Source: Squalus acanthias
Lineage: Eukaryota
Length of the DNA stretch: 64,000 nt
Direction of reading: 5' to 3'
Assembly: GCA_030390025.1 (NCBI GenBank)
Contig: CM059445.1
Coordinates: 2,914,001-2,978,000, forward strand
How positions within the stretch are numbered: the first letter of the stretch is position 1; every line of letters begins with the position of its first letter. A program made the position numbers and the translations under genes. Below are positions 1 to 64,000 of the stretch, one piece after another. The notes under the pieces are model-generated. The model saw only the letters and a list, made by a program, of their open reading frames with translations, did no database searches and had not been told where the DNA came from.

Positions 1-1059
1 GAGAGTTCCAAACTTCTACCACCCTGTGTGTGTAGAAGTGTTTCCTAATTTCACTCCTGAAAGGTCTGGCTCTAATTTTGAGACTATGCCCCCTAGTCCT
101 AGAATCCCCAACCAGCGGAATTAGTTTCTCTCTATCGACCCTGTCTGTTCCCCTTAATATCCTGAAAACTTCGATCAGATCACCCCTTAACCTTCTAAAT
201 TCTAGGGATTACAACCCTAATTTGTGTAATCTCTCCTCATAACCTAATCCTTGAAGTCCGGGTATCATTCTGGTAAACCTACGCTGCACTCCCTCCAAGG
301 CTAATATATCCTTCCTAAGGTGTGGTGCCCAGAACTGCTCCCAGTGCTCCAGGTGTGGTCTAACCAGGGCTTTGTGTAGCTGCAGCATAACTTCTACCCC
401 TTGTACTCTAGTCCTCTAGATATAAAGGCCAGCATTCCATTAGCCTTTTTGATTAATTTCTGTACCTGTTCATGACATTTTAATGACCTATGTACCTGGA
501 TCCCCAAGTCTCTTTGGACCTCCACTGTTTCTAGCTTTTCACCATTTAGAAAGGACCCTGTTCGATCCTTTTTAGGTTCAAAGTGGATGACCTCACATTT
601 GCTTACATTGAAATCCATTTGCCACAGTTTTGCCCATTCACTTAATCTGTCGATATCCCTTTGTAATTTTATGCTTCCATCTACACTGCCTACAATGCCG
701 CCTATCTTTGTGTCATCGGCAAATGTGGATATATGACTTTCTATGCCATCATCTAAGTCGTTAATAAATACTGTGAATAGTTGAGGCTCCAACACAGATC
801 CCTGTGGGACACCACTAGTCACCTCCTGCCAATTAGAGTACCTGCCCATTATCCCTACTCTCTGTCTCCTGCCGCTCAGCCAATCTCCTAACCAGGTCAA
901 TAATTTGCCCTCAATATAATAGTCTCTTATGTGGGACTTTATCAAATGCCTTCTGGAAGTCCATATAAATAACATCCATAGACATTCCCCTGTCCACTAC
1001 TTTAGTCACCTCTTCAAAAAATTCAATCAGGTTTGTCAGGCATGACCTACCTTTCACAA
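1..1059 (-). mobile_element. CR1-clade LINE fragment (ORF2 reverse transcriptase to 3' part), decayed
   Basis: ORF 394-975 reads [24 protein letters not shown]...FADDTK...LQRDIDRLSEWAKLWQMDFNVSKC, the RT core of CR1/L2-type LINEs; stops and frameshifts around it. Confidence 0.92.
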
Positions 1060-1340
1060 TTTCATCATAAGTGATCAAAGTGATGTGTTTCTATGCAACT
1101 TGCGTCATGTGCATGTAAACAAGTGAAAACACTTTTCACAAAGATACCGCCTCTATATTCTACATATTGATAGAGGTATAGGGATTCATTTTAATTGATG
1201 TTTAAGTTTGACTAAGTTACCTAAAAGGGGTGCTGTGTTAATTATTTTTTAGTTTAATTGATGGCAGCAACAAAGTTATTCCATCTCATTGAACAGGTTT
1301 CGAAGCAGATCCTTGTGGCTTGAATTCTAGTACCATCCTA

Positions 1341-1646
<306 letters not shown>

Positions 1647-2249
1647 TCAGTGTGTGAAGCTCTGAGCACTTAGGGACCAGGTACTGCACGGATGACAGGC
1701 AATGCTTCAACCAGTACTTCAGAAGAAAATGCTGCACCAGACAGTGTTTATCCTTCAGACTGAATCCTTTATACAGTTGGGTTTATCCTGTTTCCTTGCA
1801 CAACATGGAAAGCTTTTCAAAGTTATTTAGTCACTCATGCCATTAGGAAGTTCTTCGATGCTCACTATCGCCACAAAGTCAAAATGTGCCTTCAAAACGT
1901 TTCCCATCAAGTACCCAGCATGCTGGTAGGCATGTACCTCACCTATAAAAACTTCTCCCTCCCCAATATTTTATCTCCCTCCTTAATTTAGTGTTGTTTG
2001 CAGAATTTTGATAGACTAGGGTTTGAGTTAATCCAATACAAGAGTTTGTATGCCCTTACTTTGATTTCGGGTTGGCGTTTGCCATTATAAATTCTTATAT
2101 TCAGATGGAAACTGCTGCAGCACCTCCACTGCATAAGAATGTAATTACAGCGTGACAAGTTTACATAGGGAGTTTCCATTATAATGGTGCAGGTAGGAAT
2201 TTATAATGGGAACAGTTGACAAGACGTATGTACAGATATATGATTTTGA

Positions 2250-2298
2250 TGGATAGATGAATAGATGAATAGATAGATAGAGAGAAAGAAATAGAGAT
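2250..2298 (+). repeat. GATA/GAAT-type simple repeat
   Basis: ggatagatgaatagatgaatagatagatagagagaaagaaatagagat. Confidence 0.7.
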
Positions 2299-2714
2299 GG
2301 AGCAAATTTTCTCTAGTCCACACTATATGTCTACAAAATTAGCAAACTATGCCAGATTAATTTACCTTTAGACACTGGTGGCTGAATATGTGCTGCAACA
2401 GATCTCTATAAAAATAACTCATTTTGTTTCACTGAACTGCTCTACAATTTGGCTTTCGTTATGATTAAGATGCACATCAGGCGCCATTTTACAGAGATGA
2501 AGTATGAGCTGGTTGTAAGTCAATCCACCAAAGTAGTTTACTGTCTGACAGTCAATCAACCTGAACATTTCTCTCCTTGTTTGAATTGATTTTAATGATA
2601 TTGAATGGATTTGTTTGAGGAATGCAGGCATGAAATTTGAAATGGCGTAAATCTGATGCACTGTGGATGTTGGGCTATATAATCCTTCACACTATTTGGT
2701 TCCGTGGATCATAC

Positions 2715-2959
2715 CTGCTCGTATTTCTCCAGCTCCGAGTGGTAAATCTGTCGGATTTGTGTGAGTTTGGCTCTGTAATCGGAGTGCTCGATGGAATTGT
2801 CGTTCGGTGAGCCGCCTGATGCTGCTGCCGCCGCTGCAGCTGCTGCTGACCCTCCGCCCTTCTCGGGCCCGGACACTCCTTCAGCCAACAGCATGTTATC
2901 CAGTCTCATCAGCTGGGGATCTGGGGGCTCCTCTTCTTGGACACCTCGAATACTCAGCA
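2715..2959 (-). CDS. pbx4: PBX-family TALE homeobox gene, exon 3 (end of PBC-A, poly-Ala linker, start of PBC-B)
   Basis: Encodes (V)[81 protein letters not shown]; acceptor ctacacag, donor CAG|GTATGA; 245 bp; in frame with exon 4. RGVQ, PND and YHSELEK residues resemble PBX4 more than PBX1/2/3. Confidence 0.9.
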
Positions 2960-4354
2960 CTGTGTAGAGAAGGACGAGATTGTTACAGCCTGATACTGTG
3001 CCAAGAAAAAAAACATACATTTGCCACTAGCTACAGTCGCCAAGGCTTAACACAGCATATTGCTTTTCAGTACAGCAGTTTTAAATGGCTGAACGGGAGG
3101 TTCAACTTATACTCTGAAGAAACATTGGTTTAATTTTACTTCAGAATGGTTCGAAATACTTTCTTTTTTAAATATAAAAAAAATGAACAAGCTCTTTCTA
3201 AATGGCCCAGTGTCACGCTTTTGTGACCAGAAGTTTCAGTCCTGCCTATTGTAAGCTACCACGAATATGGTAGAGTTAAAATCTGCAGACACTGGGACTT
3301 AGCAATGGAGTGACTGCACACGTCCACCATCTAAAGTTAGCAAATCATTTCAGAAATCAATACCTAGCTTATCATTTAAAGTGTGATATTGACATTTACC
3401 ATTTTTACTTCATTAAAATTTTATACTTCTTCAAAATCCATAGCAAAATTAAACTGCAATATTGAATTTTGACAAACGCTTTGAAAATAATGAAGACCAA
3501 GTCTCTCAGCATCAATAATCAGTTAAAAGATTCTCAGCATTGATTCCTGATTAACCGATAGAGTATTGAAAGACTTCCATTTATCAAAAACACGCCTTTT
3601 TCAGTTACGCATGAAGTGAAATCAGCAATCAATGCGACACAGCAAAATTAGAAAAATGTACAGAACCATATTTTATAAATATTCTTCTGTGCGGTATTAT
3701 TGGTTTCTATGCTAATATGCTACTGCAGTGCTCAAATTAGCACACATATGAAGTCACGTTCACTAATACTTGTGGGATGAAGATCGTGGTGTGAACTGAG
3801 AAATAGTTTCATTCTGGCTGGAGCGGGCAGTGATTTTCCCATTTCTTCCAGTAGAGGGAGTACGGGGCTTTATTCATTGCTCAATTGCCCATTGCTGTCT
3901 ATTTAATAAGAGTCTGAAATCACTTCCACATACAGCACTTTACATGGGGCCTGGAGTAAAACACTCTGCCAAATCATCAGAAATAAAGAATGACTCCCCT
4001 CACATCTCCATTATCTGCAGTCAACTTGAAACTATCAATGGGATACAGTCCATTTTTAATCACCCTCACATACAGCAGGTACATGACCAGGTTTTGCACC
4101 GTATATATTGGAACCTTTGACTTTCTATACTGATCACCTGAATTTCAGTAGCACCACAAATGTTTTTCAAAAAAAATAAAAAGGTGGGTAAAGCAAAAAC
4201 ATGTTCCACTGTTTCAAACAATGCATTTGCCTGGATTGGGAGATCCGGGGTTTAATATAATTTACTGTGTGCCTTTCAAACAGTGAATTCGAAAAACAGA
4301 AACATTCCCTTTACATGCAAAAGGCTATTTTGCCTCAGATTGGTTTCCATTCTA

Positions 4355-4522
4355 AGAATCAAATGCAGCAGTGCTGGAAATATACAGCAGGTTAACATCA
4401 TCTGAGAGAGAAAAAAGCCAGTTAACTTTCGGGGTGCAAGTGCCTTCCTCGGGTCTTGAATCCCTTACAGATGCTGAGTGACCCACTGTGTATCTCCAGG
4501 ATTTTCTGTTTTGGTTTCAGGT
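4355..4522. mobile_element. Degenerate palindromic Penelope-type short element
   Basis: tgctggaaatatacagcagg...catctgagagag on the left and cagatgctg...ctccaggattttctgtttt on the right; same family as 51607-51819 and 61140-61358; ribozyme core lost. Confidence 0.65.
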
Positions 4523-5399
4523 TTTTCTTCCCATTGGTGCAGTGCTACAAGCAGACAGTATGGCCTCCATGCTTAGTGACATCACATCACTTCAACAACA
4601 ATTTTCTTGCTTGCAAAACAAAATACATGACAGGCTTTCCACAGAGCACAGCAACATTCTGGGGCTTGATCTACAAGCCTGAGCTTTCCTGCTGTCAACC
4701 TCCCTCCCTCCCTCGCTCCAACTGCCCAGAATCTGTGACCAGGCTCATAGTCACACCGTGCACAGGACAGACACACTCCTGCAGCGAGAGACAACGAGAC
4801 AGCACAAATTCAGCATGGATACCTCCAGGTGCTACCCTGGACTAGGTTTCAGATAGTTACACACTGGCAGGACCTACAGCTGAGAAGCAACAAAAGCAGA
4901 GAGCTGGGTGAAGAATTCCTGGAGCCCTGGGCAAGAAGAACATTCGCAGTCCCTCCACACCCCAATCCATTAAAACACTCCAGTAAAATGCATGAAAAAA
5001 TAGGTCCGTAAAATGTTTATACTAAAAAGCAAATCATATCACGACATACTATGATTAAATGAACTTTAAATCATATCAAGTGCTACATTTAATGAAATAT
5101 ATTTGCGCGGTGCCCCTGGCAGGAGGCCCAGTTTTAACTGGAACCCCTTGGCATCGGCCTCATAGGCCAGTGTGTGATTCTAGCCCTACACAGAACCTTA
5201 GAACTGGATCCAATTCTCTCACCATCTGTTTCTCCCTCACGTTGCCTCTCACTCTCTCTATAATATATTTATATAGGTAGACATAATATAATATATTAAA
5301 AGTTTTACATTTGCACATTTCCTGTGCTTATAGGAAGATGTCTCACACAAATTCCGTCACACTAGCAGTCGGCTTTAAGCTGGAAGGTATGTATCTATG

Positions 5400-6328
5400 A
5401 TGCTTACCATTACTTTGCTTTCAGTCCTCCCGAGGCAAGGTGGTGCTGCAACACTATTCCATTTACACTTCCTGCTCATGGTTTTCTCCCACCTGACTTT
5501 CTCCCAGGCTGGTCCTCCAAGCTCAGCCATGCCCCTGCCAAGAATGGTCCTTGGTCAGCGGTGGGGCTGAAAGGATACAAGATGTGGGCATCCCCCTTCT
5601 GGCATGCACCTCGAGGTTTCCCACCCTCCCGTCAGCACAGCTCCACCCTTGTGTCTTCCTCATTTCACACACCCAAGAAATGCAGCCTGCCCAGCCAGTG
5701 GGCCCACAGGTGGCCGAATCCATCCCGGATGTCCCAGCCGCAAAGGGGCTGTCCGGGATGCATTTTTCCGTCTGATTCCTCCTCTTCGACTTCCTCCTCT
5801 TTCGCAGTATTCGCAGCATGTTCTGTCGTCTCAAAGGCCTTCACTTACCATCTGAGCCCTTGCAAGCGTCCAGCAGCACTCCCAAAACACTTTTAAAAAA
5901 TAATTTCCACATATATTGCAGCAAGCCACCATTTCAATAAAATCCAAAAAACCAAGGCCAAACCCTTCCATTCAAACTTACCTGATTGATGTGTGTGTCC
6001 CTTTAACAGTTGCAGATATCGCTAGTCAGCCTGCTTGCACGCCAGGTTAACCTGACATGCTTAGGACCCAGTGCTGAATTGAGCATTAGGGTCGAAGTTC
6101 GCGTAGGTGATGTTAAGTCGGCGTTGCATGCCGACTTGACATCACGCCACCATTTTTTTTAATTTTTTTTTTTAACAGGGCACTGCTGGTTACTGGCAGC
6201 GCAAAGGGGCCCATGAACATGGCGGGCGCCGCGGGGACCGCCTCCAGCTTGCACAAGAGCGGCAGCCGCCATTTTTCCGAGAATCGCTGGCGCTAACGGG
6301 TGGCGGTAAGTATATGAATTTCTCGCCC
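5400..6328 (-). mobile_element. Probable PIF/Harbinger-type DNA transposon remnant (one terminus retained)
   Basis: Ends in aatttctcgccc (reverse complement GGGCGAGAAATT), like the termini of the MITEs at 45029, 48647 and 52838; CpG-rich subterminal region; left boundary uncertain. Confidence 0.5.
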
Positions 6329-6459
6329 TGGGATTTTAAAAAGCTATGGGCAGGGAAACAAAGAGAGAAAGAAGGAACTGGGGGCTGAAAAAAAAGAGCA
6401 GGGAAGGGGGAAAAACACAGTGACGATATCCAGAAAGTGTAGGTTTCGAAATTCCAAGT

Positions 6460-7480
6460 AGTGAACCTTGACATGATGGTAAGAAAGATAGTTTGAAACC
6501 AGCCCTGGGACCAGGAAAGATTAATACAGAGCAAGCTGGCAGTATTTCATCAACAAACAGACTCGAAGAGCACAGTGATGTGACAGATGGTTTCAGTGCC
6601 ATGTCAGGTGACTAAAAAGCTAAATTCAGAAGTACTACCAGGAGTCCACCCGCCTCGAAGAGTGCCCCATAAATTGCTGAGGCACATCTTTCCCATACTT
6701 GATGCCGTCAGCATACTGGCAAGTAGCTTTTGATGAGGAAAGCAGGAAGCTAACTAGGTTTGATTCATTTGCTTGCTGAGATTCACATGCACGCTATTTG
6801 GAGTCTCATTAATGCAGTCAAGTATTCCAGCAAAAAGCTCCCACGGTCCTGGATGGACTTGGTGATAATCAATGATATTTGGGTGCTTGGAGCTACACAA
6901 GATGCACATGACAATAACCTCAGAGCACTACTTCAGAGATGCACGGTGAAAAAACCTCAGGCGGCATAAGGATAAAGAGCAAGTCGCAGTACCAAAAGTA
7001 ATGCATCGTGGACAGCCTTGAATCAGATCCGAAAAAAGTTGAAATATGAAGCCAGCAGAGACTAAAGCAAAGCTTGGGACCGCAATGGATACATTGAATT
7101 TTATGAAATTTGCTCCTAGACTAATGTAGACGACAGAACCGCTACATAAACGAATGAAAAAAGGATTTGTTTTATAAATGGGATACCAATCTGGACGAAG
7201 CTGCCAAAGAAAGAAAGGAACTGATCACAAAACCAGTTACAGGAATTCTGACACAGGAAGAGGTCACCCTTCAAGCTAATGCATCACAAGCCATGTTAGG
7301 TGCTTATTTGTCATGCACACTGACTTAAGCACAAAATAATGATGTGCAAATAAAGAAGTTAGCCAGTGTGAATTGGTATGGAAAACTCCATCTATATATA
7401 GAACACAAACCACTTGAGAGAATCACGACAAAGAGAAAATGGGAACCGCTGAATTCAAAGGTCTCTCCCAAGATCATGGC
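6460..7480 (+). pseudogene. Highly decayed Ty3/Gypsy LTR retrotransposon gag-pol remnant
   Basis: Frameshifted pieces: LDA..AYWQVAFDEESRKLT (RT), VIINDIWVLGATQDAHDNNLRALLQRC (decayed YxDD region), VTLQANASQAMLGAYL and YIEHKPLERI (RNase H). Confidence 0.75.
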
Positions 7481-7695
7481 GATTATCCTTTGCTTTTTAT
7501 TCCTTATTTACTCAAACATTCCCTCACTCACAGCTCTACAATGCAGCATTTCAATATAACACACTGAATCCTCTTGCCCTGCGCACCGATGTTTCAAGGG
7601 GTACATTACCACAAACATTGCAAAGTACGTTTCTTTGCTTCTTCGGGTGCCCCGAGAGGAAGAGGCAGCTCAGTCAACTGTAAAGCCTTGATCCA

Positions 7696-7997
7696 CATAA
7701 GACGTAGGAGCAGGAGGAGGTCATTCGGCCCCTCGAGCCTGCTCCACCATTCAATAAGATCATGGCTGATCTGATCTTGGCCTCAACTCCACTTCCCTGC
7801 CCGCTCCCCATAACCCTTGACTCCCTTACCATTCAAAAATCTGTCTATCTCCACCTTAAATATATTCAATGACCCAGCCTCCACAGCTCTCTGGGGAAGA
7901 GAATTCCAAAGATTCATGACCCTCAGAGAAGAAATTCCTCCTCATTTCCATTTTAAATGGGTGCCCCCTTATTCTGAAATTATGCTTCCTAGTTCTA
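7696..7997 (-). mobile_element. CR1 LINE 3' end
   Basis: cataaga..taggagcagg..ggcccctcgagcctgctc..caataagatcatggctgatc tail, near-identical to 30628-31052. Confidence 0.85.
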
Positions 7998-8408
7998 GCA
8001 CCTTGCAGCAGTCAGTGTCACCCAGTCCTACTGTGGCAAACATCAGGAGAGATATATCTTCTGTGCAGAGCTCTGTTGGTGAGTTACAGGAGGGAGCACT
8101 TGGTGAAGCACCGAGCACAAGCAAGGAGGAGAAAGTGCAGGTGGAACTGCAGGAGACGCAGCCATTTTTAAAACTCCACTCTTGGGATGTGTGCATTGCT
8201 GGCAAGGCCAGGGATTTGGACCTTATAATTGATGCCTGCAAATATTCTTTGGTAGCACAACATCAACACTTCATGGAGTCATTTCACACCACCTGAGAGG
8301 GCCTCCATTGAGAAGTCCACAGGCTGCACCTGTGTGCTGCAGCACAACTGAGCAGCAGACCACCATAGATAATGTAGCTACAGTCAAAATATACTGTTAA
8401 AAGCAAAA

Positions 8409-8797
8409 GGTGTCAGCCGTGGCTCAGTGGGCAGCACTCTCTCGCCTCCAAGTCAGGTAGTTGTGGGTTCAAGTTCCACCCCAGGGACTTGAGCTCAAAA
8501 TCTAGGCCAACAGTCCAGTGCAGTAATGAGGGAGTGCTGCACTGTCAGAAGTGCTGTCTTTCGGTTAAACTGAGGCTCCGTAGCCCTCTCAGGTGGATGT
8601 AAAAGATCTCATGGCACTACTCGAAGAGGAGCTGGGGAGTTTTCCCCGGTGTCCTGGATAATATCCCTCAACCAACATCACTAAAATAGATTATCACATT
8701 GCTGTTTGTGGGAGCTTGCTGTGTGCAAATTGGCTGCTGCATTTCCTACATTACAACAGTGACTACACTTCAAAAGTACTTCATTGGCTGTAAAGCG
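8409..8797 (+). mobile_element. tRNA-derived Deu-SINE (SacSINE1-like), 5' part; interrupted by a LINE
   Basis: A box tggctcagtggg, B box ggttcaagttcc, Deu-domain-like core ggtggatgtaaaagatctcatggcact...ccccggtgtcctgg. Confidence 0.85.
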
Positions 8798-8800
8798 ATT

Positions 8801-9290
8801 TAGAATCATAGAATGGTTACAGCACAGAAGGAGACCATGCGGCCCGTCGAGCCCGTGCCGGCTCTCTGCACGAGCACTTCAGCTAGTCCCACTTCCCCGC
8901 CCTTTCCCCGTAGCCCTGCAATGTTTTTTCCTTCAGGTACTTATCCAATTCGCTTTTGAAAGCCACGATTGAATCTGCCCTCACCACCCTTTCAGGCCGT
9001 GCATTCCAGATCATAACCACTCACTGCATAAAAAAGTTTTTCCTCACGTCACCTTTGGTTCTTCTGCCAATCACCTTAAATCTGTGACCTCTGGTTCTCG
9101 ACCCTTCCACCAATGGGAACAGTTTCCCTCTATCTACTCTGTCTAGACCCCTCATGATTTTGAACACCTCTATCAAATCTCCTCTCAACCTTCTCTGCTC
9201 TAAGGAGAACAACCCCAGCTTCTCCAGTCTATCCACGTAACTGAAGTCCCTCATCCCTGGAACCATTCTTGTAAATCTTTTCTGCACCTT
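8801..9290 (-). mobile_element. CR1 LINE 3' end inserted into the SINE
   Basis: ORF 9021-9287 QKRFTRMVPGMRDFSYVDRLEKLGLFSLEQRRLRGDLIEVFKI...RTRGHRFK; (TTCTATGA)n-like tail. Confidence 0.9.
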
Positions 9291-9342
9291 CTTAGGACAT
9301 CCTGAGGTTGTAAAAGGTGCTATATAAATGCATGTCTTTTTT
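9291..9342 (+). mobile_element. 3' tail of the interrupted Deu-SINE
   Basis: ggacatcctgaggttgtaaaaggtgctatataaatgcatgtcttt matches the 3' end of the intact copies at 29027 and 46336. Confidence 0.8.
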
Positions 9343-10052
9343 CCCCTCTGCAGTACAGCACCCCTTGACCTTGTTTCTAGGGTCAGGCATAGCTTCTTTC
9401 AGGAGTGCTTAGTACTGGTGCATGGGAGACCTTCGGCTCTAAACTACAGCAGTTTATGGCACCTGGAATATGAAATTAGATTGAACCCAGCCATAATGGA
9501 GGGCTTCACCTGCCTCATTGATGCCCAGAGATCTGCTCCCACAGAGATCTTTGGCTACAGCTGATGAAGTGGCGAGCAGTAGGGGAATGGCAGGAGTTAG
9601 CACAAATGTTGCAGTTGTCTCTTGCATCACATACCAACCTCACTGCCGCCCAACTCAAATGGCGACAGCAGAGTCTTCCAATGTACAGGCCCAGGCAGCC
9701 ACTTCGTCAATAATTGTGGCATCTTCACTTGCAGGGTCATCTTCTCGCCCAGCAATGGGGATGGTGCCACCTCAATCCATTCAGGCAAACACTGAAACCT
9801 CGCAGCATCCACTCACTTTGTCTTTCTACTGGTTGAATACTTAGAATGAGCACAAGGTTAGGAAGAAGAAATGACACCTCATACATTTAGGACTAAAAGG
9901 AAGCACCAGGGCAAAACACATTGAGCGCCTTCATCATTCACTGTAAGGGATAGTGAAAGCTCCATTGATTAACACTTGGATGTGTCTTGAAAATTCAATT
10001 GTTGTGAGGCAGATTCAGTCTGTTGGGGAGAAATGAGGTGGTATTCATAGAT

Positions 10053-10170
10053 AATAACAACAGAAAATGCTGGAAACACTCAGCAGGTCAGGCAGCATCA
10101 AGGAGAGAGAAACAGAGTTAACGTTTCGGGTCGAGGACCCTTCGTCAGAACTGGAAAAGGTTAGAGAAGA
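10053..10170 (-). mobile_element. Short Penelope-type insert (single arm) with target-site duplication
   Basis: Flanked by tggtattcatagat (10039-10052) and tggtattcacagat (10171-10184); same sequence as the arms of the palindromic copies. Confidence 0.75.
10116..10152 (-). ncRNA. Minimal type I hammerhead ribozyme motif
   Basis: Minus strand AGTT-CTGACGA-A-GGGTC-CTC-GACCC-GAAA-CGTT-AACT: CUGANGA and GAAA boxes, 5-bp stem II, 4-bp stem I, palindromic ACGU stem III. Activity not shown. Confidence 0.72.
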
Positions 10171-11929
10171 TGGTATTCACAGATGCTGATGTACATCTGG
10201 GCTGTATGGAAGGAACTTTAAGTGAAATTTTAGCCTTGTGCACATGATGTGCGCACGCTCCGAGCACACACTTCATATGCCCATTACATTATGGCACACT
10301 GGATGAATCGGGCATGGAGAAAGCCTCAGGCCTTCATACCCAATAATATGGGGAGCCAGTGCTCAATGTGCATCGCAATGGGCATCAGCCAGCACATGTT
10401 CACTGTAGCTGGAAGTTAAGTACCAAACAAATGACAATCAAAATTATAACATTTATCGTCATACCAAGATGACGTCATAAAGTTGGAGCAGACACTGGTC
10501 TAGTGCAGTTTGTTTTCAAGAACGTTTACTATTTCGTTTTCATTTAACTTCAATGGATTGGATATCGGACTGCATGCCATACAGAAGGCCGATACATCAA
10601 TTGATAAATGGTCACACTCTTAAACAGAATGGTTAGCCTAGTTAAACCTCACATATTTTCCCCCCCAAAGTTACAATTTCAAGAGTAATCTTTTTTTAGG
10701 TCAAAAATATTTGAAAATGAATACTATACTTTACTGCTAGTGTCCTGGAGGAGCAGAAGGAAGCTTTACAAACATTCAAATTTAAGTTTTAAAAGTGTGA
10801 TGGAATGAAATTTCTAAAGCTTAGCGCTCGCCTGCAGCTGCTTGAACTACCTCGGGGAGTGGCCTCACATCTCTTGGCTTTAGTGCGGTCATGAGTTGAA
10901 TGCCTCCTGAACTGTGCTACCACTTTTCATCCACTTCTCATTGATCTGGAAGCTGCAAGAGTTCCAAACTTCCTTGTCAGGACATGAAGTTCAGGATAAT
11001 TTCATTATTTTTTAAAGAAAGTAATTTGTTCACCAGTGGTCATATTCCAACTCTTTCCATCCCAGTTTCTCACCACTACTGCCACACAGATTGCTTTAAT
11101 CCTGGGCTCTCTGAACAATGGTTACATGCAACGTATCCTTATCCTGTTGTTTGTCGCTGCTGGCCTCAGCTAACTGTGCAAAGGGACCAGTTTCTCAATA
11201 CCAGTCCAAGAGCAATTGGAATGGAGCTGCTAGGAAATCGAGAAGACAGCAGGAAGCAATCAACATGGTCTCAGTAACAAGAAACGGAGGGGCAAGAGCA
11301 ATAAGCATGAGATTGTGTCAGAAATCAGGGGACAAGGGCAGTCAGTATGCAACCAGTAACAAGAAACCACAGGACCAGGCAAACCCGGGAAAACTGACAG
11401 GAATCATATATAAACCTCTTAAAACGGTTAGTTCAAATCATTCAAAATCTATTCCAGGTGCACGAAAATGCCCTGTATCTTATTTCACAGAGTATCGGCA
11501 GCAAGAGATTTTCAGAAAACTGAGCCATCCTAAATTCCCAGACTAATTAATAAACAATGAGGATAGGGGTTTTCCGCTAAAATAATGCTTTTAAGCAGGA
11601 TCGAGAGGTTCAAAGTGTTAAAACTGACTCAGTCCTTTAATTTTACGTCCCTTTCATTTCAACTTCAGTTTTCTGCTCGATCTACCTTTTTGCATTTCTG
11701 TTGTTGCCGCCGGGGCCTCTCCACTGGTCTGAAAAACACTACAGTCTTCAAGGAGAGCAGCTCCAGTTTTGTAAAGTGTAGTGTTGTAACAGCACCATTT
11801 CACAGTCAATCTCCTGCAAGCTAACACTGCGCAGCTAGCTGTGTGTGCGGTAACAGAGATAGCACAAATAGGTTCATACGCAGTGTGAAATTTGGAAACA
11901 AGCTTGCAGTTCAATACAAGGACAGGGTT

Positions 11930-12318
11930 GGCTGAGGAATGGCCTGCAGTCTAGGTTTCCCCACTGGCCTTACTTTAACACAGGGTGACCCAGTGTAAAA
12001 CAAATGCTTAACAGCTGTATTAAAATAACGCCGATTGGCTCGTCCTAGCTTGTATACATGTGTTATAGGAGACCGAGTATGGGAAAGTGAAAGTATAGAC
12101 CCGGAATTTCCCACTGAAATTCACATGTAACTGATTTACACCAGCTTTACGCCGAAACATCGCTACGTGCGAGTTTCCTTGATCATTTGCGCTCTCCCAA
12201 GTTACATCCACTAAAACCCCATTTAGATCATTAACAGAGGTCCGTACCCCACGCAAATGACCAGAGAACCTGAGTTTCCTGCATTAACGCCTGTTCTGAA
12301 GGGTGTAAATTTACACCC
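11930..12318. mobile_element. Probable Harbinger-type MITE remnant
   Basis: Ends in aaatttacaccc (reverse complement GGGTGTAAATTT); CpG-enriched; left end unclear. Confidence 0.4.
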
Positions 12319-12559
12319 AAAATTTTAAGTGCAGCAGGGCCCAAAGACTATTTCTGGTGTTCTATCGTGATTTTTTGAAAGAGACCTGTGCTATATTTTT
12401 GAATGCTTTTTTATGGCACCGGAATCTGATATGTTAAAAAGAAGAAAAGCTGCCACAATTTTCTTTTCTTTAACATGTTGTGCTTAATATGCACAAATGA
12501 TGCTTTGATGGCTTCAAACTTTAATTTGCATAACATCAATAAGATAAAGAGGGAATTAA

Positions 12560-12798
12560 AGAAAGAACACGGTGTATATTCGGCGCTTTCCTCGGGCCCA
12601 ATTGTTTACGCTGATTTCTGATGGTTTTTATGTTCCAGTGTATGCGAACAAGATTCTCAGGAAATTTTGATATAAATTGCCGTTGGCAAGATTGGCGTAA
12701 AATTGGGTGTAAATTTTGGCGTATTTTCAGTGTGCGATCATCGTCTTAAAACTGCTGCTTACATAGGTTGCTTTTTATGAATAAAATAAATTCACCCC
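12560..12798. mobile_element. Probable Harbinger-type MITE remnant
   Basis: Ends in aaattcacccc (reverse complement GGGGTGAATTT); internal repeated ggcgtaaaatt motifs. Confidence 0.35.
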
Positions 12799-14378
12799 TT
12801 TAAAATCTAAGGTTACAATTTTCAGGACAGCTACTGAATTTTAGCAGATTAGTATCCGTAGTGTATCCAGGTGGTGCTCCACGCAAAGACTCAGATCGTA
12901 GCCGCAAGGTACTCGCATTTCTAATTAACATTGCTAAAAGTTCCCAATTTGTTTGTGTTTCAAAAATAGCTTTTACAAAACAATTTATTACCTTCTATTA
13001 ACTTTGGTGAAAAATAGACAGCTGATGCCAGGAACAGCCTTGCTGAATGCTGCCAAAGCTTCCTTTGATGATGTCTCATTTATTTACCATTAATTGCTCA
13101 TTTCAAACTGACGGGGAGAAGCAGCAAGAAGGCACATTAATATTAAGTCTTTCATGATTAAAGGCAGCACAGGGTGTCATTTACAAAACTGGGTCTTGGT
13201 TACTGAACACACAGCAACAAAGAGCAGCACTGGGTCTCAACACAACAGCTGACAGTAGAAGTGGTGTCGCTACTTTCAAGAAAAAAAGCTGGCAGTGATT
13301 AGAGGTGGTGGGAAGGGAAATTAGAATAGGTTTCTGTCAAAACAGACACTTGCACCACATCAGGAATGGCAGTGAGACAAGTAAAACAACTCTCGCTTCA
13401 AACTGCAGGTGGTGTTTGGCACAGAGTTAGGAACAAAGCATGCGGCAGCATGAGAGGACATTACCTAGCAGGCCAACAAGCAGCATCACAGGCTTCAGAC
13501 GTTGATGTGGTTGCTAAATATTTCAGAAATGATTTGTTTGGCCCCCAAGTATAATTTGCTCGGGTTTTGTGACCTCCTCGGGGTTTGACTGAAGGACTCT
13601 CGTGTCTCTTACACCATGTGTGCTAACAATTCTCAGAGCCCTTCAAACAGCCTCTGGTTAGGATCAATCAGCAAACCGCAATAACGGAAAGTTTTCATGT
13701 CCGACCTCCCCTACCCTGGGTCAAGCTGAGGTCAACAGTTCAAGTGCCATTCTTGGGCACACCTATCTGCTTTCACAAGTAAATAGGTTAGTACCAATTT
13801 ATTTGTGAAAGCAATAATTTTCCCTCCTTAACTATACAGAACAGTCTTATTTCAGCTCTGTGTCATGAGCAATGAGATTGGGAACATTCCATGTGGAGCC
13901 CTCCGCCATATAACTCTCTTAATCAATTCTCCTTTTTGTGTGCATGTAGTTTGCAGCACTGAAGGGCAGAAGTACCACATTGCATTAATACACAGGTTTG
14001 CAAACTACATTTAATACAATGTGGTTTCATACTTCTGATAAGGGACTCTGGGATTCAGAATTCTGTTGCCTGGGGCCAGTCAGTGAGCAGAGTATTGCAA
14101 AAAATCTATATTTCTCTGTACTAGCAAGCACATCGTTACAGTTGCTGTATATTATTACATTGTTTGCGATGATAGCAAAAAGCTACGACAGGAGGTCCCG
14201 GGCCTGTCTCAATACTTTCAAAAGATCTCCTGCACAAAAAGATTGAGACATTAGTAATGTATTAACCTCAGAAACGAATCCTCTGCACATTAGTGTTCAG
14301 TTTAAAGATCCAAGAAGAACAGTAGTGGGGCGTCATGCTTTAACTTACTGGAAGGAGTTACTTGTTCTCCATGAACCT

Positions 14379-14657
14379 GGGGGGCGACTTTTCAACAGCA
14401 CCTACTTTAAACTTCAGTTAAGATTTCCGACCCTGATGACGATAAGGTACAATGTCAAACACGATCGCAACGCGATTGCATTTGACACTAACCGCAGGTC
14501 ATCTTGGAAAGTGGGTCAGGCTGCAGGGGAGGACAGAGAAAGCGCAGCTGCAAAGTCCCAGCATTGGCACAGATCCAAGATGGCAGGTTTCATGGAGGCA
14601 AAGAACATGCATCGGATGCGTCTCCCCCACCAAAAAAAAAGGCAATCTTTCTCGCCC
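14379..14657. mobile_element. Probable MITE with an internal hairpin
   Basis: Left ggggggcgactttt, right tctttctcgccc; internal inverted repeat 14453-14487. Confidence 0.4.
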
Positions 14658-16424
14658 ATTTACATTTAGGCTTGGCTGGATTCGTGATTTCTATTGCTAA
14701 CTGAATTTTGTATAGATTTATTTAACATGAGATCAATAGTGTTTTGACACTGAACAGAGTCTCAGCCATCACAACTATGTTGTTCTGAATTTAAAAGGCA
14801 CTCCAGGTTTGTGCCAGTAACAGTGCTGCTGATGGTGGAAGCAGTGTCTGTGATACTGTCAGCAGTACAGTTCGATCACCTTGAAACACTATTTATTTCA
14901 CACTGTGAACTAGTTATCAGTTGGCTCAATGCTTGGAGCCTTGATTACGTTTCACCTTATACACCATTTCAGATCCCAGAATGGTCCATGGGAATGCCAT
15001 ATATCTCCCAACATGGGAAGATGAGAGATTTGAAATACTGTGCTCCAGTATTAATGAACTCAGGAAGGGAACTGGTCTTTTCCTTTGTTCCTTCACATTG
15101 CTCGATTTGGTTTCATCTCTTGGGTGAGGAAGGATTAAATTGCTCACGTTTTCTGAGCCCTACTTTCATTGAAATAGTATCGGCTGCTTACCCGATCACA
15201 ATAGCTGTTGTGCTAAAATCATTTAATGGCAGTGTGAGAAGGAAAAAGGCGGAATAGTTCTGGGATTATTCCATAAAAAAATTAGCTAACATAAAGGAGC
15301 TATGCTGTATAATCTAGATGATATGCTTTATGTAGAAGTAAAATATATATAAAATATGCCAGCTAGATAAAAAACAATTGCGCTTCTGCTCAGATCACAG
15401 CAGCAAAAGAAGGAAGCTGCCAAACCCAGATTATAGCCAGCCTGTAATCTCCGCGAGCATACACTGCACACACAGGCTGCAGTGTGTTCAAAGACACCAA
15501 CGGTGTTGGGATTTAGAAGATGTTACGGTGCACGAGGTTCGCCCTCACAGTTTACGAGATCACCTGTAGTAGCTTTGTACCCGACTACAGATTAGGTTAT
15601 CATTTATTTATGCATAGCATTTTATATTTTGCATTTTTCCAGTACAGCATTCCCTCAAATGGATGGTCCTTTCAGCCTTCAGTTGATGTTGTCACATCTG
15701 TACCATGGACTGCTAGGAAAAAGGGCTCAGGCTCCAGGAACACACAACCACAGCTCCCTGGGCTGGCACAGATCCAAGAGGACCAGCCTTACACAGGAGC
15801 AGAAATAATCTGACGATTTTCTTAGCTTCAAGAAGGGCAAAATGTACTTTAAAAAAACATTTTTTTTTTTTACACACATGGTGGGGAGTAAAATCAGAAT
15901 ACATTCATTCTAGCCCAAAAAATCTGCAAATACGGAGGACTGAGCATTGATCAAACTTACTCAAGTGGCCAGTTCTGAATCTGTAAACAGACTTCAGTGT
16001 GATCCTGATTAAGATGTGTAACTGCATCATTTCTACCGGCATCTTATTCTTTGAATCCTACCCAACACCATCTTAAGTTACTATCCGCATTTTGATGGCC
16101 AGACAGAAAAAACATCAATGTGCTTTTTTGAAACAAGTGTTCTTCTACTTCCAGCCCTTTCTTTGATGACTATTCTCAATTTTAAAGTATGCAGCGTTGT
16201 AAACCGGCCTGTGCAACTGCACTGCTCGATGAGATTTGCACAATGACAGCTTTTCACTCAGAGGAACTGCTGTCCTGATGTCCGATATTCCAAATAGCAC
16301 CAAAAACATTATTGATCTCAATTACTGCATTTTAAAAATCTATAAATAGACCACAACAACCAGAAAAACAGTAGTTATACGAATAAAAATGTCTGGTCGT
16401 GCTTTCAGCCCACTCAGTGTGCGT

Positions 16425-16510
16425 ATATACACACACACCACACACACAAATACCATATGCACGCACATACACATATACATGCACAAATATCTACACAAAC
16501 ACACAAATTC
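16425..16510 (+). repeat. CA/TA-rich low-complexity tract
   Basis: tatatacacacacaccacacacac...catacacatatacatgcac. Confidence 0.7.
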
Positions 16511-19490
16511 AACACCGATTAGAAGGACCTATTAAAGAACGTGATCAAAAACATACACTCGTCTGTCACAACAACATAGTTCAACTTAATTTTTTTTTAA
16601 TGACAAAACATGCACGCCCGACCCTTTTGTGTTAATTTCCTTCCCACTTTGCAGTCATGTTTCTCATCATCTACTACGTATAAAAATCATTAGGATTTCC
16701 CAAACAAATCACTGCCCCTCTCCCCCAGCAAGGGTGCAGGCAGGCACTTGCACGGTAATAGAGCCAGTCCTTTTTGGCATGTGCAAGCTATTTCATTGAA
16801 GATGGAAAGCACAGACGAATTGCTACTTTATGGCCTCTTGACTGAGTGGGCTGACCTGCTCCTTCATGTGCTAGCAACCATTACAAAGGATCTCACAGAC
16901 TGGAAATCACATGCAGCTGTGGCCAACCTCAGGTCCTCCGTGAGGCTCCAGCCACTTGGGGAACAGGGATGGGGGTTTGGCTCCTCGGCAACTGTTACTA
17001 GGAGGGTAGCAACTTGTTAGAGCAAGCAGCCGCGCTGTGAGCAGGGGAAGGCGTAACGCCGGTGTGTGTAACGGTGTGTAGAGTGGCTCTGTTACAATTA
17101 AAACATAGCAGCAATGACCGTGTAATACTATAGCAACACATGGATTGTAGACTGAAGAATTCTCCAACTATAATCCAGCTTTTTAAAATAAAATCTGCGA
17201 AATAAAGAGCCGCACTGTACTGTAGAGACATATTAATTATTGCAAGAGTGCATCATTCGGCTTTTTTGTAATAAAAGTGAAAGAGTCTACGTTGGTGAGG
17301 TGTTCATGAACACATTCATCTGTAAATATACATACTCCATTGCACCCATTTTAAGGTGTAATAATTGTTTTAAAGAAGCTATTCCAGTAACATCCTAACA
17401 CTGATCACTGATCAGGCATGTCTGTATTCATGGAGATGTGCATTCCTGCATTGTGTGGCTCTGGTATACCCATTTTTAAGTTAAGTGAAAACCATTTGCC
17501 CATGGGTGCATGAACAGCACTGTAACATAAATCTCTCCCATCAGCTCCCCCTGCGCTGCAGGAGGAGGGGATTCGAGAAGGTTAAAAGTACACTTAAGGT
17601 ACACTATTGTTTTGGAACTTTAGAAAGAGGCCTGCTTCTCGCAAAGGGAACAGAAGATTACTAATGTGAAAAAGGGCCGTGCTTCAGGCAATTTTGAATG
17701 GACAGAAATTTGGTACATGATCCTGTGAATGGGTTTGAAATAACAAGAGTTTGTAAGCACTCTCTTCAGTGAAGCTTCGTGAAATTACTGCATATCTGTC
17801 AGAATATAGTCGACTGCCAACCACTAGTTGGGCAAAATTAAAACTGCTCTCAGCAAATCTCGTCATGCTGCGTTTATTTAAATAGTACTTCAGTCTTCCC
17901 ACAGATAGTGCTTTAGACAAATAAACTTTTCACTGGACCAGTACCATCACAAAACCCCCTGCTGATGAATGAACTTTTGACCTCTAATCCCCAGAGAAGA
18001 GAGTATCACAGCCACACTCCCAAGAAGTAAATAGACTCCTGGCTGAAACATAATTCAAAATGCCGCTACACTGCAGAGTGCTGCTACATATCGACTTTTT
18101 GTGCACTGCAATTCATTTGTATACAACAGATCACAGGCATTTTGTAAAGGGACGTAGAGGGAAGCCGATTTAGCAGCACACTTACACCATATTGCTAAAT
18201 CAATATTTTATTAGTTTTTCTGTTGCAATGCAGAATGACAGAAAAGTGCCATGCTAAATTAGATAATGTGACACGTAATATATCACCACCAAAGTCAGCA
18301 ATTTCTTATTGCCTCGCAAATAATTTAATACATTTTTCTCCCCAAATTTTAAGCCTTTCTCTCCTCCCCTCTCCAAACACAGTGTACCATTCTCGCATGT
18401 GAGAATAGCTGAGCAAAACCTACTCTCGTGTTTCTGCCAGTGCTGCGTTCGATCCAGCCACCAGGAGGCAGCCAAGCACCACCAGTGATGGTTTCACCCT
18501 CAAGTCTCTCCTTGCTCTTGAATGGAGAAAGAAAGGAGGAAACGGAAAGGACACCAGGGCTCTAATGAGGACAAGAGTTGCAAAATCAATGTGTGGGAAA
18601 CTGCAGATAAAAGCTCACATGCTAGCACTCCACGGCACAACTTACTGGAATTCCATATACACTACAGCACTTTATTTCCCTTTTCTAAATAAAAGTATTT
18701 GCACGGTCGTAGAGCCGGTAGTTTTGTGTGCCATATTGTGAAGCAAAGGATAAATTGCAGCTATATCATTTAGAGACCAAGGATGAATTGGAATTGAAGC
18801 CAACACTATGGAACATTTCACTCTCCTTTCACTTGTAAACCCTGTCACAAGGGTCAAGAGAAGCAGCATTCTTTCTACACTGGGCAGCCAGACATTGGCA
18901 GTACTGTTCTGGCACTTCACTGGTCATTCTGGGCAGATTCACACTGTAAATGTACAGTTGGGGAGAAGTCATTTCATTTCGCACGAATGCTCCAGTTACA
19001 GAGCAAGTGCAGCTTGAATCGAACGTCAGGGCCGACCTGACTCGGGAGCAAAGAGCAGCGAGATTCCCTGTTGGACAAAAGTCTCACTCCCTTTCTCTTC
19101 GGAGACATCGACAACCAATTTACACTCCACCAGTTTAGTGTCAGCGCAGGGCTGTGTGTTGGCACTACACTTCCATTGTCTCACTGTGGCAGCTCCATTT
19201 AGAACATGTAAACTCAAATTACAAACCTCCCTTTACTTCACCAGCTCTGCTCTTTTGAGGAGCCCAGTGTGAGAAGAGAGGGCTGGGTGATTGGATAAAC
19301 AAGTGGACATGCTGCTGACCTATGGAGGGGCCAGTTTGCCACCAGGGCAGACACAGACTCACCAAATGGTATATTGAAGAATTATCAGAATGAAAAATCA
19401 TACTTACTCTTTAGAAAATGCCAAATTACATTTAATTGCTAATTAAATTTTCATTCAGGGTCCCGAGTATAACGTTATAAAGGAAAAAAA

Positions 19491-19822
19491 TGAAAGAACT
19501 TGCATTTATATAGCGCCTTTCACAGCCTTAGGACACCCCAAAGTGCTTCACTGTCAATGAAGTACTTTTGAAGTATAATCATTATTGTTATGTAGGGAAA
19601 TGCAGCCAATTTGCACACAACAAGGTCCAACAAACAGCAATGAGATAAATGACCAGACTGTCTCATCCAAAAGACAGCACATCGGATAGTGCAGCACTCC
19701 CTCAGTACTGCAATGAAGGGTAATCTTAAATGATGTGAGTACGTGTCTGGAGTGGGAGTTTGAACCCACGACCTTCTGACTCAGAGTCGAGAGTGCTACC
19801 ACTGAGTCAAAGACCGATACCC
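19491..19822 (-). mobile_element. Deu-SINE (SacSINE1-like), internally deleted
   Basis: Head (tgaacccacgaccttctgactcagag) and tail (cttgcatttatatagcgcctttcac) present; central Deu segment missing. Confidence 0.85.
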
Positions 19823-22080
19823 TATGCGCATCGCTTACTACAGTTATAACCTGCAGGAGTGCACCAGGCTCTGTGCAGTTAGCAGGTTACAAACGTCCAC
19901 AGTTTTACACTGCACACACTCCATGTGTACACATCAGAGCTTCTCACTCTTTAAAATGGGAAAACAATGAGGATATGCCATTGTTTTACATTAACAGTGC
20001 AGGATATATGAAGAATCTATTCAAGGTTGCCAACGCCATGCACATGCTCAATACTATTAAGTCCATATTTCTACAGTATTTCTATAATTCCCTTGTCCAC
20101 GTTGGGCATGCACACAGCATCACAGGATTGTGATATTGTTCCGAGTCTGTTTCAGTAGCTTTGAGAGAATAGAGTCTTAAGTATAAGCTATGTTTTGTGG
20201 TAAAAAAAAATTCAATTACTCAATAATTCGAATTAGGGGACATAAATAACACAACAAAGTGGGAATTTAATGCTAAAAAACCCAGAATGATCAGATAATT
20301 TGAATGAAGTGTCTTGGAATTAAGAGGAATAGACTGCAATAAGTTTATACATTACTACTGTGACTAACATTATTCATCTTCCTGACTATCCACCAGAATT
20401 TTCACAGAACAAATGCTTGCACAAAATGTTGCTTCATTGCACAGCAACTAACACCAATCTCCTCCTGTCCAAAATAATTCAACCACACATCGCAAGAAAG
20501 ATTAAATTCAATCTACGTCATTTGACTTGTACTTGTGCCCATGTTCCTGCTGCACCATACGAATGAGAGCAACATTTTGGGACTCGCGATTATCCTCCAA
20601 ATCTTATTATCCCCCTGAAAGTGCTGGGGGGGTGGGGTTGGATGTCCCCTCAGTTTTGATGGGTACAGGACATTCACTGTATAGTAGATTGAGGTCGTTC
20701 ACGCTTTGATGTTATATATGACATGCCACCTGGGACTCATAAGACTCTCGAAATTTTCTTTAATTTTTTTCCTCAAATGACAAGCATTTCCATTAAGCAG
20801 GACGGCCGTTTCTGCATTTGCCCAATATGGTTAACTGGAACAGCAACTTGAAATAGTTCCTGGCAGTGGAGCTGTGCAAATATTTCAGGGCCTTCCCAGA
20901 GCGGAGTTAGTAAGGGAGATGGCAAGGGTCACTCTCCAACTGCTAAACTTTCGCAAACAAATGAGAATGGTACACGGTGTACAATATGTTATAGGGAAAA
21001 TAATTTCAAAGGCTTTATCAGCAGTCGTTTAGCATTGACCTTAATAAATTAAAGAAAGTGCTGAACATTTGCAACAACTTACTGATCTCTAAAACCTGAT
21101 TGGAATTACTTGCAAAGAGTCCTGAATATAATATACATTAGTTTCTAACTAAATTGTACAAAAGGACCAATCCTCAATCATATAGTAATTTCTGAAGCAT
21201 TCAGTCACAGCTCAGGTCTTCTGCCATGGCCTCCGTTATTCAATAATCAGCACTCCCAATTTAGCAGCAACTACAATGGGACAACTTCTCGTCCCTGTCC
21301 AAATTTTCCCAAAGAGCTGTACTGCGATGTTTTTATGTTGAAATGTTCATTTAATGTACTTTCATTCCTCTGGAGGACTATTTATTTTGAAATAATTAGC
21401 CAATCGATTCCCTAATCCAGCTGCTTTCATCCCCTCCCTGACTTTGATCAGTTGTGGTGACAGGCCATCCTGATCCGATCACATCCGTCTCCGTACCCCA
21501 TGCTGTCTGGGAAGCAGAACTGTGCTGCAGGTGCAGACTATTCACCCTCCCACAATTAAAATGGACGTCCTGGTCGAGATGCAGGAGCAGAATTCCAAGT
21601 GTTTTTTTTTAAATGCATATATATTTTAAGTTGGTAGGTTATTGGTGATAGAATCAAAATACTGAATCTACTAGTAATGATACCAATCAAAAGAATGTCT
21701 TTAAATCTGAAGATGTAGCCAGTAAAATTTGCGTTTGTGCATGCCCCAAGGTGGCTCTGTACGACAGGGGGAATCTGCCATCCAGCTCTCCAGAGGTGCG
21801 CATTTTGGAAAGTCTTGGGTGCACAACCTGTATTATTAATGCACCAGGAATCAAGGGCTGCACATCTGTCATCTCCTGAGATGGGCTCCCTCCAAGCACT
21901 GCTCCCCACAGCGTCATGGAATCCTCCTTTCTGCGTTAACACACAATCTATTCACTTCTTGAGATGCACAACAGAGGCCAAACAGGTTTTTAAAACTTGC
22001 TGGGATATGTTTCCCCCCCCCCTTCAACTGCTTGCATCAGTTTTTCTCCATCTTACCTTGTCACACAGGCTTAAGAAAAA

Positions 22081-22259
22081 TTAGTGTCTGAAAATCTGAA
22101 ATAACAACAGAAAATGCTGGAAGTGCACTGCGGGTCAATCAGCATCTGAAAGAATTAAGAGAGGTTAACGTTTCTGACTAAGTCTCTCCCCCCAAAAAAT
22201 ATCAATCATACTTTCTCATTCAGGTGCTGACTACTGAACATCTCCAGTATTTTCTGTTT
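22081..22259. mobile_element. Degenerate palindromic Penelope-type short element
   Basis: cagaaaatgctgg...gttaacgtttc...ctccagtattttctgtttt; candidate TSD ttaagaaaaa at 22071-22080 and 22260-22269. Confidence 0.65.
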
Positions 22260-22494
22260 TTAAGAAAAAAAAGGGAACTGTGGCAAACAGAGTCTGGTGG
22301 TAATGTTGTGTGTGTGGCTCCCTCTGACTGCAGGACTTCATCTCATTCCTCCATCAGAGTCTAATATGGGCAGGTTTGGAGCAAAAACTGCAGAATGATT
22401 CTGATTAATAGAGAGACACACTGCACTGAATATGTCAAAAGCTCCTCTACTGGCTGAGTTCGAAGGACTTCGGAAAAGCTCTTTAGCAGTAATC

Positions 22495-22597
22495 CATCTG
22501 TGGCTTTCCAGCAGAGAGAGTACGGCAACAACCACATTTTACAACATCTGTGGCTTTCCAGCAGAGAGAGTACGGCAACAACCACATTTTACAACAT
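22495..22597 (+). repeat. Perfect 50-bp tandem duplication
   Basis: catctgtggctttccagcagagagagtacggcaacaaccacattttacaa twice. Confidence 0.95.
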
Positions 22598-22667
22598 AGT
22601 ATTTTCATTTGGTGTTTTCGGAATTTGAAATGCAATTTTTGATCATTCAGCAAAATACATATTACCA

Positions 22668-22874
22668 GAAAGAAATCTCGAGGATAAACACCCCTGAAAA
22701 TACCTCCAGCAGCTTGCGTTTCATTCACTGATATGAAAGAAATCTCGAGGATAAACACCACTGAAAATACCTCCAGCACCTTGCGTTTCATTCACTGATA
22801 TGAAAGAAATCTCGAGGATAAACACCCCTGAAAATACCTCCAGCAGCCTTGCGTTTCATTCACTGATATGAAAG
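22668..22874 (+). repeat. Minisatellite, three copies of a 67-bp unit
   Basis: gaaagaaatctcgaggataaacacccctgaaaatacctccagcagcttgcgtttcattcactgatat starting at 22668, 22735 and 22802 with 1-2 differences. Confidence 0.95.
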
Positions 22875-23869
22875 GAACTTTGAACACAAATATAGTTGCT
22901 ATACGGTAAAGGGTCCTAGTAGAACGTATAAACAACAAGTACTGTAGGCAGCAAGATCGAGATTCATTGCATTTAATTTACACTGGGGTCTTTTCTTACT
23001 AATGTTGGACACACCAAAAACCTCCTGCATAAACATAAACTAGCTGATATAAAAACAAGGCCGCGCCAGCCTGGCATGCAGACTGCAGTACCTCTACAGA
23101 CCAATTCAGACGTATTTATGAGTGCATTTACAAAGCATTCTGCTTCAAGCTGTCTGAACTGAAATCCCCACACAGACCAATATCAATTTGTATTGCTTCC
23201 TTTAGTGGTCAGTGTAAGTAACCACATAGATTTGTAACATCCTATAGTGATGGATTACAGGGCAGTTTTTTTATTTTTCATTATGATATAACAGAACATG
23301 AGACAGTCTCACACTGACATTCTTGAAATGGTTGCAGTTAAGAGGGAGGGGGATTGGGAAGACGGCAGAGTAACACACTAGATCATGAAGTGCTGTCTTA
23401 TTATTAACTATTCTGCAGTATAGTTGAAGAACTCTTGTTTTAAAAAAAACTTCATGTGGTCAACTAATCGCATAAGATTCTGACCAAACTTATGAAAAAC
23501 ACGCTAATTGTAAGTCAAAGTAAAATATCCAGTATATTGCACATAGCAACACATCTGAGCTTTGCTAGTGAGATGGTTCACACAGGGCTCTTGCCATTTA
23601 ATTTCTTCATTAATTGCACACCTATAATCAGACTTGAGGAAGTTACCTGAAAATAGCCCAATCTTAACAGTGTGGATGGCAAAATTAATTTGTAAACTGT
23701 AAATGTTGATGAGTTCCAATCTATGACGTTTAAAAGATTTGATAATAAAAGCATACTCTGTCCAGTCCGTTTATCACCCACATGACTTTCAGCCAGGCAG
23801 CTTTGAAAAAATAAAAATATTTACCAAAACTGTCACAATAGAGGCTGCTATCCCAGCTATGTGACCAAC

Positions 23870-24680
23870 AGCTTATATTTACAGAATACCTTTAACATAG
23901 AAAAACATTGGAAGGAAAGGAAGAAGACACCTAGTGTTGATGAGATAGTTAGGGGAGGTGACCAAAAGCTTGGTCGAGTATTTGAGTAAGTATTGAGAAG
24001 TCTTTTAAAGGCGGTTCAGGGAGATAGAGATTCAGAGGGTTTAGGGAGGGAGTTACAGATACTAATAGTGGAGCAGAGGGAGAGGGGATGCAAAGGAGGC
24101 TAGAGCGGATAGGGCCAGAGGGCATGGGGAGAGATGCAAGGCCGGAGAAGGGTGGGATAAGGCCACGGATGGATTTGTAGAGGTAGACAAGCATTTTAAA
24201 TTCATTGTTTTGGGGACCGGTAGTCAGTGTAGGTCAGTGAGGCTGCAAATAATTGGCAAGCGGGGATTAGTGTGGGACAAGATGTGGGCAGTGGAGGTTT
24301 CAATGATTCAGAGTTTATGGAGGGTGTAGGTTGGGAACCCGTAAGGAGGCCATTACAGAAACTGATTCAAGAGGTGGCAAAGGCACCTTCATAAAATGTA
24401 TGTATAATCGCTTCCTAAAATGTGGATTTCATAGGAGTTTCAGCAGTGGTGGTGGCAAGGTCAGAGGTAGGCAACGTCGAGATGAAAGTAAGCGGTCTTG
24501 GTGATGGATAGAATATGGGGTTTGAAACGCAGCTCTGGGTCGAACAGGACAGGAAGGTTCTGTACAGACTGGTTCAAACTATGTGAACAGTCAGGAAGGG
24601 GGATGGAGAGGTTTTGGTGGAGGCTGAAAATGATAGCTTTGGTCCTCTAGATATTTAATTGGGGGAAATTCTGATTCCAA
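23870..24680 (-). mobile_element. Old L2-clade LINE fragment
   Basis: aggtgaccaaaagcttggtc...ttttaaagg...agagggtttagggaggg matches the L2-type 3' end at 57348; decayed ORF2 continues to about 24680. Confidence 0.7.
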
Positions 24681-25269
24681 TTGGCTCAAATTTTATTACT
24701 TTTTGTATAATTGGTTTCTCAAAAAAAAACATTTACATTTTATCAAGCTATTATACATACGGGTGCGCATTCACATATACTTTATGAAGTCAGTATATGA
24801 TTAAGGATACAGTCACATATATATTATGAAATCATTCTATAGATGTGCAATTGGACACATGTCATGAGAGTGTACACTCCCTTGTATAGTTTCTGAAATC
24901 ATTGCAGATTGCTTACAGGAGGAGTGTATCGCCACCTCACGCTGCTTACAGTGGGACTCATGCAGGTCATGGGGTAGACAGCCCTGGGTTGTGGGGGCCT
25001 GGGGATGGTGTGGCGGCTGTGATGGTTGGGGTCAATGCTCCTCTTGGCTGGTGGGTGGGTTGTGGCGCTGAAGGGGTCATTTTAATATCACCTGTTTTGA
25101 TTGATGGCTTACGTCCCTTGCTAAGCAGTTTGCTTTCTTTACAAGCTGGGAGCACTCGGCTGCTGGTGTTCGTGACCTGCCCCGCCAGCACAATATTCCA
25201 TGAATGGGGTTGAAATTGCTGAGGATGAAGCTGAAAACGAGACCTATGAATCTTAGTAGATTCGTCACC

Positions 25270-25850
25270 AAGTATGGCCAATCAATGCAGAGGAGCAATC
25301 ATCAAAGCTAATAGGATGTTGAACTACATCGGCCAAAACAGTGGAATACAGGTCAGAGGAGGCAGTGATCACACTGTACGGGCCTCTGCTCAGACTGCAC
25401 AATGTGACTGTGTCCAATTCTGGTCACTAACAAACAAGGTAGACATTCAACCAGCGGAGGCAGAGCATGGCACAGCCGCTGGGCAGATCCCCAGGGTCAG
25501 AGGGTCAAAGTGGGGAACGACTCGAGAGATGGGACTTTCAGCCTGGAAAGGAAGCGTCTGAGAGGTGATCTTATAGAGGGATAAGTAAGGGTATAGAAAA
25601 AGTTAACCCAGGATATTACTTTAAACTGTGGGAGTAGACTGGGGAAACACATGATCAAACTAGTAAAAGGTCATTTTAGAGCTGATTTCAGGAAATTCTT
25701 CTTCACACATGTGGAATAAACTTCCAGACAGAGTAGTGGAGACGAAAACCCTGGAATAATTTAATAAACTACAGGATGCTACATGGAGACGGACGTTAGG
25801 ATCTCTCTGGGTGGATGGCCTGCTTCATCAGTAATTATCTTGTGAACACT
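25270..25850 (+). mobile_element. Old CR1 LINE 3' part
   Basis: QCRGAIIKANRMLNYI, CVQFWS, ctgagaggtgatcttatagagg (LRGDLIE), ttcttcacac. Confidence 0.75.
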
Positions 25851-27644
25851 CTAAGGTCTCTCTCCTGTTCCCACTGAGTACACATTCTTGTTACTTTTTT
25901 GCCAAATGTCAGTCACTGTAAATGTAGCAGCATCAAAATGCATCTTGTACGATAGTACTATCCAGTACAGGGTCCTCAACCCAATTACTGAGGCACTACT
26001 GAATGAATATCATTAGGCCCATTCGGACAGGTAGCTTGAAATTAATCAGGAGCCACACGCTTCAATCACCAGAAATGATCCTCGGAGGGTTTGGTTTAAG
26101 ACTGAAGATGCAATTCATTTAAACAGTAAACCTGGACTGTTCCCTGTGTATTTCGATAAACTGATTTCTGATATGCATCTGCCTTTTTAATGGCTTTTGA
26201 AGCCTTTTCATGATATCTGAATTTAACCGAAAAGCTCCTGGCTTCATGATATAGCTCATTACCTTCTGCAGGAAATGTTATTAAGGAACTTAATTTGCCA
26301 CTATTGTCAATTTTGAAAAGACATTCGCACCAAGAAAATGTTTTATGCCCTGGCAATATTCACCCATGTAAATCGACAAATATCAAAATCATTGCATGGA
26401 AATATTACATTTGTTTGAACAAAAATGAATTAAAATTCCATTAGTTCTATTCATTTGGATAATTGTACAGATACCAATTTAGGGTGGGACATTTTTTGTG
26501 TTTGTAAAGAGCACCCCCTTTGTGATTTTAATTATGCCTACCTCTTATCAGCAAGATCACTTCACATAAATCACATGACATGCTTGACATGATGTTTTAG
26601 CTGCCCATCTTAGTGGAGTGTTTTAAACATGGGGGTGTAATTCAGCTGCAATTAGAAACCGTGTTGGAGATGGTATATGTGAGCTATTCCATGCTGTCAG
26701 AAATGCTCAACATAGTTAGGATACTGTAGCCTTCCTCTATGCCACAAACTACATCACTCCCAGCTGCAGCTTAATTTTCTGTGACTTGTCTAATTACTGT
26801 AATTAAACATTAATTGCCATTAATTATTCACACATAAGCTAGTCGCAAGTCAAGTGGTAAAAGCCAGATGAAATCTGTCGTACAACTTACATGTGAACAC
26901 TGTGCACTGTTCAATGTTGGCAGGTCATTGGCTTTGCCCATGACGGAACACAAGGCGAGACCCCCTAAAATCCTCGGGGCTCTGGCATTGGCACTGCAGC
27001 CTAAAGTCACAGTCAGACAGGGCAGAGGCCTGCAATCACCGGCAGCTCTTCCAAATTCTCTCTACACCATCCATTATGCCCAAAGCAACAGCCTGAGAAA
27101 GTCCCTTCAAGTATCAGGCAATAAAAATAGAAACACTGCATACTAATAATTGTCATGCTAATAATTGGGGGGAGGGGGGGCATATTTACTGTACTCCGTC
27201 TACATTTTACAAAAAAAAACTATAAATGCTTTTGTGGTTACAGAAATGCTGTCCCCCAGACAAAAAGAACCGAATTCACTCAGACATTTTTGCTTCATTC
27301 CAGATTACAAAATGTAATGCTCTGTGTATCTCAGTGACTGGAAACACATCTAGATACAGAAAAATATAAAAATGGGCCACGCAAAGTATTAAACTAGGAA
27401 CAATTTTAAAGCTGCACCCAAAGAAAACGACATAGAAGGGAATATTTCTGACTGCAAGACCGGAGACCTTTAGTGAGAAATGTTGATGTTTTTGGCATTA
27501 GAGGGAGCACTAACATAGCAGACAGCGTGTCTACCCCCCGATGGTCAAAAGGCAATTCACACTTCAATTTGCGCTTGTATATGACTGGATGCAAATTAGG
27601 AAGCCAGAGGCCCAATTGACTGAGCACAGAATCTTTGGCTAAAT

Positions 27645-27822
27645 AAAAACAGAAAATGCTGGAAACACTCGGCAGGTCAGAACTGACACTTGAGGAAAGG
27701 TCATCGACTTCAAATATTAACCCTACGTTTCTCTCTCCACAGATGCTGCCAGACCTGCTGATTGTTTCCAGCATTTTCTGTTTTTATTTTGTATTTCCAG
27801 TATCCGCAGTATTTCGCTTTTT
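27645..27822. mobile_element. Asymmetric palindromic Penelope-type short element
   Basis: Short left arm and full right arm; TSD atctttggctaaat (27631-27644) / atcttttgctaaat (27823-27836); hammerhead core mutated. Confidence 0.75.
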
Positions 27823-29026
27823 ATCTTTTGCTAAATGCTTGGCTTTCAAACAAAATCCAACCTCAAATCCTGTGTAACAGGGTGATGAATGCAAGTTCCT
27901 TAAATTTTACTTTAAATTGAGATGTTACCCAAGAGAACAAGGTGGTAAATTAATCAGCTATTTTATACACTGCTACTTCAAATATAGATTTAAATTTAAC
28001 TGCACACCCTGGTCAAGAACAGAATGTCTGATGTCAGTTTTATAGACATAAACATTATTACTACGAGCGGGCCAAGTGAAGTGTCCGAAACCGGTCATGC
28101 AGCTGTTTGTAAAAACCTGAAGCATGTCCTGTACAGTACTGTACTTGTAAAAGCTGCCAGGGATTCTTCTGCCTGAAACATCTCTTCTGCACATTGGTCA
28201 CATCATGTGCCACAAATGCCAAGTTTATGAGAGGCAATCTTTCATTAATGTATGAAAGCTCTGTTGTGAAAACGTTGTTCAGAGGTCACTGTGCCAGATT
28301 CATCTGGTAGAATCGCTAAAACGTTAAACAGGATTATAGGCCCAGGACTGGGCTCCCAAAACCTGCAAATTCAGCTTTTCATTGAACAAGTGGCAAATAT
28401 AGAGGAGGCATTTGAAGCAGTGAAATTACTGCTTGAACTCAGATAACTGTCCCACGTATTGTGGGTTAAAGTTCAGTAATAATTATTAATCAGGACCTTG
28501 TCAAAGTTGACAGATTCCTGCCAAGTGAGCCAGGACTATTGCTGAGCATATAAAATACCATATAAAGAACAGGACTGAAAGGTTTGTACAATGTGACTAG
28601 AATGAATGGCTGATTTACTACGGGTGTAGTTAGTATTCTTGCATTGATAACATGAGCATTTCTACAATGTGGTAAGACTAATTTCACTTGCTGAATTGCA
28701 AATTGAAATATTTCATCTCGAGATCTGAGGTTTTGCGACTGAAGGCAATATCTTGTGGATGTGAAGATGTAGTTAAAGAAATAGCAGAACATAATGCACA
28801 GTATGTGCAGGAATATATCATTGTGTTTGATTAAATGGCTGCACTAGAACATGACATCAAATTACATTTTAGACAGATTTGAGTTTTTGTGATGGAAGGC
28901 TGTATTTTATGTAAACATTTATATAAGAGAGAGAGCATTGTGCTATTATAATAAACTCCATGAAGTATTGTATGTGCAAGAATACATCATGTTCCACCCA
29001 AGCACTGCAGGATAAAGCATCGATGT

Positions 29027-29452
29027 TAAAGAAATAAAGAGTTGCATTTCTATAGCGTCTTTCACGACCTCAGGACGTCTCAAAGTTCTTCACAGCCAAT
29101 GAGGCACTTTAGGAGTGTAGTCACTGTTGTAATGAGGGAAACGCAGCAGCCAATTGCGCACAGCAAGATCCCACAAATAGCAATGTGATAATGACCAGAT
29201 AATCTGTTTTTGTTATGTTGGTTGAGGGATAAATATTAGCCAGGACACCGGGGATAACTCCCCCTGCTCTTCTTCGAAATAATGCCGTGGGATCTTTTAC
29301 GCCCACCTGAGAGAGCAGACGGGGCCTTGATTTAACTTCTCATCCGAAGGACGGCACCTCCGACAGTGCAGCACTCCCTCAGCACTGCACTGGAGTGTCA
29401 GCCGAGATTTGTGTGCTCAAGGCTCTGGAGTGGGACTTGAACCCACGACCTT
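29027..29452 (-). mobile_element. Deu-SINE (SacSINE1-like), 5' truncated
   Basis: Reverse complement of the 8409 copy, B box gggacttgaaccc present, tail ttgcatttctatagcg. Confidence 0.88.
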
Positions 29453-29699
29453 AGTTTACATGAATGGAATTTGTTACTCCCTTCAAGTTAGGATAGCACC
29501 ACCGAGCAATAAAAAGGGTAATAGCTGCCTACCTACTGTTTAATCTGATGCAAATCCAAGATTTTTTGAGATCTGTACAGAACCATTAAGGTAAAGGCTG
29601 TAATACGAGGTTTTAAGAAAACAAACCAAGTTCTTCTGAAAGGGATGTGCAGGATGTGCAGAATGATCAGGTGGCCAATGTATCGTTGCTTTAAAGCTC

Positions 29700-30030
29700 A
29701 GGAGGTGGCTGAGTCATACACACAAGGGAAGTACCAAGTTCAATCTTTGGGCTGTGCTAATTTTTTGTTCAAGGGGTTGTAGGGGTGTTAGAATAGGCCT
29801 CAGTACCCTGGGCTAGGAAGGGAAAAAGCTGCTCAAGCTGTGCTGGAGGTTAACTTTGGGCAAGGGCAGGATTGGGCACGACTGTGATAGCCCAATGACC
29901 GAATACTTCCCAACACGCCCTCAAGGACCACGCATGAAAAGTGGGCAATTGTCACCTGTGGCACCATAACCCTGCAAGAAATCAACACCTTAGAGACGAG
30001 GGGGGGAAATTGCTGAGAAAGAGAAAAAAA
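29700..30030 (+). mobile_element. Old tRNA-SINE, AmnSINE2-like
   Basis: ggcctcagtaccctgggctaggaagggaaaa...ggcaggattgggcacgactgtgat...purine-rich tail; homologous to 32250-32600 and 51460-51895; family name from memory. Confidence 0.55.
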
Positions 30031-30469
30031 GTTCTGTTTAAAATTGCTCTGTGAAAATATTCACTAGGATGTGGTGATTGGCATGTATGTAAAACAGACA
30101 TCCCCACTGATGTGCAATGCTTGCCGAGTACAATATAGGAGACTAATCATGATTCTGTAATCCTTTCACATTTTTAGTTGCAGTTCACGTAATATGACAG
30201 TGCTGTAAGTTGAAGAGCTGGTATATATTTGTCTAATGTTGTTTTGCTGGTTGCCACTTTAAAACTTAGACAATGTGCAAAAGGAGTTTAGCAGCGAAGA
30301 CCAGCCCCATATGAATGTTGCAAAGTTTGTTATAGTCTCCCCGGTAACAGGCTTGAGAGAGAGTGCAACATAGCTGGCTTGTGGAGTCAACAGGTCCATG
30401 GCCCAGGTTGAACCAGTGACTGGGGAGATGAAGTGTACATGCTCTCCGAGTGCTCACCCTCAAAAAACA

Positions 30470-30532
30470 GTTTTTTTTATTCATTCACGGGATGTGGGCG
30501 TCGCTGGCAAGGATTTATTGCCCATCCCTAGA
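30470..30532 (-). mobile_element. Very short LINE 3' tail (same family as 35795-36435)
   Basis: tttttattcattcacgggatgtgggcgtcgctggcaagg..atttattgcccatccc. Confidence 0.75.
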
Positions 30533-30627
30533 TGGACAACCTATCACGCAATGCATATTGTTAGAATGCTAATTACAAATCTTGTTCAGTTTAGAACACA
30601 TCTGCTACTTATGGAGTGTTTTAAGGC

Positions 30628-31052
30628 AAGAACACATAAGAACATAAGAAATAGGAGCAGGAATAGGCCACTTGGCCTCTCGAGCCTGCTCTGCCATTCA
30701 ATAAGATCATGGCTGATCTTGGGCTCAAAGCCACTTCCCCGCCCGCTCCCCATAACCCTTCATTCCCTTATCTTGTAAAAATCTGTCTATATCCACTTTA
30801 AATGTATTTAATGACCCAGCCTCCACGGCTCTCTGGGACAGAGAATGCCACAGATTTACAACCCTCTGAGAGAAGAAATTCCTCCTCATCTCAGTTCTAA
30901 AAGGGCGACCCTTTATTCTGAAACTGTGCCCCCGAGTTCTAGATTTCCCCACGAGGGGAAACATCCTCTCTGCATCTACCTTGTTGAGCCCCCTCAGTAT
31001 CTTATATGTTTCAATAAGATTACCTCTCATTCTTCTAAATTCCAATGAGTAT
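30628..31052 (-). mobile_element. CR1 LINE 3' end
   Basis: ORF 30725-31114 YSLEFRRMRGNLIETYKILRG...SRTRGHSFRIKGRPFRTEMRRNFFSQRVVNLW; (TTCTTATG)n tail. Confidence 0.9.
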
Positions 31053-31469
31053 ATGGAAGAGATATAGGTCTGTAACTCAATATACCCTAAATCAGCAAAC
31101 ACTTTCTCAGCCAATGTGTTAAAACTTTAGTCTTGTGTCCTAATTTTGTTTTTAGAAAAACGTCAAGTGTGAAGCGACACAGAATAGACATTTAAGATGC
31201 ACTTACACTACAGCTTTAGCTAGTTCTGCATCACTCAGACTCGGAAGTGGGAAAGTCTGGTGGAAGCAGCACCCTGAATGCAACCTAAAAATATTCAGGA
31301 GATACTAAACAGGTGCACAGGTAGAAAGTTTGACATTTCTACAGACTCCTTCCAAATCATGCCTCTATTCTGCAAGCATGTCCGACAGTGGCCAGGCTTT
31401 GCCTGAAAATGCAGTTTTTAATGTAAATAGTGGAGTGTTCTAATTAATTGCAGAATAGTTGGGAGCACC

Positions 31470-31590
31470 ATCAGCACAAGGACTGCAGTGGTTCAAGAAG
31501 CCCCACACCCACCTCCTCAGGGCAACTAGGGATGGGCAAGAAATGAGTCCTTCCCACCGTCGCCCACATCCTGAGGGCAAATTTTAAAAA
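31470..31590 (+). mobile_element. Short LINE 3' tail (same family as 35795-36435)
   Basis: ggactgcagtggttcaagaag...gggcaactagggatgggcaa...cgtcgcccacatcc. Confidence 0.75.
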
Positions 31591-31900
31591 GCTAATATAC
31601 ATCTGTAAAGGGTGTAAAACAGGCATTATTAATTTTATCCACAAAGTAGGAACCAAAACTGACAATACGCTCACTGTAAACAGACCATGCAATATGAGGT
31701 GGTAACAGGATGGCAAGGAGTCGAGCTGCGGTCACAGCTCTGATCACAGGGACTCTGTAAATTAGCCAACTTTAGGCCCAGAGTTCACCGCTAGGAGTGC
31801 GATTTCTGTTAAACATTAATGCACAATTGCTGCAGTGTTCAAAAATTCAGCCATTCCAGGAGGTTCATGGAAGGAAGAAAAGCAGTTCCAGAAGGTCAGT

Positions 31901-32228
31901 CAGAGCTGATCAGAGAGAGCCAGCATGGATTGGTAAAGGGTAAATCATGTCTAACGAACCTAGTTGAATTGTTTGAGGAGGTAACAAACGTGGTAGATAA
32001 GGGAGTGTCTATCGATGTTGTTTCTTTGGACTTCCAGAAGGCATTCAAGCAAGGTTCCATTCAGAGACTGTGACAAAAATGAGAGTGCATGGAATTGGAG
32101 GCAACCTATTGGCTTGGGCTGGGAATTGGTTAGGAGGCAGAAGAGAGAGTAGGGATAATGGGTATGTACTCAAATTGGCAGGATGTGACTAGTGGTGTCC
32201 CTCAGGGACCTGTACTGGGGCCTCAGCA
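31901..32228 (+). mobile_element. CR1 LINE RT fragment
   Basis: LIRESQHGLVKGKSCLTNLVELFEEVT..VDKG..DVVSLDFQKAF, then WQDVTSGVPQGPVLGP. Confidence 0.9.
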
Positions 32229-32249
32229 AGTCATGGTGTCTCCCAAAAG

Positions 32250-32600
32250 GTTGTTTTTTTATTTATTTTCAATTTTCTCGCTTCACTTGAACTACCCAAT
32301 TCTTCTGGGTATGATTCCACAAGTGATTCAAGGCCTCCGCACCTCATCCAGTCGTTGCTTTACACACACCATCCGCGATGAAGTGTGTTTGCAAGGTCGC
32401 TCCACTGCAGATAGGGGGCATCACACTCAGAAGTGGGAACCTTGGTTGAAATTTCCCCTCTTCAGGCTAGAGAGGCCGGGGCTAAATGCAGTGCTCCGAC
32501 TGCTGCCCCAGCTGAAATCAGCAGAGACAAGAAGTCAAAGCTGGGACCTCAATCGGTTTGGTCCTACACCATTATCCACTAGACCATCAGGGAATGCAGC
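32250..32600 (-). mobile_element. Old tRNA-SINE, AmnSINE2-like
   Basis: Minus strand tggtctagtgg (A box)...gctgatttcagctggggcagcagt...gaggggaaatttcaaccaaggttcccac...A-rich tail. Confidence 0.55.
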
Positions 32601-34102
32601 TAGTTTTCTAATTTACCATATATCTGAGATATGAAAGGGGAACTACTGAAAGTGACTCCCCTTGGAACACTTTTTCCCATTAGCTCATGAACGGTGCACA
32701 TTACGTTCTTAATACCTGCACAATAATGATCACACACTCCTACTTGTCGAGAGCAGGCTAGTTATTTGCAGAGGCATGAATATAACATATTACTGAAGAC
32801 TAGGTCTCAGAGGTGATTTTTCTCAGCTAAGAAGTGGTAATTTCGATAATTCTTTGTTAGGAGTGCTAAATGTTGCTCCAGTCAAATTTATCCGGAAAAT
32901 ATCAGGAGCTCTTGTAAAAAAAACCTTAGCGTTATCCTATTTCCCCACCCCTCTCCCCCTAATATATTATGAGCTCTTTACAAGACAGCTTCGTTTCTAT
33001 TAAAAATATTTCATAAATTTGAGGCTTCAATACCTGTTCTTGAACATCGAGGTATTTAACAAGTCTGCTTAGAGACGAGAAGTAATATCTTTAATGCAGT
33101 CAGTGTGATGATGAGGATGACACACACAGGATGAAGTGGACTTGCCTGCAGGTAATTATACAGTGCCTGGCTGGTGAATCATCGCTCACTATTTCCATTA
33201 TGGCAATTCATCTCTCTAGAAGCATCTCCATACCCAGAGCTGATCCAGGGAGAAGTCTCAGTGGCTCAAAGCAGTGGGGGAGGATTGAAAAAAAAACCAC
33301 ACACACACACTAAGCTTTAAGCACGAATACTGAAAGCCTTTTACCATCATTTTCTTCAGTGTTCCTGTGAACCTGATCTGTGTAACTGAGTTTAGTATCA
33401 ATATTAACCCCAGTGACAAGGCTGCCTCTATAGGGAAGCCACATCTAACCTTTTACAGGACATGAATGCATGGGGCTGGTATCAAATCAATATAAATAAT
33501 AAGACAGTACTTTAAAAAAAATAAAACGCTACATTTTCTACTAGTTACTGTAACTACGCCAGTGGATTAACCTGCAGTCCCTTTCAGAGTCGAGATGGAA
33601 AATTAATGAGTACAACAGCAACTGCAAGTTTAGCATCGCTGATGGTGACATTGTCATGAGCCCAAAGGTTAAATGTAATCAGCCTGCAAAGCCTGTGCTC
33701 TGGCTCTAGCTGCGATGTGCACAGGGTGTGGGGCAGTTGTACTGGTAAAACTGGCAGACTAACAGATATACCTCCTCAAACTACACATAAACATAACAGA
33801 CTGCTGATCTGTTTAATTCCCCGACTCTTCTTTTTTGCTCATTTTTTCAACATCCAGTCATATGTGATTTAGCTGCTATTTTCATACAAGACTGTCAGAC
33901 AGATGTGCAGTGAGGAAAATAACAGTCAGCTGCCGCTAACAATTACTGTGGTGGGGACAACAGTGCTTTAAGAAAGTATTAATAGAAAAAATAAAATGCA
34001 ATACTAAATGACATCTTTCAAATTTCTTTTCCCATTATTTTTAAACATAATTTTTTTTTACTGACCTTGTGAATGATTTTTACCATACACATTATTCTCC
34101 AG

Positions 34103-35317
34103 TGAAAGGAGAGGGTAAGAAAGAGNNNNNNNNNNNNNNNNNNNNNNNNNNNNNNNNNNNNNNNNNNNNNNNNNNNNNNNNNNNNNNNNNNNNNNNNNNN
34201 NNNNNNNNNNNNNNNNNNNNNNNNNNNNNNNNNNNNNNNNNNNNNNNNNNNNNNNNNNNNNNNNNNNNNNNNNNNNNNNNNNNNNNNNNNNNNNNNNNNN
34301 NNNNNNNNNNNNNNNNNNNNNNNNNNNNNNNNNNNNNNNNNNNNNNNNNNNNNNNNNNNNNNNNNNNNNNNNNNNNNNNNNNNNNNNNNNNNNNNNNNNN
34401 NNNNNNNNNNNNNNNNNNNNNNNNNNNNNNNNNNNNNNGGGGGGCGAGAGAGAGGGGGGCGAGAGAGAGGGGGCGAGAGAGAGGGGGAGAGAGANNNNNN
34501 NNNNNNNNNNNNNNNNNNNNNNNNNNNNNNNNNNNNNNNNNNNNNNNNNNNNNNNNNNNNNNNNNNNNNNNNNNNNNNNNNNNNNNNNNNNNNNNNNNNN
34601 NNNNNNNNNNNNNNNNNNNNNNNNNNNNNNNNNNNNNNNNNNNNNNNNNNNNNNNNNNNNNNNNNNNNNNNNNNNNNNNNNNNNNNNNNNNNNNNNNNNN
34701 NNNNNNNNNNNNNNNNNNNNNNNNNNNNNNNNNNNNNNNNNNNNNNNNNNNNNNNNNNNNNNNNNNNNNNNNNNNNNNNNNNNNNNNNNNNNNNNNNNNN
34801 NNNNNNNNNNNNNNNNNNNNNNNNNNNNNNNNNNNNNNNNNNNNNNNNNNNNNNNNNNNNNNNNNNNNNNNNNNNNNNNNNNNNNNNNNNNNNGAGAGAG
34901 CAAGATAGGGGGAGAGAGAGCAAGAGAGGGGGGAGAGAGAGAGAGAGAGAGAGGGGGAGAGCGCGAGTGAGGGGGAGAGAGCAAGANNNNNNNNNNNNNN
35001 NNNNNNNNNNNNNNNNNNNNNNNNNNNNNNNNNNNNNNNNNNNNNNNNNNNNNNNNNNNNNNNNNNNNNNNNNNNNNNNNNNNNNNNNNNNNNNNNNNNN
35101 NNNNNNNNNNNNNNNNNNNNNNNNNNNNNNNNNNNNNNNNNNNNNNNNNNNNNNNNNNNNNNNNNNNNNNNNNNNNNNNNNNNNNNNNNNNNNNNNNNNN
35201 NNNNNNNNNNNNNNNNNNNNNNNNNNNNNNNNNNNNNNNNNNNNNNNNNNGAGTGATAGGGAGGAAAAAAGAGAAAGAAACAGAGAAAGAAGGAAAGAAG
35301 GATGGAAAAACAGAGAC
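34103..35317 (+). repeat. GA-rich polypurine tract broken by three N-gaps (34126-34438, 34495-34893, 34987-35250)
   Basis: All resolved islands and flanks are almost pure G/A on the plus strand. Confidence 0.9.
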
Positions 35318-35794
35318 TGACTCGGCCACAAGACTCGGGCTGAAAATGGGGATCCACTATGAAAATTAGTTGGTAACATGATTGCAAGGTAATGTGGGTA
35401 GATTTTAAAATGTTAAATGTCTGGTAGCGTCTTACATTGGTGTATTGATGCACTGTGATTTACAGCAATAGGACAGCAGCTCATGTCCAGAATTATCCAC
35501 ACAATCTCGGTTGAGTCATGGGCGGTTTGGGGGTGGGGTGGGGAGAAGAGAGTTACTACAGAAATACTGGACTTGTATAGTGCACTACAAGGAGGGCGAT
35601 GGAGAAAAAATACTGGACTGCAAGTAGCCAAGGCCCATGCTCAGACAGTCTGCAGTAGCTGTCTGAACAAAATCAGTAGCAGAGGCCTAGACACCATCAC
35701 CAGCCCGTCCTCTTGTCTGAGGAATGGTGTGTGTTACGTGGAAGGTGAATGACACCTAAAAGACAAGGCATATAAAATAACTCGAGAGATAGAG

Positions 35795-36435
35795 TAACAG
35801 AAACTTAACTGGACCAGCCACATAAATACTGTGGCTACAAGAGCAAATAAACTAATCCCTGTGACTCATCTCCTGACTCCCCAAAGCTTTTCCACCACCT
35901 GACAAGGCACAAGTAAGGAGTGTGATGGAATACTCTTCACTTGCCTGGATGAGTGCAGCTCCAACAACACTCAAGAAGCTCGACATCATTCATGTCACAG
36001 CAGCCCGCTTGATCGGCACCCCATCCACCACCTTAAACATTCACTCCCTCCACCACCGGCGTACCGTGGCTGCAGTGTGTACCATCTACAAGATGCACTT
36101 CAGAAACTTGCCAGGGCTTCTTCGGCAGCACCTCCCAAACCCATGACCTCTACCACCTAGAAGGACAAGGGCAGCAGGCGCATGGGAACACCACCACCTC
36201 CAAGTTCCCATGCAAGTCACACACCACCCCGACTTGGAAATATATCGCTGTTCCTTCATAATCGCTGGGTCAAAATCCTGGAACTCCCTCCCTAATAGTA
36301 CTGTGGGAGTATCTTCACCACAGGGACTGCAGCGGTTCAAGAAGGCAGCTCACCACCACCTTAAGAGCAACGAGGGATGGGCAATAAATGCCGGCCTTGC
36401 CAGCGACGCCCACATCCCATGAATGAATAAAAAAA
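35795..36435 (+). mobile_element. LINE 3' portion (CR1-group, distinct subfamily)
   Basis: KLNWTSHINTVATRA, VRSVMEYSSLAWMSAAPTTLKKLD..AARLI..LHHRRTVAAVCTIYKMH; stem-loop 3' UTR and gaatgaataaaaaa tail. Confidence 0.85.
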
Positions 36436-37322
36436 TTTTTAAAGTTCACTCCCAATCCAGCAAGTCACAAGCTCAAACTCCTGTCATGACCAACATTCAG
36501 ATTTAGCTGACCTGCCCTTATTCAGCAAGTTCCCATCAGTTCTTAGTCAGTCCACTTACCATATGGATGGTTGTGGGACTGTGAAGCAAACCATTTCAGC
36601 GTGGAAAACCTGTAAGAAACCATTGCACCCACAGAAGTGCACATCCTGGCCAACCAGTACGGACAATGTGGTCTAAAACCACAGCTCGCATTGTCTTATC
36701 TAAGGGAAGGAAAAAGAGACAGCAGTGAAGGATCTGCTTTAGGGTTTAAAGAAAGGGGGAAAGGAAGCAGCAGAACCAAAATAAAAAGAAGTGGAGTAAT
36801 GATATTTTGTACAAACCAGTACAAAGTACTGTACTCCAGAATGTTAAAGCACAACCCTGAAAAAACACAGCTCTCAAATAGGTAAGACCGCACACTCCAC
36901 AGCTGACAGTAGCCATGAGTGAATAATGACTCTCTTCACACAACTAAGGTGCACACTCTGTTTCATGGCCTGGGATGTGTTGACATCTTCACCAAATAAT
37001 TTAAGTAATAAACGACAGTGCCTGGGGAACGTACAATGAAATAACCTGGAGAACAGTAACTTCAGTAGATCAACAGCAAGGTGAATTCAGTTTATCTACC
37101 AGCTTCTCAAGGTGTTTCTTTCACACACATCATAGTGTCAGAAACTCTTGTATATTACCATCCGTGGTGTGTGTGTAGATACATTGTACAAGTGTATTAC
37201 CGGGGATCTTTTTAAAGCAGCATTTATTGAGAACTGCAATGTATTTCTCTGGTAAGTATTTTTCCAATAGAAAAAGATAACCACTAAAATGCCAGGGGAA
37301 GACCAGGTTATGATAAACACAA

Positions 37323-37650
37323 CCATAGAGGGTTACAGGATAGACTTTCAGCCGGTCATGCCTGTGCTGGGCCTTTATTAGAGCAATCCAAAACTAATCC
37401 CACTGCTCGCCCCCCACTTTCAAATACTAATGCAATTTTCCTTTAAAAAAATGCAGTGGTCTCTCCTTCAACCACTCCCTGTGCCAAAGCATTCCATGCC
37501 CCAACAATCCTCTGTGTAAAGACATTTCTCCTGATCGCTCTCATCACTCTCACAGTAATAATTTAAAACTGATGATCCCTTCTCACTGACTCCCCAGCCA
37601 GAGGAAATAGTCTTTCCCTATTCAGTCCATCAAAACACTTCATAATTTAA
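37323..37650 (-). mobile_element. Old CR1 LINE 3' end
   Basis: Similar to 42972-43419 (aactaatcccact, gcattcca, ggaaatagtctttccctattc). Confidence 0.7.
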
Positions 37651-40604
37651 AAAAAATAATTATTCACTACACACCAGTTCGATGAAACTTTGTTTCTGCT
37701 TGGATCCACCCTGTACAGCCTCATTATTGGCCCTCTGCTGCAGTTGCAGGGCAAAATACTGCATCACACTGCATGTTTAGGGGTAACTTAGGAGAAACAT
37801 TTATACGAGGCTACAATTCCCCATACAGTTGCCAATCCTGGACAGCAGGAGGGCTCGAGCAGAGTTCAGGCTCTTCCCAACAGGAAGAGAGAGGACATAG
37901 AATGGCGAGTAGATCCAGGGCATCTCCTGAAAGCACCGCTAGCTGGGGCTCAACTTTCAGTTTGTGGGGTGGCTAAAAAAAAATGTAAATGGAGGTGCAG
38001 TGGATACAATTTTTTTTTAAAATACATTTATACACCAACCTTAAAATGGTGGCCAGTACACAGTGACGTCCCCCAGGAGCCCACTGAATGCAACAAAATG
38101 TTCAGGTTTGACCAGATTTTCACAACCCTCTCAAGTCAGTCACACGTGGATTATGAGGTCAGGTCAGTCGGTGATTATATTTTGTATTAAAATCAGTACC
38201 TGGGGAATATCCTTTATATATTTACTGTAAAGCTCAGATGCAAGAATTATTTGACGCACAATAAATCATCATTTCACTAGTTAAGTTGGCTCAGAAAACA
38301 TTAAGTTCATAAATCAAAATAATTTCCTGTCTTGCTCCTTTTAAACAAAAGTCAGCGATGCTAAAGATGTCTTTGTACATAGCCTACAGTCCTGCAATTA
38401 CATAATCCAATATAAAACAGACTCTATGACCACAACAAAGATCAGCACAGGCCTGTGGTTTGGAGCTGACTTATCATTTCATTACTCTATAACCTATACT
38501 GCATCTGCCCACTGAAACACAGCTGACGATAGTAATCATGATTAAACAGATGATGTGGAGCCCAGCCAAATGAAGCATAGAGAGGCTTGGGGCACTGCTG
38601 CCAAACCATTCCTGGGGGACAATTCAAACGACCACCAGGATGGCGAGCAAAAAATGTATATTAGATGCTTCAAGCTCAGCCTGCCTGACTGAGGAGGCAT
38701 CATCGGTGATTCATTAATTGACATCCACTTTCATTTTTCATCTGGGATGGCCAGTTCTGCGGTTTTTTTTCTGCCCAGCCTGTCATTGTGCTTTACAAGG
38801 GGTCATTCTGATGTGCTGCTCACTGCTCTCATGCTGAGGCTGTGGTTAGGAAAGTGGTGTTAATTGGTCTGTGCAAATCGCAACTGATTTCATACACGAT
38901 TCACCCAATAAAAAGCAGTCATAAAATTCAAATGATAATTAAAAGCACACTGATATCAACTGTAAATCACAGCTCCAACTAGCAGCTTCTGTTCATTAGC
39001 TGACTCCTGTAATGTCTAATGTAGCACAATGACAACCAAAACCAGCATTTTAAAAGTACAGAAATGATTAAATGGTAGATTAATACTTACTGCAGTAATC
39101 TGCTCTCTAAAAAAGGGTTTCCTACTCAGTATATGCTGTCAAATTCATGGTGGAACGAAAATGTAGTATTTACAGCAGAAAGTGCCTACAGTGACGCACT
39201 CGATACGGAGGACAAATGAAGATATTTCTCATTTGTTTTTCAGTGCACAACAGATTTAAGATGCTGGGATCAGTATAATTTCCATCATTTTCACAGCTTT
39301 AAGTTTTTCTAAGTCCTGTAAAAAAGGGCGGGAGAAGAAACCGATATAAATCATCTCCCCTCTGGAAATCCAGTGTTTTTGACGGTGCTATGAATAATCT
39401 TTTTTTAATGCAACTTTGCATACACTACATCAGAAGGTGTCAGATTACACAACACCAACTATGCTTGATCAGGGAGAATTGATCTTCCTAATATATCATT
39501 TCCCCTCTAATAAACTACTGCACAGTTTATATAGTATCCCGACAACTGGATGCCAGCCACAAAACCATTTCTCACTATTTTTTCTATTGGTTATAACGGC
39601 TCATAAAATTGGCAAAGTAATTAATAAACCCCTCATGTCGTGATATGGAATACTAAATAAAATTGTTGTTATTCACAGGTCTCTACTTTGCATAATGTAT
39701 TCAAATATGGGGCTGGGATGACTTTCGTAGTTCACTCAACACACCTCAGTCAATGTTCTGAATACTGTGCTTTTTAATAACTGCTCACGGAGCTATTTGG
39801 ATTCTCTCTCTGGCTCCGATTCATTAGCAGTGAAAATATCAATATCTTTCAGAATTACCGGGTCAGGGTGAAGGGAGTGAAGTGGATTGTGTCCATTATA
39901 ATGATTAGCGTTAAGACCATGCACCAGCACTGATCGAATTTATTTACACCGGCAGATTTACATACCACTGTTCACGATAGGTCAGAGGATATGACGGTTT
40001 ATAAAAAGACAGGGGAATTATACCACATAATGCACAATATATTCAGCTGTGTAGAACTCGGTGTTCCTTTAAGGCCACATGGTGTAACTGCAGTGTCTTC
40101 CTCGGGTCAATGAGAGGCCAGCCTGGTTTTCTGTTTTATACTTTTATAAAAATTGTGGGTCAGAAATGAGTAAACTTGACCCCAGGTGCAACAGTCAGAG
40201 ACATTTGCTAAATGTAATGTGCTTTTTATATGCGGGACTTTTAACTTCAGCGAGGGCATAACAACTGAAACCAATGGAAAGGCCCATTGGATGGGGTGTG
40301 TAAAGGGTGGACGGTCCATTGAAAGTCCCGCCCTATGCAGCTAATCAATAATATTTTGCTTGTGGCACTCACTTCCTGTAACACTATCCCGAGTGTTTGT
40401 TGATCAGCTCAAAATGAAACAGCAATAAATCAGAACTGAAGAGGTAGAACACCATCAAGCGAGTAAAGTGGCTAGAAAACTGGCAATCAGGAACTACTAA
40501 GGACTTCTGAGAACAACAGATGCTGAATGACCAGTACGGAGAGCTTACCAATACAAGAGAGAAGGCAAAGCAATGGAATCAATCAGAACGTTTCTTGAAA
40601 AATA

Positions 40605-40708
40605 AATTGCAGTGGTTGAAGGAGAAGGCCCACCAGCACCTTCTCAAGCAACTAGGGATGGGCAATAAACACGGCCTGGCCAGTATTGGCCACACCCTGA
40701 GAACTAAT
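40605..40708 (+). mobile_element. Short LINE 3' tail (same family as 35795-36435)
   Basis: tgcagtggttgaaggagaaggcccaccagcaccttctcaagcaactagggatgggcaataaa. Confidence 0.75.
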
Positions 40709-41373
40709 TCAAACATTTGCCCAGAAGACTGAAGGCCGATCTCGCAATCCAGGCATGTGCAGCACGCATCATTTCCCTGGATGTATTGGTAGCATTTGGT
40801 CCTATTGTTTACTTTTACATTAAAAAAAAAATCACTTGACATAAAAATTGTTTATTCAGCTGTAGTGCATGAGGGAATTACTCGCTTTGAGTGGTCAATC
40901 CTGAAAGCCGTCTGGAATAAATATTTTTGTTGAGCTATAACTTTGACAACATAAACCATATTATTGGGTTTTTAATCCTCAAAAATACTCAGCTAAGAGA
41001 AGTCACGTTTTGAAGGTAATTTCTGGAAATGTTGATGATTGACAGTAAGACTGGCCATTCACAAGAGGATCCTGGCTGGAAACACCACCTTCCCACTCAC
41101 TTTCCAACAGATGCAAGAACTGCGGAGTGAATTTTTCTAGTTGAAAGTAAAAATAAATTTAAATCAAAGCAGCATGTGTTTATTTACTGTTCCAGAGACC
41201 CAGACACACAGAGGAACCTTTAGAATCATTTTATGTAGCTGTGGCATTGAGCAAAAGAAAACCAAATTCATTTTCCAATCACAAATCATTTAATTCAAGT
41301 TTCTGTGGAAGTCTCTTACGGACCAGTGATATCAGACCCTGGAATTCTCGTTCCCCCAAAGGTAGCAGTCCCC

Positions 41374-42510
41374 GGGGGGGGGAATTTTCCGGGGGGTCAG
41401 CGGGCGCGATCGGTGGTGGGTCGGTTGGGAAAGTGTTTTTTTTTTTGACAGCAGGTCAGGACCCTGCTGGACCCTGGTCAGATTTACGTCACTTGATGCT
41501 GTACACCCTGGCTGCCACATGATGCGCCAGGTTGACACCACCCCACACCAACACCATAAAGCATCCCTACAATGCCCAAGCCATTCCTTTCACACTCATT
41601 GCGGGGGGTTCCATTATGTCTCACCATTCACTGCAACTCACTAAGCCACTTCCAAAGGTGAACACAAATCTGCCCCAGAACGCAAAGTGTTGAAAATAAA
41701 GATTTCAATGTTTGACAGCACATTAACAGAAACTTCACATGAACATTGGCTAAAACACACAAGTGCCTACCCTTGTGTGTTGTTAGTTGGTATGATTGGA
41801 CTAGGGGGAGGGTGAGTGTGAGGGGTGGCTAGTGAGATGGGGAAGTGATAATGTAGATAGAGAGGGATGGGTGGAGGTGCAAGGCAAGTTGGCGTGAGTA
41901 AGGATGTGCAGGAGTAGGGTATGGAGGGCAGAGTGATGGGGATGTGATGAGAGGCACAGCAGGATGAGGATGAGTGTGGTTTTGCAGTAATGTTTTGTGA
42001 TCTACTGAGATCATTGAAAGGTTTGCGCCACTGCAGCCTGGTCCTCCTGATGACATCCCTGCTTGTGCCCTCCTCTGCAATGTGCAACCAGGCTGCGTTG
42101 ATCTCCTGGGGCTGCCTCTTCCGCCCATGGGAAGGGAAGAGGACCTCCCTGTGTGTTGTGACTCCCTCCATAAGCATATGGAGAGTCATAGGAGAGCCTG
42201 GGTGCAGCCGTGCACCTCTGTGCAGTGCTTGTCAGTGTTTGTTGCACCTCAATGTGTAGAACACTGACAGCACAAATGTCAAAGTAAATTTGCGCATGGT
42301 CCCTTTAAGGAAACTGGCTGATGACGCGCCATCAAATTACGTCATGAGACCTGCTTCCTTCAATTGGACCTGGAAACGCGCTGGGCGGGCTTAACAAGCC
42401 CCATCAGGGTAAAGCCATGTCGGAGGCTGGGATGGAGCCAGCAGCGAGGCCGCGATCCACCACCGACCTCCCCTGCCATGGACCTGCCGAAGTAGGGAAA
42501 ATCGCAGCCC
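41374..42510 (-). mobile_element. Internally deleted PIF/Harbinger element with a Myb/SANT-like ORF remnant
   Basis: Termini gggggaattttcc and ggaaaatcgcagccc with matching subterminal tcggtggtgg; 41990-42200 encodes LMEGVTTHREVLFPSHGRKR..AAWLHIAEE..RRTRLQWRKPFNDL, a Myb/SANT-like trihelix pattern. Confidence 0.75.
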
Positions 42511-42971
42511 AGGAATCCACCAATGAGCTGAACCCCGCATCACAGCCCCTCGTTTTGGCTAGTCCAGGTTCTCCCTCCCCATGCTGCTAATCCCCAGGAC
42601 CCTACCAAAGCCAGGATCATCCCCCTCAGAGCCACCAAAGGCCAGGAACACCCTTCAGTGCTGCTAACCCCACAACCTCGGCCACCCCCAAATACCTACC
42701 TTAACCTAGCACATTTTGCTTACCATCTTGCTGTGTAACCCTAGCCTTAAAAAAAGTTAAGATAAAAATTAAATACACAGGTAAAGGACTATAATAACAA
42801 TCAAGGCCACTCATTTTCAATGTTCACACTTGGTCACTTGTGCATTATTTAGTCAGGTATCCTTACTGAAAGGTGCACAGTCAGTAGCCAACATGTACTC
42901 TTCTAGTCTTTTCATTGAGGATAACCATTGTAACTTATTTGTCAATTCGTCACTCATAACTTATTTTGTTG

Positions 42972-43419
42972 TCATAGAATCATAGAATGATACAGCACAG
43001 AAGGAGGCCATTCGGCCTATCGTGCCTGTGCTGGCTCTTTGAAAGAGCTCTCCAATTAGTCCCACTCCCCTTGCTCTTTCTCCATAGCACTGTAAATTTT
43101 TCCTTTTCAAGTATTTATCCAATTCCCTTTTAAAAGTTACTATTGAATCTGCTTCCACCGCCCTTTCAGGCAGCGCATTCCAGATCATAACTCGCTGTGT
43201 AAAATAATTTCTCCTCATATCCCCACTGTCTTTTTGCAAATTATCTTAAATCCGAGTCCTCTGGTTACCAAACCTTCTGTCACTGGAAACAGTTTCTCCC
43301 TATCTACTCTATCAAAACCCCTCAATTTGAACACTGCGATCAAATCTCCCCTGAACCTTCTCTGCTCTAAGGACAATCCCAGCTTCTCTAGTCTCTCCAT
43401 ATAACTGAAGTCCCTCATC
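42972..43419 (-). mobile_element. CR1 LINE 3' end
   Basis: MRDFSYMERLEKLGLSLEQRRFRGDLI and RRNYFTQRV.IWNALPERAVEA; ttctatgattctatga tail. Confidence 0.9.
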
Positions 43420-44544
43420 TTTCACCTTAGATTATGTTAAATGGTACTTCAGGATCCTGCAGTAACCATTATATTCAGAACTTTTTCTACAAATTACACT
43501 CTTTAAATTGTACTGAAAAAAATGTTAGGTACATGAAATAAATTAAATCCCAAATTGACAGTATTGTAGGTACAGGTCAGCAGAAATAAAATTGCCTGTA
43601 AAACTAGAAATAACAGAAATCTGCAAAATCTCTCGATGCTCCATCTTAGTTTATGTAAACTACATTTGGCACTGACTGAATTGTCGCTCTTATTTTCCTG
43701 CACGTCTTATTTCGATGGTTGTTTTTAATTTTACAAATGGTGTTAAAGCCAGAGTAGGGGATTCAAAAGTTGTTTTACTGGTTATATGAACATTATATTT
43801 TACATTAAGTGATAAAGTAGCATGCATTTTCTTTAAATAAATATACTATGTGGGTCAATCTCACAAGAGACTGCTCACTAAAATACTTTTAATTAGAGGT
43901 AGCAGCTTATCTGGATATACATTTCTCTCTTTGCTGAATCACACAAATAACTGTTGAGATAAAAGTAACAATTTGAGTGTTTTTTAAAATATATCTATAA
44001 TATTAAAAGTATTACATATAGCACACTGGGATTATAGAAAGTTCACATCATGCTATTACCATCACAGCTAGGTGTCATGCCTGAGTATTAAATTTAAAAT
44101 GGCGAAATTTAAATATTCCACATACTCACTGAGCTTATTTTTCAGTCCCTCACAATCCCAAGATTTGCATCTCCAAGGTAAGGGGCGCTATGCCTCACAT
44201 CACCTCCTCCTCAAGATTCATTCTCTTCCCCTGACGCAATTGCCTCCCACTGACAGCTGCACCTACCACTCAGGAATGCAGCACAAGACCCACCACCGAG
44301 CATGCAGTGTCCATGCCTGATCCACAACAACTCTGCCTCCGACCAATCCTTTACCCCTCCACTCCGCCTGCAGCCAAAGGTGTGCCTTCCAGGCTGCCAG
44401 CACAGGAACAAAAATGTGGTCACCACACTAGATCCCTAACCTCAGCCTCCAGACACTATCTGCGGCACAAAATGCACTCTGTCCTGTTCCTTGCCCAGCT
44501 TGCAGCCGCCACCTTCTGCCCAATAATAACTCACACCCAAGCCT

Positions 44545-44820
44545 AAATGTAAAAAACAGAGAACACTAATAAAAAACAGAACGCTAGAGAGACACAAAAG
44601 GCAAAAGAACAAGGAAAGGAGAGGGCAGAAGGGAGAGAGAGAGAGAGAGAGAGAGAGGATACAGAAAAAACTAGGAAAAAGGCAGAGAGCCAAAAGACAA
44701 TGGAGAAAAGCACAATCAAACAGATAGAGAGAAGCTAAACAGGGCATAGAGAGACAAAAAGAAAAAGAAGCCAGAGTAAAGAGAGAGAGAAGGAGGAAGA
44801 GACAGGGATAGAAAAAGTAC
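44545..44820 (+). repeat. A/G-rich low-complexity tract including (GA)n at about 44633-44655
   Basis: Directly visible purine-rich sequence. Confidence 0.75.
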
Positions 44821-44825
44821 CAGAG

Positions 44826-44970
44826 GTTCACAGCATAGAAGGAGGCAATTCAGCCCAAGACGACTGAGCCAACTCTTTGCTCAAGCAATCCAAAACTAAT
44901 CCCTCCGCCCCGCTCGCTCCCCACAGCCCTGTATCTTCCTCTGCTTCAAATGTTTATCCACATTTCCTGA
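44826..44970 (-). mobile_element. CR1 LINE 3' UTR fragment
   Basis: acagcatagaaggaggcaattcagccc...gcaatccaaaactaatccc as in the other CR1 tails. Confidence 0.65.
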
Positions 44971-45028
44971 AATTTGAAGTTGCTGCCTACGATTTTGCTC
45001 CCGATTGTGACCTTCAAAAAAATACATA

Positions 45029-45716
45029 GGGGGAAAAAATTCGGTTGCTTTGCGCCTCCCGTTAGCGCCCTAAGAGGGCACTAACGGGGCGCAAAGCAAC
45101 TAGCGCCCAGGCGCGGCACCGCCAACGCCTCCCGCGAAATTCAGCGGGAGGTTAACGGCGGCGGTGACCGCTAGTGCCCCACGGCGCTGGTGATGACGTC
45201 AGCGTCGTGCACAGCGCCCCGCTCGTGCCCCGGCCGGGATCTTCGGTAGCGCCCCCTGACTTACCGCTGGACGCTATGTCTGACAGGGTCAGGGGAGCCT
45301 ACCTGCGGCCAGGGTGGCACTAATTAAAGGCAAGGTGCCAGGCGGCCATTTTTGTTGCTGGCCGCCTGCCAGCTCCTGCCCCCGTTGTTATCCCCTGCCT
45401 CCTCTGCAGCTCCCCCGTGGAGTGCCGGCTGTGCTCCGTAAGCCCGGCACTTCTCGAGTGCCGGGCTCTTTTGCCGGCACTCCGATCCCTGGTGGCCCAG
45501 CTGGGCCCCGGGTCGCGCTGCGCAAGGCCCCTCCCCTTTAAGAAGGGGAGGAAGGCCTGCAGTACCGCGGCACGTAACGCCGCGATATTCCCTCGCAGCG
45601 CCCCGCTTCCCTTTTGGGGCGCTACCGATGAATTTCGGCTGTGGGGGCGCTAATTTTTGAGGCGCTAAAAGTAGTGAAGCTAGTGCCCCAAAGGGGGCGC
45701 GACTCAATTTTTCCCC
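45029..45716. mobile_element. Complete GC/CpG-rich Harbinger-type MITE
   Basis: TIRs gggggaaaaaatt / aatttttcccc; 3-bp TSD ATA (45026-45028 and 45717-45719); repeated tagcgccc motifs in inverted orientation at both ends. Confidence 0.8.
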
Positions 45717-46335
45717 ATAAAATCCAACACAAACGTATAATCAAGCTTTACCATTTCCACAAAAATGTAAATAAAATCGTATCATTTGAACATGGCCATA
45801 CCATAAACACTCCCAGAACACTTTATAATAAAATTTGTAATTAATTAAATTATTCGATCACCCTAAAACAATGACCCCAATAATATGCTGTAAAGCATGA
45901 AACCACGTCATTTCACACTTCATGAGTAATGCTACCGGAGATCTGCCAGTACATGAACGGGTATACGTACAGGCCCAAGTGTATACGGCAGGTTCATACC
46001 TATGACACCCTTACAACTTACTCCTAATCGGTGCAATGTGGTCATGGGAGGCATGGAGAATTTGGGGTCAAACATGTATTTCAAATGAAAATATACCAGG
46101 CACATGCCATTTTTCTTGCTTTATTTCCCCCCCTCCCTTCAAACATACCCCAGGGCAGGTAGTTTACTTTAATTTGCCATACAGATTATTTACATTGCCA
46201 CTGGGCTTGTAAGCAATAGGAAGTTTAAAAGCTGCTTTAACTTTTTGTTGAATTTGTACCTAACCCTATGTGTTGCCATGAAACTATAAAATGCTTCAAA
46301 CTTTGATAGAAGTCAGATGTTACTAAAACCAGGTA

Positions 46336-46803
46336 GAAAGAAAGACTTGCATTTATATAGCACCTTTCATGACCACTGGACGTCTCAAAGCGCTTTACAG
46401 CCAATGAAGTACTTTTGAAGTGTAGTCACTGTTGTAATGTGGGAAATGCAGCAGTCAATTTGCGCACAGCAAGCTCCCACAAACAGCAATGTGAAAATAC
46501 CCAGATAATCTGTTTTTGTTATGTTGCTTGAGGGAGAAATATTGGCCAGGACACTGGGGATAACTCCCCTGCTCTACTTCGAAATAGTGCCATGGGATCT
46601 TTTACATCCACCTGGGAGAGCAGATGGGGCCTCGGTTTAACATCTCATCCGAAAGATGGCACCTCCAACATTGCAGCGCTCCCTCAGCACTGCACTGGGA
46701 GTGTCAGCCTGGATTATGTGCTCAAGTCTCTGGAGTGGGACTTGAACCTACAACCTTCTGACTCACAGGCGAGTGTGCTACCCACTGAGCCACAGCTGAC
46801 ACT
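46336..46803 (-). mobile_element. Full-length Deu-SINE (SacSINE1-like)
   Basis: Complete from gtgtcagctgtggctcagtgggtagcac (head) to tatataaatgcaagtctttcttt (tail) on the minus strand. Confidence 0.9.
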
Positions 46804-46879
46804 AGTAGTTTTTTTTAATACCTTTATATAGAGGTTCAGCCAGCGCACCTTTCAGACCAATATCATGGAAATGCTTCTA

Positions 46880-47840
46880 CTTTTACTGTACATTAATGAC
46901 CTGGATGTGAAGTTACAGGGGCATCATTTCACAGTTTGCAGTTGACACGAAACTTGAAAATGTAGTAAACAGTGAGGAGGATAGTAACAGACTTCAGGAG
47001 GACATGGTGATATGGGCAGACACGTGGCAGATGCAATTTCACGTGGAGAGGTGTGAAGTGATGCATTTTGGTAGGGCGAACGGGGAGAGGCAATATAAAC
47101 TAAATAGTACAATTTTAAAGGGGGTGCAGGAACAGAGAGACCTGGGGGTGTACGTACACAAATCTTTGAAGGTGGCAGGATAATTTGAGAAGGCTGTTAA
47201 AAAAACATACGAGATCCTGGGCGTTATAAACTGAGGCATAGAGTACAAAAGCAAGGAAGTTATGCTAAACCGTTATAAAGCACTGGTTAGGCCCCAGTTG
47301 GAGTATTGTGTCCAATTCTGGGCACCACACTTTAGGAAAGATGTCAAAGCCTGGGAGAGGGCGCAGAGGAGATTTACTAGAATGGTACCAGGGATGCAGG
47401 ACTTCAGTTATGTGGAGAGACTGGAGAAGTTGGGGTTGTTCTCCTTAGAGCAGAGAAGGTTAAGGGGAGATTTAATAAAGGTTTTCAAAATCTTGAAGGT
47501 TTTTGATAGAGTAAATAAGGAGAAACTGTTTCCAGTGGCAGATAGATTGATAACCAGAGGACACAGATTTAAAGTAATCGGAAAAAGAATCAGAGGCGAG
47601 ATGAGGTGAAATGTTTTTTACGCAGCGAGTTATGATCTGGAATGCACTGCCTGAAAGGGCGGTGGAAGAAAAGTCAATAATAACTTTCAAAAGGGAATTC
47701 GATAAATACTTGAGGGGGGAAATGTGCAGGACTATGGGGAAAGAGCAGGGGAGTGGGATTAATTGGATAGCTCTTTCAAAGAGCCTGCACAGGCACGATG
47801 GGCCGAATGGTCTCCTGCGCTGAATCATACTATGATTCTA
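46880..47840 (+). mobile_element. CR1 LINE 3' 1 kb
   Basis: YINDLD..FAVDTKL, YKALVRPQLEYCVQFWAPHFRKD...RLRGDLI...TRGHRFK; catactatgattcta tail. Confidence 0.92.
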
Positions 47841-48309
47841 ACCAAGCAGCCAATAGCTGGGATTGAATTTTTCCCCGTCATCATTTTATTTGGGGACCAC
47901 TGAATTCTCAATTTTAAAAGAGCTGCATCTTGCAACCACAAATATTTAAAGACACATGTGGCTAAAAGGCTGCACAGTGAGATTGCAATTTCATGATGGA
48001 GGCGTTTGAAATTGAAGGACATCCTGGAGGAGGAAATTGAAAGGACAGTCAATTCGTGTTGCTCTTGCACACCTCCAGGTGGCTAGTTACAGAATGACCT
48101 TGGTAAAAAAAATTAGCAGTAGGTCACTTGTCCCCTGGTGAATGAATACTGCATGGAGGGAACCAGAACTGGGAAGGGAAGAAAAATAGCTGTATAATGA
48201 AGGCATTAGAATGAAAGCCTAAGCTGCTCCAAGTATTGGCTGCCTTCTCCCTCTCCCACAAAAACCTGCTGAATTTACTGTCTGGCTTCCACTACAAGCA
48301 GTGCAGTAA

Positions 48310-48520
48310 AATGACCTAAGTGGTGCAATGAGTTAGTGCATTATTCTTGCCCACATGCAGCCCAGCGTAATGAAAGCCTCCTCTCTCTGATGTCTGTAAG
48401 GGTCTCAGCGAAATAGGTTTCAGACAGTCTCGACCCAGTTGCTAGTTGACCATGGTTTGGCATAAATTGGGACTCATTCCAAAACCCCCACAAAATATGG
48501 GAAATGGATATGCAACTGTT
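48310..48520 (+). mobile_element. Possible LF-SINE-like ancient SINE fragment
   Basis: cagcccag...gaaag...ctgatgtctgt...gaaataggttt...gtctcgacccagttgctagttgac follows the order of LF-SINE core motifs as remembered; diverged. Confidence 0.45.
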
Positions 48521-48646
48521 GCAGCAGGGTGCCCTTTTCTGGGGTTGGGGTTAAGTCACATTATTGGGGCAGTGTAAAGGGCTTTATAATACATCTCGCT
48601 GTGTTACACACGACCTGGGTGTAGTTGATGTTGATGCTGACACTGG

Positions 48647-49449
48647 GGGCGCGATCTTGCCAGCCCTGGGGAGGCGGGTATGGAGGCTGGACTGCCGGGA
48701 ATATGGTAGAATTTGGGGGCGGGTGCCCAACCCGCCCCCGTGCCATCTTGCCAGGAGGCGGGTAGCCGTCCCGCGCCGGGTCCCGTCTCCTTGGAGGCGG
48801 GAAGGGGATTACAGTCACTTAACTGCCTGTTAACAGGTAGTTAACAGGCAGATAAGAGAATTATCCCCATTTTGCCCACACAAGTGCGGGCTTCCCGAAG
48901 GCTCCGAAACCCGCCAGGGTCAGAGGCGTGTACTGGGTCTGCGGGGTCCAAAAGTGTGCTGTGGAGGTGAGTGATGGGTGCAAGTGTGGAGAGGTGAGTA
49001 TCTGAGGTAAGTGCAAAGTGTTAGAAAAAGTGTACTTACCTTTGTTTCTTCCTGCAGGCTTCAGTCAGTGGGTATGCGGAGAGTCTCGCATCTCCGCAGT
49101 AGAGATGCTCCAATGCAACAACCATCTCATTTCTACAAAAGAAAGAGGTTTGATGAGGTCTTGAATTCAAGAACTCATCAAACTACAGAGAATGTCACTG
49201 TTTGACAGCGTCACAGAGATGGCAAACGATGACAATTTATCTGAAAAAATGTGACAGATGAAACGTCATACATTGACGTTCTCTGTAACCGGCTTCCCCT
49301 TAATTGGCCTGCTGAGCCCGCTGGGCGGGCTTAACAAGGTCAATCAAGGGAAAATAGCGTGGGTTGGCCAGAAGTTGATGGAGGCGGGACTGAAACCCAA
49401 CAAGTGGGAGTCCCGCCTCCAAAAGCTCCCCATTGGCAAAATCCAGCCC
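48647..49449. mobile_element. Complete Harbinger-type non-autonomous element
   Basis: TIRs GGGCGCGATCTTGCCA / TGGCAAAATCCAGCCC; 3-bp TSD TGG (48644-48646 and 49450-49452); subterminal cgctgggcgggcttaacaag shared with the 41374-42510 element. Confidence 0.8.
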
Positions 49450-49483
49450 TGGGTGTCCAAAGTGTTCCATTTCTCAGTTTCAG

Positions 49484-49733
49484 TATCCCAAATCCATTCA
49501 GGAGAGAAGCTAGGAAACACTTCTTCACACAAAGGTTGGTAGAAGGGTGGAAAATTCTCTCACAAAAAACAGTAGATGCGCACTCAATGAATAATTTAAA
49601 ATCTGGGATCAATAGAGTTTTGCTAGCCAAGAATATTAAGGGATATGGAGCCAAGGCGGGTAAACGGAGATCACAATCTCATTGAATGGCGGAACTGGCT
49701 CGAGGGGCTGAATGGCCTACCCCTATGTTCCTA
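49484..49733 (+). mobile_element. CR1 LINE 3' end
   Basis: PFRREARKHFFTQRLVEGWKILSQKTVDA..IKGYG; gctcgaggggctgaatggcctac..tgttcct tail. Confidence 0.85.
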
Positions 49734-51459
49734 GTTAGCACAAAAATGTGAAAAGAAATAAAATACATTAAATTTGGCGGAATTTTAATGTAGAGATAGT
49801 TTACTTATTTGTGCAAACTTCCATCCCCTAGCCCCCCAAAATTGGTGTGTTCATCTGCTCTTTGTGTTGCCTGAAAAGAAATAGTAATGCGTAACAATCC
49901 TTCCCAACTCTAACAGAAGTCTGTAACGAGCAGTCCTAGATCTTCTGAATCTTTCAACTATTAACCTTTTCTCTTTTATCTCTCCTCCTATATTCAGAGC
50001 ACACTTTCCCTAGCTGCTCATTACGTGATAAATATGCAAATATTCAATATACAGCTTTGTTTAAAAATGGATTAAAAGGAGAATATACGGAGTGTATATT
50101 TCCCCAAGATGAAAGCCACATACAGTAACAAATGTCAAAATGTAGGAAAAGCTAATGAAAAATTCCCTTTGATGTCTATTTGTAACAAAATCTGTGAAAA
50201 TCTGCTTACTTTGCATTTGCATGGCCTTAAGTCTCAGCCAACTAGAACATGCCACAACACATGGTAGGACTATATGCCAAATTAAGAGCTTCCGCATACG
50301 AGATATGCATCAAGTTAAGAGTCTTTGACAGGTCATTGAGAAATTTGAAAGAAATGCTCCTATATGAGGAATCGCCCAAGGCTGTGCTTCCTGCCACAGT
50401 GGACTACCCACACCATTCATCAGAATGAAAAATTAAAGAATAAAACTAATATTCGTGTGCCTTATCTGACTACAAGCTCTTGAGTACACTCCCAGCATGT
50501 TCCTAACTGGCTGTCTCATTATACAATGACCAAAACCAACAGATATTGTCTTTTCTAAGCAGTGATATTGTTTCTACACAGCCCCAGGCATACCAAGAAA
50601 AGATCTTTTCATTTAATCAGTCCATCATACTCAGCTAAGAGGTAAAGCACCTCCTTAGTTTGAATCTTTGTCAAATATTGTACTGATGCAGTGGGAAGCA
50701 CAACTCGCTACAGAGACACACAGAACTGCTACGTTTTAAATCGAACGTAAAACTATCTCTATTGCTGTATAATAAACAAATTCTTTAACTTTTTTGGGCT
50801 ATATCTCTCTCACACACAGTTTCTGGCTAGACAATCTGAATAAAAGGAATGTATTGAATAACTCAACTTTGGTTTCCATATACTGTATTATAATTTAACT
50901 ATTCATAAGTTGTGTCTCTGTATCAGACAAATGCCCTGCAACATTACTCACTTTATTAGGCATGTTCTGTACAGCTTTAGAAAGTGCAGTCTTTAATCTA
51001 ATATCCAATTTATCAGCCGAATATATTCTTTGATATTATGAGTCTCTGCAGAAACAAACAATGATAGAAACAGCAACAAAACTGAAAACCAAAGGTACTT
51101 TAAAAATGAGGAGTGGATAGATAGAAGGGATTAACTGAAGGAACAAGGATAGGGTTATAGAGTTGTCGCAAAACAGTAGATATACCATCGTTAGGAATAC
51201 TAGAAGACTTTTCCAGCTTCTGAAATGCATACACCTTTTCTTTCCTATACAGTTATACTGTAATTAGATTTAGGTAAATGCACAATTCATATCTGTGGAA
51301 TGGAAACATTGCAACATTACCTACTGTTGTGTTTCTAAAAAGGATTTGTGCAAGGGCCAGGGTGATTCACACACTAACAAACGCAAGAAAATACAGAAGT
51401 GAAATGATTAAGAAATTGTTTCTCTGTAATAAAGTAAAATGTTACAAACGTTATATTCA

Positions 51460-51895
51460 TGAAGCTAAAATCTGCCTCAGCTCCACTGGGTAAGGAGAGG
51501 AGTTAAAAACAACAGCCAGGGTTCCTGCTCAATACTTCTGATGGAAAGTGGGCGTGTGGATGTCGTTAGAAGACTGGATTGGCACAATCACACAAGAATG
51601 GGCAATAAAAAAACCCAGAAAATGCTGGAAATACTCAGCAAGTCAGGCAGCATCTGTGGAGAGAGAAACAGAGTTAACGTTTCAGGTCAATGACCCTTCG
51701 AAGGGTCATCGACCTGAAACGTTAACTCTGTTTCTCTCTCCACAGATGCTGCCTGACCTGCTGAGTATTTGCAGCATTTTCTGTTTTGATTTCAGATTTC
51801 CAGTGTTTTGCGTTTGATGAAGAATGGGCAATGGGTGAGGTGCCTTGGTCCCCAGGAAGGGCCAGCATCTTCAAGGTAAAAGGGAAGAAAGGTTA
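51460..51895 (+). mobile_element. Old AmnSINE2-like SINE, split by the palindromic insert
   Basis: gcctcagctccactgggtaaggagagg...cagccagggttcctgctc...gtgtggatgtc before the insert and aagaatgggcaatgggtgagg after it. Confidence 0.55.
51607..51819. mobile_element. Spacerless palindromic Penelope-type element
   Basis: 84-bp arms 51616-51699 / 51700-51783 with 3 mismatches; perfect 13-bp TSD aagaatgggcaat (51594-51606 and 51820-51832). Confidence 0.85.
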
Positions 51896-52837
51896 AGCCA
51901 GTGTCCCACAGTCCACGATAGGTAGGCCTGCTGATTTCAGGGTTTACTTTTTTCTAGAATCAGCCGTGAGGAAATATATGCTAACTAGGGTCAAAATCAA
52001 ACCAACGGTTCGTAATCAGAAAACTTTTGAGTTTAATTGGGAACTCTCAGCAATTCAAGTATCAGTGCACTGAATGCGAGAGCCAGCTTTCAACTGAATC
52101 AGTGAGCAGGAATCCATTTTTTTACAAAGCAAAGAGAGATGCAGAGACTCACCCCATTCATTTACAGCAAGGGAGGGACAGAGTACTTAGCTTAATACTG
52201 AAGACCTTTGTGCATTGGGGTTTTGGAATTCTTCTGGGGCGTAATTGAAACCGTCAAAAGGTCTAACAATGATGTGCAGAAATCAATTAACAAGCTGTTG
52301 GAATGAGAAGCCGGATGGGCTATGGGAGGGAACAAAACTATTTCATCCAGGGCCTGACAGAGTTTAATCGTAAACTTGCAGGAACATTCACCCAGTGTAA
52401 CTGTACTCGACCAGTTCCCTCACTTTTGATTCAGGCTCACAGCTCTCACTTACACTCCCTGTGCCTCATAGCAGAAGCATTTCTACAGATCCTCAATGCA
52501 ATGATTTGGAACTCTGCAGCAAGTAGTTACTTGATATGAGATACAATAGTTGTTTGAGAAGCAGAGCGGAAACTGCTGAAGCAGGAATGTTTATCATCAA
52601 ATGTGATTGTGGCAATAACACATAGCCCACTCAACAATGTCCAGCGATTGAACTGAAAAGAGGGTCAGGCTGTGTGCTGAGAAAGCAGTCTGGGATCGCT
52701 GCTAAATATCAGAGTGCACCACTGCAGAGTGAGAGTATGTGAATTTGCACTTGTGACCCCCACGTGGCAAATCCCCAATCAGTCAGTGCTCAAGACAGAT
52801 CGAGAATGCAGGATAGGCACTTCCACATAAACACCTT

Positions 52838-53577
52838 GGGCCGAAAATTGATCCCGGGACGCGAGAGTACGCACTGCGTACTCTCGCGTATTCCCACTCC
52901 AATTGCCGGCTTTCTGCATGCCCTGCGCATGCGCTGAAAACCGGCAATTGCTCTTCTGAAAAGGGGGCGGGGCCTGGGTGCATCGCGTGCGTGCTACAGG
53001 CTGCGCGCACGCTGTGCACTTCATGCTTTGGACGCGCAGGTAAGTAGGGAAGATTTTGGAAATGTAAAAAGGAGTAAGACCCGCTTTTAAGAAGGTAAGT
53101 AGTGAATTAAGTATTTTTTTGAATTTTTTTTTACAGGTATATCTTTTTTATAGACTTTAAAGACAGGTAAGTTTATTTTTATAACTTTTTAAAAGATTTT
53201 AAATTTTTTCAAAAATTTAATTTTTTATTTAAAATGGTTAATTTAATTAACTATACTTATTTTATTAATGTGATGGTTTTTTTTTAAATTTAATTGAGGT
53301 TTAGCTGTTATTTTGGGGGGGTGTAAGATTCATAGATTTCACAGCCATGCTGTGAGACTTATGAATGGAAGATGGTGTGCTGCCATTGGCTCTAACTGAG
53401 TCACGTGATCCCACAGCTCGCACGAATTCACTACGCCGCTGGGATACGCAAGCACTGCCCAGCTGATGTCTGGAACATCAAGTTCGTGCGAGCTGGATCT
53501 GAAAAAGCATAAGCGAGGTGAGACATCGCGGGGAAGGCTTACCCCCGCGGGAACAGAGCGAGATCAATTTCTGGGCC
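52838..53577. mobile_element. Complete Harbinger-type MITE with CpG-rich ends and AT-rich centre
   Basis: TIRs GGGCCGAAAATTGATC / GATCAATTTCTGGGCC; 3-bp TSD CTT (52835-52837 and 53578-53580). Confidence 0.78.
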
Positions 53578-56500
53578 CTTTAGTCTTAATAGCAGCTGTA
53601 ATGGAAGATATGAATTCAACAGAACAACTCCATAAAAATGAAAATAACTTATTTAAAAAAAAAGTTTAGGCATTTCTTTAAGGCTGCGACTCAAGGTTCA
53701 GATAGCAGTTTGAACACAGTTTACAGTGTGATGCAGCTTCATAACACAAACTGTTTCAGAAACACTGTACAAACACAACTGGGTTCTGATACCAGGCGAT
53801 TGAGAGTTCAAACAAAAGAAAAGTGATCTTCTTTTATTTATTACTTGTAGAGTCCAACTTAGTGTTTAAAAGATACAGAATGAGACTGACTCAGGCCAGT
53901 TAACAGAGGGGTTTTAGTACCTCGCACAGAAAGACATTCACATATTCCACCAAATGAAAACTAGTTCTGAACTAATCAATAATATTCACTAAATATTCAA
54001 TTTCTAAATATCATACAAAGGCCATGCCTAGTTACAAACATCCTACAAAGGAGCAGCCAAAGGAGTTATTCAAAGTCCCTGTATTTTGTCATTCGTTCCC
54101 CACATTTTTACTGTGCTGCGGAGCCAGTCAGCAATTTGAAATTTGTTTTGGCTTCAAGTTTTCCAATCTAAAAGAAATCTTAAGAGAACGTTTTATTGTG
54201 CATTTCTAGCAAGGCAAAGGTAGGCCCTGGATAGTCATTTCAATTATTTCTGATTACAAAACAGTGAAAGATGGAGACAAAACAGGGCTCCAAATAGGCA
54301 AAGACGTTTGCTAAACTGAAACCACTTTTTAAGTGATCGTTTTGGCACCATTCCAGTGTTTGCTGGCACATATCTAGTCCTAGGTTTTCTGTTGGCCAGT
54401 AATGATCCCACTTTGCCAAGAAAAGGCATTTCAAGGTTGTTATCCATACTGGAGGTGATACCTGACTGTCCATTTAAGTGGACTTTGTTAATTGGCAGGC
54501 AGATAACTGAATTGCTGGAAGATTGGCACGTCATCAGTTGGAAGAGAAGCAGAAATAGAAAGCCTTCAGCATCACACCACTTTCATATTTTATCCTCGTG
54601 AATGCAACTGGGTCACAGGCTTCAGTCAAGTATTTCCCTGGCAACTTTTTACAGTGTCTTTTTATTGCAAGAGTCGATTTTTACTTGGCCCTGGTTTCAC
54701 CAGTGGACTAGATGATCCCTTCTCTCCTTTAACTCTGCAGTATTCAGTTTCAGGAGTTCACACACATGAATACTGCAATGATTGAAATATTAAATGAGCT
54801 TACTGTCAGAGTGGCAGAGGCAGGAACATGTGATAAACTCAATGCCACCAGCAGCAGGCAAAATCTCAGCTATTATGTTTAACAAATTAGACTTTTTGTT
54901 TAAAATTTAGTGATTAGCATATTATAAAAGGTCTTGGTTTCCTCAGATAGAAATAAAGATATTAGCATAACTGTCATATCAAATCATGCTTTCTTCTCTC
55001 CACTATGAATTCACTTTAGATTCAACACAAACACGGAGTAAACTAAACAATAGATTCAATAACTATAAATACTCGGCAGGACATTAATCCCCTTTTACAC
55101 TAACAACTATTCAGATCACAATGATTCCCAAATGAATCCAATCCTATGTTTATGCTACACCGTTGTCCTGAACTTAGGGTCACAGTGGGGGAGAAATAAT
55201 CATGCTCCACAGACTCGTGCTTCCTGTTGACTGATCACAGAGTGACACTGACAGCAACTATGGAGAAGTGCCTGACCCACACTACGCTCCCTGCAAGAGT
55301 AAGTGCAGCAGCAGGCAGGACTTAAAGAGCACGGATTTTTTTGGAGAGGGGGGGGGGGGGGCACATAAATGAAAAGCCGAATCAAAATTCTAGCTGCGAG
55401 CTGTTGTCAATACAGGAGATGAACGGCTATGGCCTTTGTTTTGCTCTTCAAACATCTTCTGCCTCCTTTCATAGCTCCGTGCACATTATTGTGCATGCAG
55501 GCTCAGAAAGTGGCTGTGGTCTCCATTACAATTCTGCCTGCCTTTTCATGTGCAATTCTTCACACTGTCAATCTGCGCTCTCTGCCAAATACCTGAATTA
55601 GCATTTTAATTGATGTTGCTCTCTAGTGATTTTCCCTCAACGATGGATCCGAAACTGAATATGAAACTTATAATCGATGCCTTTATCAATCCGCTGCAGT
55701 AGTCTTCAAAGAGAAAGCTTTTAAATGGAAATAAGGTAAAATATGCACAATGTTTATTCCAATACACAATAAAAAAGTGTGATAGATCATGTTTTCAAAT
55801 TCTATGCGCAGGTCACAAATAGTCCTTTTGCACAACCCTGATGAATTACTGCAATTGTTTCCACATATATGAAATCAAACAAAATATACAGAGGTTTTAG
55901 ATTGAAATTATGAGAAATAAATTGCAAAATCTGCTTTTGAACACAACATAAATGTTTTAAATGTTACAATTTCAATGTGGTACACAACAGTTAATGGCAT
56001 GGCTTGAGTGTGCCTTATAGCTAACTAAACTTGTCAGTTCTACAGAGATCTCTGACCTTTCTGGTTTCATGTTCAGCTTAGCATGCCTGCAGTAGCCCAA
56101 TAGCTAATAATGTCAGATCTGAACTTTATAATCAAATATTCGATTTATTCATTAATATGAGAAACTACACACAAAAAAGGCAATCTCATTTTCAGCAAAC
56201 ATTCAATACTTATATAAAAGATAAAGACTATCTACATGCTATTCTTTTGTTAGTGGCATGAGCAAGCTTACTCAGGTTGCAATACTACATTGTTCATTTA
56301 CTAGACATTCTCATGTAAATACTTGCAGAATTTCCTTCACAAAAACATTTTTGGAATTTCATGCAAAAATCTTATAATTGCATCAAGATGTAAGAGGTTT
56401 GTGAGGGTTTGTCAAGACAATGAGAGAACAACCTATTTTGTAAATTATGATTTGTAAAATAAAGCTATGACAGCAAAATCTCACACACAATTTACAAAAC

Positions 56501-56794
56501 AAACAGTACTAACAAGCTTGTCCTTTATACTAATGTTTTACATATTCAAGTAGAGATTTTAAGATTGTTTTACATTTGTAACAAAGTGTGGTGCGACAGA
56601 TGCATACTTAGATGCAGTTTTATTTATATATATTATTGGATATCCCACGGCATCATGTAAAAGAGTTTCCCCATCAGTGACTTGGGGAAAAGTGCATTAT
56701 TTAAGCTATTACTGCATACTTAACTGAAACATATCACCAGATCAACGCTGGGGAATCTTAACATAATTCCCCAGGAATGGGGAAAACAGGATTG

Positions 56795-57140
56795 GGCCAG
56801 ATTTTGCTGTGGTAGGGCATCTAATGGCATCTGGCATTAGTTAGACTTGCCCTTGCATGGCAAGTTGCTGAAAGTGCGAGCTGATAACGTCGCAGTGAGG
56901 GAAACAGGGCATCTGGGACCTGAGTGAACAGGGCAACCAACTGTGTATCACCTTAACCAAAGAGACTGAAGGATTGAGAAATAAACAGAGCAGGAAGGAC
57001 TGAGAAGGAAGTGTACATTAGACTGGGTGAATTCAATGTCAAATCAGCTACAGAAAGAGAAATAAAGAGAGGGAAAGAAAGATTGGATTAGGAGAGAGAG
57101 AGAGAAAAGAGACAGAAAGGAAAAGTAATTTATAAAAAGT
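56795..57140. mobile_element. Probable Harbinger-type element, one end
   Basis: Starts gggccagattttgc like the other TIRs; runs into a purine-rich tract; no partner end seen. Confidence 0.45.
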
Positions 57141-57347
57141 CAATACTGCAGTGGTTTTAGTCAGATAGCTAAGAAACAGTGCCACCTAAGTTGGAGGACA
57201 CAACCAGAGGTAAGTAAAATTAATGGGTAAGTTTAATTGTGACAGACGTGATAGAAATCGGTGTGACAGAAAGTAAGTGTGACACTTACAGGAAGTGTGT
57301 ACATACACAGGACTTTAATATAGTATTGGTTGACCACCTGTGGTGTT

Positions 57348-57660
57348 ACAACAACAACTTGCATTTATACAGCACCTTTAACGTAGTAAAACGTCCCAAG
57401 GCAATTCACAGGAGCATTATCAGACAAAATTTGACACCGAGCCACATAGAGGTATTAGGACAGGTGACCAAAAGCTTGATCAAAGAGGTAGGTTTTAAGA
57501 AGCAACTTAAAAGGAGGAGAGAGAGATAGAGAGGTGGAGAGGTTTAGTGAGGGATTTCCAGGTAGGGTCTCGGCAGCTGAAGGCACGGCCACCAATGGTG
57601 GAATGAAGGAAATCAGGGGTGCGCAAGAGGCCAGAATTAGAGGAGCGCAGGGAGCCAATA
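57348..57660 (-). mobile_element. L2-clade LINE 3' end
   Basis: Minus strand encodes STIGGRAFSCRDPTWKSLTKPLHLS..SF / LLKTYLFDQAF; 3' tail aacaacaacttgcatttatacagcacc resembles the Deu-SINE tail. Confidence 0.8.
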
Positions 57661-59279
57661 CCAAGTGTAGTCTTCAGGTGCCGCAGAGTTAGAGGGAGAT
57701 TGGACCAGTGGTTCAGTCCCCATTTTAAAGTCATACATCCTGTCCTTATTTTTTTTTTTTATAATACATTGATTTTATATTATTTATAGTCAAATAGCAA
57801 AACTTGAAGCATAGAAGTACAGTTGGTTGGAGCATAGGAGTCTCACCACAGTACAAGCTGAGGAGCTGGGAGATGCAAAATTGAGGAAGCGTTTTTGAAA
57901 ATGTCATAGCAGCAAGGCAAGGAGGCAAAGCTGGGAGGTGAGCCGAAGAAAGGGGAAACTTAAACCAGGAGTGAACCCAGAGGCAAAACCCAAAGAGCAA
58001 CAGGACCACACTTTTTTGAGCAACTCAGATAGCAGGTACTTCAATATGTATGTAAAAAAAAGTGGTTTTTGAGTTGAGGGGAAGACAGAGAGAAGAATGG
58101 GGCCAGATGTTTTTTTTTTTAAGATGCCAGAGACTTACAGGGGGAGCAGGGCCAGAGTCTGACCTGGGCAGCCAGAGGCACAGCAACTGGACAAGAACCA
58201 CCTGCAGTGCACATTCCAGCAAAAAGAGGAGCAGTGTATGTTTCAATGTTACATTTTTTTTTTAATGGTTTAGTTTGCTGGCACCAGGGGGAAAGCAGAA
58301 GTTTACCACTGAATTTTATGGGAGGCAAGCGAGGGGGTACAATAGCACCACTTAGTGGCGGGAGTTCTGCAATTACAGCATGACAGGCAAGTGTCTACAT
58401 GGGAATTTCAAATGATAAATTTTGACATAAAAGTGTGATTAAAATAGCTCAACACAGACACGGTCAATATGGACAGGAAGTGCACGTCATATGCAAGACT
58501 TAATATACTAGAGAAGGATGGATAGATACAGGTAGCCCCATAGAGATATATGCAGCTGCTGATAAGAGTTGTCATTCTATTCCAATCATGCTTCTAATTT
58601 CCTCCACACACCATAGATCACACAATTTTAACATATTTTGTTTGACTTGCATATTGTACATTTGTTACATTTCTGTGCAAGCTGCCACTTTTCACATTTC
58701 CCTCCCATGTGTGATATTTGATGGATGATGCTTTTACTTTCTCTTAATGTTGCTGTGCTGTAAGTATTTCAGGTTCATTTCTGTATAATGCATTACCTTT
58801 CTACTAAGATTAACTTTTTTGAAAAAAGTTCAGACTCGAAATTTGAGAGAAAATGAATTCACTCAGAAATGTTTCCAGTTAGTACAGGCAACAAGTGACT
58901 AGACAATAACAGAACCAATCTGAGAAACACAATCCACAGCTAATATGAAAGGCAGTCATCATACTTCCACAGCAAAACGTTTAAGATAAAGTAACTCTTA
59001 GCCATTGAGAAGTTGTAACTAAAAGTTTAACTAAATAAATCAAAATTTAACTAAATAAAAACTCAAGACCAATTAACATTTTTAAAATGGTCAAGACTGG
59101 GACTCAATCTGTGAATAAGCCCCATCAGAGGCGTCAGCTGCCATGAGTAGCAGTACTGGAGATCAACCAAATCCAAAGTGAAGAACCCAGTTACAGCTTC
59201 ACACTCACTACATGTAACTACAACCAGGGTGCAGTTAAGTTTTTACATTTAAAATTTAAAAAGATCCGATGTGGACCAA

Positions 59280-59722
59280 AAAGAAAGAATTTGTACTGTA
59301 GTGCCTTTCATAACCTCAGGATGTCCCAAAGCACTTTACAACCAATGAAGTTGTTTTGAAGCATCACTGTTGTAATGTAGGAAACGTGGCAGCCAAATTG
59401 CACACAGAAAGGTCCCACAAACAGCAACGTGATAATGACCAGATAATCTGTTTTAGGGATGTTGGCTGAGGGATAAATATTGGACCGGACTCCCCAGCTC
59501 TTATTCAAAACAGTGCCATGGGATCTTTTGGGTCCACCTGAGGGGGCAGACAGTGCCTCGGTTTAACTACTCATTCGAAAGACGGCACCTCCGACAGTGC
59601 AGCACTCCCTCAGTACTGAGCTGGGAGTGTCCGCCTGGATTATGTGCCCAAGTCGCTGGAGTGGGACTTGAACCCACAACCCTCTGACTCAGATGAGAGA
59701 GTGCTACCCACTGAGCCAAGGA
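59280..59722 (-). mobile_element. Deu-SINE (SacSINE1-like), near full length
   Basis: Same sequence as 46336-46803 with A and B boxes. Confidence 0.88.
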
Positions 59723-60339
59723 CATGACCACTGTTATGTCTTTAGGAAAGTCTGTACTAACATTATAATTTCACCAGCATTTCAACACCTGCTTTCCCTC
59801 TATAGAGTTATGCAGTGTCAGCAATATAACTAAAAGCAGGCACTGCTCTTAAACAGTATCTGCACCTTTACTGCAGCGATAACTCACTCAACAAGCAGTC
59901 ATTCATCCTCTTAGCCGACAGTAGAACTATCAAAGAGACAGTTTTTTGTGCCTGTAATTTTATGTCTCTTGAATCGCAAGTCTTAAAAACAAAAGTAACA
60001 GATTGTGTAATACCAGCTTCAGATCATCTGCTGGTCTCATTTTGCAGGCTCATTGCCTCAACTTGGAGTCCAAGGAATTTTGTCTTTCTCTGAATTTCAA
60101 GCTTTTGAAGGTTTCTGCCAATAACAGCATTTTAATACCACAATGGGATCTTCTTTCCTAGGCTAACATTGTACAGCAAATCTCTATTGGAGTAGAAGGC
60201 TTCTTCAATACAAATGTTAATAATCACCTCACTATCTGCTCCTTTCTACAATCTATCTGCCAGCTGAAGGATGCACAACTTATTTGCCAAAGTACTGAAT
60301 CACTATTTCCTGGATCCTCTACCTCATCAGTGTTCTCTC

Positions 60340-60990
60340 CCTCATCATGCTGAAGGTCTCATCCAGTGGTGGCTCCATGTGTTGTCCCCATTGCAGAGCA
60401 AAGTAATGCAGCACTCAGCAAACCACCAACATATGGGACATTCTTTCTGGGCTGTATTGCAGGAAGCCCCCAGAGCTGCCCAGGCAGTGGAATCGTTGCT
60501 TATGGACTCGAAGAGGGTCCTCGTTGACCCATGGATCTGACTGTAGTGTAATCCGGCCACCGAGCAGAGTTATCAGAGAGGACTCATGAGCCACATGTGC
60601 AAGGGATAGCCCTTCTCCCCAATCAGCCAGCCTCTCACTTGCTGTGCAGGGGCAAAGAGTGGGGCGATGGAGAAGTGCCGCAAGATAAGAGTCATGGCAG
60701 CTGCCAGGAAAGTGGGCACAGACCTATATGATGCACTGCTGGTGGTCACACGCCAGTTGCACATTAATCAATTCAAAGCACTTGCGATTCATGAAGCAGT
60801 GGGGTTGTCTGAAGGAGACCGTAGGGTGGCCACGGGTGCAGTCAATGAGGCCCTGGACTTGGGGAAAGCCTGCAATCTGGGCAAACCCCAGAGCCCCGTC
60901 CTGCTGCTTCCAGTTGTCCATGGGGAAAGTGATGAAAGTGTTTGCTTTAGCAAACCTGACATCAATCACCCGTGGCATTGCTCATGTCTA
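60340..60990 (-). pseudogene. PIF/Harbinger (HARBI1-like, DDE_Tnp_4) transposase remnant
   Basis: Across frames: FAQIAGFPQVQGLIDCT, FMNRKCFELINVQLACD, FPGSCHDS, LIGEKGYPLHMWLMSPL, HGSTRTLFE, SGGFLQYSPER..VVC*VLH; frameshifts and stops. Confidence 0.88.
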
Positions 60991-61139
60991 GTTCTGGACC
61001 TGAAGTGTGGTTTCTCACACTTGCCTTTTGGCGTTACTGCAGATTCACTGAAGCAATATATCACACAACTGACTAGGTAAAAATATTCCATACATTACTG
61101 ATGATAAAAGAAGGCGGCCTCAAAACGATACATTTATTA

Positions 61140-61358
61140 CATTGGAAATACTCAGCAGGTCAGGCAGCATCTGTGGAGAGAGAAACAGAGTTAACGTTTC
61201 AAGTCGATGACCCTTCGTCAGAACTGACGAAGGGTCATCGACCTGAAACATTAACTCTGTTTCTCTCTCTCTCTCCACAGATGTTGCCTGACCTGCTGAG
61301 TATTTCCAGCATTTTCTGTTTTTATTTCAGACTTCCAGCATCCGCAATATTTTGCTTT
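61140..61358. mobile_element. Palindromic Penelope-type element with two back-to-back hammerhead cores
   Basis: Arms 61143-61221 and 61224-61308, 2-nt spacer; TSD tacatttatta (61129-61139 and 61359-61369). Confidence 0.85.
61189..61225 (-). ncRNA. Minimal type I hammerhead ribozyme motif
   Basis: Minus strand AGTT-CTGACGA-A-GGGTC-ATC-GACTT-GAAA-CGTT-AACT; stem II closes with two G-U pairs. Confidence 0.6.
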
Positions 61359-62018
61359 TACATTTATTAATTATTTATTTACCACTTTGTAAAACTTGCT
61401 CACGATGCAGGTAACAGCTCCTCCCTTCCCAAACCTCTTTTTCCCAGTTATTTACATTATAATTCTTTTTTGCTCTACCTCCCACCATCACTGTGCTTAA
61501 GATGCAAATAGTTTACTTGTTTATCTTTCCTTCTTCAAAACTCCTCTTTTTTCTAATTTGTGAAAGGATAGGTTTCTTCTTCCCTCCCCCCTTACTCCCC
61601 ATGTGGACTTGTAGTTCTTGCTGAAGATATATATAGGGACTGCCTAAGAGAAGAGAGAGAGATCATTGATGTAGCACTGTCCAGAGAGATTTTCCCCACT
61701 ATTAAGTCTACAACGTCCAGTGCTGTAACAGGTTAATTGGCTGAATTATTGCTTTCAGGTGTAATGTCAAATAACCCCGTCTGGCCGTGCTGCAAACTTC
61801 AGTGCCCCTCCAGCAACACAAAACGATCCCAAACAACCACCTTATAGTCAGAAATTTTATTTAATGGCTTCAACTATAAAAAGCTGCTAAAATTGAAAGT
61901 TTTATCTTTTGTCTCCGATTGTGCCTCATAGTTAATTCTAAATTTGCTGCCTCAGTCACAATATACTCTGCTGTTCCACAGAAGGAAAGTGAGAATACTT
62001 TCATCATGCATCTCTCGA

Positions 62019-62019
<1 letters not shown>

Positions 62020-62051
<32 letters not shown>
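62020..62051 (+). repeat. (CA)n microsatellite
   Basis: About 16 CA units. Confidence 0.95.
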
Positions 62052-62053
<2 letters not shown>

Positions 62054-62474
62054 AATTTGGCGATTTTTTCTCCCAGAATTATGTAATTTTTAGTGTGTTA
62101 TATTATAAATGTTATATACAGAGAAGAAAAATAGTGAATTAAAACTCTCTGGAGAAATTATTTGGAGCGATTTCATTGGTTCACTTCTGTTTTTTTTTAA
62201 ATCGGTAGCTGCTACTGATCTCCCACTTTTGATTCATAGTTGTTTGAATTCCATTATTGGTGGTTTACAATACTGCTTGTTAATAGGTGCACTCCCTGCC
62301 TGTTCAGCTATGATTTGTCACTGTTATTTGAGCTAATCAGGTACAAGTGTGACACTATAAATTTGCAAGAACAGTGTAGTGCACACAGTGTAATGGGTAA
62401 AATGCACACAAGGCTTTTATACATTTTATATATTCTATTAGATCTTTTATAGTAGATTATTATACCTTTTATGG

Positions 62475-62850
62475 CGCATTGACAACTGGCCAGCGATTTG
62501 GTGGTGGTCAGCAAAAGAGATATAAAGACTGCTTAAAAGCGACTCTGAAACTGTGCCAACTAGACGTCCGTAAATGGGAACTGGCTCAAGATGAGAAAGC
62601 AAAGCGAAAAACCATCGGTGAAGGCACCTCCTACTATCAGGCCCGTTGCGTTGCTGATTCTGAATGCAAATGCCAGCTGAGGAAGACTCGCTTGAAAAAA
62701 TCATTCCCAGCCTGGTGTGTGCGGGGCCTACTGTTCAATCTGCGGTCGTTCATTCCCAGCAAAAATAGGTCTCATCAGTCAAAGAACAGACTGCAGAAAA
62801 TGAGATGATATTCTGGCTGTCTTCTTCGATATCGAAGGACCGATGACGAT
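62475..62850 (+). mobile_element. RTE-clade LINE 3' end
   Basis: GQRFGGGQQKRYKDCLKATLK...WE.AQD, followed by a shifted CSICGRSFPAKIGLIS zinc-knuckle-like C-terminus. Confidence 0.75.
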
Positions 62851-63667
62851 ATTATATTAATATATATCTTACCATGCTTATTTGAGTCAGGACACTGTTT
62901 CAGGAATTTGAAATTTCAGGTGAATGAGAGAGAGAAATCTACATATAGTGTGATGGTCAGTGTGACAGACAAAACCCTGCTTTTATAGAGACAGTGGGTG
63001 AGATACAATTGGTGGATTTGCCATAGCGCTGTTCATCGTAAGGCAGATGATATGGTGACAGGAGTATTTTACCATGAAACTCAGTATATTTTGAAGTGCC
63101 AGTGTTTTTCTTTCAATCTGCCCAAGAGTGAAGGAATCTTCCAGCTGGTTTCTGTAACAGGTGCTTGCATAGTCAGCACGTGGTCCACTTCACGGCAGTT
63201 TAATGCAAACTCCAATTTTGAACAGCGCACTGAATCGTTGCTGACTGTACGGCCATCCAGCTAGAAACCATCTTCAGTGTTAGGCGGGCTGAGTGATGGG
63301 AATTTTATGAGTGAAGGAATTTTAAAACAGGCTGATTAAAATTGGGCTTGTTACCAACACTCTCTTTCCTTTGCATAAATCTGTTTACGATTCTGTCTCC
63401 CTTCTTCATGGTTTCTCGTACAGTTTCTATTTATCTTCCTGTTTTTTGCTCTTTTTGATAGCTTTGGTTCTCTGTATGCCTCTTGCACACTTTCTTTCTG
63501 TATAGCTGTCTCTCCTTCATTCAAACAGTCTCTCTTAGCTTCTCTGCCACATTCTCTTTCTAGAAATACCACTTGAAAATTGTTTAAACGTGACTTTCCG
63601 TTTAGAAATCCATGCTACTTTTTATTATATTATCTGTCTCTAGATGTTTGCTATCTAAACAGGTCAT

Positions 63668-63822
63668 TTTTAGGATGGCATGGTGTAAACTAGTGGGGTG
63701 CCGCAAGGATCAGTGCTTGGGCCTCAGCAATTTACAATCTACATCAATGATTTAGATGAGGGGGACCAAGTGCAATGTATCCAAGTTTGCTGATGATACA
63801 AAGCTAGGTGGGAAAGTAAGCT
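63668..63822 (+). mobile_element. CR1 LINE RT fragment
   Basis: [37 protein letters not shown]. Confidence 0.88.
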
Positions 63823-64000
63823 AACTGGTCAACAGTTCCCTGGATTAGTTCCATCTCCCTTTTTGAAGACTGGAATTACATTTGCTGTCTGTCGGTCCTC
63901 TGGCACCATTCCTTTTGCTGTTGAATTTTTACATATGGATACTAGTGTCTCTGCCATCTCCTCCCTAGTTTCTTTGAGCATCCACAGGTACAATCTATCT
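63823..64000 (-). mobile_element. CR1 LINE ORF2 fragment in opposite orientation
   Basis: Minus strand GMVPEDRQTANVIPVFKKGDGTNPGNC. Confidence 0.8.

What the first reader, a model, noticed from the sequence alone, without database searches (positions are those of the whole stretch)
10039..61369. Family of tiny hammerhead-bearing, often palindromic retro-inserts with long TSDs
Seen: six related 120-220 bp inserts (4355, 10053, 22081, 27645, 51607, 61140). Five have 10-14 bp direct flanking repeats and none has an ORF. The inner end of each arm is a hammerhead-like CTGACGA..stem..GAAACGTT motif, or a decayed version. Known: Penelope-like retroelements carry minimal type I hammerheads in their pseudo-LTRs and often insert with an inverted terminal copy. 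Inference: these look like MITEs but the long, variable TSDs point to target-primed retrotransposition. They may be a non-autonomous ribozyme-centred element, like a retrozyme but in head-to-head form. The inversion point sits at or next to the ribozyme in the best-preserved copies, which suggests the ribozyme region defines the element end.
Basis: partly seen in the sequence, partly recalled or inferred. Interest (0 to 1): 0.75.

Follow-up and report, generated by a model that had tools for sequence, protein, structure and literature searches.

The report
Truncated Penelope retroelement ends, often hairpinned
The six short inserts are real, very abundant repeats that are likely the clipped-off ends of Penelope-like jumping genes, carrying a small predicted hammerhead ribozyme and usually a mirror-image second copy, an arrangement already described in other animals.

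Summary
Observation largely confirmed. Six related inserts (118-219 bp) lie in the window. Five have 10-14 bp flanking direct repeats (1 of 391 random sites scores as well); the sixth has a marginal 12-bp one. Five are head-to-head palindromes and one is a single arm. A complete minimal type I hammerhead exists in only 2 of 11 arms. The features match published Penelope-like element (PLE) insertions: minimal hammerhead, inverted 5'-truncated copy, long variable TSD, and an optional tail on one arm only (5 of 5 palindromes). In public contigs the arm is hugely abundant (30,129 contigs laid in one run). Inversion points fall at 8 different positions, each at near single-copy depth, mostly at self-complementary spots inside the ribozyme. 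None is at the predicted cleavage site, and the element continues upstream of the ribozyme. A palindrome's RNA is predicted to fold into one long hairpin that buries the ribozyme. So 'Penelope-type retro-insert' is supported, while 'head-to-head retrozyme whose ribozyme defines the end' is not. The coding parent (RT plus GIY-YIG) was not found with these tools. The scan noted such end-pieces before, in this and other genomes.

The parts
4376..4534 (.). Old palindromic insert (about 80% identical to the young copies); left arm starts inside the usual end, right arm carries an 18-nt tail remnant (4517-4534)
4364..4375 (+). Possible left TSD of the 4376 insert (partner 4535-4546; 10 of 12 bases match; marginal)
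4535..4546 (+). Possible right TSD of the 4376 insert
10053..10170 (-). Single-arm insert, no tail, reaching 22 nt upstream of the hammerhead core
10116..10152 (-). Complete minimal type I hammerhead motif: 4-bp helix I, CUGANGA plus one extra A, 5-bp helix II, GAAA, palindromic ACGU; predicted cut between 10120 and 10119
   Evidence: consensus in PMC4209133 supplement
10039..10052 (+). Left TSD (14 bp, 1 mismatch)
10171..10184 (+). Right TSD
22081..22259 (.). Old palindromic insert; tail remnant on the left arm (22081-22099), short end on the right; decayed ribozyme with a different helix II
22071..22080 (+). Left TSD (10 bp; partner 22260-22269)
22260..22269 (+). Right TSD
27645..27822 (.). 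Palindromic insert; left arm short-ended with an internal deletion of about 60 nt, right arm with decayed ribozyme and a 34-nt tail (27789-27822)
27631..27644 (+). Left TSD (14 bp, 1 mismatch; partner 27823-27836)
27823..27836 (+). Right TSD
51607..51819 (.). Young palindromic insert; spacer-less centre at 51699/51700 inside the ribozyme core, so both arms lack the first four core bases; 28-nt tail on the right arm (51792-51819)
51594..51606 (+). Left TSD (13 bp; partner 51820-51832)
51820..51832 (+). Right TSD
61140..61358 (.). Young palindromic insert; junction at 61219-61226 with a 3-nt overlap; left arm starts about 16 nt inside the usual end; 32-nt tail on the right arm (61327-61358)
61189..61225 (-). 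Complete minimal hammerhead motif of the left arm of 61140
61224..61248 (+). Hammerhead core of the right arm, without a helix I 5' strand
61129..61139 (+). Left TSD (11 bp; partner 61359-61369)
61359..61369 (+). Right TSD

Best explanation
The inserts are likely heavily 5'-truncated insertions of an endonuclease-containing Penelope-like retrotransposon, each probably made separately by the protein of a coding parent element that was not seen here. Shown: TSD-flanked inserts, a shared terminal sequence with two alternative outer ends, a minimal hammerhead motif, head-to-head arms, and differing junctions. Inferred from published PLE work: the GIY-YIG endonuclease makes a staggered cut in AT-rich DNA, and the RT primes from the cut inside the element RNA at one of two start sites about 30-35 nt apart, which gives the optional tail. 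Inferred here: synthesis often stops after only 100-150 nt, in the structured ribozyme region. The new cDNA end then finds a short self-complementary spot (helix II, a CG, or the CAG/CTG overlap just upstream of the core) and the inverted second arm is made in the same integration event, most likely by fold-back or template switch. Repair leaves the 10-14 bp TSD. The ribozyme is a passenger of the parent's terminal repeat; in a palindromic copy it is predicted to be buried in a hairpin and inactive.
For: TSDs far above chance and variable in length, 76% AT (47 of 62 bases) against 58% for the window. The motif fits the metazoan PLE min-HHR consensus, including the extra base after the core, G10.1-C11.1 and the palindromic CG. 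Tail on exactly one arm in 5 of 5 palindromes; contigs show a mix of tail and flank beyond the short end (loose ends at 10053, agreement 0.40-0.48 in 4 of 4 runs). Published PLE descriptions have the same set: inverted 5'-truncated copy and 30-40 bp tail at one end (PMC8557442); head-to-head inverted pLTRs with 8-10 bp TSDs, 31-bp optional tail and palindromic junctions read as self-priming (PMC3846280); dual min-HHRs on opposite strands 100-700 bp apart (PMC4209133); two RT start sites bounding the tail, both strands cut and extended, ribozyme cleavage not needed (PMC11167929). Junctions differ between 51607 and 61140. In contigs, 10 listed strand-switch rows give 8 inner positions, 1-3 contigs per run each, at depths of 10-86 in run X1 against 15-42 on unique flank; no place where many molecules begin or end was reported. 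Both arms of a copy share a variant base (G in both arms of 27645, A in both arms of 51607 and 61140), as expected if both come from one template.
Against: No coding parent was found: no genome is held, no PLE-type domain among the 150 longest of 190 open stretches of the window, and the arm's one open frame found no RT protein. Rfam has no match to the ribozyme. The contig joints are few (15 of 23 rows shown, 20 contigs in the 10 strand-switch rows), their 'from' side coincides with a private deletion of the reference copy and is unreliable, perfect high-copy palindromes may break contigs and stay unseen, and junctions upstream of 10170 could not be seen. 27645 and 61140 share 12 bases across their junction, and 4 of 10 rows fall at that spot. 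The spacer-less centre of 51607 is hard to make by simple fold-back and fits annealing of two cDNA ends as well.
Confidence: 0.8

Rival explanations
1. A non-autonomous palindromic subfamily: a hairpin copy formed once is transcribed and copied as a whole unit by the PLE protein in trans, keeping its junction.
For: 27645 and 61140 share 12 bases across the junction; 4 of 10 strand-switch rows (6 contigs, two organisms) fall at 10150-10152 and 5 of 10 in helix II. Two left arms (4376, 61140) start about 16 nt inside the usual end, as a 5'-clipped unit might. pLTR sequence alone can mobilise unrelated DNA in trans (PMC3846280).
Against: 27645 and 61140 differ by a variant present in both arms of each; arm identity within a copy (86/89, 76/79) is no different from between copies (73/75); every listed joint is at near single-copy depth; the recurring spots are self-complementary, so recurrence is expected from independent events; a 150-kcal hairpin is a poor template.
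Confidence: 0.12
2. A retrozyme-like element: ribozyme cleavage releases a small RNA that circularises and is reinserted.
For: A complete minimal hammerhead in 2 of 11 arms; long TSDs are also reported for metazoan non-LTR retrozymes (PMC7229834); 3 listed 'goes back' rows in contigs suggest rare head-to-tail arm repeats.
Against: Retrozymes are head-to-tail repeats with canonical ribozymes; here 0 of 6 inserts are head-to-tail, no insert end or listed junction is at the predicted cut, the motif is the PLE minimal type, and palindromic RNA buries it.
Confidence: 0.03
3. A SINE-like retroposon moved by a LINE rather than by a PLE.
For: TSDs of 10-14 bp and 5' truncation are general TPRT marks; a LINE-type RT fragment lies in the window (397-996).
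Against: No poly(A) or simple-repeat 3' end, no match of the arm to the window's LINE or SINE repeats; symmetric head-to-head arms with an optional tail are a PLE signature.
Confidence: 0.03
4. A DNA-transposon MITE with long terminal inverted repeats.
For: Short, non-coding, palindromic, very high copy number.
Against: TSD lengths 10, 11, 13, 14, 14; the two outer ends differ in 5 of 5 palindromes; a single arm has its own 14-bp TSD; depth falls gradually through the inner end.
Confidence: 0.02

Closest known systems
Canonical EN+ Penelope-like elements: insertion architecture (Arkhipova et al. 2013, PMC3846280; Craig et al. 2021, PMC8557442; passages read)
   Same: Head-to-head inverted 5'-truncated copy, 8-10 bp TSDs, optional tail of about 31 bp on one arm, palindromes at the inverted junction, strong 5' truncation.
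   Different: Here only the last 100-150 nt are inserted, TSDs are 10-14 bp, the density is about one insert per 10 kb, and the coding parent was not seen.
Minimal hammerheads (min-HHR) of metazoan PLE pseudo-LTRs (Cervera and de la Pena 2014, PMC4209133; parts 1-2 of 4 of the text and part 2 of 3 of one supplement read)
   Same: Short helix I, CUGANGA plus one extra base, G10.1-C11.1, GAAA-CGU-H with no helix III; mostly found as single motifs from truncated PLEs, also as pairs on opposite strands.
   Different: This sequence family is not in the alignment read; 'shark', 'Callorhinchus' and 'Leucoraja' had no hit in the searchable supplement (one file not searchable). Cleavage untested here.
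PAc, Poseidon-type PLE of Anolis carolinensis (Frangieh et al. 2024, PMC11167929; parts 1-2 of 4 read)
   Same: Two RT start sites bounding a 30-40 nt tail downstream of the hammerhead; both target strands cut and extended; AT-rich targets; the terminal repeat holds an open frame.
   Different: No sequence comparison was possible; whether the open frame in this arm is the ORF start is unknown.
Metazoan non-LTR retrozymes and plant LTR retrozymes (PMC7229834, PMC4918200; passages read)
   Same: Small, non-coding, hammerhead-bearing, TSD-flanked.
   Different: Retrozymes have same-strand tandem canonical ribozymes that bound a circular RNA; these inserts have opposite-strand minimal motifs and ends away from the cut site.

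Membership tests
EN+ Penelope-like element | Single ORF with PLE-type RT and GIY-YIG endonuclease upstream of this terminus | tested here: inconclusive
   No genome held; none in the window; protein searches with the arm's open frame found no RT. The reference laid ended 22 nt upstream of the core.
EN+ Penelope-like element | Minimal type I hammerhead in the terminal repeat | tested here: met
   Complete motif in 2 of 11 arms, the only 2 hits on both strands of the window; fits the published consensus. No Rfam match.
EN+ Penelope-like element | Inverted 5'-truncated copy joined head-to-head | tested here: met
   5 of 6 inserts; strand-switch joints in 2 of 4 runs.
EN+ Penelope-like element | Optional 30-40 bp tail at one end only | tested here: met
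   Tail on one arm in 5 of 5 palindromes: 28, 32, 34 nt in young copies, 18-19 nt remnants in old ones; absent from the single arm; mixed loose ends in contigs.
EN+ Penelope-like element | Variable TSD of roughly 8-14 bp and variable 5' truncation | tested here: met
   TSDs 10-14 bp in 5 of 6; inner ends differ between copies.
EN+ Penelope-like element | Ribozyme self-cleavage as a dimer or with protein help | not testable with these tools
   Needs an in vitro assay.
Non-LTR retrozyme | Head-to-tail repeats of a 150-450 bp unit with canonical same-strand hammerheads | tested here: not met
   0 of 6 inserts; motif is minimal and on opposite strands. Three 'goes back' rows in contigs are the only hint.
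Non-LTR retrozyme | Circular RNA bounded by the cleavage site | not testable with these tools
   Only contigs were available.
MITE (class II) | Fixed-length TSD and two equal inverted termini | tested here: not met
   TSDs 10, 11, 13, 14, 14 bp; unequal outer ends; TSD-flanked single arm.

The most novel reading that the evidence does not exclude
The ribozyme fold itself acts as a built-in stop and turn-around point for the Penelope RT, so that most events yield a hairpin with a tail on exactly one arm, and one junction class (the CAG/CTG overlap just upstream of the core, seen in 61140 and perhaps 27645) has become a non-coding palindromic retroposon that is copied as a unit: a MITE-looking class I element.
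Probability: 0.12. Interest if true: 0.5.

Novelty: new member of a known kind. Interest (0 to 1): 0.14.

Why it matters
As a system it is ordinary: each feature is described for PLEs. Its use is practical. Such inserts can be misfiled as MITEs or microRNA hairpins (Rfam gave weak mir-14 and mir-9201 matches). A genome with roughly one insert per 10 kb also offers a very large natural sample of junctions, tails and TSDs for the open question of how PLEs make their inverted arm and one-sided tail.

Tried and rejected
Own genome: not held. Rfam to E = 5: no hammerhead; only below-threshold microRNA matches to the hairpins, rejected as structure-only. Collection scans for the arm: metagenome contigs 0 hits with a 50-mer and 7 with a 21-mer, genome contigs 4, viral contigs 0 in two scans; all 11 loci are 53-68% GC and match little beyond the pattern, so they were rejected as chance. 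The arm's open frame (41 codons) as the start of a PLE protein: 1 candidate and no hit among longer proteins; 4 phmmer hits, 3 short unnamed ORFs without Pfam match that look like translations of related repeats and 1 unrelated repeat protein. Pfam scan of the 150 longest of 190 open stretches: a LINE-type RT, PBC and Myb/SANT, no GIY-YIG. Paper searches for this family: arm words in full text gave 9 unrelated listings; searches for palindromic or MITE-like non-autonomous Penelope derivatives and for Penelope in sharks (listings only) showed no paper on it; Dfam and Repbase could not be consulted. Lunse et al. 2017 is not held and is known here only through a review passage (PMC6765202). Summed contig depth was not used as a copy number. 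The rows of table 5c were left out of the joint count because their kind is not given. Sequence look-ups in earlier findings returned nothing. Ribozyme cleavage as the end-maker was rejected: no insert end or listed joint lies at 10120/10119.
Full report
Setting. The window is 42% GC animal DNA. Two exons of a PBX-type gene (Pfam PBC, E 3e-32 and 5e-24) lie on the minus strand at about 1341-1646 and 2712-3026, and no other host-gene domain was found among the 150 longest of 190 open stretches, so the inserts are probably intronic. No whole genome is held.

Observation. Blastn with three arms finds six loci and 11 arms: 4376-4534, 10053-10170, 22081-22259, 27645-27822, 51607-51819 and 61140-61358, together 1.7% of the window. 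Five have direct flanking repeats of 14, 10, 14, 13 and 11 bp; 1 of 391 random positions scored as well. The sixth has a 12-bp repeat with two mismatches, at a score that 20 of 391 random positions reach. The five clear TSDs are 76% AT against 58% for the window. Four copies are young (85-97% alike) and two are old (about 75-85%).

Ribozyme. In 10053 and in the left arm of 61140 the minus strand reads as a complete minimal type I hammerhead: 4-bp helix I, CUGANGA, one extra A, 5-bp helix II, GAAA, CGU-U, then the helix I partner. A relaxed descriptor allowing one core mismatch finds these two and nothing else on either strand. This fits the consensus for metazoan PLE min-HHRs in PMC4209133 (text parts 1-2 of 4; supplement alignment). 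Rfam gave no hammerhead match to E = 5. The other nine arms are cut or decayed: both arms of 51607 lack the first four core bases, the right arm of 61140 lacks helix I, and three arms have no recognisable motif. Activity is untested.

Two outer ends. All arms share one terminal sequence that stops either at a short end or 28-34 nt further on (18-19 nt in the old copies). Each of the 5 palindromes has the long end on exactly one arm; the single arm has the short end. This is the 'tail' of PLEs: 30-40 bp, often at one end only (PMC8557442, passages; PMC3846280, passages). In the anole element PAc it lies between two RT start sites, both target strands are cut and extended, and ribozyme cleavage is not needed for insertion in vitro (PMC11167929, parts 1-2 of 4).

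Other copies. Twenty-four listed runs from 13 studies hold part of the 51607 stretch, among them organisms A-J. I laid 4 of these 24 runs on the single arm (10025-10205, 80% likeness): 30,129, 14,725, 1,957 and 1,756 contigs were laid. In X1 the summed depth is 15-42 on unique flank, 9.6 million at 10074-10080, 5.3 million at 10123-10129, 2.5 million at 10144-10150, 0.75 million at 10158-10164 and 0.18 million at 10165-10171. This is not a copy number, and contig edges and the reference's own variants shape the curve, but it shows a very abundant repeat that continues upstream of the ribozyme. Loose ends beyond the short end give the tail as consensus with only 0.40-0.48 agreement in all four runs, so tailed and untailed ends are mixed. 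Of 23 joint rows 15 were shown; 10 are strand switches (20 contigs, runs X1 and X7). Their inner ends are 10132 (2 rows), 10135, 10138, 10139, 10150, 10151 (2 rows), 10152 and 10164, each in 1-3 contigs per run at depth 10-86 in X1. None is at the predicted cut (10120/10119), and no place where many molecules begin or end was reported. Three rows go back by 81-99 bases, a hint of rare head-to-tail arm repeats. Limits: the 'from' side sits on a private deletion of the reference and is unreliable; perfect palindromes may break contigs; junctions upstream of 10170 are invisible.

Junctions. The recurring positions are self-complementary: helix II (10128-10140) and the 3-bp stem at 10146-10153. 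The junction of 61140 is the latter, with a 3-nt overlap; 51607 has a spacer-less centre on a CG inside the core; 27645 shares 12 bases with the 61140 junction but then differs, and its left arm has lost about 60 nt. Both arms of 27645 carry one variant base that both arms of 51607 and 61140 lack, so the arms of an insert come from one source. PMC3846280 reads such junction palindromes as self-priming. The spacer-less case fits annealing of two cDNA ends at least as well, so how the second arm is made remains inferred.

Against the retrozyme reading. The two motifs of a palindrome lie on opposite strands, so any transcript has one sense copy and its complement; the 61140 RNA folds into one hairpin of -148 kcal/mol (z -22 against 200 shuffles; 51607 -152 kcal/mol). 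Retrozymes are same-strand tandem repeats with canonical ribozymes that bound a circular RNA (PMC7229834 and PMC4918200, passages). PMC4209133 already reports dual min-HHRs on opposite strands 100-700 bp apart and reads single motifs as truncated PLEs. Against a MITE: variable TSDs, unequal ends and a TSD-flanked single arm.

What is missing. The coding parent. The arm has one open frame of 41 codons, as PLE terminal repeats often hold the ORF start, but searches with it found no RT protein. Collection scans gave only chance matches in GC-rich bacteria or nothing. No paper on this family turned up; Dfam and Repbase were not available, and one supplement file of PMC4209133 could not be searched.

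Verdict. A real and well-spotted family, most likely short truncated insertions of a Penelope-like element with its usual inverted copy and one-sided tail (0.8). A palindromic subfamily copied as a unit remains possible (0.12). The scan reached similar readings on other DNA; these are unchecked notes and not independent support. Interest 0.14.

Noticed in passing
window 1341-1646 and 2712-3026 (-): Two exons of a PBX-type TALE homeobox gene (Pfam PBC); the rest of the window is probably its long intron.
   Followed up: partly
window 397-996 (-): 200-codon RT fragment (RVT_1, E 4e-11) of a LINE; by recalled motifs CR1/L2-type, not PLE.
   Followed up: partly
window 41770-42231 (-): Weak Myb/SANT-like match (E 1e-4), possibly a decayed Harbinger-type transposon.
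   Followed up: no
window 8439-8801 (-), 19488-19760, 29030-29487, 46335-46792, 59364-59718: Dispersed repeat of about 460 bp in at least five copies, SINE-like; unrelated to the arm.
   Followed up: no
window 22668-22868: Three head-to-tail copies of a 67-bp unit.
   Followed up: no
window 49148-49183 and 52859-52889: Two small local inverted repeats (36 and 31 bp) unrelated to the family.
   Followed up: no
window 61129-61143: The first bases of the TSD are repeated at the start of the left arm, as after primer slippage; this arm and the left arm of the 4376 insert both start about 16 nt inside the usual end, possibly a minor third start site.
   Followed up: partly
window 51725-51745 and 51776-51795 (+), and the same places in other arms: The arm holds two pyrimidine-rich stretches ending in CAG that resemble 3' splice sites, the first followed by ATG in the open frame; PLE terminal repeats can hold introns.
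   Followed up: no
window 34006-35460: GA-rich microsatellite region with three N gaps (976 N in all).
   Followed up: no
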